Assembly: GCA_034520565.1 (NCBI GenBank)
Contig: JAXHNL010000002.1
Location: 704,001 to 768,000, forward strand
Length of the DNA: 64,000 bases
Direction of reading: 5' to 3'
DNA from: Halodesulfurarchaeum sp.
Lineage (GTDB): Archaea; Halobacteriota; Halobacteria; Halobacteriales; Halobacteriaceae
Positions 1 to 64,000 of this stretch are shown piece after piece. The position numbers and the translations under genes are program-made. The number at the start of each line of letters is the position of its first letter. Position 1 is the stretch's first letter. Below the pieces are notes generated by a model. It did no database searches. It was not told the origin of the DNA and saw only the letters and a program-made list of their open reading frames with translations.

Positions 1-948
1 CTCGCCGATCGGTTCGCCGAAGGCTACCTGGGCCCGGTAGGTCTTCGAGGCGGGGAGTTCCTTCACCCGTTCGACGCTCTCGTAGGTGGCAAGACGGAGC
101 CCCTCGACCTCGACTTTGCCGTTCGCGAAGTCGTTGACGCGCTCTTCGAGGGCTTCCACGTCTGGGAATCGCTCGCGAGGTGCCTCGACCTCGACGACGA
201 AGGGGCGGCCCGTGCCCAGCATTTTCGCGTCGATGTCCTCGCGGCCGGCCCCGTGAAATTTCGAGTCGACTCCGTCCATGGCCGCCTCGATCGGTGGGGC
301 GGTCAACTGCTCGACCGACTCGGGGTACTGGTACCCCGTTCCGTCACAGTAGACACAGGGCTCGCCCGACCGGGTGCCCGACCCGTTACATTCCCGGCAG
401 GGCCACTCGGTCTGGGGGATTCCCCGTTCGAGTTTCCGGTAGCGACCGTAGAGGAAGGCGGAGTTCACCGTCGCCTCGACGGTATCCTCGGCGACGTCGA
501 TCAGCAACTGGACGTCCGGGCGTTCGAAGTCGACGGTGGCGCCGGTCGCCTCCCCGACTCGCTTGCCCACCTCGCGGTTCATCTCCGAGTTGAACCGCTC
601 GCCCGCGTCTTCCGGCAATTCGGCCAGCTCCCGGAGCATGGTCTCGTTCTCCTCGATCAGCGGGGACGCCCGGGTGCCGACCTGGTAGGTCTCGAAGGTC
701 ACGTCGCCGATCGCCTCGACCGCCCGCTCGGCCCAGTGGTCGAACGCGGCGGTCTCACCGTTACACACCCAGCACTCCTCGGGTTGTTCGAAGGGATCGT
801 CGTCGTCCAACGCGACGGCGAGTCGGAGCCCGCGGCCCCGTTCCGCGTTCGTGAGGCCGTGGCTCAGGTCGGCAAAGGGGCGGCCAAGACAGGCATCGCA
901 CAGCGGACCGGTGTCGAGGACCGATCGTGTGTCGGCGAGCAGCGTCAT
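1..948 (-). CDS. pus10: tRNA pseudouridine(54/55) synthase Pus10 (runs off the window edge)
   Basis: Manual translation from ATG 948: LCDACLGR N-terminal Zn motif, GRYRKLERGIPQTEWPC, FHGAGREDIDAKMLGTGRPF catalytic motif. Not in the ORF track because it has no stop in the window. Confidence 0.95.
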   Translation of the reverse strand, partial: MTLLADTRSVLDTGPLCDACLGRPFADLSHGLTNAERGRGLRLAVALDDDDPFEQPEECWVCNGETAAFDHWAERAVEAIGDVTFETYQVGTRASPLIEENETMLRELAELPEDAGERFNSEMNREVGKRVGEATGATVDFERPDVQLLIDVAEDTVEATVNSAFLYGRYRKLERGIPQTEWPCRECNGSGTRSGEPCVYCDGTGYQYPESVEQLTAPPIEAAMDGVDSKFHGAGREDIDAKMLGTGRPFVVEVEAPRERFPDVEALEERVNDFANGKVEVEGLRLATYESVERVKELPASKTYRAQVAFGEPIGE

Positions 949-1107
949 GACGGTGTCTACCGAGCGGAGGGGTTCGTATGCTTCGGTCCGGGTCTCGTCC
1001 CGCGGCCCGCAGTCATCTGCCGCCCCGGACTGCAGACGTCCCCGTTCGCCGGCCGTTCCTGTCGAAATGGATACTATTTTGTGCTCGGAGAACCGCGTTT
1101 CACTCGT

Positions 1108-2106
1108 ATGGCCCTCCACGCAGTCGACGACTTATCGGACGCGTACCGGGCGACCCGGTCGTTCCTGCTCCCGCTCGAGTGGGGACGCTGGCTCCGGTTG
1201 GCGCTGCTCTCCCTGTTCGTCGCGGGAAGCAGCGGCGGCGGTGCCCCGACGGGGAGCTTTCAAGGACCGCTGAGTTCGAGCCCCGATCCGACTCCCGGAG
1301 GGGGCACCGAACTCGCCGGTGCCATCGACCAGGTTGGTGCGATGCTGGCGAGCAATCTCTGGTTCATCGTGACCGTCATCGGATTCTTTTTCCTCCTCGG
1401 GCTGGTGCTCCAGTGGATCGCCGCGACCTTCGAGTTCACCTTCCTCGAGTCGCTTCGCACCGACGAAGTACACGTCAGGCAGTATTCGAGTGCGAACTCC
1501 GGACTCGGGACGCGCCTCTTCGCGTTCCGGATCCTGTTCGGCCTGGCAACGCTTCTGGTGTTCGGCGGACTGGCACTGTTGGCGATCGGACCGATCTTGT
1601 ACGGTGTCGCCCCGGCCGGCCCGCTCCTGCTGCTCGTGTTTCTGGTCCCGCTGTTCTTCGTTCTGGGGATCGTGGCCTCGGTCGGCTACGTCTTCACCAC
1701 GGCCTTCGTCGCCCCCATCATGCTTCTCGAGGACCGCGGGGTACTTTCGGCCTGGAAGCGTTTCTGGGGCGTGTTCAAATCGGCCTGGCAGGACTTCCTC
1801 GTGTTCGTCCTGGTCGGGCTCTTCTTGATGATCGCGATCGGGATCGTCGTGGGCATCGTCATGGCGGTGATCGGCATCGGGATCGCCCTCCCGGTCATCG
1901 TGGCGCTGCTGGCCGGCGGCCCACTCCTGGCCGCGCTCCTCGGTGTCCCGGCCGCCTTCGTCGCGCTCCTCGCCTGGGCGATGGTGCAGGTGCCAGTCCA
2001 GACGTATCTCAGACACTGGGCGCTGCTCGTGCTGGGTGACGTCGAGCCCGAACTCGACCTGATTCCGGACCGGCGGGCCGAGATCAGAGGCGAAACGACT
2101 TCCTGA
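1108..2106 (+). CDS. Conserved multi-pass membrane protein
   Basis: ATG 1108 (MALHAVDD) within ORF 253..2106; many hydrophobic helices; the upstream extension is antisense to pus10. Confidence 0.8.
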   Translation: MALHAVDDLSDAYRATRSFLLPLEWGRWLRLALLSLFVAGSSGGGAPTGSFQGPLSSSPDPTPGGGTELAGAIDQVGAMLASNLWFIVTVIGFFFLLGLVLQWIAATFEFTFLESLRTDEVHVRQYSSANSGLGTRLFAFRILFGLATLLVFGGLALLAIGPILYGVAPAGPLLLLVFLVPLFFVLGIVASVGYVFTTAFVAPIMLLEDRGVLSAWKRFWGVFKSAWQDFLVFVLVGLFLMIAIGIVVGIVMAVIGIGIALPVIVALLAGGPLLAALLGVPAAFVALLAWAMVQVPVQTYLRHWALLVLGDVEPELDLIPDRRAEIRGETTS

Positions 2107-2126
2107 GTGGGAGGCGTGGGTCGGCT

Positions 2127-2720
2127 ATGCGCCGATTCATCGTCCTCGGACACACCGCGCCGACCGACCCGGATTTCAGCCTGGACGATCTCGCGGGCGG
2201 GGCCGGGCGGTTGGACGTCCTCGCCCGGTGTGTCAACTCGGCGTTTTTCCTCTCGCATGGCATCCGCGAGCCCGTGCGGGTGTACATAGTCCTTTCGGAT
2301 GCGGTCACGATCCGCCTGGAAGGGGTCGAATTGCGCTACATGAACCCCGACGAGCGGAACATCGCCTCGCTCCTCCGGCAGGCCCTCGAGGCCCGCGCGG
2401 ACGCCATCGGGCACAGCGAGGTCGAGTCGACGCCGGGGATCTACGTCTCGAACCGGGGCTTCGAGGACGTACTCAAGGCGGCTGCCCGGGAGGGGGCGAT
2501 CATCCAGCTCCACGAGGACGGCGAGCCGATTTGGGAGGTCGAGCCGCCCGAGAACCCGGCGTTCGTGCTCTCGGACCACCAGGATTTCACCGCGGAGGAG
2601 CAGGCGCTGCTCGAGGAGTTCGCCACCCGGCGCGTGAGCGTCGGGCCCGAGGCCCTCCACGCGGATCACGTGATCTCGATCGTCCACAACTACCTCGATA
2701 CGGACGGGTATTCGATCTGA
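2127..2720 (+). CDS. trmY: tRNA (pseudouridine54-N1)-methyltransferase
   Basis: SPOUT motifs DLAGGAGRLDVLARC, PDERNIA, FVLSDHQD, VGPEALHADH. Confidence 0.95.
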   Translation: MRRFIVLGHTAPTDPDFSLDDLAGGAGRLDVLARCVNSAFFLSHGIREPVRVYIVLSDAVTIRLEGVELRYMNPDERNIASLLRQALEARADAIGHSEVESTPGIYVSNRGFEDVLKAAAREGAIIQLHEDGEPIWEVEPPENPAFVLSDHQDFTAEEQALLEEFATRRVSVGPEALHADHVISIVHNYLDTDGYSI

Positions 2721-2769
2721 GCCCTCGTTTCGAAACGTTAAACCCGCGCCATCACGTTCTCTCGCCTGC

Positions 2770-2842
2770 GGGCCGGTGGGGTAGCTTGGTATCCTTCGGC
2801 CTTCGGGTGGCCGTAACCGCGATTCAAATTCGCGCCGGCCCA
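2770..2842 (+). tRNA. tRNA-Pro(CGG)
   Basis: Acceptor stem GGGCCGG/CCGGCCC-A; anticodon stem CGGCC-TTCGGGT-GGCCG; T-arm CGCGA-TTCAAAT-TCGCG; no intron; CCA not encoded. Confidence 0.97.
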
Positions 2843-2844
2843 CT
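2830..2844 (+). repeat. attL core, 15 bp TCGCGCCGGCCCACT
   Basis: Exact direct repeat of 22860-22874, which lies about 50 bp downstream of the integrase stop. Confidence 0.88.
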
Positions 2845-2906
2845 ACCTATATACCCCTTTTCCAGCCTTCACTGACAGGTTTAGCGGGTTTTCGGGGGTG
2901 GTCGGT

Positions 2907-3016
2907 TTGAGCGTTTCCGAGGACTCTGAGCCCCTGATCTGCAACTACTGTGGGGAGTACATCGAGGAGCCGATGCAGCGGTGTCCGGCTCTCGATGAGG
3001 GGTGTGTCGGCCATGA
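2907..3016 (+). CDS. Small Cys-rich (CxxC...CPALD) protein; possible C-terminal half of an att-split ORF
   Basis: TTG 2907: SVSEDSEPLICNYCGEYIEEPMQRCPALDEG; one extra G in the G-run would give ...VCRP stop. Confidence 0.55.
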
Positions 3017-3232
3017 GGCTGTAGACGGACCTCCGAAATTGTAAACAGCTGAAATCAGCCTCATCCAGCCCCTCGAACTCGAAAACAGGGCCTCAAATCC
3101 GCCCTGTATACACCCTCCCGGGGTCCCGATTTTCGTCTCGATTCCGCCCCCGGGTGGCCGAAGGCACGCGCAACAGGCGGCCGAGGGCCAGCGGGCGGGT
3201 ACGCGGGCGCGAAGCGGCGGGGTGATCGCGGC

Positions 3233-3580
3233 ATGAGTCTCGCCGATGAAGCGGACGAAGCGCGTTCCGTGGCGGACCTGAAGCCGGGCGACACCGCGCC
3301 GGTTGAGAACCAGGACGGAGGGCATAACCGAGCGATCGTCGCCGTGATCCGGGACGAACCGGCTGGCGAGTGTCAGGTCACGCCGCAGAGACGGGACGCC
3401 CCGATCTCGATCAAACAGCTCTGGCGGCCCGTGTCGATCGGAGCCGATGAGCCGGTCGTCGGCGTCAGGTTTGTGAAGGGCGTCGACTGGGACGGCACGC
3501 CGCTCACGTGGACCCAGCGGATCGCGGATTACCCGGCTTCCCGGGTCATGCAGGTGAATTTCGGGGGTGCCGATCGATGA
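3233..3580 (+). CDS. Hypothetical viral protein
   Basis: 115 aa ORF with GGGGTGA SD-like motif; ATGA overlap with the next gene. Confidence 0.7.
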   Translation: MSLADEADEARSVADLKPGDTAPVENQDGGHNRAIVAVIRDEPAGECQVTPQRRDAPISIKQLWRPVSIGADEPVVGVRFVKGVDWDGTPLTWTQRIADYPASRVMQVNFGGADR

Positions 3581-3942
3581 GCACGACAGTCTCCGCCCGG
3601 ATCTCCGACCCGGATCTCGCCAATCGACTCGACGAGGAGCAGGACCGAAGCCAGGCGATCCGTGATGCGCTCCGGACCTACTACGCCGACGATATCGTCG
3701 ACGTCCCGGTCTCCGGCCGTCCCCGAGACGCCTACGACGAGCTGCTCTCGATCACGAACGGCGGGGGGCTGATCCGCAAGAAGGTCGCGGAAACGGTGCT
3801 CGCCCAGACGGTCGGCCTCGAGAAGTCGATCATCAAGCCGACGATCTTCTTCCCGCTCGAAGAAGCGGGCCTGATCCAGCCCCGCCGGACGTGGCGGGAG
3901 GTGTACCTGCTCGTTCGATCTCCCGAGGAGGTTGATCGGTGA
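3577..3942 (+). CDS. Ribbon-helix-helix (CopG-like) protein with a possible C-terminal wHTH
   Basis: MSTTVSARISDPDLANRLDEEQDRSQAIRDALRTYY is an RHH pattern; ATG overlaps the previous stop. Confidence 0.7.
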   Translation: MSTTVSARISDPDLANRLDEEQDRSQAIRDALRTYYADDIVDVPVSGRPRDAYDELLSITNGGGLIRKKVAETVLAQTVGLEKSIIKPTIFFPLEEAGLIQPRRTWREVYLLVRSPEEVDR

Positions 3943-4070
3943 TGCCCTGGACGATCTACCCCTGTTGCGGGCATCACGAATCGACGCGGAAAATCGGGGC
4001 GGCCCGGCGGCCGGTCTGTCCGGCCTGTGGCTCCCAGCAGCGGCTCGTCGAAGGTGCTACGCCGGCATGA
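3942..4070 (+). CDS. Small CPxCG zinc-finger protein (42 aa)
   Basis: MPWTIYPCCGHHESTRKIGAARRPVCPACGSQQRLVEGATPA; coupled to both neighbours (TGATG and ATGA overlaps); below the ORF-track cutoff. Confidence 0.7.
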   Translation: MPWTIYPCCGHHESTRKIGAARRPVCPACGSQQRLVEGATPA

Positions 4071-4900
4071 TCCGGTTTACCCGGCAAGAGGCCCGATACG
4101 CTCACGGCGACCGGTACGATCGGGGGAGTCGATACAACGAGCGGCACCTTCTGGACGTCGAGATCGAGACCCGCTCGACGAACCGGTTCGTCGTTCGGTT
4201 TTCGACTCCGACGAGGGCCATGTCGTCGATCTCGAAGCGACACCGGACGGCTACGTCGGCGAGTGCACCTGTCCCGATCACGACTATCGCGAGACGGTCT
4301 GCAAACACATGTGGGCGGTCTTCGCGGCTCCCGACGTCCCCGTCATCGATGAGGGCGACGACCGGATCGGGAAACGTCCGACGCGGGCACTCACGGACGG
4401 AGGGACCGCGACCGCCTCGACGTCGACGCCGGCGCCACGACCGAACGGCCAGGCACCGACTCAGGGCGAGCTCGTTGAGGAGTGGATGGCCGACCGGTAC
4501 CCGATTCGGTTGGTCGACTGCGAAATACGACGACGCCCGGCTCACGACCGACACGGGCCTCGCGAGGGAGGGCGCACCGGTCCAAATCAAAGGCTCCCAA
4601 GAGCGGGTCCGAAACGGGTACGACCGAAACGGCAATCAGGAATACACCACCGGGAGGCTCACGGCTTGGCGAAACGAGCTGCTCGAACTCCTGGCCGATG
4701 GCGGGGTCTATCTGATCGGCCTCTACCATCCCGACCGCGATCCTCGAAGCGAGGATTTCGTGACTCGCACTCGATGGATCACGCCGGAGGATTTCGGCGG
4801 CGTCCTCGAGGGCCACTGGACCGAAGGCCACCGGCCGAGCAAGGGCGAAAAGGGGCGGGTTCGCTGGACGGCGGTTCTCGGGGGCGATCCCGATGTCTAA
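4067..4900 (+). CDS. SWIM zinc-finger protein, apparently fused to a PD-(D/E)XK-like domain (2 frameshifts)
   Basis: CTCPDHDYRETVCKH SWIM motif, then GELVEEW...DAR...VQIK; reconstructed across frames 3932 and 4027. Confidence 0.6.
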   Translation: MIRFTRQEARYAHGDRYDRGSRYNERHLLDVEIETRSTNRFVVRFSTPTRAMSSISKRHRTATSASAPVPITTIARRSANTCGRSSRLPTSPSSMRATTGSGNVRRGHSRTEGPRPPRRRRRRHDRTARHRLRASSLRSGWPTGTRFGWSTAKYDDARLTTDTGLAREGAPVQIKGSQERVRNGYDRNGNQEYTTGRLTAWRNELLELLADGGVYLIGLYHPDRDPRSEDFVTRTRWITPEDFGGVLEGHWTEGHRPSKGEKGRVRWTAVLGGDPDV

Positions 4901-5153
4901 GGCGGGACGCCGCCCGTCGACAGCCGACGATCGGCCCCGAGTACCCGCGATCGCGGCCCGGATCGGCGAGGATCCGGCCAAGTACCTGCACGAGCCGGAC
5001 GAAACGACCTTCGCGCTGATTCGGGGCATCGACGACGAGACCCGTCTCGATTGCTGGTTTGCGATCGAGGAGGACCTCGGCCCTCGACCGGAGGTTCTTG
5101 CGGTGCTGAACAAGCGACGGGAGGCCCTGAAGGACGGTGATCGCGATGAGTGA
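4893..5153 (+). CDS. Hypothetical viral protein
   Basis: 86 aa acidic ORF overlapping both neighbours in the same operon. Confidence 0.65.
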   Translation: MSKAGRRPSTADDRPRVPAIAARIGEDPAKYLHEPDETTFALIRGIDDETRLDCWFAIEEDLGPRPEVLAVLNKRREALKDGDRDE

Positions 5154-5614
5154 CGGAGCTTATGAAGATGTTTGTTCCTCAGGCAGAAAATTTTCTGGAC
5201 GAAGCCGCGTTAAGGGAGAGCTCCCGCAGGCGGCACATTCGTTTGGTTTCGTCCGAGAAACATGGGCGTTTTTACAGGCTCTGCACTGGAAAAACTGGTA
5301 TTCCGGTGGCATCGGCACGAGACAATTCGAACAGCTATTACAAATTCATTGCGCCGTCGACGGAAAGATCGTTCCCTCGAGAAACCATATACTCTATGTC
5401 CAGAAAAACAACCCGCGATCGAGTCTGGCTTCATGTGCTCGAAAAGTCCGTCAAGCAAAACGAGGTCGTCACAGCATCAACCGCAGCGCAGGCCGCCGAC
5501 TGTTCGAGGAAAACCGCTCGGGAAGTGCTCAAGGTTATGGACCGTTCCCGCTGGATTCGAGAGCGATCGACCGATACGGGTGTAGAATACCATCCCGAAT
5601 ATCGGCTGGAGTAG
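5150..5614 (+). CDS. Hypothetical protein with C-terminal HTH (may be two genes; second start MSRKTT near 5396)
   Basis: VVTASTAAQAADCSRKTAREVLKVM is a helix-turn-helix pattern. Confidence 0.55.
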   Translation: MTELMKMFVPQAENFLDEAALRESSRRRHIRLVSSEKHGRFYRLCTGKTGIPVASARDNSNSYYKFIAPSTERSFPRETIYSMSRKTTRDRVWLHVLEKSVKQNEVVTASTAAQAADCSRKTAREVLKVMDRSRWIRERSTDTGVEYHPEYRLE

Positions 5615-5618
5615 CACC

Positions 5619-5643
5619 TTCCGATTCTATATTGGAATCGGAA
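5619..5643. promoter_or_regulatory. 9-7-9 inverted repeat; putative recombinase core site or operator
   Basis: TTCCGATTC-TATATTG-GAATCGGAA, perfect arms, 58 bp upstream of the recombinase ATG. Confidence 0.6.
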
Positions 5644-5701
5644 ACTCAACTACCCGAACCGGAGTGGAGTATATAAACAATGGCGGGGGTGAACAGGCCT
5701 A

Positions 5702-6298
5702 ATGACGGATTCGGAAGTTGCGTGGCTCAAGCCTGAGCAGGTTGAGGCGATGCGCGACGTCGCTCACACGGGGCGGAACGGTCACCGTGACGAAGCGCTT
5801 GTCACATTGCTTTATGACACCGGTCTTCGTCGAGCAGAGGCCGCGGCCCTCGATCGGGAAATGCTCGACCTGGATGACGGAACGCTGTTCGTCCCCGGCC
5901 CGATCCAAAAGGACTACCCCAACGACAACTCACCACCACCAGTGACGATGGAGCTCGACCAGTCGGGAGATCTACGTACAGTTCGAACGCTCCGATCCTA
6001 CCTTTCGTGGAGAAACGACGCTCGGTCACCACTATGGACGGGAAGAGCATCACCGCGTTTGTCGGGTAAGAGCATCAACAACGTGGTAAACGTCTCGCCA
6101 AGCGGGCCGACGTCCAGCCTCACCTCCAAGTAGGCCGCGGTGATCCGGAGGACATACTCAGCGCATACGCTCCGCCACTCAATTGCTTACCGCATGCTTC
6201 GCGTCGAAGAAAAGGACATCTACGCGGTGAAGAACCGGCTTAGGCACGCTTCAATCTCGACAACGGACCGAAAGTACGCTCATTTGGATATGGTATAA
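5702..6298 (+). CDS. Short (catalytic-domain-only) tyrosine recombinase, XerC/D-like (frameshifted near 6090-6135)
   Basis: RDEALVTLLYDTGLRRAE; downstream frame SAHTLRHSIAY...RLRHASISTTDRKYAH gives the full R-HxxR-H-Y set. Confidence 0.88.
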
Positions 6299-6320
6299 TG
6301 TCGTAAAAGAATACTTCATC

Positions 6321-6924
6321 TTAGAATGTTGGAATATCCATATTACGATCTTGATTTCCTAAGTGAAACTCAGTAGATTCCGTCATGTCTCTAATATTGT
6401 CTAATATTGAAAACCGCTGTATATCTTCATACGAATTCCCGGCAGCATCCTTATAACTAAATTCGACCACTAGCCTATCGCTACTGTTGTATTCCTCTAT
6501 CTTGTTTTCAATTTTCTTCTCAGTTCCCGAAACGCCAAAATCTGACCCGGAAGGAATTGGAAAATCAAGATTGTATACTTCTTCAGGAAGTACAACCTTT
6601 TTCCCCAGGTCTGATTATCGTCTTCGCTTTCTTCAAGATAAATCAACTAGCAGAGACATCTTGCGCTAATCCACCACCTATATTCACAAACGATAGACAA
6701 AAATTTGGCCCGTGGAAGTTTCTAACAGCTGCCTTTAATTTCGGTTCATAATTCAATTTTCTAGTTTTAGTCATCTCATCGGTTTGTGCGGAGATCTCGG
6801 CTGTTTGGTTTTTCGTCTGTAAATAATATTTCCAAGTTGCTATCGCCAAAACAACAGTAAAGAAGGCAAGAACGACACTTGAAGCAATTTGAATACCGGT
6901 TGCGATCTCGTTAGCAATCACCAT
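6321..6924 (-). CDS. AT-rich cargo protein with N-terminal TM helix (frameshifted)
   Basis: ORF 6643..6924 with a hydrophobic N-terminus; an open frame continues to about 6321 (...VVEFSYKDAAGNSYEDIQRF...). Confidence 0.55.
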
Positions 6925-7124
6925 ACCCAGATCACATTCCCCAATCAGGTATTATTTTTGCTGTTGCAGCATTTAATTAATTGAGAGAAATTGGTCTAAA
7001 AGTAAGTCGTAGCGAAGATACTAAACACGTTACAATCCATCAAGGACCTTGCTCTAAATCATTAATCGGACGATTATCTTACACTCAAAACCTTTTGTAA
7101 GCCGCTAATCATTCACTGGAAAGT

Positions 7125-7533
7125 TCAACCATATATTATATAGGGGCTGCTATTCGCAAAGAAAATCCAGCCACTACAAAAGCAAAACCGAATATCGAGT
7201 CGGCAACATTCATTACATCAAAATATGATTGGCGACGTGAGGGACTTGCAAATCTCTCCAGTCCTTCGCTCAACAAAATCAAGTGAATGAACTCGCATCC
7301 TCAACGCGACGAAAGCCAATAAAGAAGCACCCAATGCCATGAATCCGAGTCCCGTAGTACCGGTGATCTGGTGATACGTATACAATCCCAAAAAGCAAAA
7401 CCATATTCCTAATGCTGCTACTGATTAGAGACTTACACATCAATTGGACTCGGCCAATATTCCGATAAAATGATATTCCTTGGTACAAATGTCCCAATAC
7501 CGTATCTGCAAGAATCAGTCTAATTCGGTTCAT
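7125..7533 (-). CDS. AT-rich cargo membrane protein (frameshifted, 3' end approximate)
   Basis: ORF 7279..7533 plus a downstream hydrophobic frame (...DSIFGFAFVVAGFSLRIAAPIII). Confidence 0.4.
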
Positions 7534-7621
7534 GATTTATTTCAAGATTCGAGATTAAATAAAAGCGTACATTGAAAGGATCGGGGAAATCTTTTCCATA
7601 TTCCAAATCTCTCGAATATTA

Positions 7622-8022
7622 ATGTTTGAAGACACTCCCAATAGCGAGGAACCAGACACTGGGTAGAGGACCGAATTCATGAAATATATAACTATGAGGA
7701 CTTGAAGGATTGCGATATTGATTATCTGCACAATCGCGAATTTGGTTTAAAGGCTAATATGAAAATATTTGAAACGGGTTTTCCTGATGAAGACGTTGAG
7801 GATCATCTTATAGCAATCACAGATGTGGAGGATGATTTTCTGAGTCTAGAAGCGCTTACCCCTGCCGAAAAAATGAGGCTACAATTTCTCAAAATGGAGG
7901 CTGAAAAAGAGATTCACAGGGCAAAAGGTCACCGGATGAATTTGCGAAGGGAACACAGGAACAAAATGGCCAATGCGTTTGCTGACCTGGTGAAGTCAAT
8001 TGGGGATCTAATTCCTTGGTGA
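7622..8022 (+). CDS. AT-rich cargo hypothetical protein (5' part frameshifted)
   Basis: ORF 7702..8022; likely true ATG at 7622. Confidence 0.5.
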
Positions 8023-8166
8023 TTTCGAGCCACCCTCACATTAAATAAAGAACTTTGCTTTCGTACAGTCTGTACGAAAACGGTCGTTTTCGGACGCCCT
8101 CAAATCACTCTCTGAGCGGTTCGAGGGGCCGCATGTCCAATCGGTTACGTTGGTCGGCTGGGCTAT

Positions 8167-8705
8167 TCACTCGGCCCACGACGACTTACGAGAACGGCGA
8201 ATGAGAGATCGCCCTGAACTCAGCAGCGCTCGCAGCTCGACCAGGAAGGGGAAGATTGCCCCGCCCCAGACCCACCCGTCGAGCGGGGTCCACACTCCCA
8301 GGCATGGCTCACGAGATCGTCGAGCGAGACGAGCAGGCCAATCAGCAGCAAACCCCGAAATCCGGGGACTGGAACCGGGAGGAACCCGATTCGCCGGATG
8401 CGAACCCAGGGGTAACGGGCCGCGAAGTCCCCTGCAAACAGAGCCAGAGCGATCGCTGCCAGCCCGACGTGAGAGAACACCGCTCCCACCACGGGGTGAT
8501 GCTCCCAGAGCAGGAAGCCCATCACGGCCACGAGAATCCCGCCCATCACGATCGAGGGCTCACGGTGCCGGTGGTCGTCCTGGACGTGCCAGACACCGTA
8601 CAGCGCGATTCCCAGGCCGATCCAGAAGTGATGGGCCGCGAGGATCGTTGCGTCCGGAGTGCGCTCAGCCGGCCAGGAAAGCGCGGCCAGGGCCAGCTTC
8701 CTCAC
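8167..8705 (-). CDS. Multi-TM protein with HHxxxG...DDxxxH motif (putative intramembrane metallohydrolase)
   Basis: GTG 8705 overlaps the previous stop; AHHFWIG and SLDDLVSHAW; 1-nt indel near 8297. Confidence 0.55.
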
Positions 8706-8974
8706 GGACCGGTGTTGCCCCGGAGTTTGTTCACAATCGCGACCGTATCCTCGCCGATCGCGTAGGTCAGGGCCGCGAGGAAGGCCGCCAGGTAGACCAT
8801 TCCGACCGCCCCGCTCGGCCAGGTCGCCGGGACGGGCTCGAGTGTGAGGGCAGCCATGACCGCCAGCATGAACAGGATGATCGCCCCGGCGGAGAGCGTC
8901 GAAAGCCACTCCCACCGGGTCTTTGCTGTCTCCGTGAGCTGTTCGTCGTCGTTGGTGTTGGAGTTCTCACTCAT
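8702..8974 (-). CDS. Small 2-TM protein, holin-like architecture
   Basis: 90 aa, two hydrophobic helices, charged termini, near the end of the virion operon. Confidence 0.55.
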   Translation of the reverse strand: MSENSNTNDDEQLTETAKTRWEWLSTLSAGAIILFMLAVMAALTLEPVPATWPSGAVGMVYLAAFLAALTYAIGEDTVAIVNKLRGNTGP

Positions 8975-9230
8975 ATTTCCGAGGGGAAGGAACCGCGTCG
9001 GACTGTTTGATCGCCGCCCGATTCGCCCGGCTGATTCGGCGGTTGTCCTGGACGATCTCGATCACGCCGTCGCCGTCGATCTCGTCGGAGCCCTTGAGCA
9101 GTCGCAGGCTCTCCTGGGCCGATTTGCGGGTCTCGAAACCCCATTTCCCGAGTGAAATCGCGACCGTTGCAGCTCCACCGAGGGCACCGCCGAGGGCCGG
9201 GATCGCGATCGAGGCCACGTCTCCCGTCAT
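8967..9230 (-). CDS. Small membrane protein (N-terminal TM plus helical tail)
   Basis: 87 aa, MTGDVASIAIPALGGALGGAATVAISLG. Confidence 0.6.
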   Translation of the reverse strand: MTGDVASIAIPALGGALGGAATVAISLGKWGFETRKSAQESLRLLKGSDEIDGDGVIEIVQDNRRISRANRAAIKQSDAVPSPRKYE

Positions 9231-9622
9231 GCGGCTCTGGCGGCGAGCTCGGCGTAGTCACTCAGCAGAACCAGCACGAGCAGAAGGACGAGAACCCACG
9301 CCCACCACGGGACGGCCCCCGGCTACCGACCCACCGCCGCCGGAGTCCTCGCCAGCGCCGAACGTGTCGCCGAACCAGTCGAGCGGGCCGGTCGACAGTA
9401 GTCCTCCGGGTCCGTTGACTGGCCGCCGTCGTTCTCTGACGACCCACCGGGGAGGTTCTGGCCGCCGTCCACCGTCGGAGCTCCGACACCGCCCGCGTCA
9501 TCGCCCCAGGTGAACGTATCGGCCCACCAGTCCCACGTCGTGTGGCTCGGCTCTTGAGACCCGCCGCCGGGTATCGGGTTGTCGGGTGTGACCGGAAACC
9601 CGATCGAGGTCTGCCGGGTCAC
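9227..9622 (-). CDS. Putative virion membrane protein with C-terminal TM (frameshifted)
   Basis: ORF 9323..9622 with a hydrophobic tail (VLLLVLVLLSDY) in a shifted frame; GTGA overlap with the upstream gene. Confidence 0.5.
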
Positions 9623-10451
9623 CGGTCAGGCCGCCCTCGAGAACCATCACAGCCACCCTGATTAACCGCCAGCGCCCCGCCGCCGATTACCCCGGCGGCG
9701 ATGAGCCAGACCGTCGGACGAGACAAGTTTCCGGCCCCATCGCCCGGGTTTTCGAGGAAGGTAACGATCTCCTCCCGGGCCTGTTCCACGTCCTCCGTCG
9801 AGGTCGGCAGTTCCTCGGGAACGTTGGGCTCACCATCACCGTCGGTGTCGAACAGGTCGGAGTCGTCGTTTCCGGTAAACCACTCGTCGCCGATGATCGC
9901 CTGATCGCCGTCCTCCGTCTCGACGGTTTCCGAGTCGTCCATGTTGTCGAGCCGAGGGTCGTCGTCCGGCAGGGTCGGCACGCTCTCGGGGTCGCTCCGG
10001 CTCCCTGTCGTCGTCCTCGTCGGTCGGGTCGCTGCGAGTTCGGCGTACTCTGGCGCTCCCAGTCGTCGCCGTCGTCCGAGCCGGTGCTACTCGAGGAGCC
10101 GCCGGAGTCGTCCGGGTCGGTCGTCGTGAGCCCGCCGTCGTCGGAGCTGGTCGAGTCCGTCGAATCGGCGGCGTCCTCGATCGAGTCCTGTATGTTTCCG
10201 AGACCGAAACCCGAGTCCGTGGTGTCGTCGTTCACGTCGTCGGGGTCGTCGTACACGTCGTTGGGCTCCGTCTCCTCCGTCGTCTCGTTATCCGACTCCC
10301 ACGAATCGCTCCCCGGCTCCTGCTCGTCCGGGACGTAATCGCGGGGGTCGTCGTCGTACAGGTCGGCGGTGTCGTCGCTCGTGTCCGTCGTCGTGAGCCC
10401 GAAGTCGTCCGTGTCTGTGCTTCCGCCGCCTCCTGTGGGTGCTATGTACAT
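9619..10451 (-). CDS. Asp/Thr/Ser-rich low-complexity virion protein with C-terminal TM (frameshifted near 10010)
   Basis: ORFs 9687..10451 and 9619..9981 join; ends VWLIAAGVIGGGALAV. Confidence 0.6.
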
Positions 10452-10586
10452 CTATTTGCCTCCGTAGTGGTAGATAAGGGCCGCCAGCCCGGCCAGCGCG
10501 ATCGCGGCCAGCATGTTGTCGTTGAGGGTGATGCTCGGGCCCGGTTCGGGGCTTGAATCGGGGATAGATTCAGCGGGGACGGTCAT
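10452..10586 (-). CDS. 44 aa single-TM protein
   Basis: MTVPAESIPDSSPEPGPSITLNDNMLAAIALAGLAALIYHYGGK; ATGA overlap with the spike stop. Confidence 0.6.
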   Translation of the reverse strand: MTVPAESIPDSSPEPGPSITLNDNMLAAIALAGLAALIYHYGGK

Positions 10587-11489
10587 GGTGTAACGATCAC
10601 TCCACTCGTTCCGTTACCTCCATCTCCGCCGTTTCCGCCGTTATCCGAAGTCCCTCCAACACCCCCGGAACCGCCCGAAACCGAGAGGTTCCCGTTATTC
10701 GTATACATCGAGGCAGAAATTTGAATATATCCGCCGTCGCCGCCGCCACCGCCGCCGCCTGCCCCTGCGGCTGACGAGTTTCCGCCATTCGCTCCGTCTC
10801 CGCCCTCTGCGAGAACGCTCCCATTTATTTCAACAGACGGAGCCGACAGGATAATCAGGCCGCCACCGTGGCCTCCGTTCCCACCGTTAGCCCCGCCGTC
10901 ATATTCGTCCCCTCCCCCTCCACCGCCTGCCGCCGCCACTTCCGGCGTAACGGCCGAGGTTTGCGATAGTCAGAGGGAGGATATTGTCGTCTGTCGAGAT
11001 CTTGCAAAACGTCCAATAGCCACGGGTCCGGCGACACAGACTGCCCATCTGCACCATTACCGCCGCTTCCGCTTGCGTCCGAGTCGCCGCCGCCACCCCC
11101 ACCGGCCGATGTGCCTCCATTGCTACCGTTTCCACCGTCTGTACCTCCGCCTCCGCCACCATTTCCACCGCCACCGATGTACCAGCCAGCCGCACCCTGA
11201 TCTCCGGAGTATCCGTTATCGCAACCAGAACTTGAACAACCACTTCCGCCAGAACCACCGCCAGCGACAGCGGTTGCTTGAGTGTCCCATCGATTTTCGA
11301 TTTTCTCGGAGGCCATGATGATCGTCACATCCGGAGATGAAACGGTAACGCCATCCTCTACCGTGTCGGTCTTGCACCCAACTACCCGTTTTTCCGTGGT
11401 TGAGGATGACCGAAACGGTGTCGGCCTCAGACGGCATCCCGTATTTGACCACATGCGCCGCCACCGCCGCCGCCGATAAGTCCCGCCAT
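10583..11489 (-). CDS. Glycine-rich spike / receptor-binding protein (frameshifted)
   Basis: GGxGGxGG tracts with GGGLIILSA and GGYIQISA beta-strands; joins ORFs 10855..11454 and 10583..10939. Confidence 0.7.
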
Positions 11490-11927
11490 TTAGGCCACCT
11501 ACGTGAGAAACGTGTAATCGTGTCCACGCTGTCCTCCAACTGGACCCGGATTTGTGAGCGGTCGGCCACCTGAGCCGTGTAAGACGACCCGGGGCTCAGT
11601 CGGACGGTTGGAGAGTCCGACAGACCGACCTTTACAGGGGCGTTGTTGTCCGGGTCAGCCTGAACGACGACCGCCACACCGTCCGGCACGGCACCCGCTG
11701 AAAGCGCCTGTACGTTCGTATCGCCGGGGGAAACGGAGTTGTCGTACCCGTTCGAGTAATTGCCTTGGTTGGTCTCGATCGTGCCGGCAGTCGTATCTAT
11801 CGAGTCGAGAATGGACCGGACGAGTTCGAGCCGTTCGTCGCTGGCGGGGTGGGCGAGGTCTTCTCGGAGTCCTCGACCTCATCGACGTCCCGATACTCCC
11901 CACCTCGCCGCGTTGCTCAAGCGGCAT
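11490..11927 (-). CDS. Putative vertex/spike-base beta protein (frameshifted)
   Basis: VPDGVAVVVQADPDNNAPVKVG...TVRLSPGSSYTAQV; lies between the penton-like and spike genes. Confidence 0.5.
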
Positions 11928-11928
11928 T

Positions 11929-12297
11929 TTACTCCTCCCACCCCACGGGCTGGATGTGGTAGATTTCGGAGCCGGTCGCCGACGACAGCCGTTTTACCGT
12001 GACTTCCAGCTTTGTCGTCCACTCCTGCGGCGGCCACCACGTCGTGCTCAGGTCGTCAATATCCGTCGGCGGAATGGCGTGATCGGGGCCGTAGATGATG
12101 CCGCCGTCGGCCTTCACCGTATAAGTCGAATCTCGGTGTTTCGACGCCCCGAGCGTCGGCATGAAGAACGTCGTTCCCGACTGTGAGGGGGTCCACGTCG
12201 CCGTGACCTTCTGGCCCGGCTCCAAGACCGCCGTGTACGGGTCGTTGTAGGGAACGGCCCCCTCGTTTGGGAAGTTCTCATCGGGGTAGACCGTCAC
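11929..12297 (-). CDS. Putative penton (single jelly-roll) protein
   Basis: Intact 122 aa beta-rich ORF downstream of the capsid genes; call is from size, composition and position. Confidence 0.45.
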   Translation of the reverse strand: MTVYPDENFPNEGAVPYNDPYTAVLEPGQKVTATWTPSQSGTTFFMPTLGASKHRDSTYTVKADGGIIYGPDHAIPPTDIDDLSTTWWPPQEWTTKLEVTVKRLSSATGSEIYHIQPVGWEE

Positions 12298-12395
12298 GGG
12301 TCGGCCCTCCCGTCGGCGTCGAACCGGCGGCCCTTGGCCTGTTCCTCCTCGGTCTCGTCCATGTCCTCGATCTCGATCTTTGCTTTCTCGGCCAT
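12294..12395 (-). CDS. 33 aa acidic protein
   Basis: MAEKAKIEIEDMDETEEEQAKGRRFDADGRADP; overlaps both neighbours. Confidence 0.5.
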   Translation of the reverse strand: MAEKAKIEIEDMDETEEEQAKGRRFDADGRADP

Positions 12396-12646
12396 CACTC
12401 GCTTACCTCCACGTACAGCAGTAGCGCGAACATTGCCACGTTGAGACCCGCCGAAATGACCAGTACATCCTCCCGAGTCCAGCCGGTATTAGCGAAAAAT
12501 GAATCGAGGTGGCTCAAATCGGCCAACTCACCGGAGACTTGGGTAGGGGTGTTATCGGGCCCGGATACCGTCGAATCCGTGGCCCCTTCGGTCATTGCGG
12601 CGGAAGTCAGCCCGTACCCCACGGCGGGGCTGGCTCCGCCTTCCAT
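12395..12646 (-). CDS. Small virion protein with C-terminal TM
   Basis: 83 aa, ends VLVISAGLNVAMFALLLYVEV. Confidence 0.6.
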   Translation of the reverse strand: MEGGASPAVGYGLTSAAMTEGATDSTVSGPDNTPTQVSGELADLSHLDSFFANTGWTREDVLVISAGLNVAMFALLLYVEVSE

Positions 12647-12649
12647 GCG

Positions 12650-13374
12650 TTACTGCCGTCCTGCGATCGACCCGATGAAACCACCGAGTCCCTGAATTTC
12701 GTCCCTCGCCCGATAGATGGGGAGGGAGGCGGGCGTTCGCCGGGGTGGCCGAACCACCTTCCTCGGACCAGCGAGACCGCATAGGGTGCGTTCATGCGGA
12801 TTTCGAGGTCCCAGTCGGTCGGTACGACGCCCTGATACGGGTGCCGGAAATCGAACTCCAGCGGGTTCTTGTGCTGGTCGCGGAGGTTCTTGAGCCCCAT
12901 GTCGTCCTCGTCCAGCGGCTCGGGACGTTCCGGGGCGAGACCTTCCGAATGACGAGGGTGGCCTGATCCTGCACCATATACCAAGCGTGGAGCGTGGTAT
13001 CGGTGCCGGTACTGGTGAAATCGAACTCGTTGGCGTCGTAGTCCACCGAGTCCGGCGAGACCCGAGTCCCGCCCTCGAACAGCACGAGGTCGTCGGCCAC
13101 CGTGTCGGAGTTCACGAGATCGTGGAGAGGCTGAACGTCTCCGTGTTGTCAGCGGTGCCGTCGGTCGTGAAACTTTCGTAGGCCGGAATATCGGCGTCGT
13201 AGGGGACGCCTTCACGACGATCGGGCGCTCGGCCTTGATCGAGGCGACGACCGACTCCTCGTCCACCGTGTTGGCTGCCGGTCCATGTCCCGACCGGAGA
13301 CGCGATCGGGCGACCGGCACGTTGGCGAGTGCCTGCCGGATGCGTTCGGCTTCCGATTTGCCCTTTCCCGGCAT
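12650..13374 (-). CDS. Large major capsid protein (SH1/HCIV-1 VP4-like), frameshifted
   Basis: Reconstructed segments ESFTTDGTADNTETFSL, VSPDSVDYDANEFDF, LHAWYMVQDQATLVIRK and WDLEIRMNAPYAVS are colinear with my recollection of VP4-type MCPs; about 240 aa; directly follows the small MCP. Confidence 0.75.
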
Positions 13375-13377
13375 GAT

Positions 13378-13881
13378 TCACACCACCCGGACGGCGTTGC
13401 GGTTGATGAGAAAGCCGACTGCGACCATCGATCTGGTCCACCGACAGGATGGAAACGTGCAGGTCGTCGATGTCCCGGACGGTGAGCTGGGGCATCTTCC
13501 CTCTGCGAGTGCCTGATCGGTGTTCTTGAGCTGCACCTTTGTCCGGTCGATGTACTCCTCGTCCTGCTGCTCGTTCAGGCTGAGAGCGTTGAACGGCCGG
13601 ATATGGTCCAGTTTGAAGGTGACGACCTGCGGCTGATCCATCCCGGGAGCTTCGTACTGGAAGGCCAGCACGGTGTCATCCGGGAGGGTCTGGCCGTCGG
13701 CCCGCCGGAGATCGGCGGCGATCGGGAAGCCACGGGCCGACCCCGAAGAGACCATTCCGAGATGACGAGCGCGAGCCCGTCCATCGGGGAGAACGTCAGG
13801 ATCGGCGACAGGACGCCCGTGGTGTTCGTTCTCGGTCGCTTCGACTTCGGTGCTCGTCTTGTTGCTGAGCTGCTTCGTCAT
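13378..13881 (-). CDS. Small major capsid protein (P23-77 VP16 / SH1 VP7-like), frameshifted
   Basis: FPIAADLRRADGQTLPDDTVLAFQYEAPGMDQPQVV...FNALSLNEQQDEEY matches the recalled VP16 pattern (P..L.D.NG..LP..T...YY.LSE.QQ.D..F); about 167 aa. Confidence 0.8.
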   Translation of the reverse strand: MTKQLSNKTSTEVEATENEHHGRPVADPDVLPDGRARARHLGMVSSGSARGFPIAADLRRADGQTLPDDTVLAFQYEAPGMDQPQVVTFKLDHIRPFNALSLNEQQDEEYIDRTKVQLKNTDQALAEGRCPSSPSGTSTTCTFPSCRWTRSMVAVGFLINRNAVRVV

Positions 13882-13883
13882 CA

Positions 13884-14171
13884 GTTACCCGCCCCAGGTC
13901 CGTGATCGTGCTTGACACCGACGCGCTCGGCGAGCTTGTCAGCGGTGTAGAGCCCGCCGCGCATCTGGATTTCCCGCGTGTAGGCCGGCGAGTCAGGTGG
14001 CCCCGATCATGACGAGAAGGCCGTGATCTCTTCGGGGAGGTCGAAAGGCGAGTTCGGTTCGATGATGTTCTTTGCGACGGTCCCGGCCAGGAAGGCCGCG
14101 AAGACCGCGACGATCTGCATCCACTCCTCGGTGTCGAGGAGGGCTTCGAATTGCGACTGTAGTTCTGGCAT
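13884..14171 (-). CDS. Internal-membrane protein (VP12-like position), frameshifted
   Basis: ATG 14171: MPELQSQFEALLDTEEWMQIVAVFAAFLAGTVAKNIIEP...GLLVMIGA; two TMs immediately upstream of the small MCP. Confidence 0.6.
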
Positions 14172-14327
14172 GCTACACTCGACACCTTCGAGAGTGGCTG
14201 TAAAGGGCGAGCAGGCGAGGAAGGGAGCTATTCGGCGCGAATGGTGAAGTTTACTCCCGAGGTCTAATAATTGATTTTGGGCCGTTTCCAGCCCTAGCTT
14301 TTTCCTTGTAGGATTTGATCGGTGACT

Positions 14328-14779
14328 ATGACGTCCGCTTCAGACATTGAGCAAACCCTTCTCAGTTCAAATCCATCAGATTGGATATGAATGAGGTCGA
14401 GTGGGGCTTAGCAAATGAAATCGACGAGATGGGTCCCACCCGAGTTGTAGCAGTTTATGAACAAGATGTTCAACTTCGTGTTGAACAAGGAAAGGTGGCT
14501 GTCCAGAACTTCCAAGAAGAATGGAGTGATCGGTACCCAGATAATGAGAATAACACGAGCTTTAGCTTCTGGGTCATTTATGATAGATCTCCAATTGATC
14601 ATCAAGTCATTGCTATCAGTCGATGGCGGTAGAGCATGGATTCCAGTCCCTGACCGCCCTGAATCTCTGACGAACCGTGGACGATTTCCCCGTACAAAAA
14701 CGCAATCGGAGGTGCGGTAAATAGGGACTATTCCTCTTATCAAGATCACCTTAGGAGGGCCGGTATTGAGGTGAGGTAA
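14328..14779 (+). CDS. Lower-GC cargo hypothetical protein, opposite strand to the virion operon (frameshifted)
   Basis: Joins ORFs 14381..14632 and 14457..14720: FQEEWSDRYPD...SVDGGRAWIPVP...HLRRAGIEVR. Confidence 0.55.
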
Positions 14780-14808
14780 CGAAGAATTTCCTTCAATTCA
14801 TCATAACC

Positions 14809-14943
14809 TCAGTCGTGTTCTCGGAGGAGCTCATCGATTACCTTCGGATTTGAAGGTTCGTACCCAAGCTCTTTCGCCAAATCTGCCTTTATCTCTTGAA
14901 ATCGGCTCGCCTGATCGCCGTATAACTTGATATGTTCGACCAT
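14809..14943 (-). CDS. 44 aa putative DNA-binding protein
   Basis: MVEHIKLYGDQASRFQEIKADLAKELGYEPSNPKVIDELLREHD; TAATG overlap with the ATPase stop. Confidence 0.55.
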   Translation of the reverse strand: MVEHIKLYGDQASRFQEIKADLAKELGYEPSNPKVIDELLREHD

Positions 14944-15717
14944 TAGAATGGCTGCGCAAGTTCGTGATCTGATCCACCGAAATGGGGGCTCTGCATGTCG
15001 ATATTGGCCGAATTCTTCCGTACCATCGTCCCCGAATCGTCCGAATAGATCCACTCGGACATGACGACCTGGCCGTTTTCCTCCCGCTTCCGGAGCGGTA
15101 CCGGCCCATCCTCGGAGTGATGCACCGACTCGGGAAGGTCGTAGATCGGGCCGTCGGCCAGGGGTTGTGCACCTCTTCATTGTACTCGGTCCCAAGCCGA
15201 TTTCGATCGCTTCGGTCCTTGAACCCACCGTAGAGGGAGGCGTTCGTCTGCGAGATGACCGTGTTGTGCAGCTCCTGGAAGCCGCTGGGTGATCCAGATC
15301 GAGGAGACGCCACCCCGGCCGGTCGTCGCGAGCAGCTTGATCGCCTCGAGGAGCTTGGACTGTTGATCGGCCACGGAGTGCGCCTCGTCGACGACCACGA
15401 GCCCCTGGCCGTCAAGCAGCCGCATTGCCGCTGCGACGTCCTGCGGCGACCTGCCGCCAGGCGCTGGTCGAGCAGCTCGGGCAGGTGCGGACTGTCCCGT
15501 TCTGTCGAAAGACCTCAGCCCAGGCCTCGGGTGAGGAGCTGTGCCTCCCGGTCGCCTACGGCCACATCGGACGCCAGCCCGCTCTTTACCAGCCCCGAAA
15601 CTCGTCGTTGTAGTCGAGGATCGCGGCGTACTCGACGTCATCGAGGTTGTCTTCGACGGTGGCCTGCCCGACGTCGGATTTGCCCCATCCGCTTTGGGCG
15701 GCGATGAGCTGGCGCAT
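14943..15717 (-). CDS. FtsK-HerA superfamily genome-packaging ATPase (frameshifted)
   Basis: Walker A AQSGWGKS at the N-terminus, ILDYNDEF, Walker B LVVVDEAH, ATTGRG arginine finger, WITQR motif; about 260 aa. Confidence 0.88.
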
Positions 15718-15718
15718 G

Positions 15719-16287
15719 CTACTCGGCGAGTTCTTCGAGGGCGTCCTCGGCCGCCTGAAAGTTCGCCTCGAACACCTTGCACTGGATGGCCGTGGCACCG
15801 ACCCAAGCGACGACCTCGGCGACGAAGGTCCGAAGGTCGACGTCGAACTGCTGCCGGAACGCTGGACGGCGATCTCCGCGTCGGTCATCCCCTCGACCTG
15901 CTCGGGGACCCTGTTCGCGGTACATCTGCCGGCAGTCCCTGATCCGCTGCTCGATCTTCGCCGTCCATTTGCAGGTACTCGACCAGCCGGTCGGGCCCGT
16001 CGACGTGCCCGCCGATTACCGTTGCGGCCCACCGCTCGGCCAGCTGCATTTCTGCGGCGGCTTCGATGAACCCGAGGAGCATGTCCTGGCGGGCGTCGAC
16101 TGGCACCGGGTCGAGATCGACGTCCTGGTCGTGAGCGTCGGCGACCTGATTCACCCGCTCGATCAGCGCGGCCTCGTGCTCGGCGAAAATCCGGGATGGC
16201 CCGTGTCGCGCCCATCTCCGCGATATCGATGGACTGGATGGCCTGCTTGATTGCCTGCTCTTTTGCCGTATTGAAGGGGTTACGCAT
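15719..16287 (-). CDS. Hypothetical viral protein (frameshifted)
   Basis: Starts MRNPFNTAKEQ, ends ANFQAAEDALEELAE; abuts the ATPase. Confidence 0.5.
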
Positions 16288-16792
16288 CGGATCGCACCCC
16301 CGGCAACGTCGGCGGCCACTCGATCGAGGAAGTCGGTCTCGTCACCGATACAGTCCCGGCGATGATAAGGGGAGCCAAATAGGACCTGCTGGCCGGGGTC
16401 CATCTCGCCCATGTCTCGCTCGGCAGCCCACTCGTCGACTGCCTCGTCGAGCCCAAGATCGTGAGCCATCGCCTGGGGATTGGTCCCCTCCATATCCCCG
16501 CCTTGGCGCTTGACGACCGTTGAGAGGAGGTATCCAGCGTCCGGACGTACATCTCACCCCACCCCACGCCGCCCGCTCGGCTGGTCGACTGTGACAGCTC
16601 CTCGGTGGTCTGCTCTTCTTCTCCGTCGGATTCTTCGTCCTCTTCTTCGGCACCGGCCCCGGCCGCCTCCTCGATCTCGTCGGCGACGGCTGAAAGGTCG
16701 GCCATCTCGTCGCCCTCGATCTCGGGAACGTCTTCGTCGACGGTCTCGGGCTCCGGCTGCTCGACGTCGACGTCTTCCTCGGCGGTGCTCAT
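16280..16792 (-). CDS. Acidic protein with C-terminal hydrophobic segment (frameshifted)
   Basis: MSTAEEDVDV...WGEMYVRTL...GLDEAVDEW...QQVLFGSLIIAG. Confidence 0.5.
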   Translation of the reverse strand: MSTAEEDVDVEQPEPETVDEDVPEIEGDEMADLSAVADEIEEAAGAGAEEEDEESDGEEEQTTEELSQSTSRAGGVGWGEMYVRTLDTSSQRSSSAKAGIWRGPIPRRWLTILGSTRQSTSGLPSETWARWTPASRSYLAPLIIAGTVSVTRPTSSIEWPPTLPGVRSDA

Positions 16793-17537
16793 GCCCCAGG
16801 CCGGCTCCATCCTCGGGGAGTTGGCCTCTTGGTCGATGTCTTCGTCGGTCACCATCTCGGTATGGTCGGGATCCTGAGAGGATCGCTCTCCCCGTCGCCC
16901 ATGTAGCGATCGAGAAGGACCAAGATCACGACCAGACCGGCCAAGAGCGAGGGTCGTCTTGTCGACCGAGGGAACGAGCGCCCCGACCGCCCCGGAAAGG
17001 GCCCCTTCAGGGCCCTCGGTGAGCCCCTTCGAAGCGCCTTTCGAAGGGCTGCCGTCCCTGGCTTTGCCTCCCTCGTCGTCGGTCTCCTCGTCGGAGGGGC
17101 CGCTACCGCCCTGACTACCGCCCTGATACTGTGCTCGTTGGCGCTCGATCTCGTCCTCGGTTGGCATGTCGTCGTTTTCAGGGGCCCCTTGCAGGTCCCT
17201 CGTCGGGGCCCTCGTCTTCCCCTTCGAGGTCCCTGCCGTCCCCGGCTTCGGCCCCTTCGTTTTCGGTCTCCTGGTCGGTCGATTCTTCCGAGGGGGCGCT
17301 ACCGCCCTTCTCGGGGGCCCTTGCAGGGCCCTCTTCGGGGCCCTCGGGGGCGCTCTTCGAGGACGCGCCGTCCCCGGCTTTGGGGCCTCGTCCCCTCGGT
17401 CTGTTGCCTCTTCATCGAGACGGGCCCGGATAGCGGCCCAAGGGGTGGTCGTTGCTGGCGTTGACGTGCCCCTGAAGATTGCTTATCGCGGGGAAGTCGC
17501 GGCCGCATTCGGGGCACTTGATGGGTGTCTCAGTCAT
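16789..17537 (-). CDS. C2H2 zinc-finger protein with acidic EGP repeats and a TM segment (frameshifted, ends approximate)
   Basis: MTETPIKCPECGRDFPAISNLQGHVNASNDH; GGGCCC-rich repeats at 17000-17400; hydrophobic stretch near 16920. Confidence 0.5.
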
Positions 17538-17559
17538 TCGATAACTGCGTGCATTGGAT

Positions 17560-17748
17560 TCAATTGAGAAGCCGTCCGAGATAGGCAGCGGCAAGCACCC
17601 GGATTATTTCGCCGTCTGGGGGTTCATCGCCCCAGAGTCGAACGTCCTCCTCGATGCGATCGAGGTCATCGTGGATCTGCTCTTTCGCCGCTTCGAAGGT
17701 TTCCGCCTGATCTTGGTTTGAGAATGCGATCTGCTTCGTTGGACTCAT
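17560..17748 (-). CDS. Small hypothetical protein
   Basis: Intact 62 aa ORF with ATGA overlap. Confidence 0.6.
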   Translation of the reverse strand: MSPTKQIAFSNQDQAETFEAAKEQIHDDLDRIEEDVRLWGDEPPDGEIIRVLAAAYLGRLLN

Positions 17749-18509
17749 CCGGGAGGTCCTCTTTCGTGATTGATTCGCCCCGAGTTCGTCGAACGTGAGG
17801 GTACCTGGCCGTACTGATCGCTGATATCGTTAATCGCCGCAGCGGCTCGTTTGGCCTCGCCCAGGCCGGCTTTGAACTGCGTCCATTGGCTGCTCAGGCC
17901 CTGGTACGGCCCGGAAGCCCACCCGTAGAGGGGTCGGCCTCTTCGTCGTCGAGAATGTTCTCGACCTGTTCCTCGGAAAACCCGCAGGACTCGCTCAGGA
18001 ACTCGCAGGCGTCGGGATCGCCGTGACGGCAGTAGCCTTCGGCGTGGTTGCACTCCTCGGCTTCCGCCGTTCGTGCAGCTCGACCGGCTCGTTCGACCCC
18101 GCTCTCTTCGCTATCGAGTTGCTTTCCGCCGATCGGGTAGCTCGTTCGTCGAAGATCGAGCGGTGTTCGTCGACTTCGAGAGTGGGGTCGAAGTACGACA
18201 GCCAGTCGTAACCCCCTTATCCAGAGCAATCCCCTTCACCGCCTGAGCTTTCGGCACGTTGACGCCGTCTTTCGAAAAGTCCAGCCGGTCGCGCTCCCCG
18301 TCGTCGAGGGGCACCTGACCGGACTTTTCCCCCTCTTCGGCGACCTCATCGAAGGCCGCACGTTCGGCCTCTTCGATCACCCGATTGGGGCCATCGCCCC
18401 GGAATTGGACAGTCTTGAGCCGGGCGTCGTCGTCCGGACAGATCGCGTCGGGATGCTCCTCGCGGAAGTGGTCGGCGGTGGCCTTGTGCTCGAATTCGAC
18501 AGCAGTCAC
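17745..18509 (-). CDS. Conserved-looking viral protein with a Cys cluster (frameshifted)
   Basis: Joins ORFs 18111..18509, 17894..18229 and 17745..18053: GQVPLDDGERDRLDF...DWLSYFDPTLEVDEH...CNHAEGYCRHGDPDACEFL. Confidence 0.55.
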
Positions 18510-18599
18510 AGCCCTTCCCCCGCTCCAATTATGTGCAATTCCTTGGAGATGTGGTGATAGTGGCCCGGACAGTCGGGAACCGGGCAGGCAACAGGCGGA

Positions 18600-18822
18600 T
18601 TACTCGTCGCTCCCATCGGTCTCCTCGACCCACTTGAATTGGCTTTCGTCGGGGTTCTCCTCGGTCGCCGTTCGATGGCTGCGGATCTCTTCGTAAGCGG
18701 CCCACGCGCCGGTTTTGGCGTCGCAGGCCCGTCGCCAGGACCCAATAGGCGACCGCGAAAGCGGCCACGGCGAACACCAAAATCAGCTCACTTTCTCGAA
18801 AATCGAGGCTGTATGTCACCAT
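18600..18822 (-). CDS. First gene of the leftward virion operon, small TM protein (frameshifted)
   Basis: MVTYSLDFRESELILVFAVAAFAVAYWVLA; followed by a tiny CPxxxCxxH ORF ending at 18506. Confidence 0.5.
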
Positions 18823-18842
18823 ACAGTCGGGTGTTTCGACTA

Positions 18843-18862
18843 GATTTGTATAACTTTGTTGT
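18843..18862 (-). promoter_or_regulatory. Putative BRE/TATA promoter of the virion operon
   Basis: Minus-strand AACAAAG-TTATACAA about 25-30 nt upstream of ATG 18822 (leaderless spacing). Confidence 0.5.
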
Positions 18863-19018
18863 AATTAATAGATAAGTTATTAACCACGTTTTGACATGGG
18901 AAACGGACCTAGGTCGCAAAAGTTTAGACGCCCTTCTATCCAATACTGGGCAGTAGAAGGGCCGAAAAGGGGAGATTAGAAAAACCATCCCAATGCTTTT
19001 GCGTTAGGGTAGTGAAGG

Positions 19019-20466
19019 ATGAGTCAGGTAGTAAAGCAAAGTGCAAACTTTCGATGGGAGCTGGGCTTAGAACCCAAATTCCATCTACTCCTAGCAGGAT
19101 GGAAGCAGGAAAAGCATGACCCCAGAAATCCGGACGTTTGAAGAGCGTAAAGAATCGCCAAATCAGGGGAAGAAGCATCTCTAATTGTTCGGGCAAGTAG
19201 CTCACAAACTGATCTTGAGGGTGCTTTAGAGGCAATAGGGGCTGCGGTTAGGCCCATTTCAGATGATCAGTACAAGGTGGTCATGCCGGAAAGCGATCTC
19301 CACCGTTTAGAAGGGATCTCTGGGATTGAGCAGATCGAAATTGAAATCGAAGGGGAGCCTTTAAGAGGGAAACCTGAGCTCCCAGTTCGCTATGATTCAG
19401 TAAGGGATCTGCGAACTGGGTTATTGAGGCATACAGACAGATCTCCAATATTAGCCTCTTATGAGGTCCCTGAGGGAAATGTGGATATTGCCATAGTGGA
19501 TTCTGTGTATGAACTCGAATCTTTGGAAGGTTGGGACCCAGGATTTGACACAATCGCCGAAGAAGATTATACGGAAAGTGACGATGAGGTTTCTACTTCA
19601 ATTCACGGTTGGCATATTTCAAATTTGATCAGTTTCTTTATAGATCCAGAAAGAGTCACTTTTCATACGTACCGTGTGGTCAATGAGGATGAAGAAGAAT
19701 CAATGAATCAAGTCTAATCGAGGCTATAAAGTCGGCCCGAGATGATGGGGTCGATTTGATTAATCTATCAGTAAGTTTTGATCATATTGGTTCAAGGGTT
19801 AAACAATGCACACCTACTTCAACAATTGTGGTATATGCTCACGAGATAAGAAAAGCAATAGAAGATGGGATTACAGTCGTAGCTGGTGCAGGGAATGATT
19901 CAACATCTGAGAAGACATCCTGTCCAGGCGCGGTAGATGAAGTCATCGCTACAGCAGGTTACATCCCAAAGTGTCCCAATGGGCCCACTGGACCAGGATC
20001 AATCTGGATGTATTATGACGATGACGAAATAGAGGCAGACCCATTGGGAATGACACCAATTTGTAGTATGCAAGGGTGTGGCTATACCGAAATGTGTTCT
20101 GAAAATAGGGAGGATATTTATTGGGAGAATAATTCCGAACATGAAGGGAATAAGCCCGATGTGGCTGCCCCAGCAGCAATAATCATGGGGGGTGAACACG
20201 TTTCAGTTAATCCCGGGTTTATTGGTGGGACGAGTTATGCTGCTCCTATTGTAACTGCACAAATAGCAAATTGGTTACCTGTGTTCAAGTTTGAAGATAT
20301 CACATTAATACCCCAAGAAATCAGAAACGGTATTCGAGCGGCAAATAAAGATTTGGATACTGGGGAAAACCTAAAATTCGACGGAATTAGTGCATTCGAA
20401 GAGATAGGAGCGACATATAACATTCAACACGAAGAGTCCTCGGTTGATCTTCATCAGCCCCGTTGA
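19019..20466 (+). CDS. Subtilisin-like serine protease (S8), AT-rich cargo (frameshifts near 19170 and 19715)
   Basis: Asp IAIVDS, His IHGWHIS, oxyanion VVAGAGND, KPDVAAP, Ser GGTSYAAPIV; prodomain-like N-terminus; no signal peptide seen. Confidence 0.85.
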
Positions 20467-20479
20467 GAATTCCGGATTC

Positions 20480-20764
20480 CTAGCCGAACCCCTCAATACC
20501 CGATCCACAGTCGGCAGGCCGGTACCTCGCGTCGATCTCCTCCTGGAGGTAGAGCTGCCGTTCATCGTGAGCTCGTACATCTCGTTATGAATCGGCGCGA
20601 TCATGCCGGCGTACTGGAGTCTTCCACCGCTCCCCGATCCGTCCCGTCGAAGCGGTGAACTCTATCGCTTCGGCCATCATCGTCGGCGTTCCCCAGCCTT
20701 CACTGTCGAGGTGCTCGAGGATGCGTTCGTCGACTTGCTCCATCCAGTGAGCCGACCGTCTCAT
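20480..20764 (-). CDS. PhiH1-repressor-like winged-HTH protein (frameshifted)
   Basis: MRRSAHWMEQVDERILEHLDSEGWGTPTMMA...YAGMIAPIHNEMYELT. Confidence 0.7.
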
Positions 20765-21072
20765 ACGTGATTTTCGTCCTCGGAGGCAGTTGGTCCGGGG
20801 ATTCGTCGACCTCTGGGATCTCGTGGGGCGTCTTCGGCGGTGTTGATCTCGCCGTCGAGATATCCTCTCCCGTTCGGTAATGGTGTAGACTCCGTTTCCA
20901 GAGATCGTTTGGAAGACCGTGTTTAGCGGTTTTCAGAGCCCGTTGGGAGGTGTCCCCGAGTGTACTGGATACCCGCGTCCACCATTTCTTTAGGCCGGCC
21001 TGAGCCATTTTCGCGGATATATTCGAGAATCCGGTCGTCTGCCAAAACCATCCAATCTCCCGATCTTCTCAT
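20761..21072 (-). CDS. PhiH1-repressor-like winged-HTH protein (frameshifted)
   Basis: MRRSGDWMVLADDRILEYIRENGSGRPKEM...GVYTITERG. Confidence 0.75.
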
Positions 21073-21147
21073 TAGTAAATAATTAACTACTCGGGGGATA
21101 TTGTTGTTTGGGTGGGTGAACCCTCTATCCTTAGATCGGTAAACCAT

Positions 21148-21173
21148 CCGCCGATAGTTATATTAATCGGCGG
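21148..21173. promoter_or_regulatory. Operator-like inverted repeat enclosing a TATA box
   Basis: CCGCCGAT-AGTTATATTA-ATCGGCGG in the divergent intergenic region. Confidence 0.6.
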
Positions 21174-21192
21174 TTAATTGTTTGCTAACGCA

Positions 21193-21393
21193 ATGGCTCG
21201 AAGAAGCCTATCGGTGTCCATCTCCATGCCGGTCGAGATGGACGGAAAACTGGCAGAAGAGGCCCGAAGACACGGGATGAGCTACTCGGAATATGTCAGG
21301 CACATCCTGAGAGAGCACGCGATCACTCCGTTCAATTCGCCGAGCATTTCGCTCGAAGAATTGGAGTCAGAACGTCAGGAGGGGGCTGCCTGA
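21193..21393 (+). CDS. Ribbon-helix-helix regulator
   Basis: SVSISMPVEMDGKLAEEARRHGMSYSEYVRHILRE. Confidence 0.85.
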   Translation: MARRSLSVSISMPVEMDGKLAEEARRHGMSYSEYVRHILREHAITPFNSPSISLEELESERQEGAA

Positions 21394-21474
21394 ACCATGT
21401 GCACTGGTGGAGCCCCCAGTCCAAGAACGGCGAGCACGGCCGTAAAACCTCCGGCGAGGAGATAATCGTCGCCG

Positions 21475-21762
21475 GTGACGAGGGCGAGATTTTGGAGGCC
21501 TGAAATGAGGGGCGCACCCCTCACGTACGACGAGCCCGACGCCCGAGCGCGACGGGCACGGTCCCGCTTTGCCGGGTCGTCGGGTCGACCATGTACGTCC
21601 CGAAAAACGCCTGCCCCTACTGCGGCGAGGAAGGCGGTCGGGATGCGTAACTGCACCCATCCGGTGATCCAGTACGACGAACGCGAGGAGCCCTACTGCG
21701 GCGCTTGTGGGGCGATGCTGGGGCATCGCTCCGCGTCCGATATCGGGATCGCCGAGACATGA
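21475..21762 (+). CDS. Small CxxC zinc-finger ORF(s) upstream of the integrase
   Basis: ACPYCGE and PYCGACG motifs in different frames; ATGA overlap with the integrase start. Confidence 0.45.
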   Translation: MTRARFWRPEMRGAPLTYDEPDARARRARSRFAGSSGRPCTSRKTPAPTAARKAVGMRNCTHPVIQYDEREEPYCGACGAMLGHRSASDIGIAET

Positions 21763-22808
21763 CCGATGGAGAGACGTCGCGACGATCCGACCGACCTCTC
21801 CCTCGAAAGCGGTATCCCGGTATCTCCACGTCGAGCCCCGGACTCGACCGAGAAGAGCATTCACGGGTGGGAGTACCGCCTGAAACCTTCGTCGAGTGGT
21901 GCGAGCCGTCGGGATCGAGCGGTCGGCGAGCTGCGCCGGTACGATCTCGACGAATACTACGAGCTCCGGAGCGCGGAGATCGCGCCGGCCACCCTCGAGG
22001 GCGAGATGTGGACGCTCAAGATGTTCGTCGACTTCCTGGGTGATATCGGGGCCGTGGAGTCCGACCTGGACGAAGCGGTTCGTATCCCCGATATCGACCC
22101 CGAGGATCGATCGAACGATACGAAGCTCGAAACCGACGCCGCACTTGCCCTGATCCAGTATTATCGGGATTCCCCGAAAACTACGCGACTCGGGCCCACG
22201 CATTCCTCGAACTCCGGCGTCGACGGGGCCCGGCAGGGCGGCCTCCGGGCGCTCGATATTCGCGACGCCGAGCTGGATGACAACCCGTACGTTTACTTCC
22301 GGCACCGGCCGGAGCAGGGCGCCCGCTCAAGAACAAACGGAGCGGCGAGCGGCCCGTGGGACTCACGTCCGAGACGGCCGACGTGATACGGGCCTCGTCG
22401 ATGGGCGCCGGTACGGTCCACGACGACCAGGGGAGGCAGCCCCTACTCGCGAGTGCCAAAGGACGCCCGACGTCGAACACGTTTCGAAATTGGACTACAT
22501 GGCAACTCAGCCGTGTCTTCACTCGGCCTGTCCGCACGGGAGGAACCGGGAGACGTGCAAATTCGTCGCCACAACCACGCTTCGATACCGAGTTCCCGAA
22601 GTCCGCACCAAATTCGAACCGGGACGATCACCTGGCTGTTGAACCTCGGCTGGCCGCCGCAAGACGTCGCCGAGCGTGTCAATGCCAGCGTGAAAACGAT
22701 CGGAAGCATCACGACAAGGCCGATCCCGACGAGCGCCGCCGTCGGCTTCTCGATCGAATGGAGGATCGACGTCGACCACTCGTTAACAGTCTCAAAATAG
22801 CACAATGA
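21759..22808 (+). CDS. SNJ2-family tyrosine integrase (multiple frameshifts)
   Basis: GARQGGLRALD, FRHRPEQG, TQPCLHSACPHGR, PSSRSPHQIRTGTIT, ERVNAS, C-terminal RMEDRRR; att repeat just downstream. Confidence 0.9.
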
Positions 22809-22859
22809 CATTACCAAAATCGCAACATCTGCACGCACCGCCACGAAACCGATTCCACG

Positions 22860-22874
22860 TCGCGCCGGCCCACT
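22860..22874 (+). repeat. attR core (15 bp)
   Basis: Exact match to 2830-2844. Confidence 0.85.
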
Positions 22875-23135
22875 TTTCCCACCGTTTTTACCGAGGAGCG
22901 GTGCGACTCCTCGAGTCGCGCCGCGAGTCCTCCGGTGGGAAATTGCCACGGGAATTTGAATTAGGGAACAAATCTTCGATTTGTGAGTGAAATTCAAATT
23001 CGCGCCGGCCCATTCATTCCCCACCTTTCGCTGCGCTCGGTCGCACAGCGACCTCGGCTCACGGCGTTTCGCGCCGTTCGTCCAGTCAGCAAGGCCGCCG
23101 GCCTCGCTCGGCTCGCAAAAGCTGGACCAAAACGG
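22875..23135. repeat. Palindromic intergenic block with a second copy (21 bp, 22992-23012) of the tRNA 3' end
   Basis: TTTCCCACCG/CGGTGGGAAA, GAATTTGAATT/AATTCAAATTC, ACAAATC/GATTTGT; 22992-23012 equals 2822-2842. Confidence 0.7.
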
Positions 23136-23179
23136 AATGGATGGCCGAGTTGTGAACCGCCTTCGCCGGAGCAATTCCT

Positions 23180-23608
23180 CTACAACTCCGTCTCGGGCTC
23201 CGGAATCTGCCGCGTCGTCCCGATGATCCGAACCGGCTCCCCGGGTTCGGTCACGACGTCCCCCTGCCCTTCGAGCCAGATTTCGCCCGAGGCCAGTTTG
23301 AGCGGGTACTGGACGTGATAGGAGGTGCCCTCGTCGATGGCCCGCTCGAACGCCGCGACGACGTCGTCGCGGTACCCGGCGGGCACCCGGTCGACGAAGT
23401 TCTCGAAGATCGGCTCGAGTTCGCTCGCGTCCACGTCGAACAGCGCCTCGAAGGAGGGATACCGATCGACGGTGTCCGTCTCGAGGTTCCACTCCCAGGC
23501 GTAGGTGTTGGTGGCCTTGAGGGCGCTGATGAGCTTGTCCCGAACGGCCTCCAGTTCGTCGATCTGTGCTTCGAGTTCGTCGATACGATCGGCTGTTTCC
23601 GGTGCCAT
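23180..23608 (-). CDS. Small PAS-domain protein
   Basis: Coiled coil followed by YAWEWNLETD...YHVQYPL...WLEGQG...RIIGTT (PAS_3 pattern). Confidence 0.8.
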   Translation of the reverse strand: MAPETADRIDELEAQIDELEAVRDKLISALKATNTYAWEWNLETDTVDRYPSFEALFDVDASELEPIFENFVDRVPAGYRDDVVAAFERAIDEGTSYHVQYPLKLASGEIWLEGQGDVVTEPGEPVRIIGTTRQIPEPETEL

Positions 23609-23734
23609 ATGTAAACAGTATGCACGCCAGCACTATCGAACTTCCGTCGGCCCGGGTCATCCATCGATTCGCCGGGGTGCGGGGCAAGCCGGGGAATGGA
23701 GGTGAGGGGTGAGTGGAAAAAAGGAAACGCCTCC

Positions 23735-24307
23735 TCACTCGCCGTTTCCCAACTCCGCTCCGTAGGGGTAATCCATCTGGCGGGCAATCGCCTCGCGCGT
23801 CTCCCGATCGGCTAGCATCTCCACGATGTACAGCCCGAGGTCGATGGCCGAGGAAACCCCGCGGCCAGTAATCACGTCGCCATCCTGCACCACCCGGTCC
23901 TCGACGACCGACGCGTACTGCTCCAGCGTCTCGTACTCGCTCGGGTGGGTGGTTGCCCGCCGGCCATTCAGAAAGCCCGCGGCCCCGAGCAATAGCGATC
24001 CCGTGCAGACCGAGGTCTTGTACCGACAGGCGGCGGCGGTCTCGAGCCACGCGATGAACTCCGGTTCGTGCTGCAGTTCCCGGGTCGCGGTGCCACCCGG
24101 GACAAAGACGAAATCGTAGTCGCCGAGATCTGGCTCGATGCGGTCCACCTTGAGGGTCAACCCGTTTGCCGTCACCGTCGTCGACTGGGCACAGATGTCC
24201 CACTCGAGCGGCCGAAAACCCATCCGGTCGAGCCGGGTAATCGGGTCGTACGCGCCGACGAAATCGAGGGCTGTCATTCCGTCATATGCGACGAACGCGA
24301 TTTTCAT
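23735..24307 (-). CDS. DJ-1/PfpI family protein
   Basis: FVPGG, SVCTGSLLLGAAG, ATTH, ITGRGVSSAIDL. Confidence 0.92.
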   Translation of the reverse strand: MKIAFVAYDGMTALDFVGAYDPITRLDRMGFRPLEWDICAQSTTVTANGLTLKVDRIEPDLGDYDFVFVPGGTATRELQHEPEFIAWLETAAACRYKTSVCTGSLLLGAAGFLNGRRATTHPSEYETLEQYASVVEDRVVQDGDVITGRGVSSAIDLGLYIVEMLADRETREAIARQMDYPYGAELGNGE

Positions 24308-24451
24308 GCAGGAGGGTTCCCGGGAAGTGGCATAACGACTGCGGCCGCGTCGATCACCTCACGAGGGCTCGAAACCACCATCGCCCGTCTCGAAGGGGCA
24401 AGTCCCGCGGGGACACGATACGTTTCAGTCGGCGCTTTCGTATGGCTGTCC

Positions 24452-26638
24452 ATGGCACGCCCCACGGACCGGAACCGCCTGGACGAGGCGGCGAGTCCCT
24501 ACCTCCAGCAACACGCCGACAACCCGGTCCACTGGCAACCGTGGGACGAGACGGCCCTCGCGGCGGCCCGGGAGTTGGATCGACCGATCTTCCTCAGCGT
24601 GGGCTATTCCTCCTGTCACTGGTGTCATGTCATGGCCGAGGAGTCCTTCGAGGACCCGGCCATCGCAGAGCGCCTGAACCGCGATTTCGTCCCGATCAAG
24701 GTCGACCGTGAGGAACGCCCCGACGTCGACAGCATCTACATGACCGTCTGCCGGCTAGTGACCCGTGGGGGCTGTGGCTGGCCGCTTTCGGTGTGGCTCA
24801 CCCCCGACTGGCACCCGTTCTACGTCGGCACGTACTTCCCACCGGCGGAAAAGCACGGTCGCCCGGCCTTCGGGGACCTGCTCGAAAGCATCGCCGAATC
24901 CTGGGAGACGGAGCGTGAGGCACTTGAAGAACGGGGCGAGGCGTGGCTCGCCGCGGCCAGCGACGAGTTGGAATCCGTCCCGGTTCCGTCGGATTCCGGC
25001 ACTGCAACCGGAACCACGGATACGGACGTACTGGAAGCCGCCGGCGACCAGTTCCTCGAGACCGCGGACCGAACCCACGGGGGCTTTGGCACCGGCCAGA
25101 AGTTCCCGCACGTCGACCGGTTGCTCGTTTTGGCCAGGCTCGCGGACCGAACGGACCGCGAGGAGTACGAAACCGTCCTCTCGGAATCCCTCGATGCGAT
25201 GGCGACCGGCGGCCTCCGGGATCAACTCGGTGGTGGCTTCCACCGCTACTGCGTCGATCGGGACTGGACGGTTCCCCACTTCGAGAAGATGCTCTATGAC
25301 AACGCCGAGATTCCGCGGGCGTTCCTGGCCGGATACGCCCTCACCGGGGCTCCCTCCTCTGCGACGGTCGTCGAGGAGACCTTCGACTTCGTCGACCGGG
25401 AGTTGACCCACCCCGACGGCGGATTCTACAGCACGCTCGATGCGAGAAGCCCGCCGAAAGACGGCGATCCGACGGCACAGTCGGCCGTCGAGGGCGCCTT
25501 TTACACCTGGACTCCGGCGGAAGTTCGCTCGGCGATGGAGCAGGCCGCGACTGGGAACGACACCTTCGATCCCGACTGGCTCGTGACGCTCTTCCGGGAG
25601 CGGTTCGGCGTGACCCAGGCGGGGAACTTCGAGGGGGAGACGGTTCTCACGCAGTCCCGTTCCATCGACGAACTGGCCGAGGAGTTCGATCGAAGCGTCG
25701 CGGAAATCGAGATTTCCCTGACGGAGGCAATCGAACGAGCCCGACGCGCCCGGGAGAAACGGCCCCGCCCGCCCCGGGACGAGAAGATCCTGGCCGACTG
25801 GAACGGCCTGCTGATCGGCTCGCTGGCCACCGCTTCGATCGTCCTCGACGTGCCGGAATTCGCCGACATGGCCGGCGATGCCCTCGAGTTCGTCCGCGAG
25901 AACCACTGGGACGGCACGCGACTCGCCCATCGCTACCGGGACGGGGACCGGCTAGACGTGGACTACCTCGCGGATTACGCGTTCCTCGCCCGCGCCGCAC
26001 TGAAGCTACACGGGGCGACTGGCGAGCTTGCCCCCCTGTCATTCGCGCTCGATTTGGGCCGGGCGATGCGAGCCCGGTTCTGGGACCCGGCACAGGAGAC
26101 CCTCTTTTTCACGACGGAGGGGGCGGACGGGCTTCCGATTCGCCCGACTGGCGCCCAGGACGAGTCCACGCCGTCGAGTACGGCCGTCGCGGTCGAGGTG
26201 CTCGCCGCGCTGCACCACTTCGACCCGGGGGCCGGGTTCGAATCGGTGGCCGGCAGCATCCTGCAGTCCCACCGCGAGCAACTCGAGTCGAGCCCGGAAC
26301 GCTTCGCGACCCTCGCGATGGCCGCCGACCGCCTCGAGCACGGGTATCTCGAAGTCACGATCGCCGCGGACTCGATCCCGGCCGAGTGGCGATCCGTGCT
26401 GGGGGACGAATTTCGTCCCGGTCTGTTGCTCACCCGGCGACCGCCAGACGAGCAGGCGCTCGGAGCGTGGCTCGACGTGCTCGGTCTCGATTCGGCGCCG
26501 CCGATCTGGGCGGGTCGGGCCGCGCGCGGCGAACCGACCGCTTTCGTCTGCCGCCTGAGCTGTTCCCCACCCGTGACGGACGCCGCCGACCTCGAGGATC
26601 GGCTCGCGGAGTTCGCACTGAGCGGGAGCGGAGGGTGA
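24452..26638 (+). CDS. Thioredoxin-domain / six-hairpin glycosidase-like protein (YyaL, DUF255)
   Basis: NRLDEAASPYLQQHADNPVHW, CHWCHVM, PHFEKMLYDNA. Confidence 0.93.
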   Translation: MARPTDRNRLDEAASPYLQQHADNPVHWQPWDETALAAARELDRPIFLSVGYSSCHWCHVMAEESFEDPAIAERLNRDFVPIKVDREERPDVDSIYMTVCRLVTRGGCGWPLSVWLTPDWHPFYVGTYFPPAEKHGRPAFGDLLESIAESWETEREALEERGEAWLAAASDELESVPVPSDSGTATGTTDTDVLEAAGDQFLETADRTHGGFGTGQKFPHVDRLLVLARLADRTDREEYETVLSESLDAMATGGLRDQLGGGFHRYCVDRDWTVPHFEKMLYDNAEIPRAFLAGYALTGAPSSATVVEETFDFVDRELTHPDGGFYSTLDARSPPKDGDPTAQSAVEGAFYTWTPAEVRSAMEQAATGNDTFDPDWLVTLFRERFGVTQAGNFEGETVLTQSRSIDELAEEFDRSVAEIEISLTEAIERARRAREKRPRPPRDEKILADWNGLLIGSLATASIVLDVPEFADMAGDALEFVRENHWDGTRLAHRYRDGDRLDVDYLADYAFLARAALKLHGATGELAPLSFALDLGRAMRARFWDPAQETLFFTTEGADGLPIRPTGAQDESTPSSTAVAVEVLAALHHFDPGAGFESVAGSILQSHREQLESSPERFATLAMAADRLEHGYLEVTIAADSIPAEWRSVLGDEFRPGLLLTRRPPDEQALGAWLDVLGLDSAPPIWAGRAARGEPTAFVCRLSCSPPVTDAADLEDRLAEFALSGSGG

Positions 26639-26707
26639 CGTCTCCACGCGGGTGGGACGGCCTCGCACACGACGGGATTAAACTGCCCGCCCACGAACCA
26701 ACGCCCA

Positions 26708-27823
26708 ATGTCGCCGGGGACCCCACGAGAGTTGCCCTCACCCGAGGCCTTTCAGTCGGTCTTCCGGGTGTACGAGGTCCAAAAAGACGAGGAGGGCGTT
26801 CACTACTACGGCGACCCCCTCGTGAACCAGCAGCAACTCCTCGAGACGGTCTGGCCGCAGTTCCGCGACGCGGGTTACGAGGTGTCCCTCCAGCGCCAGC
26901 TGGGCGAGTTCGTGCTCGTTGCCCAGCCCACGGACACCGGGGAAGACGGCGTCCCCTGGACGAACGTCGTCCTGGCCGTCGCCACCATCCTCTCGACGCT
27001 GTTCGTGGGAACCCAGTGGTACTACGTGCAGGACCCCCTCTCGCTGGAATTGCTCGATGCCGTCCCGTTCACCCTGGCAGTCATGGGCGTCCTCGGCACA
27101 CACGAACTCGGCCATTACGTTCTGAGTCGCTATCACGACGTCCCCGCGTCGCTCCCGTATTTCATCCCGTTCCCGACGATCATCGGAACGATGGGGGCGG
27201 TGATCCGCATCCGTGGGCGGATTCCGGACCGCCGTGCGCTCTTTGACATCGGCGTCGCCGGGCCGCTCGCTGGGCTCGTGGCGACGGTCGTCGTGACCGT
27301 TATTGGCCTCACGCTCCCGCCGGTCGCGGTCCCGGACTGGGTGTTCGCCGCTGGGTCGACCGTCGAGGTCCAGTTCAACTATCCGCTTCTGCTGACGGGC
27401 ATCGCCGCGCTGCTCGGGGAACCACTCTCGTACGCGGATCCGCAGCTCGTCGTCAATCCGGTCGTGATCGGGGGCTGGGTGGGGATGTTCATCACGTTCC
27501 TGAACCTCATCCCGGTGGGGCAACTCGACGGCGGGCACATCCTCCGGGCGATGGCCGGACCCGCCCAGGAGCGAATCGCGCCGCTGGTGCCGATCTCCCT
27601 GTTCGGGCTTGCTGCGGGTCTCTACCTGTTCACGGACGCCGGCCAGATGGTCGGGGTCTGGATCCTCTGGGGGTTCATGGCCATGCTTGCGACCTACATC
27701 GGAAGCGCCGCGCCGATCGCGGAGGGGCCCCTCGATTCCCGACGGAAGGCACTTGGCGTCATTACCTTCGTGCTCGGACTGCTCTGTTTTACCCCGATCC
27801 CGATCGAAGTCATCGGCCTCTAG
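26708..27823 (+). CDS. Site-2 protease (M50)
   Basis: HELGH and NLIPVGQLDGG motifs; multiple TMs. Confidence 0.93.
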   Translation: MSPGTPRELPSPEAFQSVFRVYEVQKDEEGVHYYGDPLVNQQQLLETVWPQFRDAGYEVSLQRQLGEFVLVAQPTDTGEDGVPWTNVVLAVATILSTLFVGTQWYYVQDPLSLELLDAVPFTLAVMGVLGTHELGHYVLSRYHDVPASLPYFIPFPTIIGTMGAVIRIRGRIPDRRALFDIGVAGPLAGLVATVVVTVIGLTLPPVAVPDWVFAAGSTVEVQFNYPLLLTGIAALLGEPLSYADPQLVVNPVVIGGWVGMFITFLNLIPVGQLDGGHILRAMAGPAQERIAPLVPISLFGLAAGLYLFTDAGQMVGVWILWGFMAMLATYIGSAAPIAEGPLDSRRKALGVITFVLGLLCFTPIPIEVIGL

Positions 27824-27829
27824 CCCGGG

Positions 27830-28714
27830 TCAGCTCGACCCGTGGGTGTACCCCTCGTCCTCGAGTGGCTCTCCGTCCAGTTCGATCCCTGCGTCGGCAG
27901 GTTCGACCGTTCCGAGAACGGAGAGCGGAACGGAAAGGGTCTCTCTGACGGTTTCGACCCGCTCCTCGGGCAGAGTGCAGACGAGTTCGAAATCGCCACC
28001 GTAGGTGATGGCCTCCTCGAGCGGGTCCGTGCCGATTCCGAGGTAGGTATCGAGGTCGTCGGTGATCGGAACTGCGGACCCGTCGATAGCAAACCCGACG
28101 CCGCTCGCGGCAGCGAGCTGGTGGAGCGAGCGAGCCAGTCCGTCACTCGAATCCATCATCGCGGTGGCCGCTGTGGCGAGTTCTCGGCCGGCCGCGACTC
28201 GGGGCGTGAACTGGAACAGTTCGTTCCCCAGGTCGATCGCCCCCGCCTCGAAGGCCCGGATCCCCGCGGCGGTCCGCCCGAGAGTCCCGGTGACACAGAC
28301 GACGTCTCCCGGACTGGCCCCGTCGCGGGTGACTGGATCCGTCGTGTGCCCGATCGCCGCCGTTGCGACGGTGAACTCCGAATGGCTGTCGAGATCACCG
28401 CCGACGTAGCCTGCACCCACCGCCTCCGAGACTGCTCTGGCGCCCTTGAGGAACGGCTCGAGTTTCTCGGCTTCGAAATCCGGCACGCCCATGGCCGCCA
28501 CGGTCGCCGTGGCCTCGGCCCCCATCGCAGCGACGTCGGAGAGCGAGACGCCGACTGACCGCCAGCCTGCGGTGTAGTGGCTCGTTCCCGGCGGAAAATC
28601 CGCCGATTCGTGGAGCATGTCGATGGTGAGAACCGTGCCGTCGACGATCGCCGCGTCGTCGCTGGGCCCGTCGAGGAAGTCGGCTACCAGCGAGAGTGCC
28701 CCTTGCTCGTCCAT
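27830..28714 (-). CDS. thiL: Thiamine-monophosphate kinase
   Basis: DDAA, SLSDVAAMGA, VGGD, MMDSSDGL, GGDFEL. Confidence 0.93.
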   Translation of the reverse strand: MDEQGALSLVADFLDGPSDDAAIVDGTVLTIDMLHESADFPPGTSHYTAGWRSVGVSLSDVAAMGAEATATVAAMGVPDFEAEKLEPFLKGARAVSEAVGAGYVGGDLDSHSEFTVATAAIGHTTDPVTRDGASPGDVVCVTGTLGRTAAGIRAFEAGAIDLGNELFQFTPRVAAGRELATAATAMMDSSDGLARSLHQLAAASGVGFAIDGSAVPITDDLDTYLGIGTDPLEEAITYGGDFELVCTLPEERVETVRETLSVPLSVLGTVEPADAGIELDGEPLEDEGYTHGSS

Positions 28715-28820
28715 GTCACTCACTTGCCCGGCGGGGAAAAAAGCCGTCCGGTCGGGGCGACAGAACCGCCGGCGAACGCCTAACGAATGGTTTAAACGGC
28801 GGCATCGAGAATCCGCGGGC

Positions 28821-29276
28821 ATGGCAACTCTTTACGACGCCCCTGCGGACGAGCTCATCGAGGCGCTCGCCGAGGAGCTCTCGGAGCGACTCGATGCGCC
28901 CGACTGGGCCACGTACACGAAGACCGGCGCGAGCCGCGAATTGCCCCCCGAGCAGGCGGACTTCTGGGCCACCCGGACCGCGAGTGTCCTCCGGAAGGTG
29001 GCGATGAACGCCCCGATCGGCGTCGAACGCCTCTCGACGGCCTACGGCGGGACCAAAGACGGTTCGAACCGCTACCAGGTCGCCCCGAGCAAGCGCAGCG
29101 ACGGCTCTCAGAAGATCCTTCGCGAGATCCTGCAGGACCTCGAGGACGAGGGCCTGATCATGACCCGCGACGGTGAGGGTCGGGACATCACGCCCGAGGG
29201 CCAACAGCTCCTCGACGAGACCGCCGGCGAGGTCATCGAGGCCCTCGACGATCCCGAACTCGAGCGCTACGCGTAA
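28821..29276 (+). CDS. rps19e: 30S ribosomal protein S19e
   Basis: PDWATYTKTGASRELPP, IGVERLSTAYGG, GRDITPEG. Confidence 0.96.
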   Translation: MATLYDAPADELIEALAEELSERLDAPDWATYTKTGASRELPPEQADFWATRTASVLRKVAMNAPIGVERLSTAYGGTKDGSNRYQVAPSKRSDGSQKILREILQDLEDEGLIMTRDGEGRDITPEGQQLLDETAGEVIEALDDPELERYA

Positions 29277-29500
29277 GTCCCGGTTTGATTTTCTTCCCGC
29301 CGGGGCCGTTCTCACTGGTCCAGCCGGCGTTTTATCGAGAATTACTGGACACCAGCCGAAGCTTTATCAGCAAAAACCGGGCCAGCCCGACCCATGCTGT
29401 AACCACCGGCCCGGATCGGTTCGCGGGTGTGCGACGACCCGATTCGGGACCGAAAAGTCGCCTGTTCGCCCTGTATCCGCCTGGTCGCAGCCCGGGCCGA

Positions 29501-30781
29501 TCAGGTCCCCTGCTGCCAGCTGTCCATGTACTCCTGCTGGGTCGGTGTCAGCTCGTCGATCGCGATGTCCTCGGCTTCGAGTTTGATCGCTGCGACTTCT
29601 CGGTCGAGTTCGTCCGGGACTTCGTGGACGCCGGCCTCGTAGTCCTCGCCGTTCGTCACGAGTTCCCGAACACAGACGGCCTGGATGCCGAAGCTCTGGT
29701 CCATGACTTCGACGGGGTGGCCCAGCGAGACCGGGCTCGCCAGGTTCACGAGCCGCCCCTCCGCGAGGACGTTGATCCGGCGGCCGTCGCTCAGCTCGTA
29801 CTCCCGGATCCCGTCTCGCACGGTCGACTCCGAGACCGCGAGTTCGGAGAGCCCGTCGAGATCGATCTCGACGTCGAAGTGGCCGGCGTTGGCCAGGACG
29901 ACCCCGTCCTGCATCCGCTCGACGTGTTCGGGCGTGATGATGTCCCGGTTGCCGGTCGTCGTGATGAAGACGTCACCCTTCTCGGCGGCTTTCGCCATCG
30001 GGAGCACTTCGTACCCCTCCATGTGGGCCTCGAGGGCCCGACGCGGGTCGATCTCGGTGACCACCACCGAGGCGTTCTGGCCCGAGGCCTTCCGCGCGAC
30101 ACCCCGGCCACACTGGCCGAATCCCGCGACGACGACGGTCTTTCCGGCCCAGGAGAGGTTGGTCGTCATCGCGATGCTGGAGAGGGAGGCCTCCCCGGTG
30201 CCGTGGACGTTGTCGAAGAGCCGCTTCATCGGCGTGTCGTTCACCGCGAAGACCGGGTACTTGAGCGCCCCGTCGGCGTCCATCGAGCGGAGGCGGTGGA
30301 CGCCGGTGGTCGTCTCCTCGGAGCCGCCGACGATCGAGTCGATCAGTTCGGGGTGTTCCTCGTGGATCCGGAAGACGAGGTCGCCCCCGTCGTCGACGGT
30401 GATGTCCGGCTCGTGGGCGATGACGGCCTCGATGGCGTCGTAGTACCCCGTTTCGTCGACCCCTCGCTCGGCATACGAGGTGATGGACTCGTTCGCGTCG
30501 AGGGCCGCGCTCACGTCGTCGTGGGTCGAGAGCGGGTTACAGCCGGTGATGGCGATCTCGGCCCCGCCGGCGGCGAGTGCCTCGACGAGTGCCGCCGTCT
30601 TGGCCTCGACGTGGAGGGCCATGCCGATGGTATAGCCTGCAAAGGGTTGTTCGGCCTCGAAGTCCGCCCGGAGGGACTGGACGATCGGCATATGCTCGAA
30701 CGCCCAGTCGATCTTCTTTCGACCGTCGGCGACGGCATCCTCGACGTCCGAGAGCCGCTCACTGATCGGAGAAACTGTCAT
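29501..30781 (-). CDS. ahcY: Adenosylhomocysteinase
   Basis: [34 protein letters not shown]. Confidence 0.96.
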
Positions 30782-30823
30782 GCTCGAAGGGAGGGCCAGC
30801 GCGCTTTAATGGGTATCGGAAAG

Positions 30824-32110
30824 TCAGGCGCGATCGACGAGCTCTGCGGCCCGCGATTTGGCATCCTCCCTGACGGCCTGTTCGTCGAGAGTCACCACCT
30901 CGCGGTCTTCCATGAGGACCCGTCCGTCCACTATCGTGTGGCGGACGTCGTCCCCGTGGGCGGCGTAGACGAGGTTCGAGACGTACTCGTGGACCGGCGT
31001 CATGCGGGGCCTGCCGAAATCGACCACGATGAGATCGGCAGCCCCACCGGGCTCGATCAGTCCGCCGGGGAGCCCCAGCGCGCGGGACCCTCCCTCGGTC
31101 GCCATGCGGATGACTGCCTCGGCCGGCACGGCACTGGCGTCCGCAGCCGCTAGTTTGCCAAGCAACGCGGCATCCCGCATCTCGCCGAACATGTCCAGAT
31201 CGTTGTTCGAGGCGGCCCCGTCGGTGCCCAGCGCCAGCGGGACCCCCTCCTCGAGCAGTTCCTCGACCGGCGCCATGCCGGAGGCCAACTTCATGTTCGA
31301 GGCCGGGCAGTGCACGACGCTCGGTGCCCGCTCGGCCAGCAGATTTATCTCCGCCTCGTCGACGTGGACGCCGTGAGCGAGGAAGTCCCGGGACTCGAGC
31401 AGCCCCAGATCGGCGGCGTATTCCAGCGGTCGAACGCCCTCCTCCTCGACGATCGGGGTCACCTCTGCTGTGGTTTCGTTCGCGTGGATGTGGAGTGGGA
31501 CATCGAAATCTCGGGCGGCCGCGACCGTCTCGCGAAGCGCCTCCTCGTTGACGGTGGTGAGCGAATGGGGCGACAGCGCCGCCTCGATCCGGCCATCGTC
31601 CCGATCGGCCGTCCGGCGAGCGAAGTCGATCCCCTCCTGGACGTCGGCCTCGGCGCCTTCCTGGTCCTTCCCGACGGTGACGACACCGTGAGAGAGCCGC
31701 GCCCGGAGGCCGGCCCGGTCGACGGCCGCCACCACCTCGTCCATGTGGAAGTACATGCCTGCAAAGGCGGTCGTCCCCGAGCGGATCATCTCGAGCAGCG
31801 CGAGTTCGGTTCCCGCCCGGATGTCGGCCGGTTCGAGCGCGGCCTCCGCCGGCCAGATGTCCTCCTGGAGCCACGCGTCGAGGGGTTTGTCGTCGGCGTA
31901 GCCCCGGAGAAGCGTCATCGCCGCGTGGGTGTGGGCGTTGACCAGTCCGGGCATGACGAGTCCGCCGGCCGCCGAGAGGGTCCGGTCGCCGGCGAGGTCC
32001 GTGCCGACGGCCCGGATCTTGCCCGCGTCCTGGTCCACGAGGACGTCCGCCCGCGAGACCGAGCCGTCGGGATGAAGCACGTGCCCGTCGGTCACACAGA
32101 TGGTCGACAT
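30824..32110 (-). CDS. Amidohydrolase (MTA/SAH deaminase-like)
   Basis: [33 protein letters not shown]; adjacent to ahcY. Confidence 0.88.
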
Positions 32111-32251
32111 GGCCGCGGGTTCGTGGTGGGCGTCCCTGAATCTGCCGCTTGCCAGCCCGGGCCAGACGGTCCCGTTGGACCGAGCGGATGGCCGATTCGC
32201 CGTGGCTCGCGATGGAAACGTAAATACGCGCGCCCCCGCTACGAACCGGCA

Positions 32252-33100
32252 ATGCGTATTGCGATCCCGAACAAGGGCCGGTTGCACGACCCGGCCGTCG
32301 AACTCCTGGACCGGGCGGGCATCCACGTCGTCGACGGGGAGGACCGGCAGCTCTACGCCGACACGGTGGACCCCGATATCACGATTCTCTTCGCGCGGGC
32401 CGCTGACATTCCGGAGTACATCGCCGACGGGGCGGCCGATCTCGGTATCACGGGCTTCGATCAGGCCGCGGAGGCTGACTGCCCGGAGGTCGAACCGCTA
32501 CTGGACCTGGAGTTCGGCCAGTGTCGAATCGTCGTCGCCGCCCCCGAGGACGGGGACATCACCGACATCGAGGACCTTGATGGCAAGACCGTCGCGACCG
32601 AGTTCCCGCACATCACGGAGAAGCACTTCGCCGCGGCCGGCGTCGAGGCCGAAATCGTGGAGGTCACCGGGGCCACGGAACTCACCCCGCACGTCGAAAT
32701 GGCCGACGCCATCGTGGACATCACGAGCACCGGGACCACGCTGGCAGTCAACCGGCTCGCGATCATCGACGAAGTGCTTGAGAGTTCGGCCCACCTCTTC
32801 GCCCACGAGGACGTGGTGAACGACCGGAAGACCTCCGAGATCGACCGGGCCCTCGAATCGGTGCTCGCGGCGGAGGGCCGTCGCTACATCATGCTCAACG
32901 CGCCGAAGTCCAACCTCGAGACGATCAAGGAGATCATCCCCGGCATGGGCGGGCCGACGGTGATGAACGTCAACGGGACCGATCAGGTCGCGATCCACGC
33001 CGTCATTCGGGAGGACGAGGTCTTCCGGACGGTCACGCGGCTCAAGGCACAGGGTGCGACCGACATTCTCGTCACCGAAATCGAGCGATTGGTCGAGTAG
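32252..33100 (+). CDS. hisG: ATP phosphoribosyltransferase
   Basis: [30 protein letters not shown]. Confidence 0.96.
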
Positions 33101-33147
33101 GCCCGAGCCTGGGACGGACGAGCCCGGGAGACCGGCTGGAAACCCAG

Positions 33148-33708
33148 TTATTCCAGCAGGCCGAGTTCTTCGAGGCGAGAGACGATCTTGTCGACGGCGT
33201 GTTCGGCGTCCTCGGGTCGCTTTCCGCCCGTGATGACCAGCTTCCCGCTGCCGAAGAGGAGTGCGACGACCTCCGGTTCGTCGAGGCGATAGACCAGGCC
33301 GGGGAACTGTTCGGGTTCGTACTCGATGTTCTCGAGGCCGAGGCCGATGGCGATGGCGTTGAGGTTGAGCTGTCGGCCCAGGTCGGCACTCGTGACGATG
33401 TTCTGGACCACGATCTCCGGGTCGTCCTCGACCTTGATGGAGAGGTCACGCAGCTTATCGAAGACGATGTGGAGGCTCTCGTGGACGTCGTCGGTGCTTT
33501 TCGCCCCGGTGCAGACGATCTTCCCCGACCGGAAGATGAGGGCGGCCGACTTGGGGTCCTGGGTTCGGTAGACCAGGCCGGGGAACTGCTCCGGGTCGTA
33601 GTCCGCCCCCTCGAGATCCATGGCGACCGACTGGAGATCGAGCTCTTGCCCGATCCCCGTCGAGGCGACCACGTTCTCGATGTTGATGGTTTCCTTGGGA
33701 TCACTCAT
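33148..33708 (-). CDS. tbp: TATA-box binding protein
   Basis: Two repeats of Y(D/E)PEQFPGLVYR; IFRSGKIVCTG. Confidence 0.97.
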   Translation of the reverse strand: MSDPKETINIENVVASTGIGQELDLQSVAMDLEGADYDPEQFPGLVYRTQDPKSAALIFRSGKIVCTGAKSTDDVHESLHIVFDKLRDLSIKVEDDPEIVVQNIVTSADLGRQLNLNAIAIGLGLENIEYEPEQFPGLVYRLDEPEVVALLFGSGKLVITGGKRPEDAEHAVDKIVSRLEELGLLE

Positions 33709-33909
33709 ATGCGTTTTAAGGCTTGTATTTAAGGTTTATAAATATTTGCAGTGCCAGACTCGTTCACACGATCTGACTTGTCGACCGGCCGTTCCCGATT
33801 GGGACGACAGTTCCGTCCGGACCGGCGACCGCTCTCCAGTGGACGGACCGACGTGTACCGGGCCCGACGGACCGACACGCTCAGGGGCGTGGCCCGATTT
33901 ATTTCCGGC

Positions 33910-34881
33910 GTGTACGTCCTGGAGTTCGCCGGGGAGGACGACCCGTTCGCAGCGGCGGAGGCCCGGGCAGCCGCGAGTGGCGTCTCGATTCTCGCTCCGG
34001 GGCTCGGGACGGCCGACGCGGTCGATCTGGAGCGAGTGCGCGGGCTGGCCTACACGCGCCGGGCGTCAGAACTCGTGGCTCAGGCTGCCGCCGACGTCGA
34101 GACTGTCGTGGCGGTCCTCGAGGGGGCCTCAATCGAGCGCTCCGGGACCGTCGCCGTCCGGGCCAGAGACGTCCGGGGAACGGCCGACATCGACACCCAG
34201 GCCGCCGAACGCGAACTGGGCCGGGTCCTCGTCGATCGAGGGTTCGATGTGGACCTCTCGAATCCGGATCACACGCTCGTTGCGCTCTTTGCGGACAGTT
34301 CGGCGGTGCTCGGGTGGCAACTCGCCACTTCGACTCGCGAGTACGGCGATCGGGCGCCAACCGAGAGGCCGTTTTTCCAGCCCGGGAGCATGGACCCGCT
34401 CCTCGCTCGCGCGGTCGGCAACCTGGCCCGGATCGAGCCGGGGGATCTCGTGCTCGATCCCATGTGTGGAACCGGGGGCTTGCTCATCGAGGCGGGCCTG
34501 CTGGGCGGTCGACCGATCGGGATCGACGCCCAGGAGAAGATGGTCAAGGGGACCCGCGAGAATCTGCAGGAGGTGCTCGGTGAATCGCCACTGGTGGCCC
34601 GTGGCGACGGAACGAGGCTTCCGCTCCCGGCGGACAGCGTGGACGCGGTCGTCTTCGACGTCCCCTACGGTCGCCAGTCGAAGATCGAGACTCACGGGCT
34701 CGCCGATCTGGTCGAGGGAGCCCTTTTCGAAGCCAGGCGAGTCAGCCCGCGAGCTGTCGTGGTGGCCGACCGCTCCTACGAAGTGCTGGCCCGGGAAGCG
34801 GGCTGGACGGTGACTGAAACTCACGAACGGCGGGTCCACCGCTCGCTCACCAGGCACGTCCACGTGCTGACTCCCGACTGA
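33910..34881 (+). CDS. THUMP + SAM methyltransferase (tRNA G10, Trm11-like)
   Basis: RPFFQPGSM, DPMCGTGG, DVPYG. Confidence 0.88.
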   Translation: MYVLEFAGEDDPFAAAEARAAASGVSILAPGLGTADAVDLERVRGLAYTRRASELVAQAAADVETVVAVLEGASIERSGTVAVRARDVRGTADIDTQAAERELGRVLVDRGFDVDLSNPDHTLVALFADSSAVLGWQLATSTREYGDRAPTERPFFQPGSMDPLLARAVGNLARIEPGDLVLDPMCGTGGLLIEAGLLGGRPIGIDAQEKMVKGTRENLQEVLGESPLVARGDGTRLPLPADSVDAVVFDVPYGRQSKIETHGLADLVEGALFEARRVSPRAVVVADRSYEVLAREAGWTVTETHERRVHRSLTRHVHVLTPD

Positions 34882-34885
34882 GTTT

Positions 34886-35925
34886 TCAGGGTTTCGGCGG
34901 TCGGGACGGCTCCAGATCGGCGTCCGGGTCGAGCAACGAGAGGAAGTGCGCGAGGTGGATGCGGGCGCTGGTTCCCCGTGTGAGGTCGAACTCGATCCGC
35001 CCGGCGACCTCGTGAAGCGTCGCCAGTTTGGTCCCGCTGTACCGGGTCCGGGCGGCGTCCATCACTTCCTCGAGCAGTTCCTCCCCGAGCGGCCCTCATC
35101 GACGAGGAGGTCATCGAGGATCGAGCGGGCGTCCTGGAAGTCCCCCGCTTCGGCATCGTCGAGCATTTCCGCGATGCGGTCGTCCAGTCCCACATCGCGG
35201 AGCGGCTCCAGCACGGTCGTTCCCTTCAACTCGCCGGTTTTCTCGGCGGCGGTCTGGGCGGCCAATATCGCCTCCCTGAGATCTCCCTCCGCGTAGGAGG
35301 CCAGATACGAGAGCCCCTCTTCGTCGGATGCAACCCCTTCCTTTTCGACGATCGACTCGAGTACGGCGACGGTCTCATCGCGGGTGGGAGTTCGCATGGG
35401 AATCGGGACACACCGCGACCGGATCGGCGAGATGAGTTTGCTCGGCTGGCGGGTGGTAATGACGAACTGGGTGGCCGTGTAGTACTGCTCCATCACTCGC
35501 CGGAGTGCCTGCTGGAAGTCCTCTCGGATCGCTTCGCTGTTGTCGAGCAGGATCGTGTTGTACGAGCCCGACACCGGCGGGTGGCTCGCGCTTTCGGTGA
35601 GCACGTAGTTGATCAGGTCGGCCTTCGAGGAATTGCGTTTCCGTTTCGGGGTGATGAACCGTTCGAAGCGGGGATCCTCGCTCAACTCCGATTTCGTCAT
35701 TCCGAAGAAGTCCGCGACGTTGATCTCGATCAGGTCTCCCTCGGGGTCCTCGTGGGCCGCCGCCGCGAGCGCACGCACGGCGGCGGTCTTGCCCACACCG
35801 GGCGGTCCGTGAAGGACGAGATTGACCGGCTCGTCGACCACGTCCTCGAGCCGATCCCGCACCGACTCCTGGGGGAGTTCCGAAAGGGCCGGCGCGTGTC
35901 GGTCGATCCAGAGGGGCCGCTCCAT
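34886..35925 (-). CDS. Replication factor C small subunit-like AAA+ protein (1 frameshift near 35085)
   Basis: LWIDRHAP, GPPGVGKT, QQALRRVME, PIRSRC, GDLR. Confidence 0.88.
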
Positions 35926-36017
35926 CGGGCGTGGGTACCCGGCGCCCGAATAAGAATCGGTCGGTCTCGCCGGCCCGGGTCCGAAGCGGGTTTACCGGAA
36001 CCGCTCGAAACGCGGGT

Positions 36018-36944
36018 ATGACTCTTCGCGTCACGTTTCTGGGGACCAGCGGGGCCATCCCCACGACGGCCCGGAACCCCAGTTCGATCTTCTGCCGGCG
36101 GGCCGGCGAGGCGTTCCTCTTCGACGTCGGAGAGGGGACCCAGCGCCAGATGATGCGCTTCGGGACGGGGTTTGACGTCGACGCCGTCTTCCTGACTCAC
36201 GTCCACGGCGATCACGTCCTCGGCCTCCCGGGCCTGATCCAAACCTGGGGGTTCAACGAGCGAACGGATCCGCTCGCCATCTATACCCCTCGTGGAACCC
36301 GGCGCGAGATCGTCTCCCTGATCTATGCGATCGCGGACGAGCCCGACTATCTCGTCACCGTCGAGGAAGTGACGCCCGGCTCGACCGTCCGGGAGCACGA
36401 GGAGTACGAGATCCGGGCCATCGAGGCGGACCATCGAACGGCTGCGGTGGGCTATGCGCTCGTGGAAGCCGACCGGAAGGGTCGCTTCGACCGCGACAGG
36501 GCCGAAGAACTGGGCGTCCCCGCCGGTCCGAAGTTCTCTCAACTCCACGAGGGCGAGCCGGTCGAACTCGAGGACGGAACCGTCGTCCAGCCCGAGGAAG
36601 TCGTGGGTCCGGCCCGACCCGGCCGCCGACTCGTGTACACCGGCGATACGAGACCGATCGGCCCAGTGGAGACGGCTGCCGCGGACGCGGACCTCTTGAT
36701 CCACGACGCGACCTTCGCGGAAACCGAGAACGACCGGGCTCGCGAGACGGGGCACTCGACTGCCCGGGAGGCCGGTCGACTCGCCGAACGGGCCGGCGCG
36801 AAGCGACTGGCGCTGACACACGTCTCGCCACGGTACGCCGGGGATACGGGGATCCTCCTCCAGGAGGCAAGAGCCGCCTTCGACGGCGAGGTCATGCTGG
36901 CCGAGGACGGCCAGACCGTCGAGATTCCGTATCCCGACGAGTGA
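36018..36944 (+). CDS. rnz: Ribonuclease Z
   Basis: FLGTSG, THVHGDH, GDTRP, HDATF, HVSPRY. Confidence 0.95.
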   Translation: MTLRVTFLGTSGAIPTTARNPSSIFCRRAGEAFLFDVGEGTQRQMMRFGTGFDVDAVFLTHVHGDHVLGLPGLIQTWGFNERTDPLAIYTPRGTRREIVSLIYAIADEPDYLVTVEEVTPGSTVREHEEYEIRAIEADHRTAAVGYALVEADRKGRFDRDRAEELGVPAGPKFSQLHEGEPVELEDGTVVQPEEVVGPARPGRRLVYTGDTRPIGPVETAAADADLLIHDATFAETENDRARETGHSTAREAGRLAERAGAKRLALTHVSPRYAGDTGILLQEARAAFDGEVMLAEDGQTVEIPYPDE

Positions 36945-37017
36945 GCTGCCCGCTCGAAGGGGCTGCGGATGAACCAATTCGCGAACGCGAAAAATCGGCC
37001 CGGAACTCGCAGTCGAC

Positions 37018-37335
37018 TCAGCCGAACTTGTAGGTCATGCCCGAACCGTTGGGCGGGTTCTCCCAGATGACGTTGTCGTAGGGACAGGCCCACCGACAGC
37101 TGCCACATTCGAGGCAGTTCTCGTAGGCGATGAGGGGGACACCGTCCTCCTCGCCTTCGTTCCGCCAGACGTTGGCCGGACAGACCGAGACGCAGTCGTA
37201 GGTCTCACAGTCTAGGCAGGTGTCCTCCTCGAAGACGCCCAGATGGGAGTCCTCGTGGTCGGTGTACTTGTTCGCGTAGAGGCGATCCTCGATGCTCGGC
37301 CGCTCGACCTCGGGTGTTTTGGGGTGTGCGCTCAT
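37018..37335 (-). CDS. fixX: FixX-like ferredoxin
   Basis: CxxC...CPA and CLECGSC...CP; ends GMTYKFG. Confidence 0.85.
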   Translation of the reverse strand: MSAHPKTPEVERPSIEDRLYANKYTDHEDSHLGVFEEDTCLDCETYDCVSVCPANVWRNEGEEDGVPLIAYENCLECGSCRWACPYDNVIWENPPNGSGMTYKFG

Positions 37336-38663
37336 GAGAGGAGTTTCCGGTATTTCCAGGCCTTCTTTGCCGCGCCAGTCCAGCCGCCGACCGCGCGGAG
37401 CAGCATGTGTTTGGCGCGCTTCGCGTGAGTCTCTTTCGGCTCGTAGTCCTGTTTGAAGAACTCGAGTTCGGCTTCGGTCAGCGCCCGGGGCAGTTGCTGG
37501 AAGAGGAACTGTTTCTCGTCGTGGGCGAAGTCGCCGAACCAGTCGTAGTTCCGCAGGTTCTCCATCACGTAGGAGTCCTCGAGGCGGTCCGGGTAGCCCT
37601 GCAATGCCGCGGCGTCGGTTCGGCCCTCATCGATGGCCTCGGCGACTGCCTGGCCGGCCAAATAGCCGCTCTCGACGGCCATGTTCGTCCCTTCGAGGTG
37701 GATGCCGTTGTTGAGGAGCAGGCTGGCCGCGTCCCCGACGATCACGGCGCCGTCGTGGGCGAGGTCCGGGACTGCGGAGGCCCCGCCCTCGGGAATGGCC
37801 TTCGCGGAGTACTCGACCACGCGACCGCCTTTGACCAGCGGTGCGATCGCCGGGTGCTCCTTGAAGTCCGAGAGCACTTCGTCCGGTTTCCGTTCGTCCT
37901 GAATCGCATCCGAGATCGTGTAGGCGAGCCCGATAGCCAGGGTCCGCTTGTTCGTGTAGATGAACCCGCCGCCGACGGCCCCGCCACAGGCACCTTCGCC
38001 GAAGTAGTGATAGGCGGCCCCGTCGTCCTCGCCGAGGCCGAACCGCTCCTGGATGGTTTCGCGGTCGTACTTCCGGACCTCCTTGACGCCGATGGCGACG
38101 TTCTCTGGTGGATCAGGTTCCTTGAGCCCGGCGGCCTCGGACACGAGGGAGTTGCCGCCCTCGGCGAGTACCACGACCGGGGCCCGGATCGTCCCGTCCG
38201 GGCGGTCGGTCTCCACGCCGACGATCGAGCCGTCCTCGCGAAGCACGTCGGTGACGGTCGTCTGGGTGACCAGCGTCGCGCCGGCCTCGACGGCCTGCTC
38301 GGCGAACCATTCGTCGAAGTTCCCACGAAGGACGGTGTAGGTGTCGTTGTGGGAGTCCTCGTGCCACGCGCCCGGCTTGATCGACATAGCGGTCTCGTCC
38401 TCGGGGGAGAGCAGGCCGAAGCGTTTCTCCCCGAGGTACCGTTCGACGGGGGCGTCCTCGAAGTCCTCGCCGGTGAGTTCGCGGATCCGGGGGGTGTACA
38501 TCGTCCCGCCGAAGACGTTCTTCGCGCCGGGGTAGTTCCCCCGCTCGATGATCAGCACCTCGCGGTCCCGCTGGGCCATCGTCAGCGCGGCTGCAGTGCC
38601 CGCGAGACCGGCGCCAACCACGATGGCGTCGAAGTGGTCGTCGTAGTTCGGCGTTTCAGTCAT
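37332..38663 (-). CDS. fixC: FixC-like flavoprotein (ETF:quinone oxidoreductase)
   Basis: VGAGLAG, ERGNYPGAKNVFGG, GGGFIYTN, EYSAKAIPEGG, VGDAA. Confidence 0.88.
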   Translation of the reverse strand: MTETPNYDDHFDAIVVGAGLAGTAAALTMAQRDREVLIIERGNYPGAKNVFGGTMYTPRIRELTGEDFEDAPVERYLGEKRFGLLSPEDETAMSIKPGAWHEDSHNDTYTVLRGNFDEWFAEQAVEAGATLVTQTTVTDVLREDGSIVGVETDRPDGTIRAPVVVLAEGGNSLVSEAAGLKEPDPPENVAIGVKEVRKYDRETIQERFGLGEDDGAAYHYFGEGACGGAVGGGFIYTNKRTLAIGLAYTISDAIQDERKPDEVLSDFKEHPAIAPLVKGGRVVEYSAKAIPEGGASAVPDLAHDGAVIVGDAASLLLNNGIHLEGTNMAVESGYLAGQAVAEAIDEGRTDAAALQGYPDRLEDSYVMENLRNYDWFGDFAHDEKQFLFQQLPRALTEAELEFFKQDYEPKETHAKRAKHMLLRAVGGWTGAAKKAWKYRKLLS

Positions 38664-39673
38664 GCTGTGCCCTCCTTGGCCTTCCGAATCGCTTCAGTTA
38701 GCGCCGGAACCACCTCGAAGAGGTCCCCAACGATACCGTAATCGGCGTCGTCGAAGATCGGCGCGTTCGGGTCGTCGTTGATCGCGATGATGGTCTTCGA
38801 GTCGTTCATGCCCTCAAGGTGCTGGATCGCCCCGCTGATCCCCGCGGCAATATAGAGCTCGGGCTTGACGGTCTTCCCGGTCTGGCCGACCTGCCGGGCC
38901 GCTTCGATCCACCCCTCCTCGACGGCCTCGCGGGTCGCGGCAACTTCGCCGCCGAGGACGTCGGCGAGTTCCTCGATGGGGCCGAAGTCGCCCTCGGTGC
39001 CGAACCCGCCCGCGACGACCACCTCGGCGTCGGTGATGTCCGTGATGTCCCCGACGACCCGCTCGATGACACGTGAGTGGACGTTCGATTCGTCCACCGA
39101 GGACTCGATCTCGGTGATCGTGCCCTCGCGGACGCGGTCGGGCTCGGCCGCGTCGAAGACCCCCGGCCGGACCGTCGCCATCTGCGGGCGGTGGTCGACG
39201 CACTTGATCGTCGCCATGGCGTCACCGCCGAAGGTGGGCCGTTTGGCCAGGAGGAGCCCGGTTTCGGCTTCGATCTCGAGTTCCGTACAGTCGGCGGTCA
39301 GCCCGGCGTAGGTCGGGACGGCCACGCGGCCGGCGAAGTCTCGACCGGTGTGACTGCCGCCGATGAGGACGATGTCCGGCTTGCGCTCTTCGACGAGGAC
39401 CCTGAACTGTTCTCCGTACGGGCCGGGGAGATAGGGCTCGAAGATCGGGTCCTCGACGACGAGCACCTCGTCGGCGCCACGCTGGATGGCCTCCTCGGCG
39501 AGGTGGGTGACTTCCTCGCCCATGACCAGTGCCACGAGCCGGTCGCCCTTCGCGTCAGCGAGCTCTCGCCCCTTTGCGAGGAGTTCCCAGGAGACTTTCG
39601 CCGGCTCGCCGTCGTGCTGTTCGATGAAGACCCAGACGTCCTCGTACTCCTCGGTGTCGACTTCCCCCGGCAT
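38660..39673 (-). CDS. fixB: Electron transfer flavoprotein alpha (FixB)
   Basis: GLTADCT, RPTFGG, QVGQTGKTV, GISGAIQH. Confidence 0.92.
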   Translation of the reverse strand: MPGEVDTEEYEDVWVFIEQHDGEPAKVSWELLAKGRELADAKGDRLVALVMGEEVTHLAEEAIQRGADEVLVVEDPIFEPYLPGPYGEQFRVLVEERKPDIVLIGGSHTGRDFAGRVAVPTYAGLTADCTELEIEAETGLLLAKRPTFGGDAMATIKCVDHRPQMATVRPGVFDAAEPDRVREGTITEIESSVDESNVHSRVIERVVGDITDITDAEVVVAGGFGTEGDFGPIEELADVLGGEVAATREAVEEGWIEAARQVGQTGKTVKPELYIAAGISGAIQHLEGMNDSKTIIAINDDPNAPIFDDADYGIVGDLFEVVPALTEAIRKAKEGTA

Positions 39674-40459
39674 TTAGATCGCCCCCTCCTCGTGGAGTGC
39701 TTCAACGAGTTCGTCGACGGAGTCGACCATCTTCCGTTTCCGTTCGACCGGATCGGCGGTGTCCATCCCGCCGACGGAGGTCGGGGAGGCAGCGAGGCCC
39801 ACCGACTCCTCGATGCCGAGGTCGCTTGCGGAGTACTGCTCGGGCTCGAACTCCGTTTCCGAGAAGATCTTTCGGTGGAGGCCGGCGACTCGCGGCTCGT
39901 TCATGCCGAAGCCCACGGCCACGACGACCGGCAGGCTCGCTGCGATTTCCTCGTGACCGCCTTCGATGTCCCGGATGGCGACCAGTTCGTCGTCCTCGGG
40001 GCGCGGCTCGAGCTCCTCGACGTAGGTGAGCTGTGCCCAGTCGTTGTGGGCGGCGATGCCCGGTGGGACCTGGCCCGTCGAGGAGTCGGTACTCTCCTCG
40101 CCACAGATCACGACGTCGGCGTCGAGTTCCTCGGCGATGGTGGCCAACGCGAGGCTCGTCGGCCAGGTGTCACTACCGCCGAACGCTCGGTCGGTCAGCA
40201 GGACGCCGTCGTCGGCCCCGAGCCCGACTGCCGTTTCGAGCACGGCCGTGGCGAAGGGCGGCCCCATCGTGACGGCGGTCACCGTTCCGCCCACTTCCTC
40301 TTTCAGTTCCAGCGCCGCCTCGACCGCGTTGAAGTCCGGTTTGTTGAGGACGGCCTCGGCGTCGGAGCGATTCAGCGTTCCGGTGTCGGGATCGATCGAG
40401 ACGTCGTCGGCGTCGGGTACCTGTTTGACACAGACGACTATGTTCCATTCTCGTGACAT
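39674..40459 (-). CDS. fixA: Electron transfer flavoprotein beta (FixA)
   Basis: VCVKQVPD, TGTLNR, MGPP, DRAFGGSDTWPTS, TGQVP. Confidence 0.92.
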   Translation of the reverse strand: MSREWNIVVCVKQVPDADDVSIDPDTGTLNRSDAEAVLNKPDFNAVEAALELKEEVGGTVTAVTMGPPFATAVLETAVGLGADDGVLLTDRAFGGSDTWPTSLALATIAEELDADVVICGEESTDSSTGQVPPGIAAHNDWAQLTYVEELEPRPEDDELVAIRDIEGGHEEIAASLPVVVAVGFGMNEPRVAGLHRKIFSETEFEPEQYSASDLGIEESVGLAASPTSVGGMDTADPVERKRKMVDSVDELVEALHEEGAI

Positions 40460-40741
40460 ATGCGTATCGATGGTGGCTGGCCGGCTCCGTGTCCCGATCC
40501 GTTCGTCCGTCCAATCGGCGGAACACACGCTCTCCAGGGCGGTTCGTTCGTCATCCGACCGGTCGCGCGCCGGGTTTCTTGCACCAGTGTTGGCAAACTT
40601 TGCGGGCCCCGGCAATGAATCCACCTCTTTTTCCCGGCGACCGACAGTGTAGATCTGCCACAGTGACACACACGACTGTCGCGCGAACCAACTTCCCGAC
40701 AGCTGAACGGACTTATTTGGCTCGCTGCCCTATTCCGCTCC

Positions 40742-42737
40742 GTGAGCACCCGGACCGAGGCCCTCGACGCCCTGATCTTCGGCGTCGACGTGCAGAGTGG
40801 CGACGTGCGCGGTGACACGCCGTCTTACGCGCTGTGTGTCTTCGACGGCGAGCCGGCGGAGCGGACGACCGTGAGCTATCACAATCTTCTCCGGCGGATC
40901 CAGGACGTCGAACCCGACCTCGTGGCAACGGACAACATGTACGAGCTGGCGGCGGACAAGGACGATCTCGTCCGCTTCCTCCAGCGCTTGCCGGCCGAGA
41001 CCACCCTCGTCCAGGTAACCGGCGACGAGCGTCCCGAACCCCTCTCACGCGTGGCGAATCGCCACGGGGTCCCGTACGATGCCGATCCGATGGCGGAAGC
41101 CGAGGCGGCAGCGAGGCTCGCGGCCCGGAACGTCGGGTTCGCCGTTCGGGCCTTCGCCGATCGTACGACTGTCAAGATCTCGCGAGGCCGCTCGATCGGG
41201 AAGGGCGGGTCGAGCGAAGACCGCTACACGCGTCGGATCCACGGGCACGTCAAGACCGAGGCCCGGCGCGTGGAGTCGGCCCTCGAGGAGGCCGGGCTGG
41301 CGTTCGAACGGGACGTCACCGAGAAGTACGGCGGCTTTTCCAACGCGGTCTTTACCGTCGAGGCCCCGGTGAGCGAGATTCCCGTGTCCGCCGGCCGGTC
41401 GGGGGACACCCGGATCGAGATCGAGCCGGTCAAGCGCGACGGGATCGACTTCGAACCGCTCGTGACCCGGCGGGACCGGGTCTTCGTGGGCGTCGATCCC
41501 GGGACGACCACTGCCGTGGGGATCGTCGACCTCGACGGGACACCCCTTGAGACCTGGCACAGCCGGACGGCCGACATGGCCGGGGTCATCGAGTGGATCA
41601 TCGAGCGCGGGCGGCCGGTGCTCGTCGCCGCGGACGTCACGCCGATGCCCGAGACCGTCGAGAAGATCCGGCGGAGCTTCGACGCCGCCGCCTGGACGCC
41701 AGCGACGGACCTGCCGGTCGACGAGAAACTCCACCGGACCCGCGAGTCGGCGACGGCGAACGACCACGAACGGGACGCCCTGGCCGCCGCGCTGTTCGCC
41801 CATGACGCATACGAGGACACTATCGAGCGGATCGTCTCGAAGGTCCCTCGGACGGCCGACCGCGAGGCGGTCGTCGGCGAGGTGATCAAAGACGAAACCA
41901 CCGTCGAGGCGGTGCTCAGGGCACAGGAGGCAGCCGACGAGGAACCGGCGGCCGAATCGGGGCCGGAGCCGGCCGAGCCGAGCCCCGAACAGCGCCGCAT
42001 CCGGGACCTCGAAACGCAGGTCGAGCGGCTCCAGTCCCACGTCGAGGACCTCAAAGGTCGCCTCGACGAGAAGGATGCCACCATCGAGGACCTGCAAGCG
42101 CAACTCTCCGAGGCCAAGCGGGAGGAACGGACCGAGGCCCGGGCCCGCCGGGAGGTCTCGAAGCTCCGCTGGGAGACCGACCGGCTGGAGGCCGAACTCG
42201 AGACGGAGCGGCGGGCCCGCGAAGACCTCGAAGGCAAACTCGAGCGGCTGAAGGAGCTCTGGAAGCTCGATCACTCGAACTTCCCCGACGTCGACCAGTC
42301 CGGCGATCTCACGCCGGTGAAGGTGATCGAGAAGTTCACCGTCGAGGCGATCGAGGCCGCCCACGAGGCCTACGGGATCGCCTCCGGGGACGTGGTCTAT
42401 CTGCGCGACGCCTCCGGGGCCGGTCGCCGGACGGCCGAGCGGCTGATCGAGTTCGAACCGCGGCTCGTCATCCGGAACGGCGGGGTTTCGGACGTGGCCG
42501 ACCGGTTGCTGTTCGAGAACCGGGTGCCCGTGGCTCCGGCCGAACTGGTGACGATCCAGGAGGTCGACGAATTGGCGGTCGCTCGAGAAGACGGACGTCG
42601 AGGCGGCGATCGAGGACTGGGAGGGGCGGGCCGCGGAGCGCCGCCGCTCGCAGAACGCCGAGATGGTCGATCAGCTCATCTCCGAGCACCGGGCCGACCG
42701 GCGGGACGCCGACCCGAGCGAGTTGCTGGACTCTTGA
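40742..42737 (+). CDS. DUF460 protein (RNase H-like domain plus coiled coil); frameshift near 42590
   Basis: GGSSEDRYTRRIHG, VGVDPGTTTAVG, NDHERDALAAA. Confidence 0.85.
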
Positions 42738-43017
42738 GGGGGGGGCGGGCGAACAGGTGGCCTGCCAGCCGTGGCTGGCGGTCGTCCCGGAACGGTGGGC
42801 CACACCCGGCAGGCGGTGGACTGCTCACAGGGGCATCGTCTGCCGCGGTCGGAAAACCCGCACTCGCGAACCGTTCCGGGCGAGTGTCAGGGCATGGCTG
42901 GGGATGGTCGGGTTTTCGTACTTGAACCTCGGGGGGGGGGGTGGCGGCGGGAAATCGGGCCCACCTCGATGGAGAATTTCCAGAAGCCATAACCCCTCGG
43001 CCCGATTGCGAAGGGAT

Positions 43018-43998
43018 ATGGACCCCTACGACCTCCTGACACGGAACGCCTCGGAGGTGGTTACGGAGGACGAACTCCGGCAGATCGCGGCCGATCCCGC
43101 GGGCAAGCGAGCCTACGTGGGCTATGAGCCCTCCGGTGTTCTCCACATCGGGCACCTGCTGACGGCGAACAAGTTGATTGACCTGCAGGAGGCGGGGCTC
43201 GAGGTCGTCGTCCTTCTCGCGGACGTGCACGCGTATCTCAACGGCAAGGGCACCTTCGAGGAGATTCGGGAGACCGCCGAGCAGATGAAGGCACAGTTCG
43301 TCGCCTACGGTCTCGACCCCGAGCAGACGGAGTTCCGCTATGGCTCGGAGTTCCAGCTCGAGGAGGCGTACGTCCTCGACCTCCACACCCTGGCCCTCAA
43401 GACCTCGCTCAACCGCGCCCAGCGAGCGATGGCCGAGATCCAGAGTGGCGAGACGGTCACGGTCTCCCACGTGATCTATCCGCTGATGCAGGTGCTCGAC
43501 ATCGAGTATCTTGACCTCGATCTCGCGGTCGGCGGGCTGGACCAGCGGAAGGTCCACATGCTCGCCCGGGAGGAACTCCCGAGTCTGGGATATGACGTCC
43601 GCCCCGCGATCCACACCCCGATATTGGGCGACCTGACGACCGGCGAAGGGAAGATGTCCTCCAGCGAGGGCCTCACTCTCTCGATGGAGGATTCGACGGA
43701 CGCCATCGAGGAGAAGGTCAACAAGGCGTTCTGTCCGCCGACCCGGGACCCCGAGGGGGAGAAAGTGAACCCGGTGCTCGAACTCTTCGCGTACCAGATC
43801 TTCCCCCGCTTCGAGACGGTGCGGATCGAACGTCCCGAGGAGTACGGCGGCGACCTGACCTACGAGGACTACGAGGCACTTGCCGAGGACCTCGAATCAG
43901 GCGACCTCCATCCGGCGGACGCCAAGTCCGCGCTGGCGAGCCACCTCGATGACTTGATCGCCCCGGGTCGAACGCGGTTGCGGGAGCTTCGGGAGTAA
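43018..43998 (+). CDS. tyrS: Tyrosine--tRNA ligase
   Basis: YVGYEPSG, HIGH, YPLMQ, GGLDQRK, KMSSS. Confidence 0.96.
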   Translation: MDPYDLLTRNASEVVTEDELRQIAADPAGKRAYVGYEPSGVLHIGHLLTANKLIDLQEAGLEVVVLLADVHAYLNGKGTFEEIRETAEQMKAQFVAYGLDPEQTEFRYGSEFQLEEAYVLDLHTLALKTSLNRAQRAMAEIQSGETVTVSHVIYPLMQVLDIEYLDLDLAVGGLDQRKVHMLAREELPSLGYDVRPAIHTPILGDLTTGEGKMSSSEGLTLSMEDSTDAIEEKVNKAFCPPTRDPEGEKVNPVLELFAYQIFPRFETVRIERPEEYGGDLTYEDYEALAEDLESGDLHPADAKSALASHLDDLIAPGRTRLRELRE

Positions 43999-44540
43999 TC
44001 AGATCGCAGGATCGACGTCGCTGGTAGTGCTATCCCCCGAGCGGACTTCATCGATCAGGGCGTCGACCCGTTCCTCGATCTCGTCTCTGATCTCCCGGAT
44101 CGTCTCCGGGGGCTTGCCGTCCGGATCCTCGAGGTCCCAGTCCCGGTTCTCCCCGGCCCACCCGGCCGGACAGACGTCCTCGGCCGAACAGCCCATGGTG
44201 ATGACGTAATCGCTGTCACGGGTCTCCTCGAACGTGATCTCCCGTGGGGTACGGTTCCGCAGGTCGAACCCCACCTCGTCCATCGTCTCGATGACGCCCG
44301 CGTGAACGTGGTCGGCGGGCCGGGTTCCGCCGGTGAGCAGTTCGATCTCCCCCTCGAGGTCGCGCTCGGCGACCGCTCGCTGGGCGAAGGCGTAGGCCAT
44401 CTGGGAGCGACCGGCGTTTTGCACGCAGACGAACGCGCCGCGAGCCGCCTCGGCTCCTCGAAGGCGGCCATTGGACGCCCGGCGTTCTGCACGCAGACGA
44501 ACGCAATATGAACAGCTTCGGACGTATCGCTCGAGTTCAT
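43999..44540 (-). CDS. arsC: LMW-PTP-type arsenate reductase with a duplicated P-loop segment (out of frame as assembled)
   Basis: FVCVQNAGRSQMA, ITMGCS, VCP, DWDLEDP; the motif occurs twice, 68 nt apart. Confidence 0.8.
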
Positions 44541-44717
44541 CCCGTGGTCGTTCGTCGGGCGAGGTTAAAACGAGTCGGCGCTGCGTTGCCGGGATTAGGG
44601 ACCTTCCCGTACAGTCTTCGATCCCCACGGAGACGTTCACCGTGATGTGGTTCACCTGGGCAAACGAACCCAAAGTTTCAACGCGCGGGACGCCGCCACG
44701 TTCACGTGGAGCGGATG

Positions 44718-45631
44718 TCACTCCCCTCGCAAACTTTTCATCGCCCCCTGGAGGCCCTGGAGGCCCGAAACGATCCGGCCATTTCCCCGCGGGGGATGCC
44801 GACGTACATCTCCGAGGCCCCGAGTTTGCCGGCCGAGCGGCAGCCGTAACACCCCAGACTGAAGTTCACCTCCCCTTCTTCGTAGGGAAGCGCGGTGACG
44901 TCGCCACACGAGGCCTGCATGCCGGCGAAGTTCGCGGTGACCCGCGGGCCGCCGTCCTCGAAGAGCATCGAATTCGCGACCCACATGGCCTGTTCCGGTC
45001 GGAGGACCAGAACGACCACGTCCGGTTCGAACGGCGCGTTTCCCAGCGGACCGATCAACGTACCAGCCGTCTCCTCGCTCGTTCTCGGAACCTCCTCCAT
45101 GATGCGAGCGGCCGCCTCCTGGGAGGACGCCAAGCCGTGCATGTGGGGGACTTTGCCGCTTGCGACCTTCTCCGGCAACTCGGAAATGCCGAGGGCGGCC
45201 TTTGCCGCTGCACAGGCGTGCCCCTCGGCGGGCAAGTAGAAGGTCTCGCCGAGCGAGCCCATGTGGATCGAGACGCAGTGTCGGACCGGAACGTCGAGCT
45301 GTTTCACTTCCTCGGGCACGTCCCCATTCCCGTTCACGAGTTTGATTCCGACCGGGTGTTTCTCGAGATCGAGGATCTCCTGAAGGCTTTCGGCCCAGTC
45401 GACGTACCGTTGTTCGGCTTCGAACTCCACGTCGTACTCGGTACCGTTTCGCTCCTTTCGGATATCGATCGCGTCCGTGGGACACTGGTCGGCACACACC
45501 CCGCACAGCGTACACGCCGATTCGTCGGCCAGAACCGGCCGGCCGTCGTCCATTTCGAAGACATCGGCGGGACAGATCTCGGCACATGTCCCACACCCGA
45601 TACAGTCCTGCTGTTGTATTTGGATGGACAT
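44718..45631 (-). CDS. 2x[4Fe-4S] ferredoxin fused to a DUF169-like domain (frameshift near the 3' end)
   Basis: CIGCGTCAEICP / CTLCGVCADQCP, then PVGIKL, RHC, HACAAA, FEPDVV, QASCGD, SLGCYGCR. Confidence 0.8.
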
Positions 45632-45643
45632 TTTCGTTTGGAG

Positions 45644-45988
45644 TCAGGCTGACTGGGTGCCAGTTTCCGTCCGTCGTTCGATCTCCTCGCGGGCCCTGGC
45701 AACGAGTTCGTGTTCCTGGATCGATTCGTGGACGCGTTCTTCGGGTGGGAACGCTATTGCGCCGGTCGGGCAGTAGGTTCCACAGGTCGAACAGCCCACT
45801 TTACACTGGAGCGGGTTTTCGACGACGGCCACCTCGCTTTCGGCGTCGTATGCGAGCACGTCTCGTCCACAACCCATGACACAGAGACCACAGCCCGCAC
45901 AGGTTTCCTCGTCCAGGGTCGGGTGCCAGTCGATTTCGTTCCTGTCCACGCCCATCCACGTGGCGAACTTCTCGGGGATGTCAGTCAT
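45644..45988 (-). CDS. 4Fe-4S dicluster ferredoxin
   Basis: CAGCGLCVMGC and CKVGCSTCGTYCP. Confidence 0.88.
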   Translation of the reverse strand: MTDIPEKFATWMGVDRNEIDWHPTLDEETCAGCGLCVMGCGRDVLAYDAESEVAVVENPLQCKVGCSTCGTYCPTGAIAFPPEERVHESIQEHELVARAREEIERRTETGTQSA

Positions 45989-46208
45989 GGTCGTTTGCTG
46001 TTACAAAAAAATTTGAAATGAGTGGGCATAAACTTGCCGGCATTTTCACGACGGTGACAAGCGATGTGTCACTCTCGTCAGTGGAGTTCTCTCCCGGGGA
46101 CCAGTTACTGACCGAGCCGTTGCCTTCGAGGACGGGTTCGGATCATTCACCGACTCTGGTGACCCGATATGGGCCGCCCAACACTGGAAACCATCGCTAC
46201 CGGGTCGT

Positions 46209-47453
46209 TCAGCGACGCGCCGCGAACGATTTTGGAAGCCGTCGATACCACTCGGCGGTTCGTTCGAGTGCCTCGATGGGGACGAACTCGTCGACGGCGT
46301 GGGCCGTATCGCTGCCGATAGCACACTCGACGGTCGGAATACCCACAGTCCGGAGTTTCTTCGCGTCGCCACCACCGGTGGCACAGCGGGAAAGCGGCCG
46401 AGCTGAAAGGACCTCCCCGGCGGCTGCGGTGACGGCCTGGACGAGTGGTGAGTCGGGATCGACGTAGGTGCCCTCCGCCCAGGAGACGGACCGAATTTCG
46501 ACGTGTTCCCGGCCTGCGATACACGCCCGGATGTCCTCGAGGACCGTCTCGGTGGACGCGCCGGGTGTCACCCGAACGTCGAGTTCGGCGGTCGCAGTCC
46601 GGGGGACGCTGTTGACGGTATCGCCCCCGACCAGTCGTCCGAGGTTGAACGTCGGGTGCTCGAACAGTTCCTCGAGGTGTGTCCCCGCACCGCACGGACA
46701 GGAGTCGTAGTACGCCCGGGACTCCTCGAGGATCCGTTCGACTGCCGGGTCGAACGTCAGTTGGCGTGACGTGATCGACTCGCGACAGGCATCGATCACA
46801 GAGTAGAGGTGATCGATCGCGTTCTCGCCGTTCATCGGTCGGGATCCATGGGCGGCCAGGCCGGTCGCCTCCAGGGTCAACCAGATCCGCCCCTTGTCGG
46901 CGACGGCGATCGAACAGGCATCCTCGACGCAGGTCGTCTCGCCGACGACGGCCGCATCGGCGGTGATCGCGTCGGTCTTCAGGACGGCGTCGATGCCGTC
47001 GGTTCCGCCCGTTTCCTCGTCGCTGACAACGGCGAACTGCAAGGTGACCGGCGGCGGTGCCGCGGCCGTCGCAAAATGTCGAAACGTTTCGAGGATCACC
47101 GCGACGGTCCCCTTCATATCCGTCGCTCCGCGGCCGTAGATCCGACCGTCCCGTTCCTCCCCGAGCGGGTCGATCGACCACGGTTCTGGGTCGAACGGGA
47201 CGGTATCGACGTGACCCTCGTACAGGAGCGTCGTCTCCGAATCCCCAGGGAGGGTGACGACGAGGTTCGGTTTCGATGGATCGGGGGCGATCCATTCGGT
47301 CTCGACGTCGAACTGTTCGACGTATTCCCGGACCCATTCCATGGCAGCCCGGGTCTCGCCCGGCGGGTTTTGCGTATCGAAGGCCAGCAACTGTCGTGTC
47401 GTCTCGACGAGGCGGTCACGTCGCCGGGTTTCCGTGGATCGGGTCGCGTTCAT
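46209..47453 (-). CDS. M20 (ArgE/DapE-like) metallohydrolase
   Basis: GHVDTVP, GRGATDMKG, SDEETGG, AHGS, AHAVDE. Confidence 0.9.
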   Translation of the reverse strand: MNATRSTETRRRDRLVETTRQLLAFDTQNPPGETRAAMEWVREYVEQFDVETEWIAPDPSKPNLVVTLPGDSETTLLYEGHVDTVPFDPEPWSIDPLGEERDGRIYGRGATDMKGTVAVILETFRHFATAAAPPPVTLQFAVVSDEETGGTDGIDAVLKTDAITADAAVVGETTCVEDACSIAVADKGRIWLTLEATGLAAHGSRPMNGENAIDHLYSVIDACRESITSRQLTFDPAVERILEESRAYYDSCPCGAGTHLEELFEHPTFNLGRLVGGDTVNSVPRTATAELDVRVTPGASTETVLEDIRACIAGREHVEIRSVSWAEGTYVDPDSPLVQAVTAAAGEVLSARPLSRCATGGGDAKKLRTVGIPTVECAIGSDTAHAVDEFVPIEALERTAEWYRRLPKSFAARR

Positions 47454-47487
47454 TTTTTTCGGGACGGGAATCTCGTCGGTCCGAATC

Positions 47488-47670
47488 TCAACAACAGCCG
47501 TCGTCGCTACACACCGACCCGTAGTCGATGCCGGTCTCCCGTTCGATGGCCTGATTGCAGCGCATCACGAGGTCGAAAAACTCCACTCGGCCGAGTTCCT
47601 CCCGCTCGGCGGCGAGCGCGTCCCCGAGGTCTTCGGCGGCCGCAATGACTGCCGATCCGTTTTCACTCAT
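47488..47670 (-). CDS. Short protein ending in CC (halo-CC-star small-type)
   Basis: 60 aa, ends GIDYGSVCSDDGCC stop. Confidence 0.75.
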   Translation of the reverse strand: MSENGSAVIAAAEDLGDALAAEREELGRVEFFDLVMRCNQAIERETGIDYGSVCSDDGCC

Positions 47671-48029
47671 GAGCAACACCCACCCGTCGATCGGGCGAAC
47701 TCCTCGCCGATTCGCTCGCTGATCGCGTCGTTCGTTTGTTCGAGCATCTCGATCAGTTCGGATTCGGCGCGTCGATACCGGGTGATCGTCTCGTTGTCGG
47801 CCATCTCGCGCCGGACGTCACGAAGCTCCGAGAGGACCTCTGGATCGCGGCCACCTCGCTCGAGGAGGACCTGTTTTTGCTGGTACTGTCGGAGCAGATC
47901 CTGTGCGTTTTCGTCCTCGTCGAGGTCCTCGCGGGCATCGAGGAACGTCCGGTATCGATCCGAGTCTTTGATCGCCTCGACGAACGTCCGAAGTCGCGTG
48001 TCGATGTCGGGAGTCTGTTGTTCGCTCAT
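47667..48029 (-). CDS. YlbF/YmcA-like protein ending GGCCS (halo-CC-star large-type)
   Basis: AIKDSDRYRTF...DENAQDLLRQYQQKQ helical pattern; C-terminal CC. Confidence 0.75.
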   Translation of the reverse strand: MSEQQTPDIDTRLRTFVEAIKDSDRYRTFLDAREDLDEDENAQDLLRQYQQKQVLLERGGRDPEVLSELRDVRREMADNETITRYRRAESELIEMLEQTNDAISERIGEEFARSTGGCCS

Positions 48030-48036
48030 TCTATGG

Positions 48037-49221
48037 TCAGTCCTCGGTCTTCGACGGGTCGGCGCCGTCGATTTCCGCCGTGGGGGCCGGATCATCCAGC
48101 TGCCCGGTCACGTAGCCGCGCCAGTCGAACTTGCGCTGGAAGTACAGCGCGACGTTGACCAGCGCGAGCAGGACCGGCACCTCGATCAGCGGGCCGACGA
48201 CGGTGGCAAAGGCGACTCCGGAGCCGACGCCGAAGACCGCGACCGCGACGGCGATGGCGAGTTCGAAGTTGTTACTCGCGGCGGTGAACCCGATGGCCGT
48301 CGTCGTCGAGTAATCCGCACCGATGCCACGCCCCATCGCAAAGCTCACGAGGAACATCACGACGAAGTAGATGGTCAGGGGAACGGCGATGAGCAGGACG
48401 TCGGTGGGCTGGGCCACGATGCGCTCGCCCTGCATCGCGAACATCACGATGACCGTAAAGAGCAGGGCGATCAGGGTCAACGGGTCGATCCGCGGCGTGA
48501 ACTCCGTCTCGTACCACTCGGTGCCCTTGGTTCGGGTCCCGACGTACCGGGAGAGGATGCCGGCCGCGAAGGGGATGCCCAGGAAGATGGCGATAGCCTC
48601 GAAGACCTGCATTGGCGTGATGCCGAAGGCCTCGATGCCGGCCGCGAGTCCCTCGAGCCCGAGCAGCCCGGGCATGTAGAGGGCGAAAAACCAGATGTAC
48701 ACGCCGTAGGTAACGATCTGGAAGACGCTGTTGAACGCGACGAGTCCGGCTGCGTACTCCGCCGACCCCTCCGCGAGGTCGTTCCAGACCAGCACCATCG
48801 CGATGCAGCGGGCCATCCCGATGAACACGAGGCCGAGGAAGAACTCGGGGCGGGCGGGAAGCCCGGGGGCGATCCCGCTGAAGAAGACGATCGCCAGGGC
48901 GAACATCACGGTCGGGCCGATCAGCCAGTTCTGAATCAGGCTCAGGCCCAGCACCTTCCACTGAGCGAACACCCGGGGCAACTGGCCGTAGTTGACCTTC
49001 GCGAGCGGCGGGTACATCATCAAGATGAGCCCGATCGGCACGAGGTGGTACTGCTGGATGGGGCCTGTCACTCCCGGCGCGACGTAACCCAGCCCGACGC
49101 CGATCACCATCGCGGAGATGATCCAGACGCTGAGGTACTTATCGAGGAAGTCCATCGACCGGGGATCGCCACAGTCCGGGCAATCGCAGTTCGGCCCGTG
49201 CTCGTGCTCGAGGTCACTCAT
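48037..49221 (-). CDS. acr3: Acr3 arsenite efflux transporter
   Basis: GLILMMYPPL, QNWLIGP, ARCIAMVLVWN, SNNFELAIAVA, GPLIEVPV. Confidence 0.95.
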   Translation of the reverse strand: MSDLEHEHGPNCDCPDCGDPRSMDFLDKYLSVWIISAMVIGVGLGYVAPGVTGPIQQYHLVPIGLILMMYPPLAKVNYGQLPRVFAQWKVLGLSLIQNWLIGPTVMFALAIVFFSGIAPGLPARPEFFLGLVFIGMARCIAMVLVWNDLAEGSAEYAAGLVAFNSVFQIVTYGVYIWFFALYMPGLLGLEGLAAGIEAFGITPMQVFEAIAIFLGIPFAAGILSRYVGTRTKGTEWYETEFTPRIDPLTLIALLFTVIVMFAMQGERIVAQPTDVLLIAVPLTIYFVVMFLVSFAMGRGIGADYSTTTAIGFTAASNNFELAIAVAVAVFGVGSGVAFATVVGPLIEVPVLLALVNVALYFQRKFDWRGYVTGQLDDPAPTAEIDGADPSKTED

Positions 49222-49609
49222 CCACACGCACCTCCTCGAGTGCCGAGACGATGGCTTCCGTCGTCTCGGTCGCCCGGTACTTCCGCCACCGACCGTCCTT
49301 GCGTCGGGTGACGAGGCCAGCCTCTCGTAGATCGGCGAGCGCGTGACTGATTGCGCTTTCGCTCACGTCCACGAGGGCGTTGAGTTCGCAGACACAGAGT
49401 TCGTCCGCGGCGTGAACGAGCCCCCGGACCAGGCGATAGCGGGTCTCGTTCCCGAGCGCAGAGAAGACGGCGAGGTCGGATTCGATTCGATCGCCCCGGG
49501 TCCGCTCCCTGAGACCGTCGAGTTCCGTGAGCCGCAGTTCGGTGTCTTCGGGACGACAGACCTCGAGTTCGTTTTCGAGATGGCGCGTTACCCGATCGAT
49601 CGTTTCCAT
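49214..49609 (-). CDS. ArsR family regulator
   Basis: ELCVCEL, SAISHAL, RRKDGRWRKY. Confidence 0.92.
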   Translation of the reverse strand: METIDRVTRHLENELEVCRPEDTELRLTELDGLRERTRGDRIESDLAVFSALGNETRYRLVRGLVHAADELCVCELNALVDVSESAISHALADLREAGLVTRRKDGRWRKYRATETTEAIVSALEEVRVDE

Positions 49610-49739
49610 ATGAATACTTGTGCAATCATTCAATTAAAGCGTGTTGGTCTCTGCGAGACGCTCACTCCGACCGCGAGCTACCGACGAACGTTCGCATCGC
49701 TTTCGGCAGCCGAGTCCGACCCGGCTGAGTGATCAGCTC

Positions 49740-50111
49740 TTAGGCGTCAAAGGCGTCCGCGATGTCGAGCAGTTGGAACACTGCCGTATCGCCGATTCGG
49801 TAGAAGGTCCATTTACCCTGTCGCCGTTTCTTGACCATCCCGGCATTGGCGAGTTCCCGGAGGTGGCTTGCGACAGTCGATTGGGGGGCATCGAGGATGA
49901 CCTGGAGCTCACAGGCACACATCTCGCCGTCACGGAGTGCTTCGAGGATTCGAACCCGGTGTTCGTTCGCCAGGGCTTTGAACACTGTCAGTTGGGCGTC
50001 GACCTGCTCGTCGTCTGCGTCGAGTTCGAACAACGTCGATATCTGCTCTTCGGGGTTCTCGTAGAGGCGTTCCAGGGTCTGCCGTGCCGATTCCGGTACT
50101 GAGTCGCTCAT
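49740..50111 (-). CDS. ArsR family regulator
   Basis: EMCACEL, QSTVASHL. Confidence 0.92.
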   Translation of the reverse strand: MSDSVPESARQTLERLYENPEEQISTLFELDADDEQVDAQLTVFKALANEHRVRILEALRDGEMCACELQVILDAPQSTVASHLRELANAGMVKKRRQGKWTFYRIGDTAVFQLLDIADAFDA

Positions 50112-50219
50112 GGTAGTGGTCTCGTGTCGACGAGGAAGTCGAGGGTAACGAATTGATATTGATCGGTTCGAAGGAAAAATGTTCGGCTACACTGTGCGGT
50201 TAGCGGTGGCCGGCTCCGC

Positions 50220-51149
50220 TCAGAGGACGACGTTGAACAGCAGGCCGATCAGGAGGATTCCTGTGGCCAGCGTCCCCGCGTAGGCGGCGATCAGTTCCTT
50301 CTGCATCACCTTCTTGAGGATCATGAACTGCGGGAGCGAGAGCGCGGCGACCGACATCATGAACGCGAGGCCGGTTCCGATCGGCAGGCCCTTGCCGATG
50401 AGGGACTCGACGACCGGAATCACGCCGAGGATGTCGGTGTACATCGGGACGCCGACGGCGACTGCACCGAAGACGCCCCACTGTCCGGAGAGATACGTCT
50501 CGACCAGTTGCTCGGGGAGATAGCCGTGGATGACTGCGCCGACCCCGACGCCGACGAGGACGTACGGAATGATCTCCAGGATGATCTCCTTGGCCTCGAC
50601 GTAGGCCTCTTCGAGCCGTTCGCGTCTGGTCGGCTCGTCGATGTCGACGCCCGAATCGCCGAACTCGAACTCGTCGACGTAGCGGTCGAACCCCAGTCGG
50701 TTGAGCGTGTACCCGCTTGTCATCCCGATGGCGATGCCGCTGACCGCATACAGCGCGGTCAGCTCGAGCCCGACGACCCCCGGCAGCACCACGAGGGCGG
50801 CCTCGTTGATCATCGGCGAGACCGCGAGGAACGTGATCGTGATGCCGAAGGGGATGCCCGCGCCGACCATCCCGAGGAAGATCGGAATCGTCGAACACGA
50901 ACAGAACGGCGAGACGATCCCCAGCAGTGCGGCCAGCGCGTAGCCGGTAAAGGCCGTCTTGCCGTCGAGGTAGTCCCGGATCTTCTCCGGCGGGAAGTAC
51001 GTTCGGAGGTAGGTGACCCCGAAGATCACCGCCATCAAGATCGCCAGAATCTTCAGCGAGTCGTACACCCAGAAGTGGGCTGCGGCTCTGAGAGCCCCCT
51101 CGAGCCCGAGTGCGTCCACGACGGAGGTTGCGATCTGATAGAAGACCAT
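50220..51149 (-). CDS. ArsP/DUF318-family permease
   Basis: PFCSCSTIP, SPMIN, GVPMY, ALSLP. Confidence 0.88.
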   Translation of the reverse strand: MVFYQIATSVVDALGLEGALRAAAHFWVYDSLKILAILMAVIFGVTYLRTYFPPEKIRDYLDGKTAFTGYALAALLGIVSPFCSCSTIPIFLGMVGAGIPFGITITFLAVSPMINEAALVVLPGVVGLELTALYAVSGIAIGMTSGYTLNRLGFDRYVDEFEFGDSGVDIDEPTRRERLEEAYVEAKEIILEIIPYVLVGVGVGAVIHGYLPEQLVETYLSGQWGVFGAVAVGVPMYTDILGVIPVVESLIGKGLPIGTGLAFMMSVAALSLPQFMILKKVMQKELIAAYAGTLATGILLIGLLFNVVL

Positions 51150-51155
51150 CTCGGC

Positions 51156-51398
51156 CTACAGCCGCTCGGTGATGATCGATTCGAGTTCGTCCTCCGACGG
51201 GGTCGAGCCGCTGAAGATCATCTCGTCGTCGATCTCGAAGCCCGGAGTCGACATTATTCCCTTCTCAGCGAGTTTCGCCATATCGGTTTCCTTCGTTACA
51301 GTTGCGTCGAACCCGTTTCCATCGACGACCGCTTTTGCCATCCTCGTGAGTCGGGTACAATTGCTACAGCCCTCAGACCCGTAGATGGTGATCTTCAT
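51156..51398 (-). CDS. Small thioredoxin-fold (MTH895-like) protein
   Basis: GCSNC, GIMSTP. Confidence 0.85.
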   Translation of the reverse strand: MKITIYGSEGCSNCTRLTRMAKAVVDGNGFDATVTKETDMAKLAEKGIMSTPGFEIDDEMIFSGSTPSEDELESIITERL

Positions 51399-51689
51399 CT
51401 TTGACCTCCAAAACGGGCGTACTCGCCAGCCTGACCGATACGGCGGCCTCCGAAGGCTGCTGTTCTCATTGCGGCTATATCCACAGTCGTCACGACGGTC
51501 GTTTCTACCATCTATTTCAACAAAATACGGAACGGTCTAAATACGTTTCGATAAAAATCGATTTGGATTCCAGTTGTCGGTCTCCACTACACGGATGGCG
51601 CAGCCTAAATGGTTCACAACCGTTTGAAAAAATTCGATTCGAATGTTAGCAAGGGGCGTCGACCTCTCCAACCGATCTCAGCAGGGGTG

Positions 51690-52625
51690 TCAGTGGCCGT
51701 GCGCACAGAGGTGTGAATCGTTGGAGTCACTCGCAGAACACCGCTCGATAGTCGCGTGATCGACTCCCTGGTCGGCTAACTCCTCGTGGACGCGGCAGAC
51801 GACCGCGTCGGCCTCGGCGAGGGTTTCGGCGTCGGTTCGAATGTGGGCCGTTGCGACGGTGAGTTGGCTACACACCTGCCAGGTGTGCAGATCGTCGACC
51901 GCAGCAACGCCCTCGATATCACGGAGCCGAGCCCGGAGATCCACGTCCGGGATCGGCGCCTGCTGGAGGAATATCGCCCCACTCTCACGCAGCACCCGCA
52001 CCGCGGACCACGCCACGACGGCAGCGATGAGGCCGGCCGTGATCGGGTCGACGATCCGGAAGCCGGTCACTTCGACGACGACAGTCGAGACGATGACCGC
52101 CACCGACCCGCCGGCATCGCCGAGGAGGTGGTAATACGCGCCGCGCTCGTTGAGACTCATCCCGTCGCCCTGGAGGACGAAGACCGAGACGACGTTGACG
52201 AGCAATCCACCGCCTGCGATGAGGAGTGTGGGGCCCGTTCCGATCTCGATCGGGGAGAGGAACCGTTGATAGGACTCCCAGAGGATGAACCCGACCATCG
52301 GCAACAACAGTACGCCGTTGAGAAACGCCGCCGTCGGTTCCAATCGATGCAGCCCGTAGGACCACTGATCGCCGTCGCCGTAGTTGTCGGCGGCATAGGT
52401 GGCGGCAAACGCCATGACGTACGCCAGGGCGTCAAACAGCATGTGGAAGGCGTCACTGAGCAGCGCGACCGATCCGAAGAGGAGGCCACCGGCGAGTTCG
52501 GCGACAAATCCCAGGAGATTGATCACCGACACCGCTGCCAGCGTTCGGCTACTCGTCTTCGAGGTCTGACCGTGGCTGTGGCCGTCGTGTGAATCAGTGG
52601 CGTCTGTCGGTTCGTCTTCGTTCAT
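51690..52625 (-). CDS. CDF (CzcD/ZitB-like) cation transporter
   Basis: His-rich N-terminus, ALLSDAFHM, HLLGD, DLHTW. Confidence 0.92.
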   Translation of the reverse strand: MNEDEPTDATDSHDGHSHGQTSKTSSRTLAAVSVINLLGFVAELAGGLLFGSVALLSDAFHMLFDALAYVMAFAATYAADNYGDGDQWSYGLHRLEPTAAFLNGVLLLPMVGFILWESYQRFLSPIEIGTGPTLLIAGGGLLVNVVSVFVLQGDGMSLNERGAYYHLLGDAGGSVAVIVSTVVVEVTGFRIVDPITAGLIAAVVAWSAVRVLRESGAIFLQQAPIPDVDLRARLRDIEGVAAVDDLHTWQVCSQLTVATAHIRTDAETLAEADAVVCRVHEELADQGVDHATIERCSASDSNDSHLCAHGH

Positions 52626-52709
52626 CGTTCGTGTGATTGATCCATTTTAGTGTGTTCGTGTACGGGAGATGTTCGGAAGCCGTGTTCGGAAATCACTATC
52701 GGCCATCGT

Positions 52710-53486
52710 TCAGGCCCCGAAGGCCTGATACAGCAGGATGACCGCAATTCCGAACAACACGATCCCGAAGATCTTCTTGATCGTTTCTGATTCCAGCCGC
52801 GTCGCCATCAGCCGTGACCCGACCTGACTCCCGAGGAGGACGGCAACGGCACTCCCGAGCCAGAGCCCCCATATGGGCTCGGTCTGTAGGGCCAGGTGTG
52901 AGACCACGCTCGACAGCCCAGAGCCGGTGATGACGAGCGCGGACGTGGCTGCGGCGACCTTCGCTTCGATCCCGATCATGTAGAGCAGCGGGACGACGAA
53001 CACCCCGCCACCCTGGCCGATCAGTCCGGCGAAAAATCCCAGCACGGAACCGCCACCGAGACCGATGGACGCCTCCTCCCTCGAGGAGAAGCCCACGTCC
53101 TGGCGGGGCTGATACCCCGAGAAGATGAGGGCCGCAGCGGATGCGGTGAACAGCGCCAACACCGCGACGATCGTTTCGGTCGGGACCCAGGTCGTCGCGT
53201 ACGCGCCCACGGGGGCGAAGAGGATCATCGCGATCCCGAAGAGGATCCCGATCCGCCAGTCGACGAGTCGCTCGCGGACGTAGGTCACCGTCGACGAGCC
53301 CCCGACGACGACGTTCAAGAGGATGCCGAGGGGGACGGCCTGTGTCGCCATGTCGAAACCCATCCAGTAGAGGATCGGCACGTAGAGCTGTCCGCCGCCC
53401 ATCCCCAGCATCGAGAAGACGAGGGCGACGAAGAAGAACAGCACTGGCGCGAGGACGACGGGCTGGGTGAGGATGCCGAGCTCCAT
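52710..53486 (-). CDS. TauE/SafE (TSUP) transporter
   Basis: GMGGG...VP and GQGGG...VP repeats, AAATS. Confidence 0.9.
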   Translation of the reverse strand: MELGILTQPVVLAPVLFFFVALVFSMLGMGGGQLYVPILYWMGFDMATQAVPLGILLNVVVGGSSTVTYVRERLVDWRIGILFGIAMILFAPVGAYATTWVPTETIVAVLALFTASAAALIFSGYQPRQDVGFSSREEASIGLGGGSVLGFFAGLIGQGGGVFVVPLLYMIGIEAKVAAATSALVITGSGLSSVVSHLALQTEPIWGLWLGSAVAVLLGSQVGSRLMATRLESETIKKIFGIVLFGIAVILLYQAFGA

Positions 53487-53489
53487 CGA

Positions 53490-54116
53490 TCAGAAGCCGG
53501 CACAGTCGGCGCAGACGTGCTCGCCGTCGACGACGCGCAACCCGGGTTCGAAGGTGACCTCGCCGCACTCCGCACAGTGCTCCCAGTAGAAGGTTCCGTG
53601 ACCGGTATCCGCGTCCAACTCGATGTCCTCGACTGTCGCCGACCGTCGAGGAGTTCGTCCGTCGGGCATGGTGAGTACCGTTTCGACGGCATCGTCCGTG
53701 ACCTCGCTGTCGATGTCCATCGGTTCGATGCCGTTCTTTCGCTCGGCGATGAACGGCGAGTTATCGAGAGCGTGGCCGAACCACTCGGGATCCATGGAGA
53801 CGCGTACCTGTCGCTCCGTCTCGGTGTCGACGAGCGTGAGGGCGTTCTTGGCGACGTTTCGCTTCTCGATGTTGCCCTTGCCGTACGTACAGCCGGTTCC
53901 GATCTGGACGCCGTCGACGAAACAGTGTGCCGGGTGTTTCGGCCCGCTGTCGACGTACGCCCGCAGTTCCTCGTTGGAGTCCGCCTCGACGCCCAGTGCC
54001 TCCCGAGCGGCCAATCCGGCTCGGAGGCCCATCGCGGAGGCCGGACACTTGTGCCCGTGAAGGGCCTTGGTGGTTTCGAACAGCGATTCGATCTCGTCGT
54101 CAACTGATGTGGCCAT
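53490..54116 (-). CDS. FmdE-family protein with C-terminal zinc finger
   Basis: HGHKCP, CFVDGVQ..TGCTYGKGN, CAECGE...CADC. Confidence 0.88.
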   Translation of the reverse strand: MATSVDDEIESLFETTKALHGHKCPASAMGLRAGLAAREALGVEADSNEELRAYVDSGPKHPAHCFVDGVQIGTGCTYGKGNIEKRNVAKNALTLVDTETERQVRVSMDPEWFGHALDNSPFIAERKNGIEPMDIDSEVTDDAVETVLTMPDGRTPRRSATVEDIELDADTGHGTFYWEHCAECGEVTFEPGLRVVDGEHVCADCAGF

Positions 54117-54413
54117 CGTCGATATTCCTCCATGGGCCACCAGCGCCCACGTCACCAGGTCGACCCACCGTTTCGGTGGGGTATCGGTCGTGAGACGGCG
54201 GGCCCATATCTATCGTATTATTCCAATATGAGTCATATAAAGGAATCGGTATTGGTATCGTACTGTAATTATAATACACTACTGTGGGTGGCGTATCAGC
54301 ATCGCATGGTCGCGATTACGATGCTTAATGGTGGCTCGAAGCCCCTTACGTTCATTATTCAGTATTCGGCCGACAATAACTACGTCGCGTGTACCGGGGT
54401 TCGATTCGTTTAA

Positions 54414-54701
54414 GTGTGTACAAATATCACTTTTCCACTACAGGACATAACGATAAATCCCGATACAAGTTCAAAATCGTCGCCACCCATCGCGGGTGTC
54501 ATTGGTGTCGCGTTCAGCGTCGTTGTACTGCTTACGGCAATTGCCTACACGGTTATTTTGGCCGTCGTCGACTGGGCAGCCGTCGACCTGCTGGCGTATC
54601 CGGCGAACGGAGTCGCGCCCTTTGCCGTGATCAGCGCAGCGATACTGACGGTCGCGATCATCGTCCCGACCGCACTCGTCACGGTGAACAAAACCGGCTA
54701 G
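54414..54701 (+). CDS. Small membrane protein
   Basis: Two hydrophobic helices; start uncertain. Confidence 0.45.
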   Translation: MCTNITFPLQDITINPDTSSKSSPPIAGVIGVAFSVVVLLTAIAYTVILAVVDWAAVDLLAYPANGVAPFAVISAAILTVAIIVPTALVTVNKTG

Positions 54702-54959
54702 GGACCGCTCCTCAGAGGTCCACACTCGCCGTGTATCGACCCCTCGACGAGTTCCGCCCGCGACCTCATACTCCCCGAAGGGGAAGGAATCCGCTCGTTC
54801 GGCGTTAGATCGGGCGTCCGGTTTCTTTGCGGAGACACAGCCAGGTTTCGACTGCAGTCGGGCACGTTTCGGGAACCGTTCGGGGCAGTCGGTCCGAAAA
54901 CGGGCCGTCACCGACCGGGTGTGATGGGGTTTAAGCCGCTGTGTTGCCAATCCGGGGGC

Positions 54960-55247
54960 ATGAGCGAGAACGAGCGTGGGCGCAACGACCTCAGGATGCC
55001 CGACGACGACGAGGTATTCGCGGTGGTCGAAAACATGCTCGGAGCGAATCGCGTGAAAGTCAGGTGTGTCGACGGGGTCGAACGCACCGCCCGCATCCCC
55101 GGCCGGATGCAAAAGCGGGTCTGGATCCGCGAGGACGACGTGGTCCTGATCGAACCCTGGGACTGGCAGGACGAGAAGGCCGACATCGTCTGGCGATACG
55201 AGAAGAGCGAGGCCGACCAGCTCCGGGAGGAGGGCCACATCGGGTGA
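54960..55247 (+). CDS. eif1a: Translation initiation factor aIF-1A
   Basis: [30 protein letters not shown]. Confidence 0.95.
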
Positions 55248-55250
55248 GCT

Positions 55251-56108
55251 GTGACTGATGAATTCGTCGAGTCCGACGCCGTCGATGGGGTCGGCGACGA
55301 GTGGGGAGAACTCGACGTCTCGGACACGGCGGCCGATCGAATCGCTCGAGCACAGGATCGGGAATTCTCCGAGTTTCGCAAGCGCCTGAAGGACACCGAG
55401 CAGTTCAAAGTCGAGGGATCGGTCTTCGACGACGCGACCTACGCCGCCCTGTACAAACTCGTTCAGGACGACCACCTCCAGGCATTCGGCGGCCCGATTT
55501 CGACCGGGAAGGAGGCAAACGTCTACGAGGCCCTCGACGAGGACGGCGACACCGTCGCCGTGAAGGTCTATCTCACGACGACCAGCAACTTCCGACAGAT
55601 GAGCGACTACCTCGAGGGGGACCCTCGCTTCGAGGGCATTCAGGGCTCGACGACGAAGGTGGTCATCGCGTGGGTCAAAAAGGAGTACTCGAACCTCAAG
55701 CGGGCCCAGGTGGCCGGCGTCGCCGTCCCAAACCCGATCGCCGTCCAGCGAAACGTCCTCGTGATGGAGTATCTCGGCGACGAGGAGGGGCCGGCACCGA
55801 CTTTGAATGACGTGACCATCGAGAACCCCGAGACCGCCTTCTCGGTCGTCCGGGAGTACATGCGCCGGCTCCACGACGCGGGACTGGTCCACGGCGACCT
55901 GAGCGAGTACAACCTGGTCGTCCACGACGGTCAGATCACCGTCATCGACGTGGGGCAAGCGGTCACCGTTCACCATCCCAACTCCGAGGACTTCCTCGAG
56001 CGGGACTGTCGAAACGTCGCTTCCTTTTTCGCCGACCTCGGGGTCGACGTGACGGCCGAGTCACTGCGAGCCTATCTCGAGGCCGAAGCCTCGCCGCGGG
56101 AGAACTGA
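55251..56108 (+). CDS. rio1: Rio1 kinase
   Basis: STGKEANVY, VHGDLSEYN, IDVGQAV. Confidence 0.95.
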   Translation: MTDEFVESDAVDGVGDEWGELDVSDTAADRIARAQDREFSEFRKRLKDTEQFKVEGSVFDDATYAALYKLVQDDHLQAFGGPISTGKEANVYEALDEDGDTVAVKVYLTTTSNFRQMSDYLEGDPRFEGIQGSTTKVVIAWVKKEYSNLKRAQVAGVAVPNPIAVQRNVLVMEYLGDEEGPAPTLNDVTIENPETAFSVVREYMRRLHDAGLVHGDLSEYNLVVHDGQITVIDVGQAVTVHHPNSEDFLERDCRNVASFFADLGVDVTAESLRAYLEAEASPREN

Positions 56109-56153
56109 TCCTCCCGGAGAACCCTTAAACCCGCAGCCTCGCTAGTCCCGGCC

Positions 56154-56705
56154 ATGAAACACGTGAAGATTCCGACGGAGCGGATCGGGGTGCTGATCGG
56201 CGAAGGGGGTGAAACCGTCGAGACGATCGAGGAGGCCGCGGAAGTCGAACTCACCATCGACTCGGAGAACGGTGCCGTGAAGATCGAGTCGGTCGGGGAT
56301 TCGGTCAAGGGGATGACTGCCTCGGACATCGTCCGGGCGATCGGTCGGGGCTTCGCCCCCGAGGAGGCCTTGACGCTGCTCGACGACGAGATGCGGATGT
56401 TCGACCTGATCGACATCGAGCGGGTCGCCAGGAACGACAACGACCTGCGTCGACAGAAGGGTCGGCTCATCGGAGAGGGCGGCCGGACCAGGGAACTGAT
56501 GGAGGAGTTGACGGGCGCAAGCGTGGTGATCTACGGCTCGACGATGGGTATCATCGGCTCGCCCCGGGAGGTCGAAATCGTCCGGAGCGCCGCGGACATG
56601 CTCCTTGACGGGGCACCCCACGGTGCCGTCTACTCCTTCCTCGAGCGCAAGCGCGTCGAGGAGCTGAAAAGCGAGGGAATGGACTACCACGAATTCACGG
56701 GCTGA
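56154..56705 (+). CDS. KH-domain pre-rRNA processing protein (Dim2/Pno1-like)
   Basis: Two GxxG KH motifs; AIGRGF; GAPHGAVY. Confidence 0.92.
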   Translation: MKHVKIPTERIGVLIGEGGETVETIEEAAEVELTIDSENGAVKIESVGDSVKGMTASDIVRAIGRGFAPEEALTLLDDEMRMFDLIDIERVARNDNDLRRQKGRLIGEGGRTRELMEELTGASVVIYGSTMGIIGSPREVEIVRSAADMLLDGAPHGAVYSFLERKRVEELKSEGMDYHEFTG

Positions 56706-56903
56706 GTCGAACACGTGGCTGAACCTCCTTCTGGACCGCTCGTGGCGTGAGTGACCGAAAACCGAGTTGCACGCCGTTTGGCGCCGGAGACGTAAATGGA
56801 CGTGTCATGTGATTGCATCACAACTGCTCAGCGGTCGTACCGCGGTCCCAGTGCACCGGACCAACACGCTTATATAGAATGGCAAAACAACTCCCTTCCG
56901 AAC

Positions 56904-58598
56904 ATGGCGCAGATGGGTAATCAACCCCTCATTGTACTCTCCGAGGAGTCCCAGCGAACGTCCGGGAAAGACGCACAGTCGATGAACATCACGGCCGGGA
57001 AGGCCGTCGCGGAATCGGTCCGCACGACACTCGGTCCGAAAGGGATGGACAAGATGCTCGTCGACTCGACGGGCAACGTCGTCGTCACGAACGACGGCGT
57101 CACCATCCTCAAGGAGATGGACATCGAGCACCCGGCGGCGAACATGATCGTCGAGGTCGCCGAGACCCAGGAAAACGAGGTCGGTGACGGCACCACGACC
57201 GCCGTCATCGTTGCCGGCGAACTCCTTTCGGAGGCCGAGGACCTCCTCGAGCAGGACATCCACGCGACGACCCTGGCCCAGGGATACCGACAGGCCGCCG
57301 AGGAGGCAAAGGACTTGCTCGAGGACAAGGCCATCGAGATCTCCACCGACGACACGGAATACCTCGAACAGATCGCCGCGACGGCGATGACCGGAAAGGG
57401 CGCAGAGACCGCGAAGGACACCCTCTCGTCGCTCGTCGTAAGCGCCGTCCAGTCCGTGGCCGACGAGGAAGGCATCGACACGGACAACGTGAAAGTCGAG
57501 AAGGTCGTCGGCGGCTCCATCGACAACTCCGAGCTGATCGAGGGCGTCATCGTCGACAAGACCCGCGTCGACGAGAACATGCCCTACGCCGTCGAGGACG
57601 CCAACGTGGCGCTTATCGACGACGGGATCGAGGTCGAGGAGACCGAGATCGACACCGAGGTCAACGTCACCGACCCCGACCAGCTCGAGGAGTTCCTCGA
57701 GCGCGAGGAGGCTCAGCTGCGCGAACTCGTCGACGCGCTCGTCGAGGCAGGCACGGACGTCGTCTTCGTCGACGGCGGCATCGACGACATGGCCCAGCAC
57801 TTTCTCGCCCAGGAGGGCATTCTCGCGGTCCGCCGCGTGAAATCCGACGACATGACCCGGATTGCCCGGGCAACAGGCGCGACTCCGGTCTCCAGCGTGC
57901 GGGACATTACCGCTGCTGACCTCGGGCAGGCCGGCTCCGTCGCCCAGCAGGACGTCGGCGGCGACGAGCGCATCTTCATCGAGGACGTCGAGGAGGCGAA
58001 ATCCGTGACGATGATCCTCCGCGGCGGCACCGAGCACGTCGTCGACGAGGTCGAGCGGGCCATCGTGGACTCGCTTCACGTCGTTCGGGTCACCCTCGAG
58101 GACGGCAAGGTCGTCCCCGGCGGCGGCTCGCCGGAGACCGAGTTGGCCCTCGAACTGCGGGACTTCGCCGACTCCGTCGGCGGCCGCGAAGCGCTTGCAG
58201 TCGAGCACTTCGCCGACGCGCTGGAAGTCGTCCCGCGCACGCTCGCGGAGAACGCGGGACACGATCCGATCGACTCCCTCGTCGAACTCCGCAGCCAGCA
58301 CGACGCCGGCTCGAGCGGCTCCGGGCTGGACGCCTACACGGGCGAAGTCATCGACATGGAGGGCGAAGGCGTGGTCGAACCGCTCCGCGTGAAGACCCAG
58401 GCCATCGAGTCCGCCACCGAGGCCGCGGTGATGATTCTCCGCATCGACGACGTGATCGCCGCGGGCGACCTGAAGGGCGGCGAGGTCGGCGGCGACGATG
58501 ACGACGACATGCCCGCTGGCGGCCCCGGCGGTGCCGGTGGCATGGGTGGCGGCATGGGCGGAATGGGCGGCATGGGTGGCATGGGCGGCGCGATGTAG
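56904..58598 (+). CDS. Thermosome subunit (group II chaperonin)
   Basis: [26 protein letters not shown] tail; TTATATA box upstream. Confidence 0.96.
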
Positions 58599-58599
58599 G

Positions 58600-58790
58600 A
58601 GAGGCGAGCGAAGCGAGTCTCTCCGAACAGCCGAACGGGCGCGGTTTGCCCGTGAGGTAAGAGAGGTCGAAGACCTCTATGAACTGGCGAGCGGACCGCA
58701 GGTCCGCGAGCCGGGAGACGACCGAAGGGAGTCTCCGAACGAGCGAGCGGGTACGGTTACCCGCGAGCCGGGAGACGACCGGACAAATTC
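58600..58790. repeat. Cluster of short palindromic intergenic repeats
   Basis: CCGCGAGCCGGGAGACGACCG occurs twice; hairpins GCGGACC/GGTCCGC and AGAGGTC/GACCTCT. Confidence 0.6.
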
Positions 58791-59093
58791 ACCGTCTTTT
58801 CGACCACCATTCGGCCACGCGGCTCGGTGACGTATAGCCAGCGGAAGCCGCGTCCTCGAAAACGCGAAGCGTTTTCGGGTGCAACGAGACGCGTAGCGTT
58901 TTGTCATGCCCCTTCAGGGCGGGGAGGATATCAATTAGCTGCAAGAACTGAGTAAACTCCCGTTTCAGATCAAAATTACCGCCGAATACGCCTGTGGTCC
59001 CGGAAAACTACGTTTTTCTTGGTCCACGTTCGAAAACGCTGCTCCGAATCGAATTCTACTCCCTATAAGTATCGGCTCGTTTTAGCCCCAAAT

Positions 59094-60089
59094 ATGCCAG
59101 CGCGCACGACGCGGCTCTTGACGAGCGACCAGGTCGACCGCGAGATGCCGATGGACGAACTCATCGCCGGCGTGGAGGACGCCTTTCGGGCCTACGAGCT
59201 CGGGAACGCCCAGATGCCCGCGAAGTCATACATCGACCTCCGGAAGTACAACGGTGACTTCCGCTCGATGCCCGCGTACCTCGAAACCGAGGACTGGGAT
59301 GCGGCGGCGATCAAGTGGGTCAACGTCCACCCGGACAACCCCGAGCAGTTCGACCTCCCGACGGTCATGGGAACGGTCATCTACAGCGACCCGGAAACCG
59401 CCTATCCGCTCGCGTTGCTCGACGGCACGGTCCTCACCCAGAAGCGCACCGGCGCGGCCGCCGGGGTCGCCACCGATCATCTCGCCGTCGAGGACGCCTC
59501 CTCGATGGGGATCATTGGCGCCGGAATCCAGGCCTACACGCAGCTCGAGGCCGTCGCCACCGTCCGGGACATCGAGGAGGTCGTCGTCTCGGACGTCGAC
59601 GACGAGCAGGTCGAGGCTTTCATCGAGTACTTCGAGGACCGCTTCGACGTTCGCGGCGGTTCGGTCGCCGACGCCGCGGGCTGTGACGTCCTCTCGACGG
59701 TCACGCCGGTTCGGGAGCCGATCGTGAGTCCAGAGGACGTCGGTGAACACACCCACATCAATGCGATGGGCGCCGACGCCGAGGGCAAACAGGAACTGGC
59801 AGACGACCTGCTCCTCGACGCGATGGTCGTCATCGACGACTACGAGCAGTGCACCCACTCCGGGGAAATCAACGTCCCGTTCCACGCGGGCGTCCTCGCC
59901 GACGAAGATATTTACGGCGAGATCGGACAGATCGTTGCCGGGAACAGGGCTGGACGGGAGGACATCGAGGGCGTCACCGTCTTCGACAGTACCGGCCTGG
60001 CGATCCAGGACGTCGCCGCCGCACACGTGGTCTACGAACACGCTATCGAGGCGGATATCGGCACCGAGTTCGACTTGCTCGGGGTCTAA
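59094..60089 (+). CDS. Ornithine cyclodeaminase / alanine dehydrogenase (mu-crystallin family)
   Basis: DFRSMPAY, KWVNVHPDN, RTGAA, GAGIQA, FDSTGLAIQD. Confidence 0.92.
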   Translation: MPARTTRLLTSDQVDREMPMDELIAGVEDAFRAYELGNAQMPAKSYIDLRKYNGDFRSMPAYLETEDWDAAAIKWVNVHPDNPEQFDLPTVMGTVIYSDPETAYPLALLDGTVLTQKRTGAAAGVATDHLAVEDASSMGIIGAGIQAYTQLEAVATVRDIEEVVVSDVDDEQVEAFIEYFEDRFDVRGGSVADAAGCDVLSTVTPVREPIVSPEDVGEHTHINAMGADAEGKQELADDLLLDAMVVIDDYEQCTHSGEINVPFHAGVLADEDIYGEIGQIVAGNRAGREDIEGVTVFDSTGLAIQDVAAAHVVYEHAIEADIGTEFDLLGV

Positions 60090-60300
60090 GACCGGCCAAC
60101 GGCGATCATCCCGTCCAATACTTTTTCAGTAATGACCGGGCCATGCTGGCCCATGTCCTGACGCCTGGCCCGGGACGATTCGCGGTTGCAAGCGAAGGCG
60201 CTTGCCGGCGGGCCTGTCCACTCGCCGGTGTGACCTCTCGTCTCGGTGTCTCTCTGTCACCTGCTCGCCTATCGTGTCGAGGAACTCGCCGTTCTGGAAC

Positions 60301-63135
60301 CTACGAGAGAAGAATCGCCGGTCGGAACGGTTCCGCCTGACCTGCCTTTTCGGCGTCGGAATCGGCTTCGGGGACGACCTCGACCGTCGCGTCGAACTCA
60401 CCCTCGAGGAACGCGGCGGCCTCCTCGTAGAGCTCTCGCTCGTCGATTTCGGTCATTGCCTCCAGTTCGGCGTCGTCGAGTCCGCGGACGGTCTCGATCA
60501 GCTCCCCGACGAGGTCGTTCACGGTCTCGCCGCGCTCTCTGAGGTCCGGGTCCGCCATGACCTGACCCATCGCCGCCCCCTGATCCGGGCCGGTCTCGAG
60601 GACGGTCTCGAAGACCTGCCCCTTCCAGTCGGCCGCGAGGAAGAGTCGGATCGTCTCGGGATCGGTCCCGGTCACGTCCACGATGTCCCGGACGTCCTCG
60701 GTGACGGCCTCGATGAGGGTCTCCTCGAACTCGACGACCGCACTCTCCAGTGACGGGTCCGGTTCGGGCCAGCCGGCGTCCTCGACGGGCTCGCCGGTCA
60801 GCTGCTCGTGGAGTTCGTTCGTCACGAACGGAATGATCGGGGCGAGCAACCGCAACCGGGTCCGGAGCACTTCGGCGCGGGTAAAGCGGGCACCCGGCCG
60901 ATCGAGGTCGGTCCGCTTCCGGTACCAGCGAAGCGCCTCCTCGAGCTGGTAGAACGCGTCCTGGCTGGCGTGACGGGTGCTGAACCCGTCCATCGCCTCG
61001 GTGACGTCCCGGACGATTCCCTGGAGCTTCGACAGCAGCCACCGATCGATGCGTTCGAGGTGGGGCTGGGCTTCGGATATGTCGGCCCGAATGACTTCCT
61101 GGGCCCGGCGCCAGAATCCCGCGAGCTGGTCCCGGGTCCCCTGGACGTCCTCGGCCCGCCAGTCGTAGTCCTGCCAGGGCTCCGCGGAGTTCAACAGGAA
61201 GAACCGCACGGTGTCTGCGCCGTACTCCTCGATGGCCTCGGTGGGGAGCACGACGTGGCCCTTCGAAGAGGACATCTTGGTGCCTTCGAGCAGGCCCATG
61301 CCCATGATGGTAATTCCCTGGGGCCACTGGGGCTCTTCGAAGAGTTCGGCGTGATGGAAGAGGTAAAAGGAGAGGTGATTGGAGATGAGGTCGTTCGCGG
61401 AACACCGGTAGTCCACGGGGTACCAGTAGTCCCACTCCTCGCGCAAGTCGAGGGCCTGCTCGTCAGGTTCGGTTACCGCCTCCGGCCCGTAGAACAGCGT
61501 GTCGAAGAACTCCCGGGTGAGATCCTCGGTCGGAACCTCGTCGATCCGGTGGGCAATCGTGTAGTAGGCCATGTAGATCGTCGAGTCCGAGAGCGGCTCG
61601 ATGACGAAGTCCTCGTCCCACGGAAGCCGGGTGCCCAATCCGTAGTTCCGGATGCAGGGCCACTCGTTCAGCCAGTCGATCGTGTGATAGTACTGCTCCC
61701 GGGTGTTCTCCGGGATCGCGTCCATGTTCTCGACGATTTTCCGGGTCTGTTCCTTCCAGTCCTCGTCGCTGTAGCTCAGAAACCAGGTGTCCTGCTTTGC
61801 GACCTCGACGTCCCCGCCACACCGGCAGACGACCTCCTCGCTGAACTCGTGCATCGAGTCGAAGGCTCCCCGAGACTGGAAGTGCTCGTCCAGCTCCTCA
61901 CGAACCTCCTCGATGAGCCGTCCGGCGTATTCGTCGTACAGGTCTTTGAGCCGACCGGCATGGAACTCGCGGTTGTACACCTCCTGGGTCGCCTCCTCCA
62001 GGGCCGGATCGTCCTGGCCCTGGATGTCGTATTCCTCGACGGCGTCTTTCGCCGGGAACTCCCCGTAGCCCTCGACGTCGATGATGGACCGTGGCTTGAT
62101 TCCCTCGACCGCGTCGGGGTCGATGCCGAACTCCGCCATCAGTGCGTCGTCGGCTTTGGCTTCTTCGAGAGCCACCCAGTCGTCCGGGCTGTGGCCCGGG
62201 ACGGACATGACGATCCCCGTGGCGTTCTCGGGGTCGACGAAGCTGGCGGGCAAGATGAGCACCTCCTCACCGGTGACGGGATTCTCGACCGTCTCGCCGA
62301 CCAGCGCCTCGCCGTCGAACTCCCGATTGACCGTAATATCTCGCTGCTGAAGTTCGAGTTTCTCCACGGCCGGGACCGAAACGATCCAGTCCTCGCCGTC
62401 GACGGTGGCCTCGACGTATCGCCCCTCGGGGAGAATGAAGGCGTTCGTGACCCCCCGGACGGTCTCGGGGCGGAGCGTGGCCATCGGAATCGTCACCCCG
62501 TCGTGGTCGAACTTGATGAGCGTGTACTCCTGGAACTCGGCCTCCTCGCCCTCGAGGATGTCGTGGGTCGTGACCGGGTTCTCCTCCTCGGTGCAGTACT
62601 TGACGGGGTGAAGCCCTTTCTCTAGCCGGCCCCGGTCCCGGAGGGTCTCGTACTGCCAGGTGATGAACTTCGAGTAGCGCTCGTCGTTCGTGGTGAACTC
62701 CCGGCGCCAGTCGATCGAGAGCCCCAGGGACTGCATGTTCTGCTTGTAGTGGTTCTCGATGAAGTAGCGGGCATATCCCATCGGCGTCTCGAGGTCGGAG
62801 AGCTCGTCCTCGGGAACGCCGTAGGTGTCACGGAGCACCGAGAGCTGTTCCTCCTCGCCCTTCTGGAGCCGGTTGACGGCCCCGACGATCGGCGTGCCGG
62901 TGACGTGCCAGCCGATCGGGAAGAGCACGTTGTCCCCCTGGAGGCGCCGATATCGGGCGTACACGTCCGGGACCGTGTACGTGCGTGCGTGGCCGATGTG
63001 CATCCCGCCGCTGGGGTAGGGATACGGGACGGTGACGAAGGTCGCCTCCTCGTCGTCGGGGTCGACCTCGTATCGCCCGTCTTCGGCCCAGCGCTCCTGC
63101 CACTTCCGCTCGATGTCCCGGGGGGGATAGTCCAT
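60301..63135 (-). CDS. leuS: Leucine--tRNA ligase
   Basis: PYPYPSGGMHIGH, ATLRPET, KMSSSKG. Confidence 0.96.
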   Translation of the reverse strand: MDYPPRDIERKWQERWAEDGRYEVDPDDEEATFVTVPYPYPSGGMHIGHARTYTVPDVYARYRRLQGDNVLFPIGWHVTGTPIVGAVNRLQKGEEEQLSVLRDTYGVPEDELSDLETPMGYARYFIENHYKQNMQSLGLSIDWRREFTTNDERYSKFITWQYETLRDRGRLEKGLHPVKYCTEEENPVTTHDILEGEEAEFQEYTLIKFDHDGVTIPMATLRPETVRGVTNAFILPEGRYVEATVDGEDWIVSVPAVEKLELQQRDITVNREFDGEALVGETVENPVTGEEVLILPASFVDPENATGIVMSVPGHSPDDWVALEEAKADDALMAEFGIDPDAVEGIKPRSIIDVEGYGEFPAKDAVEEYDIQGQDDPALEEATQEVYNREFHAGRLKDLYDEYAGRLIEEVREELDEHFQSRGAFDSMHEFSEEVVCRCGGDVEVAKQDTWFLSYSDEDWKEQTRKIVENMDAIPENTREQYYHTIDWLNEWPCIRNYGLGTRLPWDEDFVIEPLSDSTIYMAYYTIAHRIDEVPTEDLTREFFDTLFYGPEAVTEPDEQALDLREEWDYWYPVDYRCSANDLISNHLSFYLFHHAELFEEPQWPQGITIMGMGLLEGTKMSSSKGHVVLPTEAIEEYGADTVRFFLLNSAEPWQDYDWRAEDVQGTRDQLAGFWRRAQEVIRADISEAQPHLERIDRWLLSKLQGIVRDVTEAMDGFSTRHASQDAFYQLEEALRWYRKRTDLDRPGARFTRAEVLRTRLRLLAPIIPFVTNELHEQLTGEPVEDAGWPEPDPSLESAVVEFEETLIEAVTEDVRDIVDVTGTDPETIRLFLAADWKGQVFETVLETGPDQGAAMGQVMADPDLRERGETVNDLVGELIETVRGLDDAELEAMTEIDERELYEEAAAFLEGEFDATVEVVPEADSDAEKAGQAEPFRPAILLS

Positions 63136-63252
63136 ACCACTGGGTCTCGGGGCGGCGATAAAAGGACTTGTGACACCGGCTCGAACTCCTGCGGGCGGCG
63201 TTCCCGACGATGTCTCGGTCCGTCGACGCAGCCTCGACGGGCCGGGTTTGGC

Positions 63253-63687
63253 TTACTCGATGTCGATGCGGTGGGCGTCCTCGCCCCTCTCGGCCTTCGG
63301 GAGGCAGACGGTTAGCACGCCGTTCGTGAAGGTTGCCTCGACGTCGTCGGCTTCGACACGTCCTGGGAGGGTGACCCGTCGGTCAACGGAGCGTTCGCGT
63401 CGCTCCCGGCGGACGTACCGGCCCGGCTCCGCTTCCTCCGACTCGGACTCGCTCTCGGCCTGGATCCGGAGCTGGTCCTCGAGGAGTTCGACCTCGATGT
63501 CCTCGCTTTCGTAGCCCGGCAGATCGGCGGTGACCTCGAAGGCGTCGTCGAACTCCGCGACGTCGACCTTGAGCCGGCCCGGCCAGGCCGATTCGATTCC
63601 GCTCCACTGTTCGACGTCCTGGAACTGGTCGCTCATTCGCTCGAAGAGGCGTTCGATCTCGTCGATGGGGGATGGCTTTCTGGTCAT
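63253..63687 (-). CDS. Hsp20/alpha-crystallin protein
   Basis: ADLPG, ATFTNGVLTV.LPK. Confidence 0.92.
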   Translation of the reverse strand: MTRKPSPIDEIERLFERMSDQFQDVEQWSGIESAWPGRLKVDVAEFDDAFEVTADLPGYESEDIEVELLEDQLRIQAESESESEEAEPGRYVRRERRERSVDRRVTLPGRVEADDVEATFTNGVLTVCLPKAERGEDAHRIDIE

Positions 63688-63753
63688 GCAAGTATTATAT
63701 CGGTTCGCAAAGGACAAAAAGCTGTTCCTCGGATCGGACGGTTCTTCCTGCGC

Positions 63754-64000
63754 TTAGACGACGTGCTCGACGTCGTATGAGCCCATGCGCTTCACCCACC
63801 CGTTTTCGGCCAGCCCCTCGATCACCTCGATTGCGGCCTGGGTCCGCTCCTCGTAGAGGCCGGCGGCGATGTCGATGTGGAAGACGTAATCGCCCAGTCG
63901 CTCCCCGCTGGGACGGGACTCCAGCCGCGAGAGATTGATGTCGCGGTCGGCGAACGGCTCGAGCAGTTCGAGCAGCAGCCCCGGATAGTTCGTGTTCGGG
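63754..64000 (-). CDS. pheA: Prephenate dehydratase, C-terminal ACT domain (partial)
   Basis: PGLLLELLEPFADRDINLSRLESRPSG...YVFHID...GSYD. Confidence 0.9.
   Translation of the reverse strand, partial: PNTNYPGLLLELLEPFADRDINLSRLESRPSGERLGDYVFHIDIAAGLYEERTQAAIEVIEGLAENGWVKRMGSYDVEHVV

Follow-up and report, generated by a model that had tools for sequence, protein, structure and literature searches.

Positions 2830-22873 of the window, the 64,000-nucleotide stretch of Halodesulfurarchaeum sp. DNA analysed here (GCA_034520565.1 JAXHNL010000002.1:704001-768000), are very probably a haloarchaeal provirus of the SNJ1 group (Simuloviridae-like), that is, of a tailless icosahedral virus with an internal membrane, whose genes are broken up almost certainly by sequencing or assembly errors. 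Direct support comes from an att pair, homology and gene order, and from capsid folds modelled on an orthologue. The features are listed in Table 1.

The provirus G002, in a host of a different genus but the same family, occupies the same tRNA-Pro(CGG) site next to the same upstream host genes. It is about 19.95 kb, close to the element in size, with collinear genes and both recombinases, and its genes are all intact, unlike those of the element. Compared with the read-through proteins of the window, the G002 orthologues are 85% (ATPase), 63% (large major capsid protein, MCP) and 58% (small MCP) identical. The 0.6 kb low-GC insert that follows the ATPase gene is missing from G002, whose left arm contains two additional genes (306 aa; 150 aa, DUF6884) and whose cargo and distal structural genes are different.

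Table 1. Features of the element and its borders (FS, frameshifts; identities are to G002 proteins)
Feature	Position	Strand	FS	Evidence
tRNA-Pro(CGG)	2770-2843	+		ARAGORN
SWIM zinc-finger protein, left (early) arm	4070-4897	+	2	162/271 (283-aa protein)
85-aa conserved protein, intact	4893-5138	+	0	60/82
Second tyrosine recombinase, short (198 aa), catalytic domain only	5702-6295	+	2	164/197
Low-GC insert (GC about 0.40), small orphan ORFs, putative cargo	6236-8220			composition
Three small membrane/TM proteins, distal end of module	9230-8970, 8974-8702, 8681-8301	-		tblastn to G053, G002 proteins
Acidic (D/E/T-rich) and Gly-rich proteins, frames fragmented	11689-9619	-		ORF translations, frame switches
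Gly-rich stretch	11689-10583	-		ORF translations
122-aa beta-rich protein, intact, penton candidate	12297-11932	-	0	56/112 (121-aa protein)
83-aa protein, C-terminal TM anchor	12646-12398	-		tblastn matches: 70-93 aa proteins (G002, G053, G052)
Large MCP, about 239 aa	13374-12662	-	7	144/226
Small MCP, about 167 aa	13881-13381	-	5	99/163
96-aa two-TM membrane protein	14171-13911	-	2	71/86
Low-GC insert, about 0.6 kb, ATPase gene to membrane-protein gene	14193-14800			composition; BLASTN gap vs G002
Genome-packaging ATPase, 257 aa	15717-14946	-	5	217/255
p189	16287-15722	-	4	alignment to G002
p171	16792-16296	-	3	alignment to G002
C2H2-Zn/acidic/TM protein	17537-16882	-	4	alignment to G002
p69	17736-17537	-	1	alignment to G002
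252-aa structural protein like HJIV-1 ORF16	18524-17753	-	5	alignment to G002
Low-GC cargo region	18841-20527	+		contains 146-aa orphan and S8 subtilase fragment
146-aa orphan, low-GC cargo	19277-19717	+		
S8 subtilase fragment	19756-20466	+		PF00082 at 2.2e-9, profile positions 115-267/288
Regulatory region	20528-21393			two winged-helix proteins and CopG/RHH protein
Small winged-helix protein	20743-20528	-	2	alignment to G002
Small winged-helix protein	21072-20833	-	3	alignment to G002
CopG/RHH protein	21178-21393	+		RHH_1 at 1.3e-5
Tyrosine integrase, about 353 aa	21769-22805	+	10	243/339
attR, exact 14-nt copy of tRNA 3' end	22860-22873	+		repeat search
Third copy of tRNA-Pro(CGG) 3' end, exact over 21 nt	22992-23012	+		exact match to tRNA

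Integration site and arms

The last 14 nt of the tRNA gene (2830-2843) form attL, and this sequence, TCGCGCCGGCCCAC, returns as an exact direct repeat at attR, the pair enclosing 20.03 kb. A search for the 14-mer allowing at most one mismatch gave three matches against 0.16 expected, a number reached in none of 100 shuffles. The integrase gene (PF00589 at 2.5e-10 for the G002 protein) ends 55 nt from attR, which gives the layout of tRNA-targeting elements, in which the gene of a tyrosine recombinase adjoins an att repeat duplicating the tRNA 3' end. G002 shares 13 of the 14 nt of the att core, its 13-nt copy lying 48 nt past the integrase gene. Integration into tRNA-Pro with att repeats at both ends had been proposed in the initial annotation; the site and the exact pair stand, but its end coordinate was off by one and should read 22873.

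The third match, at 23000-23013, is the copy of the tRNA end that agrees exactly with the tRNA over the 21 nt of 22992-23012 and is probably older than attR. An earlier integration has probably left the 118 nt between attR and this copy behind as a relic, and similarity of the host flank to G002 picks up again at 23007.

Three copies of the tRNA end, two tyrosine recombinases and a low-GC junction (6236-8220) could also mean two tandem elements, a small integrative one from 2844 to about 6300 that ends with the short recombinase, and a virus at about 6300-22860 that brings an integrase of its own. By tblastn, only G002 and the window have the short recombinase and the SWIM protein, which are absent from the other seven related elements. 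Such a tandem is nonetheless highly unlikely. The two parts are not separated by an att copy, the third copy is outside the element and not inside it, a single att pair encloses the same collinear arrangement in G002, and the classified simulovirus HJIV-1 also has a SWIM protein, its ORF8, which matches the left arm at 4207-4323 (tblastn, E 1.7e-7).

In the left arm of what we regard as one provirus, the SWIM protein is represented in G002 by a 283-aa protein matching PF04434 at 3e-7, and the G002 short recombinase matches PF00589 at 7.7e-23 and a XerA-like NCBIfam model at 2.1e-23; the 85-aa protein matched no Pfam family. The adjoining insert at 6236-8220 scored as non-coding with the host codon model, and three of its ORFs had no match in Pfam or PADLOC. 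The insert behind the ATPase gene, which appears in BLASTN as a gap (window 14835-14213 vs 67 nt in G002), had no Pfam match either, and no homologue of the S8 subtilase fragment was found among longer proteins. In the regulatory region, winged-helix families match the 100-aa G002 protein.

Structural module and capsid folds

The structural module runs leftward from about 18524 to about 8221, its five upstream genes together spanning 15722-18524. The local gene order is that of SNJ1: ATPase, small ORF, membrane protein, small MCP, large MCP and TM protein. The two-TM protein, conserved between the ATPase and MCP genes, holds the position of SNJ1 VP6 and SH1 VP12, and the 83-aa TM protein that of SNJ1 gp28. 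In tblastn the ATPase, both MCPs and ORF16 of HJIV-1 all match the element, the large MCP at E 1.6e-18 and ORF16, a 'putative viral structural protein', at E 3e-23 in the region of the 252-aa protein; the five upstream genes also give a match to phrog_22825 at 6e-22.

The ATPase matches phrog_2666 at 2.8e-28. When the G002 ATPase was compared with a phage collection, all 15 matches were Halopanivirales ATPases (SNJ1, HJIV-1, NVIV-1, HCIV-1, HHIV-2, PH1 and SH1), and SNJ1 was the best of them (39.9%, E 2e-50). Judging by sequence, the element encodes the related FtsK/HerA-type packaging ATPase that marks the Halopanivirales. We take residues 7-14 to be Walker A and the letters VVVDEAH, seen in the alignment, to be Walker B.

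The window genes themselves being frameshifted, capsid folds were assessed on AlphaFold models of the intact G002 orthologues (pLDDT 92.3 and 93.1), which were compared with the PDB by Foldseek. For the large MCP the top seven matches were P23-77 VP17, HHIV-2, HCIV-1 and SH1 (E 1e-10 to 4e-9, TM 0.59-0.72), and for the small MCP, with E about 1e-8 and TM about 0.7, the top matches were HCIV-1, SH1 and P23-77 VP16. The top matches of both models are Halopanivirales capsid proteins only, and the G002 small MCP has a homologue in SNJ1, PB7 (E 8.7e-26). By this orthologue proxy, the element would have the small and large MCPs, both vertical single jelly-rolls, of that order.

The 122-aa protein downstream of the capsid genes has homologues in all eight related elements. 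For the acidic and Gly-rich proteins of 9619-11689 no close homologue was found, and their position suggests that they may be vertex or spike parts. In the distal region (8301-9230) an 85-aa G002 protein aligns with 52 of 84 residues identical and no frameshift.

The leftward operon had been recognised in the initial annotation, with the ATPase, 2-TM, both capsid, TM-anchored, 122-aa and Gly-rich proteins where we find them; in this comparison the large capsid protein was placed at 13350-12662. Its assignment to the Halopanivirales agrees with the ATPase, the capsid folds, the gene order and the clade described below; the checks it had named, a jelly-roll fold in both capsid proteins and a viral rather than conjugative or cellular ATPase, came out in its favour.

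In the mechanism we propose, the tyrosine integrase would join a viral site to the host's tRNA-Pro(CGG) gene at its 3' end, so that the tRNA is rebuilt at attL and the 14 nt displaced from it come to lie at attR, next to the integrase gene; excision would yield a circular form of 20,030 bp. The virion would be the product of the long leftward operon: the two single-jelly-roll proteins may form pseudo-hexameric capsomers, the small membrane proteins may line the internal membrane, the ATPase would pack the DNA, and vertex parts may be encoded by the variable distal genes. Virion assembly, excision and activity are in this way inferred.

Frameshifts

Frameshift-aware alignment of 18 element genes to intact G002 proteins covered 2914 codons and required 56 changes of frame (58 when two weak alignments are included), 25 with one extra base and 31 with two, or roughly one +/-1 change per 156 nt. 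The hallmark genes are thus fragmented, as had been reported. There is not one in-frame stop in these codons. Left of the tRNA, two host genes show no frameshift over 521 codons, and right of the element long unbroken coding segments start at 23738.

When the whole genome was scanned, only two further blocks proved equally dense in frame switches, with 55-57 per 10 kb in the blocks vs 22-26 in the orthologous regions of relatives. In these two blocks SecY is frameshifted in 9 places, the ribosomal protein S4e in 18, enolase in 11 and a MoaA-like protein in 7, none of them with a stop, and the GHMP kinase adjoining the affected host genes has no frameshift. Short-read contigs from a salt-pan metagenome, which cover two of the 56 sites, have an extra T behind 18208 and one base fewer at 15280; both differences lie at most 3 nt from the predicted site and restore the G002-like frame. 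The contig lacking the base at 15280 represents a related variant and not the same strain, because it differs at eight nearby positions.

Errors of sequencing or assembly, and not biology, almost certainly account for the frameshifts, because SecY, S4e and enolase cannot be pseudogenes and the short-read contigs are in frame at two sites. The real provirus is probably intact, since its frameshifts make up one of three poor-consensus blocks in a 2-contig assembly. A dead, decaying provirus inactivated by many small indels would fit the 56 changes that the sequence as given requires and the coincidence of the block with the element between undisturbed host genes. It would also fit contig depth in run X1, low overall and about 2-3 for provirus contigs vs 5-8 for the host flank, although contig depth is a poor measure. 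Neutral decay is, however, expected to bring nonsense substitutions as well. The lack of any stop, the 85% identity of the ATPase, the identical indel-only pattern in essential genes of the same assembly and the two sites in frame in short reads make decay most improbable. The virus had been described as hidden by frameshifts; these are present in the sequence, but as an assembly defect common to essential host genes and not as a viral feature, and the advice to correct the indels was apt.

Classification and related elements

A core-protein tree of only 14 rows, built without a P23-77 outgroup, groups the element with SNJ1, HJIV-1 and NVIV-1 in a single clade (support 100/100), apart from SH1 and HCIV-1. 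Its identity to SNJ1 in three core proteins is 33-45%, vs 35-39% between SNJ1 and HJIV-1/NVIV-1. On these sequence comparisons the element is a simulovirus-like provirus and not a new family, since it lies inside that clade and its identity to SNJ1 matches the within-genus range; novelty up to family level, as first suggested, is not upheld.

SNJ1 (Saline Natrinema sp. J7-1 virus 1), the type member of the Simuloviridae (Yingchengvirus), shares both MCPs of the single-jelly-roll type, the ATPase and the local order with the element, at identities of about 40% (ATPase), 36% (small MCP) and 33% (large MCP). It has 16.5 kb and persists as a plasmid with rolling-circle replication via RepA (ICTV profile). 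HJIV-1 and NVIV-1 (Yingchengvirus; ATPase 33-34%, small MCP 32-34%, large MCP 38-39%) have the ORF16-like structural protein and the SWIM protein in common with the element, but are episomal, of 17-19 kb and from Natrialbales hosts, and the HJIV-1 record has no integrase annotated. The alphasphaerolipovirus-like integrated proviruses HalaCibP1, HalaPauP1 and HaloLacP1, together with SH1, HHIV-2, PH1 and HCIV-1, belong to the same order and have the same capsid folds, but show only 15-28% core-protein identity, a different gene order with the ATPase on the other strand, and linear genomes of about 30 kb.

Simuloviridae have circular dsDNA genomes of 16-19 kb and proviruses residing as extrachromosomal episomes (ICTV profile). 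The predicted excised form, 20.03 kb, is just above that range, and the element is chromosomal, between att repeats and with an integrase. The HUH RepA of HJIV-1 had no match in the element (best E 0.78, elsewhere in the window), no Rep family was found among the scanned G002 proteins, and no other replication initiator was recognised. An SNJ1 ORF4-type MazE/AbrB switch was not detected either, HJIV-1 ORF2 and ORF3 reaching only E 0.2 or worse and the AbrB/MazE protein ORF3 only E 0.5 or worse; the element has the CopG/RHH and two winged-helix proteins in place of that regulator. In being chromosomally integrated and without detectable RepA, the element is unlike the classified simuloviruses; it is also unlike SNJ1 in having an integrase with a second recombinase and a host of a different family.

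The lack of a recognised initiator and of an SNJ1-like lysis-lysogeny switch, and the three low-GC cargo inserts that interrupt the module, are what one might see in a provirus that looks intact but is inactive or domesticated, perhaps through loss of replication or lysis functions, and is only a chromosomal island. This is unlikely, as conservation and collinearity with G002 and SNJ1 extend over the entire structural module, and NVIV-1 likewise has no RepA (ICTV profile). Related elements were found in eight of 55 other genomes of the host family, or nine of 56 with the present one, a patchiness typical of mobile proviruses.

We suggest tentatively, as something slightly less likely than not, that the element and its eight relatives form an undescribed integrating branch of simuloviruses, integrase-dependent, mostly in tRNA-Pro and without RepA, with a second Xer-like recombinase in one sublineage. 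If so, the textbook 'episomal, rolling-circle' lifestyle would be one of two in simuloviruses, integration would be the commoner one in nature, and the lower depth of the provirus than of its flank would indicate an element present in part of the salt-pan population and still mobile.

NCBI proteins identical to the G002 large and small MCPs are named 'VP4/VP17-like Major capsid protein [Halanaeroarchaeum sp. HSR-CO]' and 'VP7/VP16-like Major capsid protein', respectively.

Frameshifts and assembly errors

The provirus is broken by frameshifts with the same signature as those that interrupt SecY, ribosomal protein S4e and enolase elsewhere in the assembly. A codon-usage Viterbi decoder, trained on 358 long ORFs of the Halodesulfurarchaeum genome, switches frame every 100-300 nt from about 2900 to 22400, while its segments right of the element, from 23738, are long (mostly 800-2800 nt). 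These dense switches bear out the initial annotation, in which the hallmark genes were visible only as fragments. The gene map was obtained from a dynamic-programming alignment, with frame changes permitted, between the window and the proteins of the closest intact relative, an element in a genome of another genus of the same family (G002). The 18 element genes that align soundly need 56 frame changes over 2914 aligned codons and contain no in-frame stop; two weak alignments (scores 82 and 36), each of which would add one change, are outside this count. One surplus base is found in 25 cases and two in 31, the latter being most simply read as one base missing. Three element genes align without frame changes, and the control genes, two from the host flank on the left side of the tRNA (521 codons, 59% and 71% identity), have none. 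A clear homopolymer pattern was not seen in the alignment contexts, where indel positions are good to a few nt only.

A genome-wide decoder run shows only two other 10-kb stretches of comparable switch density. These blocks are matched at E <= 1e-20 in 48 and 56 of the 56 family genomes, respectively, and contain 55-57 segments per 10 kb compared with 22-26 in the orthologous stretches of the relatives. Proteins of relatives, with families confirmed by Pfam, were aligned to the blocks and cross repeated frame changes, and a GHMP kinase adjoining a block has none; the five alignments are all free of in-frame stops. Because broken SecY, S4e and enolase are incompatible with life, the two blocks are consensus defects and not biology. 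The provirus had been described as hidden by frameshifts: the fragmentation is present in the sequence, but its cause is an assembly artefact, given the same indel pattern in essential genes.

The share of window words in short-read runs was 0.12, 0.03 and 0.00, and a comparison with short-read contigs from a salt-pan metagenome spans window positions 1-20000. In these contigs the host flank is identical to the window at a depth of 5-8, and pieces of the provirus have a depth of 2-3. One contig has an additional T behind 18208 (predicted site 18205) and another has one base fewer at 15280 (predicted site 15278); either change, when applied to the window, restores a G002-like frame. The contig with the missing base differs from the window by 8 substitutions nearby; it represents a diverged variant and is therefore weaker evidence. 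Among the gap-free short-read pieces listed, none covers a predicted frameshift site.

The window is C2:704001-768000 of an assembly that comprises 1.86 Mb in 2 contigs with 62.5% GC and an estimated completeness of 80.7%, a value that the indel blocks probably lower. Short-read polishing or assembly is prone to fail in a metagenome at a strain-variable provirus and at highly conserved operons, which would account for the placement of the blocks. Since uncorrected +/-1 indels break essential genes and the provirus alike, features that appear pseudogenised in this assembly should not be given a biological meaning, and automated gene calling is expected to miss or split genes in the blocks.

Features of the provirus, the frameshift blocks and related elements (window positions unless prefixed C2, the contig bearing the window, or L, a compared locus; element genes aligned to G002 proteins, block genes to proteins of relatives)
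Feature	Position	Identical/aligned	Frame changes	Remark
Provirus	2830-22873
tRNA-Pro(CGG)	2770-2843
attR	22860-22873
Outer copy of tRNA 3' end	22992-23012			21 nt matching the tRNA
Short Xer-like recombinase	5702-6295			G002: L014 5984-6580
Small ORF	14809-14940 (-)			~44 aa
Low-GC insert	6236-8220			orphan ORFs
Low-GC insert	14193-14800			orphan ORFs
Low-GC insert	18841-20527			orphan ORFs and S8 subtilase fragment
ORF of 146 aa	19277-19717
S8 subtilase fragment	19756-20466
ATPase		217/255	5
Large MCP		144/226	7
Small MCP		99/163	5
Integrase		243/339	10
Frameshift block L018	C2:~911800-918500			dense +/-1 frameshifts, outside window
Frameshift block L019	C2:~1303200-1313100			dense +/-1 frameshifts, outside window
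SecY		424/481	9
Ribosomal protein S4e		164/255	18
Enolase		334/394	11
MoaA-like radical-SAM protein		267/359	7
GHMP kinase		275/327	0	adjoining block
Related elements besides G002	L015, L016, L026-L035			G053, G052, G016, G019, G029, G018, G032

Virus identity and classification

Nucleotide comparison (BLASTN) of 7 kb with a phage collection gave a single match of 160 nt, to HJIV-1 (Simuloviridae). When HJIV-1 proteins were searched against the window with tblastn, the packaging ATPase (E 1e-15), the small major capsid protein (MCP; 4e-8), the large MCP (1.6e-18) and the ORF16 structural protein (3e-23) were found, each match being spread across two frames. The G002 ATPase groups with viral packaging ATPases, as the initial annotation had proposed for the protein of the window: all 15 records matched in the phage collection are Halopanivirales, with SNJ1 best (39.9%, E 2e-50), HJIV-1 and NVIV-1 at 35.7%, and HCIV-1, HHIV-2, PH1 and SH1 at 26-29%. 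HJIV-1 and NVIV-1 were reportedly introduced together in one paper. Homologues of the small MCP include the SNJ1 'major capsid protein PB7' (E 8.7e-26).

Pfam gave only sub-threshold matches in the structural module (VP16-like, E 0.07; AAA_22, 0.001). Sequence searches against the PDB were marginal, with 6qt9 for the large MCP (E 0.049 with a single sequence, 0.21 with a profile that ranked an unrelated chain first), 3zmo, 6qt9 and 6h9c for the small MCP (E 0.013-0.17) and a HerA chain for the ATPase (E 0.017), and a fold search was therefore needed. AlphaFold models of the large and small MCPs of G002, with 34 and 23 homologues in the input alignments, reach pLDDT 92.3 and 93.1. The seven PDB matches of the large MCP model at E <= 0.001 are P23-77 VP17 and the large MCPs of HHIV-2, HCIV-1 and SH1 (TM 0.59-0.72), and the top matches of the small MCP model are HCIV-1 VP7, SH1 ORF24 and P23-77 VP16 (TM about 0.6-0.7). 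The G002 models thus agree with the MCP folds of Halopanivirales, in line with the jelly-roll capsid proteins expected beforehand for the window.

The order ATPase, small ORF, 2-TM protein, small MCP, large MCP and TM-anchored protein is that of SNJ1, whereas in SH1 the ATPase gene is located elsewhere and on the opposite strand. The small ORF lies directly behind the ATPase gene, in the position of SNJ1 gp24, and its conserved counterpart in two of the related elements (G053 and G052) is 48 aa long.

Identity between the window and SNJ1 is 40% for the ATPase, 36% for the small MCP and 33% for the large MCP, and between SNJ1 and its fellow Yingchengvirus members HJIV-1 and NVIV-1 it is 36-37%, 35-37% and 37-39%; towards SH1 and HCIV-1 the identities of all of them drop to 14-32%. 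Trees of 14 sequences, based on the ATPase and on a concatenated alignment, both place the three classified simuloviruses and nine proviruses in one clade (support 100/100) with the window beside G002 (100), and the branching within the clade is poorly supported. Judged from these sequences, the element is simulovirus-like and not a new family because of its identities to SNJ1 and its clade with the classified simuloviruses. The shared clade contradicts novelty at family level (initially put, as probable, at genus or family level), and homology, folds, gene order and clade all support the provirus of a tailless Halopanivirales virus of the simulovirus kind.

Integration site

The tRNA-Pro(CGG) gene is the sole tRNA that ARAGORN finds in the window. 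Its last 14 nt, TCGCGCCGGCCCAC, are exactly repeated at the right end, giving an att-to-att length of 20,030 bp. With at most one mismatch this core has 3 matches in the window compared with 0.16 expected, and 3 were reached in 0 of 100 shuffles. A third copy of the tRNA 3' end lies to the right of the repeat. Because this copy is 118 nt farther out and the host-flank similarity to G002 restarts at 23007, the inner repeat is taken to be the attR now in use, and the copy beyond it resembles a scar left by an earlier integration into this tRNA. A degenerate version of the outer copy is present at the corresponding place in G002, where host synteny resumes. The G002 element is located at the orthologous tRNA-Pro(CGG), and two upstream host genes are shared with the window; the core recurs there as a 13-nt copy at a distance of ~19.95 kb, preceded at 48 nt by the gene of an intact integrase of 353 aa.

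Related elements and lifestyle

A DNA search of 56 host-family genomes found the intact G002 element (75% identity over 3.6 kb and 71% over 1.5 kb) and weaker capsid-region matches in seven more genomes. Simulovirus-like elements are thus present in 9 of 56 genomes, the window included, which makes proviruses of this type frequent in a further family of haloarchaea. Six of the nine adjoin a tRNA-Pro gene (CGG or TGG), or five of eight without the window, and G016 and G018 have tRNA-Val and tRNA-Lys, respectively, within reach instead. Seven of nine slices encode an integrase that shares 50-55% identity with the G002 enzyme; the two slices without it are only 19.9 kb long.

The capsid proteins of G002 are already named as such in the public record. 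Integrated relatives of pHH205/SNJ1, namely HaloMukP1, HaloMukP2 and IHP, were described around 2009-2014. These are used in published phylogenies, and integrated proviruses with integrase and tRNA are already described on the alphasphaerolipovirus side of the order. A literature search covering main texts yielded no description of integrating simulovirus-like proviruses at tRNA-Pro or of the G002 element. The gain for virology is modest: an integrated, integrase-bearing relative is added to the Simuloviridae.

The three low-GC inserts have a GC content of 0.40-0.50 compared with about 0.65. The S8 fragment and the 146-aa ORF may be one gene split by error, and no homologue of the fragment was found among longer proteins. 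No defence role is claimed for it because PADLOC gave only a weak subtilase match (1e-4).

According to the ICTV profile, the three classified simuloviruses are episomal proviruses of Natrialbales with circular genomes of 16-19 kb, a rolling-circle RepA (absent in NVIV-1) and a MazE-type switch. The element is instead integrated, is 20.0 kb long, has a host in another family and carries two tyrosine recombinases, the integrase and an Xer-like protein of 198 aa; tblastn with HJIV-1 proteins gave no match in the element to RepA or the ORF4-like protein. Its lifestyle is unlike that of the three classified members, and it is otherwise of an already known kind. The short Xer-like tyrosine recombinase, which may serve to resolve dimers of the circular genome, is 83% conserved between window and G002, more than the capsid proteins are, and none was detected in the seven remaining related elements.

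Follow-up and report, generated by a model that had tools for sequence, protein, structure and literature searches.

The window, i.e., the whole 64,000-nucleotide stretch of a Halodesulfurarchaeum sp. contig that was analyzed (JAXHNL010000002.1, positions 704,001 to 768,000), contains a 20,030-bp region at 2845–22874 that begins directly after a tRNA-Pro(CGG) gene and ends with a repeat of its 3′ end. We consider this region to be a single decayed provirus with a probability of about 0.8, and the segment at 20480–22874, which a first-pass annotation had flagged, to be its right-hand lysogeny module. The two PhiH1-like repressors, divergent RHH gene, CxxC ORF, Cys-rich integrase, and 15-bp tRNA att site named in that annotation were all recovered in place or immediately adjacent. 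The features of the locus are as follows.

2770–2843, plus strand: tRNA-Pro(CGG), the integration target, carrying attL in its 3′ end (ARAGORN)
2830–2844, plus strand: attL core, 15 bp, exact repeat of 22860–22874; tRNA-Pro(CGG) 3′ end plus 1 nt
2845–3044, plus strand: left end; distal half of a frame, with a CxxC...C end, that is whole only when circular (in silico attR-attL joining)
3233–5614, plus strand: early/regulatory block with an RHH-like ORF (3508–3942), a SWIM zinc finger (4207–4323, in a frame-split ORF), and a wHTH ORF (5150–5614)
5702–6298, plus strand: short XerC/D-like tyrosine recombinase, frame-split near 6130 (Pfam Phage_integrase, E = 2.7e-8, 5702–6130)
6300–8040, no strand: low-GC stretch (about 40–43%) without a recognizable gene; cargo or secondary insertion (from composition)
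12775–13275, minus strand: large major capsid protein (MCP) gene in at least two frames (tblastn, HJIV1 ORF23, E = 1.6e-18, frames -1/-3, 12933–13189)
13427–13832, minus strand: small MCP gene in three frames (tblastn, HJIV1 ORF22, E = 4e-8, 13427–13752)
14940–15804, minus strand: packaging ATPase gene in two frames (tblastn, HJIV1 ORF20, E = 1e-15, frames -3/-2, 14946–15717)
17939–18500, minus strand: structural-protein gene, HJIV1 ORF16-like, in three frames (tblastn, E = 3e-23, 18127–18497)
19277–20466, plus strand: subtilase (Peptidase_S8) fragments in two low-GC ORFs; cargo remnant (Pfam, E = 2.2e-9)
20483–20764 (start approximate), minus strand: phiH1-type wHTH repressor A, two frame breaks (phrog_2440, E = 1.2e-12, on the 59-aa ORF 20585–20764)
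20800–21147 (start approximate), minus strand: phiH1-type wHTH repressor B, three frame breaks (phrog_2440, E = 1.6e-10, on ORF 20923–21147)
21148–21193, no strand: predicted divergent promoter/operator (palindrome search and by-eye alignment with the same intergenic region in nine relatives)
21194–21393 (alternative start 21178), plus strand: RHH (CopG-like) gene, first in the predicted integrase operon, apparently intact (Pfam RHH_1)
21591–21762, plus strand: remnant of a small CxxC...CxxC ORF in two frames, one frame break (by-eye reading)
21766–22800, plus strand: SNJ2-family tyrosine integrase pseudogene, Cys-rich (homology, frame mapping, tree, and motif alignment)
22860–22874, plus strand: attR core, exact 15-bp repeat, 59 nt past the integrase stop
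22875–23012, plus strand: older scar outside the provirus; spacer of about 117 bp, then a 21-nt copy of the tRNA 3′ end (G010 comparison)

Both copies of the att core read TCGCGCCGGCCCACT. The distance from the integrase stop to the core was 54–80 nt in six relatives and 55 nt in the alphapleolipovirus Humcor2, compared with 59 nt in the window. A search of the whole window with the 14-nt core, allowing up to two mismatches, gave six matches, while 100 shuffles gave 1.63 on average and none of them reached six; at this setting, no att-like site was found between 2844 and 22860. In two genomes of the same genus, G004 and G020, the tRNA-Pro gene is followed directly by the host flank, which represents the empty site, and both the spacer and the duplicate of the tRNA 3′ end are absent. 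A third genome of the genus, G010, contains the same tRNA, spacer, and duplicate and is 87% identical to the window at 22850–23056. Because G010 has this duplicate (22992–23012 in the window) without the provirus, the third att-like copy pre-dates the insertion and is not an internal att site. The provirus accounts for 20 kb without long genes, and its insertion is dated after the split from the congeners.

Broken genes of the lysogeny module and the capsid block

The window integrase was 42% identical in amino acid sequence to the Humcor2 integrase (tblastn, E = 1e-55) and 72% identical, over 289 alignment columns, to that of its nearest intact relative, G330, and it nested inside the family tree. 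The intact integrase of another relative, G297, matched SNJ2 Int with 37.8% identity across 91% of its length (E = 7e-65) and the Humcor2 integrase with 59.5% identity; SNJ2-type members share 34.6–88.8% identity with Int-SNJ2 according to the accessible text of Wang et al. 2018 (PMC5861418). The window integrase retains Arg (GARQGG), Lys (LKNK), and HxxR (PHQIRTG), but its catalytic Tyr is replaced by His (KHHD versus HYD in the other 13 alignment rows shown). Gly at Glu/Asp-I, three residues past Arg-I, and Ala at His/Trp-III, nine residues before the Tyr position, were assigned by counting in the alignment in both the window and its relatives; the family pattern given in the same text is Gly/Ala and Ala/Val at these positions, respectively. 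Homology and motif pattern thus agree with the first-pass assignment to the SNJ2 family. In tblastx against G297, the integrase HSPs fell in frames 1, 1, 1, 3, 3, 2, 1, and 3, with further frame excursions elsewhere, and about eight frame switches were counted in the gene. As far as its sequence indicates, the enzyme is SNJ2-type by descent and is predicted to be nonfunctional, and the frame switches together with the loss of Tyr argue against recombination by it.

The frame paths of the repressors were traced by three-frame reading against the intact G297 repressors (125 and 109 aa), and SNJ2 Orf4 shared 30–38% identity with these repressors. The intergenic region at 21148–21193 contains an 8-bp inverted repeat, CCGCCGAT and ATCGGCGG, around a 10-nt TATA-like spacer, followed by a conserved leader. 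The available parts of PMC10123103 describe SNJ2 Orf4 as phiH1-like and as repressing the divergent int operon via a palindrome beside the TATA box, and by analogy with this promoter, PInt, the inverted repeat is a putative operator. The RHH gene scored 25.4 bits against Pfam RHH_1 (cut-off 20.5; E = 1.3e-5) and shared 39–61% identity with its counterparts in the corresponding position of nine relatives. The CxxC ORF, identified by motif and position alone, lies immediately 5′ of the integrase gene, the same place as that of the Humcor2 CxxC genes.

The capsid block is of the halopanivirus type. The ORF16-like gene was also detected by a blastn match to HJIV1 and by phrog_22825 (E = 9e-13), and the packaging ATPase by a weak terminase-profile match and a tblastx match to G297. 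The small and large MCP genes adjoin on the minus strand. Their tblastx matches to G297 fell in frames -3, -1, -2 and -1, -2, -1, respectively, and those of the ORF16-like gene in frames -3, -1, -2. A model of the intact G297 large MCP (pLDDT 78), the only capsid protein modeled, had as its top seven PDB matches capsid proteins of HHIV-2, P23-77, SH1, and HCIV-1 (E = 1.4e-9 to 4e-8). In tblastn searches of the window, no pleolipovirus core gene (VP3-, VP4-, or VP8-like) was found, and the integrase was the only one of 18 Humcor2 proteins with a match, by which the element would fall outside Pleolipoviridae.

The 2.4-kb module contains about 14 frame breaks. All hallmark HSPs of the window are split, those of every capsid and ATPase gene among them, whereas the hallmarks are in single frames in all 11 relatives that have them, as is the FtsK/HerA-type ATPase gene upstream of the MCP genes. 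The first-pass annotation, which is silent on the frameshifts that break almost every gene it listed, had the module driving an icosahedral virus; this does not hold for the present copy, in which the integrase is broken and has His for Tyr and the repressors, ATPase, and both MCPs are split. From its coding sequence, the window provirus appears to be a relic that cannot excise itself by its own enzyme. All these breaks were read from a single assembly (G000) with a marker completeness of 80.7%.

Intact relatives and the spread of the lysogeny cassette

Seven loci in other haloarchaeal genomes combine a tRNA gene, the ATPase and both MCP genes, the repressor pair, an SNJ2-type integrase, and a 13–21-bp repeat of the tRNA 3′ end. 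These complete relatives, 17.1–20.0 kb in length, are chromosomally integrated and have unbroken hallmark genes; they were selected for matching the window, and their counts are therefore not frequencies. Collinearity between the window and G297, the closest intact relative, extends from the tRNA through the integrase (tblastx). A further locus, G203 (15.5 kb), ends like these relatives but yielded no capsid matches. The window-type RHH gene was found at the same place beside the repressor pair in nine loci, eight of which also contain the integrase; the ninth, L071, ends before the integrase. The cassette-bearing proviruses are distributed over at least seven haloarchaeal genera, judging from record titles, and occupy tRNA-Pro, tRNA-Ala, and tRNA-Val.

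A survey for SNJ2-type integrases linked to two-MCP loci, as the first-pass annotation had proposed, was based on 23 loci retrieved by large-MCP patterns alone. The integrase was present in 10 of them, within 10 kb in seven and at 11–14 kb in three more, the latter being visible in overlapping relative loci whose overlap was checked. A SWIM gene lay beside the tRNA in 13 of the 23, and a RepA homologue was found in none.

In the integrase tree (24 rows), the window grouped with G297, G330, G335, and G203 (SH-aLRT 97), with Humcor2 and L054 as the sister group (SH-aLRT 99). The proviruses were interleaved with pleolipoviruses and a lemon-shaped virus, and the capsid-linked label requires at least five changes on the starred branches. 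This topology fits module exchange, as well as the published exchange among haloarchaeal mobile elements. The first-pass annotation had proposed that module exchange between virus lineages produced an integrating halopanivirus; the interleaved tree fits the exchange, but the product is not singular, the cassette being standard equipment in a widespread group of proviruses. Nor does the label "pleolipovirus-type" fit the integrase family, since a member also occurs in one lemon-shaped and one tailed virus. The occurrence of the same integrase/att/repressor cassette in pleolipoviruses, one lemon-shaped virus, and one tailed virus indicates a shared, exchangeable module and not a pleolipovirus property.

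Alternative readings of the locus

If the provirus were intact and inducible, the breaks would be assembly errors, such as long-read consensus indels, in a heterogeneous or poorly covered region. The congeners of G000, an assembly in two contigs, reach 98–99% marker completeness against its 80.7%, and at least one break is a single-base difference from the relatives near a run of Gs. However, the host flank in the same window (about 43 kb) has open frames of up to 983 aa, and coding-like frames cover 85–100% of this flank, 17% of the provirus, and 38–65% of the intact relatives (G203 aside). The exchange of Tyr for His in the integrase is a substitution and not an indel, some gene portions have diverged strongly or are absent, and of the embedded subtilase there is only a truncated piece. 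Low values of the coding metric elsewhere in the genome belong to low-GC islands with long open frames and not to broken genes. Assembly error is thus an improbable explanation. Still less credible, and already largely refuted, is an accidental link between two unrelated elements, a pleolipovirus remnant and a halopanivirus remnant, in tandem at one tRNA. The three copies of the tRNA 3′ end, the second short recombinase gene at 5702–6298, and the best viral match of the integrase, which is Humcor2, would all suit such an arrangement. Nevertheless, the third copy is outside the element and common to the provirus-free G010, no att-like site separates the two halves, the integrase stands alone among the Humcor2 proteins in matching the window, and the short recombinase also occurs inside two of the related proviruses. 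The unit of tRNA, capsid block, repressors, integrase, and att is found with intact genes in seven other genomes. The first-pass view of the whole 20 kb as one element is upheld by these bounded relatives and by the absence of internal att sites and pleolipovirus core genes in the window.

A single decayed provirus may still have been invaded later by one or more small foreign elements, namely the short recombinase plus the 40%-GC stretch (about 5137–8040) and the subtilase fragments at 19277–20466. GC falls sharply to 0.40–0.51 in those stretches, the left arm exceeds that of G297 by about 4.6 kb, the arm from the ORF16-like gene to the repressors differs in content, and the subtilase, with a GC of 0.45–0.51, is truncated, covering only profile positions 115–267 of 288. 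On the other hand, a search for flanking direct repeats found none, and homologues of the short recombinase (62–63% identity) are a regular component of two related proviruses, L071 and L072, where they lie between the capsid block and the repressors. The position equivalent to that of the subtilase in G297 has other cargo, namely a resolvase, HicA, and a DUF7387 protein, and ordinary cargo variation may therefore suffice. We regard such later insertion as a possibility of somewhat less than even weight; it is compatible with the single-provirus explanation and does not oppose it. The remainder of the short recombinase past 6130 was read by eye in another frame, and the stretch at 6300–8040 had no Pfam or PHROG matches and no convincing flanking repeats. 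Later insertions within the provirus could also account for the second, short recombinase and for three low-GC stretches. In the neighboring block at 3233–5614, the Pfam matches to SWIM (E = 4e-4) and RHH_1 (E = 3.5e-3) were both below the cut-off, and HJIV1 ORF8 (SWIM) gave a tblastn match (E = 1.7e-7).

Relation to known viruses and proposed working of the module

The betapleolipovirus SNJ2 (Orf4, orf3-orf2-int, tRNA att) provides the closest description of the module layout, in the accessible text of PMC5861418 (Wang 2018) and PMC10123103 (Chen 2023). As far as that text goes, the window-type module shares with it the motifs and the Cys-rich insert of the integrase, an Orf4-homologous repressor of phiH1-like type that is divergent from the int operon, and an att core at the tRNA 3′ end a short distance past the int stop. 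The order of repressor, divergent operon, integrase, and att is thus that of SNJ2, in agreement with the SNJ2-family module named in the first-pass annotation. It differs in the duplicated repressor gene, in the RHH gene in place of the Orf3/Orf2 accessory genes, and, in the window, in the pseudogene state of integrase and repressors. Homologues of SNJ2 gp2/gp3 (Orf2/Orf3) were not detected by tblastn at E ≤ 0.01 in the window and 14 related loci, which have the RHH gene and small ORFs there instead; these accessory genes occur in only 5 of 38 MGEs in the available text of Wang et al. 2018 (PMC5861418) and are thus not strictly defining. Humcor2 (MW344764; PMC7911831) likewise targets tRNA-Pro. 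Unlike in pleolipoviruses, the cargo consists of an ATPase and two MCPs, without VP3/VP4/VP8-like genes.

Simuloviridae (SNJ1, HJIV1, NVIV1; Yingchengvirus; PMC12642351) share the order of ORF16-like protein, ATPase, small MCP, and large MCP, as well as the SWIM zinc-finger gene; an early gene for a sigma-r4-like HTH protein is common to them and the intact relatives. Their size is 16–19 kb, compared with 17–20 kb here. Whereas ICTV describes this family as episomal only (PMC12642351), the window provirus and the seven intact relatives are chromosomal and located at tRNA genes with a tyrosine integrase, and the window, G297, and G330 have a capsid block that is inverted with respect to their regulators. 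HJIV1 RepA (rolling-circle initiator), ORF2, and ORF3 gave no tblastn match in the window or 12 related loci, and no homologue of the ORF4 (MazE-type) switch regulator was found by tblastn in the window; NVIV1 also lacks RepA (ICTV, PMC12642351). MCP identity to HJIV1 was about 28–55% in integrated forms with tRNA or integrase in reach and 83–95% in five Natrinema/Natrialba loci with neither. The regular presence of the cassette in many intact SNJ1-like proviruses suggests that the purely episomal ICTV description covers only part of the natural group.

Both general ideas, SNJ1-like proviruses that are integrated and an SNJ2-type module that is exchanged horizontally, have been published before. 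The premise of the first-pass annotation, that SNJ1 lysogenizes as a plasmid and SH1-like viruses are linear and lytic, passes over published integrated SNJ1-/SH1-like proviruses (available text of PMC4284463, PMC5332951, and PMC3622292). They include the sphaerolipovirus-/SNJ1-like IHP and HaloMukP1/P2 (cited in PMC4284463 and PMC4958249), HalaCibP1, HalaPauP1, and HaloLacP1 (PMC5332951), and the tRNA-Ala-flanked ViPRE loci of Halomicrobium mukohataei and Haloarcula marismortui (PMC3622292). According to the accessible portions of these papers, they resemble the present group in having chromosomal SNJ1-/SH1-type ATPase and MCP genes between tRNA and integrase genes; a phiH-like repressor is present in one of them, and decay has been suggested for some. 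The same portions of the literature searched neither state an integrase family for these SNJ1-like proviruses nor describe a repressor-pair/RHH/int cassette or an att-bridging frame in them, and report no excision, repression, or particles for any member of the provirus group.

For the intact relatives, we propose the following working of the module, largely by analogy with SNJ2. From the short intergenic region, with its TATA-like element between inverted-repeat arms, the two phiH1-type winged-helix repressors would be transcribed leftward and an operon of the RHH gene, small ORF, and integrase rightward. Repressor bound to the operator would keep this operon off in lysogeny. Upon de-repression, the SNJ2-family integrase would recombine the 13–21-bp att cores, releasing a 17–20-kb circle and restoring the tRNA. 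From the circle, the packaging ATPase would be expressed along with two capsid proteins of the single-jelly-roll type, and particles may result. For the genome examined here, the element is an ordinary dead provirus at a tRNA gene; more broadly, many intact SNJ1-like proviruses have this cassette as their regular module for integration and immunity, and a single small cassette gives four virus morphotypes access to the same tRNA sites. We tentatively suggest, with more doubt than conviction, that the tRNA-integrating SNJ1-like proviruses with the cassette and the att-bridging CxxC frame represent a widespread, unclassified lineage of icosahedral membrane viruses, chromosomally lysogenic and sister to the episomal Simuloviridae, that has repeatedly swapped cassettes with pleolipoviruses and a lemon-shaped virus, and perhaps with tailed viruses; G203, the look-alike without a capsid block, would be a step to an integrative plasmid. 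The intact loci are induction candidates for the first cultured integrating member of this capsid lineage.

Circularization would also create a fused frame, which starts past the integrase gene and continues into a CxxC...C protein whose coding sequence lies just within the opposite end, similar to the frame bridging attP into a CxxC protein in pleolipoproviruses (PMC7911831). Joining attR to attL in silico produced a 95-aa open frame across att in the window. Across-att frames ending in CxxC...CPALDEGVCRP were present in three of six relatives (G297, G335, and G225), and G321 and G137 have an ORF with the CxxC motif directly past attL. The DNA at 2929–3030 was 81–84% identical to that in several other genomes, and in the window a one-base difference near the end of the CxxC motif alters the C-terminus.

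Gene content and boundaries of the provirus

The host DNA in the window has the high GC content of haloarchaea (chromosome ~65%), and that of the provirus was 59%. The sole tRNA gene, tRNA-Pro(CGG), was located at 2770–2843. Of the region's ORFs, 121 were scanned with Pfam and 93 with PHROGs, mostly without a match, and the capsid block was searched by tblastn with proteins of Haloterrigena jeotgali icosahedral virus 1 (HJIV1; Simuloviridae).

Features of the capsid block and the repressor/integrase end

12933–13189, minus: large major capsid protein (MCP); HJIV1 protein, E 2e-18
13427–13752, minus: small MCP; HJIV1 protein, E 4e-8
14946–15717, minus: packaging ATPase; HJIV1 protein, E 1e-15
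18127–18497, minus: structural protein (ORF16-like); HJIV1 protein, E 3e-23
20585–20764, minus: ORF of phiH1-type repressor A; phrog_2440, E 1.2e-12
20923–21147, minus: ORF of phiH1-type repressor B; phrog_2440, E 1.6e-10
21178/21194–21393, plus: RHH gene; Pfam RHH_1, 25.4 bits against a cut-off of 20.5
21591–21762: small CxxC...CxxC frame; read by eye
21766–22800: tyrosine integrase; best viral match, the integrase of the alphapleolipovirus Humcor2 (69% in nucleotides; 42% in amino acids, E 1e-55)
22860–22874: exact 15-bp repeat of the tRNA 3′ end at 2830–2844

The two phiH1-like repressors, the divergent RHH gene, the Cys-rich integrase, and the 15-bp tRNA att listed by the first-pass annotation were all recovered, together with one CxxC ORF. 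By blastn against the phage collection, 8000–15999 gave no match, and 15000–22999 matched only the Humcor2 integrase and 160 bp of HJIV1. No homologue of HJIV1 RepA was found by tblastn in the window, the related loci, or the 23 capsid-gene loci surveyed. Eleven intact large-MCP homologues were aligned, and the first one, from the closest relative, was modelled (pLDDT 78). Its seven best PDB matches were capsid proteins of HHIV-2, P23-77, SH1, and HCIV-1 (E 1.4e-9 to 4e-8, TM 0.52–0.64), and the next match had an E of 0.016. On the basis of this model, the icosahedral-virus type of the capsid block holds at the fold level, for a relative.

The tRNA 3′ end was present in three copies (2820–2844, 22850–22874, and 22990–23014), and the third was considered as a sign of tandem elements. 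This was rejected, because the congener G010, which has no provirus, shows the tRNA followed by a ~115-bp spacer and then by a second copy (21 nt) of the tRNA end, in a stretch 87% identical to window 22850–23056. In the congeners G004 and G020, the tRNA is directly followed by the host flank that lies after the third copy in the window. The third copy and the spacer thus represent a scar that predates the provirus and lies outside it; the provirus itself occupies 2845–22874 (20,030 bp; 20,045 bp including both att sites). The internal att sites named by the first-pass annotation as evidence against a single 20-kb element were absent between these ends in a search with a 14-nt core allowing ≤2 mismatches. 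Among 18 Humcor2 proteins, only the integrase matched the window, and the capsid genes therefore have no remnant of a pleolipovirus next to them. The spacer and duplicate (window 22875–23012; G010:C1:143328–143468, locus L036), which two other congeners lack, appear to be all that is left of a previous integration event at this tRNA, namely its two arms.

A short recombinase resembling XerC/D and lacking an N-terminal domain was observed at 5702–6298 and in the related loci L071 (6402–6779) and L072 (6130–6507), with 62–63% identity. In related proviruses it lies between the capsid block and the repressors, besides the SNJ2-type integrase, and dimer resolution is one possibility for its role. 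Its use as the marker of a nested element was weakened by the homologues inside these two proviruses, and a search of the low-GC stretch next to it revealed no bounding repeats.

Decay of this copy and its regulatory region

The window integrase is a pseudogene with about eight frame switches, four of which were read from tblastx HSP frames (1,1,1,3,3,2,1,3), two from a frame-3 excursion, and two by eye from the ORF list. The position of its nucleophile is occupied by His, and by Tyr in the other 13 aligned rows shown. Repressors B and A contained three and two breaks, respectively, and the CxxC frame one (by eye), and the ATPase, both MCPs, and the ORF16-like gene were each spread over two or three frames. 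The RHH gene was apparently unbroken. The claim that the module drives a virus is therefore wrong for this copy, given the frame switches and the Tyr-to-His change of the integrase and the split repressor and capsid genes.

Coding-like open frames, by a GC3-based metric applied only to the window and GC-matched relatives, covered 17% of the provirus versus 38–65% of seven intact relatives (25% for the element of genome G203). Assembly error is a minority explanation of the frame breaks, in favor of which stands the marker completeness of the genome (80.7%); the flanking host DNA consisted of 85–100% coding-like frames, with open frames of up to 983 aa. As a check for assembly indels across the whole genome, the metric was abandoned, because it was confounded by low-GC islands with long open frames. 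Such islands (43–57% GC) were observed on contig C2 of this genome at 1–70000, ~520000–530000, and ~1380000–1390000; they are probably other foreign DNA and account for the low metric values there. Within the provirus, GC was low at 6300–8040, ~14,000–15,000, and ~19,000–20,500. The first and last of these had 40–51% GC; the last contained two fragments of a Peptidase_S8 subtilase gene, and 6300–8040 contained small ORFs only, without a family match in Pfam or PHROGs.

In SNJ2, a betapleolipovirus, the phiH1-like Orf4 is reported to repress the divergent int operon via a palindrome beside the TATA box (PMC10123103). Orf4 was 30–38% identical to the repressors of eight related loci (E down to 6e-10), and tblastn with SNJ2 Orf2 and Orf3 yielded no homologues in the window or related loci. 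Repressor B and the start of the RHH gene are separated by 46 bp, in which CCGCCGAT, a 10-nt TATA-like spacer, and ATCGGCGG (21148–21173) are followed by a leader nearly identical in the relatives. By analogy with SNJ2, this inverted repeat is a putative operator.

According to Dyall-Smith et al. (PMC7911831), the attP of pleolipoproviruses lies within a coding sequence that extends from the integrase gene into a gene for a CxxC protein and is divided when the provirus integrates. Joining the ends of the window element in silico gave a 95-aa open frame across att. The same joining in the proviruses of G335 (88 aa), G225 (128 aa), and G297 (66 aa) gave frames leading into a CxxC...C peptide that ends in CPALDEGVCRP. 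The window frame leaves this shared ending near the last residues, apparently through a one-base difference, as read by eye. In G321 and G137, the peptide is encoded just inside attL, and the across-att frames found end otherwise; no such peptide was found by end joining in G128.

The integrase family

The intact integrase of the closest intact provirus relative (G297; 361 aa) was used as the query and matched 12 phage-collection records, including the following.

Identity to the G297 integrase

Humcor2, alphapleolipovirus: 59.5%
LSV-48N, lemon-shaped Haloferax virus: 51%
HRPV9, pleolipovirus: 40.5%
Halfgib1, pleolipovirus: 38.4%
SNJ2, pleolipovirus: 37.8% (E 7e-65)
Harhisp1, pleolipovirus: 37.3%
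HHPV4, pleolipovirus: 36.8%
HRTV-25, tailed virus: 30.6%

The LSV-48N and HRTV-25 integrases (PP151251.1 and MZ334521.1; loci L042 and L047) belong to the SNJ2 family and have the same Cys-rich insert. Since a lemon-shaped and a tailed virus carry it, the family spans four virion morphotypes. The name "pleolipovirus-type" proposed for the module is thus right as to the SNJ2 family and too narrow as to its carriers.

The alignment showed Arg-I, a Gly three residues on, Lys, and a Cys-rich insert ending in HxxR, followed by HYD with an Ala nine residues ahead of its Tyr. This matches the pattern given for the SNJ2 family by Wang et al. (R..K..HxxR..Y, with Glu/Asp-I replaced by Gly/Ala and His/Trp-III by Ala/Val; PMC5861418). 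In a quick IQ-TREE analysis of 24 rows (SH-aLRT support, rooted on HRTV-25, X at the breaks of the window gene), the window integrase clustered with those of G297, G330, G335, and G203 (SH-aLRT 97), and this group was sister to Humcor2 and the capsid-linked L054 integrase (SH-aLRT 99). Homology, motifs, and tree position thus place the integrase within the SNJ2 family, placement outside of which had been named as a refutation. The label "capsid-linked" requires at least five changes on well-supported branches, which is consistent with the proposed module exchange; thus the integrases track the tRNA target, not the virus type, as reported by Wang et al. (PMC5861418).

Related proviruses and published context

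From a nucleotide-level search against 401 genomes of the class, 12 places were fetched because they matched the left end and integrase, or the capsid genes and integrase, on one contig; as they were picked for matching the window, counts among them are not frequencies. The ATPase and the small and large MCPs, each as a single-frame HSP, were found in 11 of the 12, the SNJ2/Humcor2-like integrase in 11, and both capsid genes and integrase in 10. In seven capsid-gene loci, a 13–21-bp repeat of the flanking tRNA 3′ end lay just beyond the integrase and bounded units of 17.1–20.0 kb, in tRNA-Pro(CGG), tRNA-Pro(GGG), tRNA-Ala(GGC), or tRNA-Ala(CGC). An eighth bounded unit (G203, 15.5 kb) had the same ends and regulators and no ATPase or MCP match by tblastn; it is either a capsid-less derivative or has very divergent capsid genes. 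At this locus (G203:C6:74000–93000, L019), a tRNA-Pro(CGG) att, SWIM and sigma-like early genes, the repressor pair, RHH, and an SNJ2-type integrase were observed.

The window was collinear with the G297 element (tRNA, inverted capsid block, repressor pair, and integrase), in which the repressors are intact (125 and 109 aa; phrog_2440, E 7e-24 and 1.5e-31). The RHH gene was at the same place beside the repressor pair in nine loci (G038, G128, G137, G184, G203, G225, G321, L071, and L072), eight of which also showed the integrase, L071 ending short of it. It had no match in G297, G330, G335, or G094, though the repressor pair was present.

A less biased count was obtained by searching a one-genome-per-species collection with large-MCP patterns alone, which gave 23 loci with 10-kb flanks. 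An SNJ2-type integrase was within the flank in seven, and in L048, L067, and L069 it was 11–14 kb off in overlapping fetched loci, the overlap being checked by exact match, giving 10/23. A tRNA gene was present in 13 loci, adjoined by a SWIM-type early gene in 12 (L065 had the tRNA only). Five loci from Natrinema/Natrialba (L056–L060) had neither tRNA nor integrase in reach, were 83–95% identical to the HJIV1 MCPs, and may be episomal.

The Simuloviridae, to which SNJ1 belongs, are described as episomal in the ICTV profile (PMC12642351). Despite this, integrated SNJ1-like relatives are already in print: IHP and HaloMukP1/P2 are reported to have genes in common with SNJ1, there classed as a betasphaerolipovirus (PMC4284463), two tRNA-Ala-flanked loci to carry SNJ1 homologues and an integrase, one with a phiH-like repressor (PMC3622292), and a 2026 survey gives 10 Singelaviria provirus vOTUs (PMC13573593). 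Wang et al. assign SNJ2-type integrases to 33 pleolipoproviruses and five related "novel MGEs" of unknown kind, and conclude that integrase, auxiliary factors, and att constitute a module that passes between diverse MGEs of haloarchaea (PMC5861418). No statement linking this integrase family to SNJ1-like proviruses was found in the literature searched. The provirus group to which this decayed locus belongs is widespread and in part already described. Of the integrating-halopanivirus reading of the first-pass annotation, the anatomy and the modular exchange stand, activity here does not, and the pleolipovirus label is too narrow; nor was it a singular event, as seven other capsid-gene loci form tRNA-bounded units with an SNJ2-type integrase and, in the partly overlapping survey, 10 of the 23 capsid loci carry one.

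In the G297 locus (L015), cargo at 15641–17527 between the capsid block and the repressors, where the window has the subtilase fragments, comprised a serine resolvase/invertase, a HicA toxin, and a DUF7387/PadR-like protein. The G038 locus (G038:C15:170000–189999, L028) contained at 3776–10000 two SNJ2-type integrases tail to tail (5340–6350, plus; 6552–7565, minus), each with its own repressor pair, an arrangement suggestive of two elements that inserted against one another next to a capsid block.

Follow-up and report, generated by a model that had tools for sequence, protein, structure and literature searches.

Does the reading frame that starts on the integrase stop codon and enters the attachment core at one end of this element belong to a gene that is whole only in the excised circle, and is such a gene still at work here? 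The window, the whole 64,000-nucleotide stretch of Halodesulfurarchaeum sp. contig JAXHNL010000002.1 that was analyzed, had been given a sequence-only reading. It proposed that integration cuts an open reading frame (ORF) and that excision rejoins it in frame, across attP, with a Cys-rich, zinc finger-like ORF at the opposite end, creating a switch that responds to integration state. The features discussed below are collected in Table 1.

Table 1. Features at the two ends of the element, with their position in the window and the basis for each
Feature	Position	Strand	Basis
tRNA-Pro(CGG), integration target, 3′ end rebuilt by the element	2770..2843	+	ARAGORN
attL core TCGCGCCGGCCCACT	2830..2844	+	Pattern search and direct reading
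Distal half of a canonical bridging ORF, SRRPTTYIPLFQPSLTGLAGFRGWSV followed by stop	2830..2910	+	Direct reading; TGA 2908-2910 overlaps TTG 2907
P arm, with TATATA box (AT-rich) at 2850-2855 and SD-like GGGGGTGGTC before the CxxC start	2845..2906	+	Reading and comparison with G246
CxxC (zinc-ribbon-like) small ORF, TTG start, alternative GTG 2898	2907..3044	+	Motif in relatives; 3′ end frameshifted
SNJ2-type tyrosine integrase pseudogene, transcribed towards attR	21766..22808	+	Homologue comparison, tblastn
Integrase-proximal half of the attP-spanning ORF	22805..22874	+	ATGA overlap, P′ arm 22809-22859, core 22860-22874
attR core of the ~20-kb element	22860..22874	+	Empty sites in G011 and G001
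Remnant of ~140 bp, older than the element and closed by a 21-bp copy of the tRNA 3′ end (22993-23013)	22875..23013	+	Same-genus comparison

The tRNA-Pro(CGG) gene used as the integration target adjoins the same upstream gene in same-genus genomes. The attL and attR cores have 15 bp in common, and a pattern search of the window with TCGCGCCGGCCCA returned exact matches at 2830, 22860, and 23000 on the + strand and a match with one mismatch at 36789 on the − strand, four observed against 0.43 expected. Empty sites in two relatives mark the end of the element. The tRNA flank (window 2000-2842, 87% identity) abuts a homologue of 22850-22904 (91%) in G011, and in G001 it abuts a homologue of 22850-23056 (87% identity). 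Since window DNA from 22875 onward lies beside the tRNA gene in both empty sites, the 15-bp copy is the true attR, which bears out the assignment made from the sequence alone; the insert runs from 2845 to 22859. The 21-bp copy of the tRNA end at 22993-23013 was ruled out as attR by the same two sites. The older remnant that it closes follows the tRNA gene in G001 and is missing in G008, G009, and G010, where the tRNA gene is followed by a homologue of 23013 onward. In its placement the element agrees with SNJ2-type elements: it sits in a tRNA-gene 3′ end, has a direct repeat in the 13-15 bp range, and carries an integrase gene beside one end.

At the attR end, the last integrase frame (ORF 22356..22808) closes with TGA 22806-22808, which shares bases with ATG 22805-22807 as ATGA. 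The core starts 51 nt past this stop. From the ATG, the frame reads through the core and, in the provirus, into flanking DNA as far as 22990, giving a 61-aa ORF (N-terminal sequence MTLPKSQHLHAPPRNRFHVAPAH) for which no Pfam match was found. The overlap, the passage through the core, and the run into flanking DNA in the integrated state were all part of the sequence-only reading, and they stand. The distance from the ATGA start to the T of the core is 55 nt, or 1 mod 3, and the frame crosses the core as GCG CCG GCC CAC (APAH). Directly upstream of the integrase, an ORF at 21475-21762 carries Cys pairs.

For the circular form, position 22874 was joined to 2845 by script. The joined ORF reads APAH, then YLYTPFPAFTDRFSGFSGVVG, then LSVSEDSEPLICNYCGEYIEEPMQRCPALDEGC, is stop-free, and is in the same frame as the TTG at 2907 of the Cys-rich ORF (here the CxxC ORF), reproducing the join as claimed. 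Integrase, bridging part, and CxxC gene all lie on the + strand of the circle, and 161 nt separate the integrase stop and the first Cys codon. In 20,000 dinucleotide shuffles of both arms, 132 nt remained open in 30.5%, which, multiplied by 1/3 for the frame, gives ~0.10 for a chance in-frame join; that possibility had been conceded beforehand. As the window's join alone is within chance, its meaning comes from comparative data. A published point of comparison is the "bridging CDS," described in the accessible part of a study of pleolipovirus-like proviruses (Dyall-Smith et al., Genes 2021, PMC7911831) as a coding sequence that embeds attP, is split in the provirus, and lies between the integrase gene and a CxxC-motif gene. 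The window has an ATGA overlap with the integrase stop, an ORF through the core that is split in the provirus, and co-oriented, closely spaced genes. It does not have a separate CDS ending at the CxxC start, the ATG frame being fused with the CxxC ORF.

We then compared 34 attP junctions, 31 of them joined by script (the window included) and three read from contiguous DNA, namely intact attP sites in G219:C2 (a 23.5-kb contig) and in plasmid NZ_CP084093.1 and a hybrid junction between tandem elements in G021a. The proximal direct repeat was taken as the core. The scripted junction of G219:C1 was identical to the contiguous junction of G219:C2, which validates joining in silico. The direct repeat of the relatives measures 13-23 bp, is always a tRNA-like 3′ end, and comes in nine core types. 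In the 30 relatives' pairs studied, all with separate ends, ~13-36 kb lay between the CxxC ORF and the integrase homologue; the two share a strand and occupy opposite ends of the element.

Between the integrase stop and a point 50 nt short of the first Cys codon, the bridging frame was open in 30 of 34 junctions, compared with 4 of 34 for the CxxC frame and 5 of 34 for the third frame over the same span; these junctions are kin rather than independent trials and include near-duplicates (G139/G309, G001/G010, G219C1/C2, and G243/G287). An ATG overlapped the integrase stop as ATGA in 24/33 junctions. This ATGA was the bridging frame's own start in 21/34, and elsewhere the start lay a few to 23 nt away. 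By a script rule, 29 of the 34 junctions have a complete bridging ORF whose end falls on the CxxC start, and inclusion of G135, which the rule missed, brings the count to 30; those without a complete, separate bridging ORF are the window, G031 and G044, which are fused, and G021a with its hybrid junction. The bridging ORF ends in (R/G)(W/C)S(A/L)-stop, and its TGA shares bases with the CxxC start codon, GTG or ATG. An SD-like motif, G(A/G)GGTGGTC (GAGGTGGTC), was present 4-16 nt ahead of the CxxC start in 32/34 junctions, and we take it to resemble the haloarchaeal anti-SD. Between the integrase stop and the first Cys codon lay 142 to 331 nt, a distance that was 1 mod 3 in 22/33.

The gene on which the bridging ORF ends is marked by the motif C-x2-CG-x2-I-...-CPALD-x-G-x-C, found beside the junctions of all 32 relatives; its fuller form is C-x2-C-G-x2-I-x5-[QK]-x-C-[PA]-A-L-x2-G-x-C-[RQH]-P-stop, with the stop overlapping the next start. 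Relatives' CxxC ORFs (n = 25) are 27-49 aa long, 24 of these 34-49, and the TGA overlaps the next start in 22/25. The window's CxxC ORF keeps the first three Cys residues and CPALDEG, with one base missing before the last Cys codon, and its C-terminus is CVGHEAVDGPPKL-stop, compared with G-x-C-R-P-stop in the relatives. The start of the following gene is destroyed: owing to the missing base, this ORF is cut to ATG AGG CTG TAG, as read directly. Among 301 order-level genomes, 88 (G000 included) have a homologue of the CxxC ORF. Its zinc-ribbon matches were below threshold only, with no curated Pfam or NCBIfam family reaching its cut-off, and comparison with a phage collection returned eight records, every one with an E value of at least 2, and no real match.

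On the attL side, the P arm of the window is identical to that of G246 over the first 56 nt past the core CCCA, and the G246 bridging ORF contains the same peptide, SRRPTTYIPLFQPSLTGLAGFRG, as the distal half preserved in the window. The ATG-started half is +1 relative to this distal half. Its shifted frame is the CxxC frame, which is open over the P arm; the same frame is open over the P arm in G246 too. On the integrase side of the window, the frame of the distal half is the integrase's own terminal frame, open and with no start codon after the integrase TGA. Across 26 loci with the same kind of core, the core phase is xxG CGC CGG CCC (RRP) in 23, a set in which L033/L139 and L038/L141 yield identical peptides and are probably the same records; the window has the minority phase. 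As G058 carries the APAH phase of the window within an intact bridging ORF, core phase alone does not prove a frameshift in the window.

Taken together, it is likely that 22805-22874 is the integrase-side half of a bridging ORF, that the element is a fossil, and that the in-frame fusion is accidental. The two halves in the window miss the family frame, and the ATG frame would by accident be the CxxC frame, whose openness gives the in-frame fusion. Decay or mismatched arms most likely produced the fusion as a side effect. We infer that the shift arose by decay, by combination of the arms of two lineages, or as an assembly indel. A 1-nt change in the 51-nt P′ arm fits general decay. G058 has the phase of the window together with a P arm that matches its bridging ORF, and arms of two tRNA-Pro lineages could thus have combined. 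Among genome contigs, a search for closer relatives gave nine loci with a best identity of 59%, none near enough to place an indel in the P′ arm.

The fusion could instead be the selected state, that is, a split gene joining the bridging part to a zinc finger, with a circle-only product that steers the direction of recombination. The open, in-frame join and the retained ATGA overlap are in keeping with this, and G031 and G044 carry such fusions (118 and about 120 aa) alongside intact integrases, which means that the fused form can exist in seemingly live elements. However, conservation of the frame in homologous elements, the check put forward by the sequence-only reading, failed: apart from the window, an in-frame fusion occurs in 2/33 junctions, and the bridging ORF is separate and out of the CxxC frame in 30 of the 34. 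A fusion could do without the stop-on-start overlap and the SD-like motif, yet the window retains both; its integrase and CxxC 3′ end are broken, and its join has the chance probability given above. In addition, nonsense mutants of SNJ2 orf26, the bridging ORF of that virus, still excise and circularise and lose replication, according to the available text of a recent study (NAR 2026, PMC13107129), a result at odds with the suggested directionality factor. The appeal to small ORFs downstream of the SNJ2 integrase had the order reversed, as the operon runs orf3-orf2-int from a promoter upstream of orf3; there, Orf2 (a coiled-coil protein) and Orf3 (MarR-like wHTH) enhance integration, and Int alone excises (PMC5861418, available text). 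Selection for the fused state is, on this balance, quite unlikely. Compared with accidental fusion in a fossil, a once-functional fusion as in G031 and G044 is also the less economical reading.

The fossil state is best seen in the integrase gene. Homologues of its N-terminal part (21766-22386) were found in 214/301 order-level genomes as open frames of ~340-480 aa; the window integrase matches the SNJ2 integrase with 37.8% identity (E 3e-13), and the best identity among relatives is ~60%. By tblastn with the G246 and Humcor2 integrases, the window copy has three frame switches, at ~22310, between 22497 and 22558, and at ~22708-22718. Relative to the same two proteins, it also has two locally scrambled stretches. 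Homology to Int-SNJ2 is present, and the catalytic Tyr is not intact: it is replaced by His. With at least three frame switches and an HYD motif that reads HHD, the window integrase is a pseudogene. The element of G246 is syntenic with most of the window insert, and several window genes are frame-switched relative to it.

Errors in the assembly might mimic such damage. In that case, the true 22809-22859 would be one base shorter or two bases longer, the bridging ORF would be an ordinary one, and the integrase frameshifts would be errors as well. The assembly consists of two contigs yet is 80.7% complete by marker genes, and over 57 kb of flanking host DNA ~3 of 23 matched ORF frames are switched relative to G001, both of which could point this way. 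(One further frame-switched host pair is the antisense shadow of another switched pair.) The integrase, though, holds at least three frameshifts in 1.1 kb, a density far above the ~3 in 57 kb of the host background; it also has the catalytic Tyr substitution and the scrambled stretches, and the gene after the CxxC ORF has lost its start. We consider assembly error unlikely as the whole explanation. The element thus appears to be a decayed fossil, although part of the frameshifts, being read from the assembly, could be assembly error. With the element dead, no integration-state switch would operate at this locus.

The family pattern shows how the intact module is laid out. In relatives with an intact element, the bridging ORF begins on or next to the integrase stop, crosses the P′ arm, core, and P arm, and stops on the start of a CxxC gene; this gene has ~27-49 codons and itself overlaps the one that follows. 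Such an ORF exists only in the excised circle, where it connects the integrase gene with genes from the other end of the element. The latter are, in SNJ2, a replication operon transcribed from a start inside the integrase gene, and integration cuts both the ORF and the operon. This has been demonstrated by others, for SNJ2 only. In the available text of PMC13107129, orf19 through orf1 are co-transcribed in the SNJ2 circle, with transcription starting within the integrase gene, 419 nt ahead of the stop codon; excision survives nonsense mutations in each of orf19 to orf26, and replication is abolished; and the replication operon is rebuilt only on excision. The SNJ2 record contains an 80-codon ORF, the candidate orf26, that starts 3 nt past the integrase stop and has its TGA on the GTG of gp25. 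The proposals that excision couples the integrase transcript to genes past attP, and that integration state is thereby switched, accordingly hold for SNJ2 in the published work (PMC13107129, as far as available) and lapse at the window locus, where the element is dead. The circle-only ORF likewise survives as a feature conserved across the element family, though the frame of the window's fusion is not the family rule.

We next considered how the bridging peptide evolves. The bridging ORF is 37-96 codons long in intact relatives. Most of 26 listed peptides have a pI of ~10-12, and bridging-ORF GC3 is 0.43-0.68, not above GC2, in a tally from which the rows for the window, G001, G010, and G135 were left out. 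In 21 pairwise nucleotide alignments, which are non-independent, substitutions at codon positions 1/2/3 numbered 373/322/350 in the bridging ORF versus 178/158/302 in the CxxC ORF. Alignment gaps were multiples of three in 20/110 cases versus 16/30, respectively. Pooled pN/pS from four indel-free pairs, with small counts, was ~0.9 for the bridging ORF versus ~0.3-0.4 for the CxxC ORF. Judged by these alignments, the conserved properties of the bridging ORF are its openness and its start and end points, rather than its peptide.

Such figures might be taken to mean that nothing is encoded here, the P′ and P arms being merely recombinase-binding DNA and the open frames a matter of chance in GC-rich sequence. 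The peptides are unconserved, with even substitution across codon positions and few gaps in multiples of three; GC3 is not raised; and in SNJ2-type elements recombination arms P and P′ are conserved (PMC5861418, available text). Chance sits poorly, however, with one frame staying open over the full range of lengths and all nine core types where the other two seldom do, and with that frame beginning on the integrase stop and finishing on the CxxC start. In SNJ2, moreover, expression from a plasmid promoter yielded a detectable ORF26-GFP fusion, and replication fails when orf26 carries a nonsense mutation (PMC13107129, available text). Absence of coding is very improbable.

A frame that is kept open between fixed ends while its peptide is not conserved fits a relay that couples translation across attP. 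We tentatively suggest that the bridging ORF may be such a translational relay, bringing ribosomes over attP and selected not for its protein but for its openness and for both overlaps; translation of the CxxC gene and of the replication genes beyond it would then be confined to the circle. At present we would put this somewhat below an even chance. The SD-like GAGGTGGTC inside the 3′ end of the bridging ORF and the natural fusions in G031 and G044 also lend the relay some support. It is possible, too, that the product of the bridging ORF is a basic peptide defined by its composition. If the relay were true, the replication defect of SNJ2 orf26 nonsense mutants would reflect polar uncoupling rather than lost protein function; a word search of the available text of PMC13107129 found no mention of polar effects. 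The unconstrained look of the bridging peptide offers a testable alternative to the published "functional protein" reading.

In named circular records, too, an integrase gene is followed in turn by a bridging ORF, a CxxC gene, and the next gene: PL23 (NC_007428.1), an H. urmianum plasmid, Humcor2 (MW344764.1), and SNJ2 (NC_074646.1). Both the bridging ORF and the CxxC ORF are unannotated in the plasmid records, and they usually go unannotated because records are cut at att. The bridging ORF of G058 stops on a non-CxxC gene, and the element of G246 has terminase-like and head-like matches. The bridging layout therefore extends beyond pleolipoviruses, to the G246-type element, two circular plasmids, and G058, and it holds across many SNJ2-type elements, plasmids included, with nine tRNA-derived core types. 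With a circle-only ORF, a mobile element carries its own means of sensing whether it is integrated. The window adds no new mechanism to this; it is an example of the bridging module after decay.

Genes that depend on the state of attP are known from other systems. In SSV1-type viruses, the integrase gene itself spans attP, is split on integration, and is whole only in the circle, and the window resembles these in having an attP-spanning gene that is split on integration. An SSV-type split integrase was rejected for the window: with 51 nt between its stop and the core, the integrase gene does not contain attP and stays whole on integration. In lambda sib retroregulation and in the circularisation-dependent expression of Tn916-type elements and ICEs, the outcome depends on the DNA that lies across attP from the integrase-side transcript. 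These bacterial systems involve unrelated proteins and work through an RNA-processing site or a promoter fusion, rather than an ORF across the att core.

The closest likeness is to SNJ2, whose orf26 also contains attP, directly follows an SNJ2-type integrase in the same orientation, is whole only in the circle, and precedes a CxxC gene and further overlapping genes. Unlike SNJ2, the window element is not a pleolipovirus and is decayed, its two ORF halves do not match in frame, and joining them leads into the CxxC frame; its downstream genes also differ, comprising RHH, SWIM-domain, and wHTH-like ORFs. For SNJ2, sensing of integration state has now been demonstrated to gate replication, as the available text of PMC13107129 reports. 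A word search of PMC5861418 gave no mention of an attP-spanning, disrupted, or read-through ORF or of orf25. In a full-text literature search for "bridging CDS" together with "attP," only the 2021 paper was returned (PMC7911831); in its accessible part, such a CDS, varying in length and sequence, is reported in Halfvol1, Halfgib1, Humcor1, Harhisp1, SNJ2, HRPV-9, and Halfvol2. The proviruses described there are intact and inducible and have a separate CDS, in contrast to the disrupted or fused CDS of the window. Humcor2 shares with the window element a tRNA-Pro integration site and a similar P arm. The attP-bridging phenomenon is thus already published. What is new here is a wider family, in which the survey extends the bridging pattern to plasmids and non-pleolipoviral elements, and a bridging peptide that evolves as if unconstrained.

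Not every relative kept the bridging ORF (the small ORF across attP that runs from the integrase stop to the start of the CxxC gene and is whole only in the excised circle) and the CxxC gene as two separate units. In two of the compared genomes, G031 (element-end loci L116/L115) and G044 (L122/L121), the bridging ORF is naturally fused in frame with the CxxC ORF, giving a product of ~118–120 aa; the integrases of both elements are intact, and the usual stop-on-start region is missing from both. A further departure was found in a tRNA-Pro element on contig C75 of genome G058 (L149/L045), where the bridging ORF is 48 aa long, the core is translated as APAH, and the end of the ORF overlaps (ATGA) a longer acidic gene that takes the place of the CxxC gene. 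Two plasmid records, NC_007428.1 (PL23) and NZ_CP084093.1, carry no annotation in the gap that follows the integrase, yet this gap contains both the bridging ORF and the CxxC ORF, which in each plasmid form part of a long chain of genes with stops overlapping starts.

The P arms of relatives (the element DNA after the core, on the CxxC-gene side; e.g., G128, G163, G287, G153, G094, G228, G130, and locus L131) have an AT-rich, TATA-like box ~5–15 nt past the core; a GC-rich inverted repeat (e.g., AGCGGCC...GCCGCT) comes next and then T-rich DNA, and all of this lies within the bridging ORF. This block may serve as a promoter, as an arm site, or as a terminator-like hairpin. The hairpin is absent from the P arms of the window element, of G246 (whose element is syntenic to it), of G251, and of the tRNA-Pro-integrating Halorubrum virus Humcor2.

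A second copy of the tRNA-Pro 3′ end closes a segment that lies beyond attR in the window, and many relatives' loci likewise have second tRNA-end copies in this position. The segment was found in the same-genus genome G001 and is missing from G008, G009, and G010; it looks like the remnant of an earlier integration. On the other side of the insert, the frame switch in the host ORF upstream of the tRNA is either a true pseudogene or an assembly indel, a point that matters for how reliable single-base frames in this assembly are.

Coordinates of additional features in the window, its source genome (G000), and two plasmids
Feature	Location	Detail
Host ORF frame switch	window ~990–1003	relative to homologous 446-aa ORF of G001
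XerC/D-like tyrosine recombinase	window 5702–6298	two ORFs, 5702–6133 and 6140–6298
Low-GC island	window ~6000–8000	GC 0.40
Low-GC region	window 19000–20500	GC 0.43–0.45
Putative protease-fragment ORF	window 19756–20466	GTSYAAP motif
Cys-pair ORF	window 21475–21762	95 aa; C-x14-C-x2-C; stops 4 nt ahead of integrase start
Segment beyond attR	window 22875–23013	~140 bp; terminal 21-bp tRNA-Pro copy
SNJ2-type integrase copy	G000 C2:524761–525840	
SNJ2-type integrase copy	G000 C2:57918–58914	
SNJ2-type integrase copy	G000 C2:52245–52619	
Post-integrase gap	NC_007428.1 20411–20655	
Post-integrase gap	NZ_CP084093.1 1646–1923	

Within the element, the second tyrosine recombinase is broken and shares 73% identity with an unbroken 198-aa gene of the G246 element; the low-GC island comes after it. 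Further on, an ORF reads like a fragment of a subtilisin-type protease, a putative assignment made by direct reading of its motif. The source genome has three further SNJ2-type integrase copies: one, with 35% identity to the G246 integrase, seems to keep a single frame, another is frame-switched, and the third is a fragment. The Cys pairs of the ORF ahead of the window integrase were also recognized by direct reading, and this arrangement resembles that of Humcor2, in which CxxC-motif genes lie immediately upstream of the integrase.
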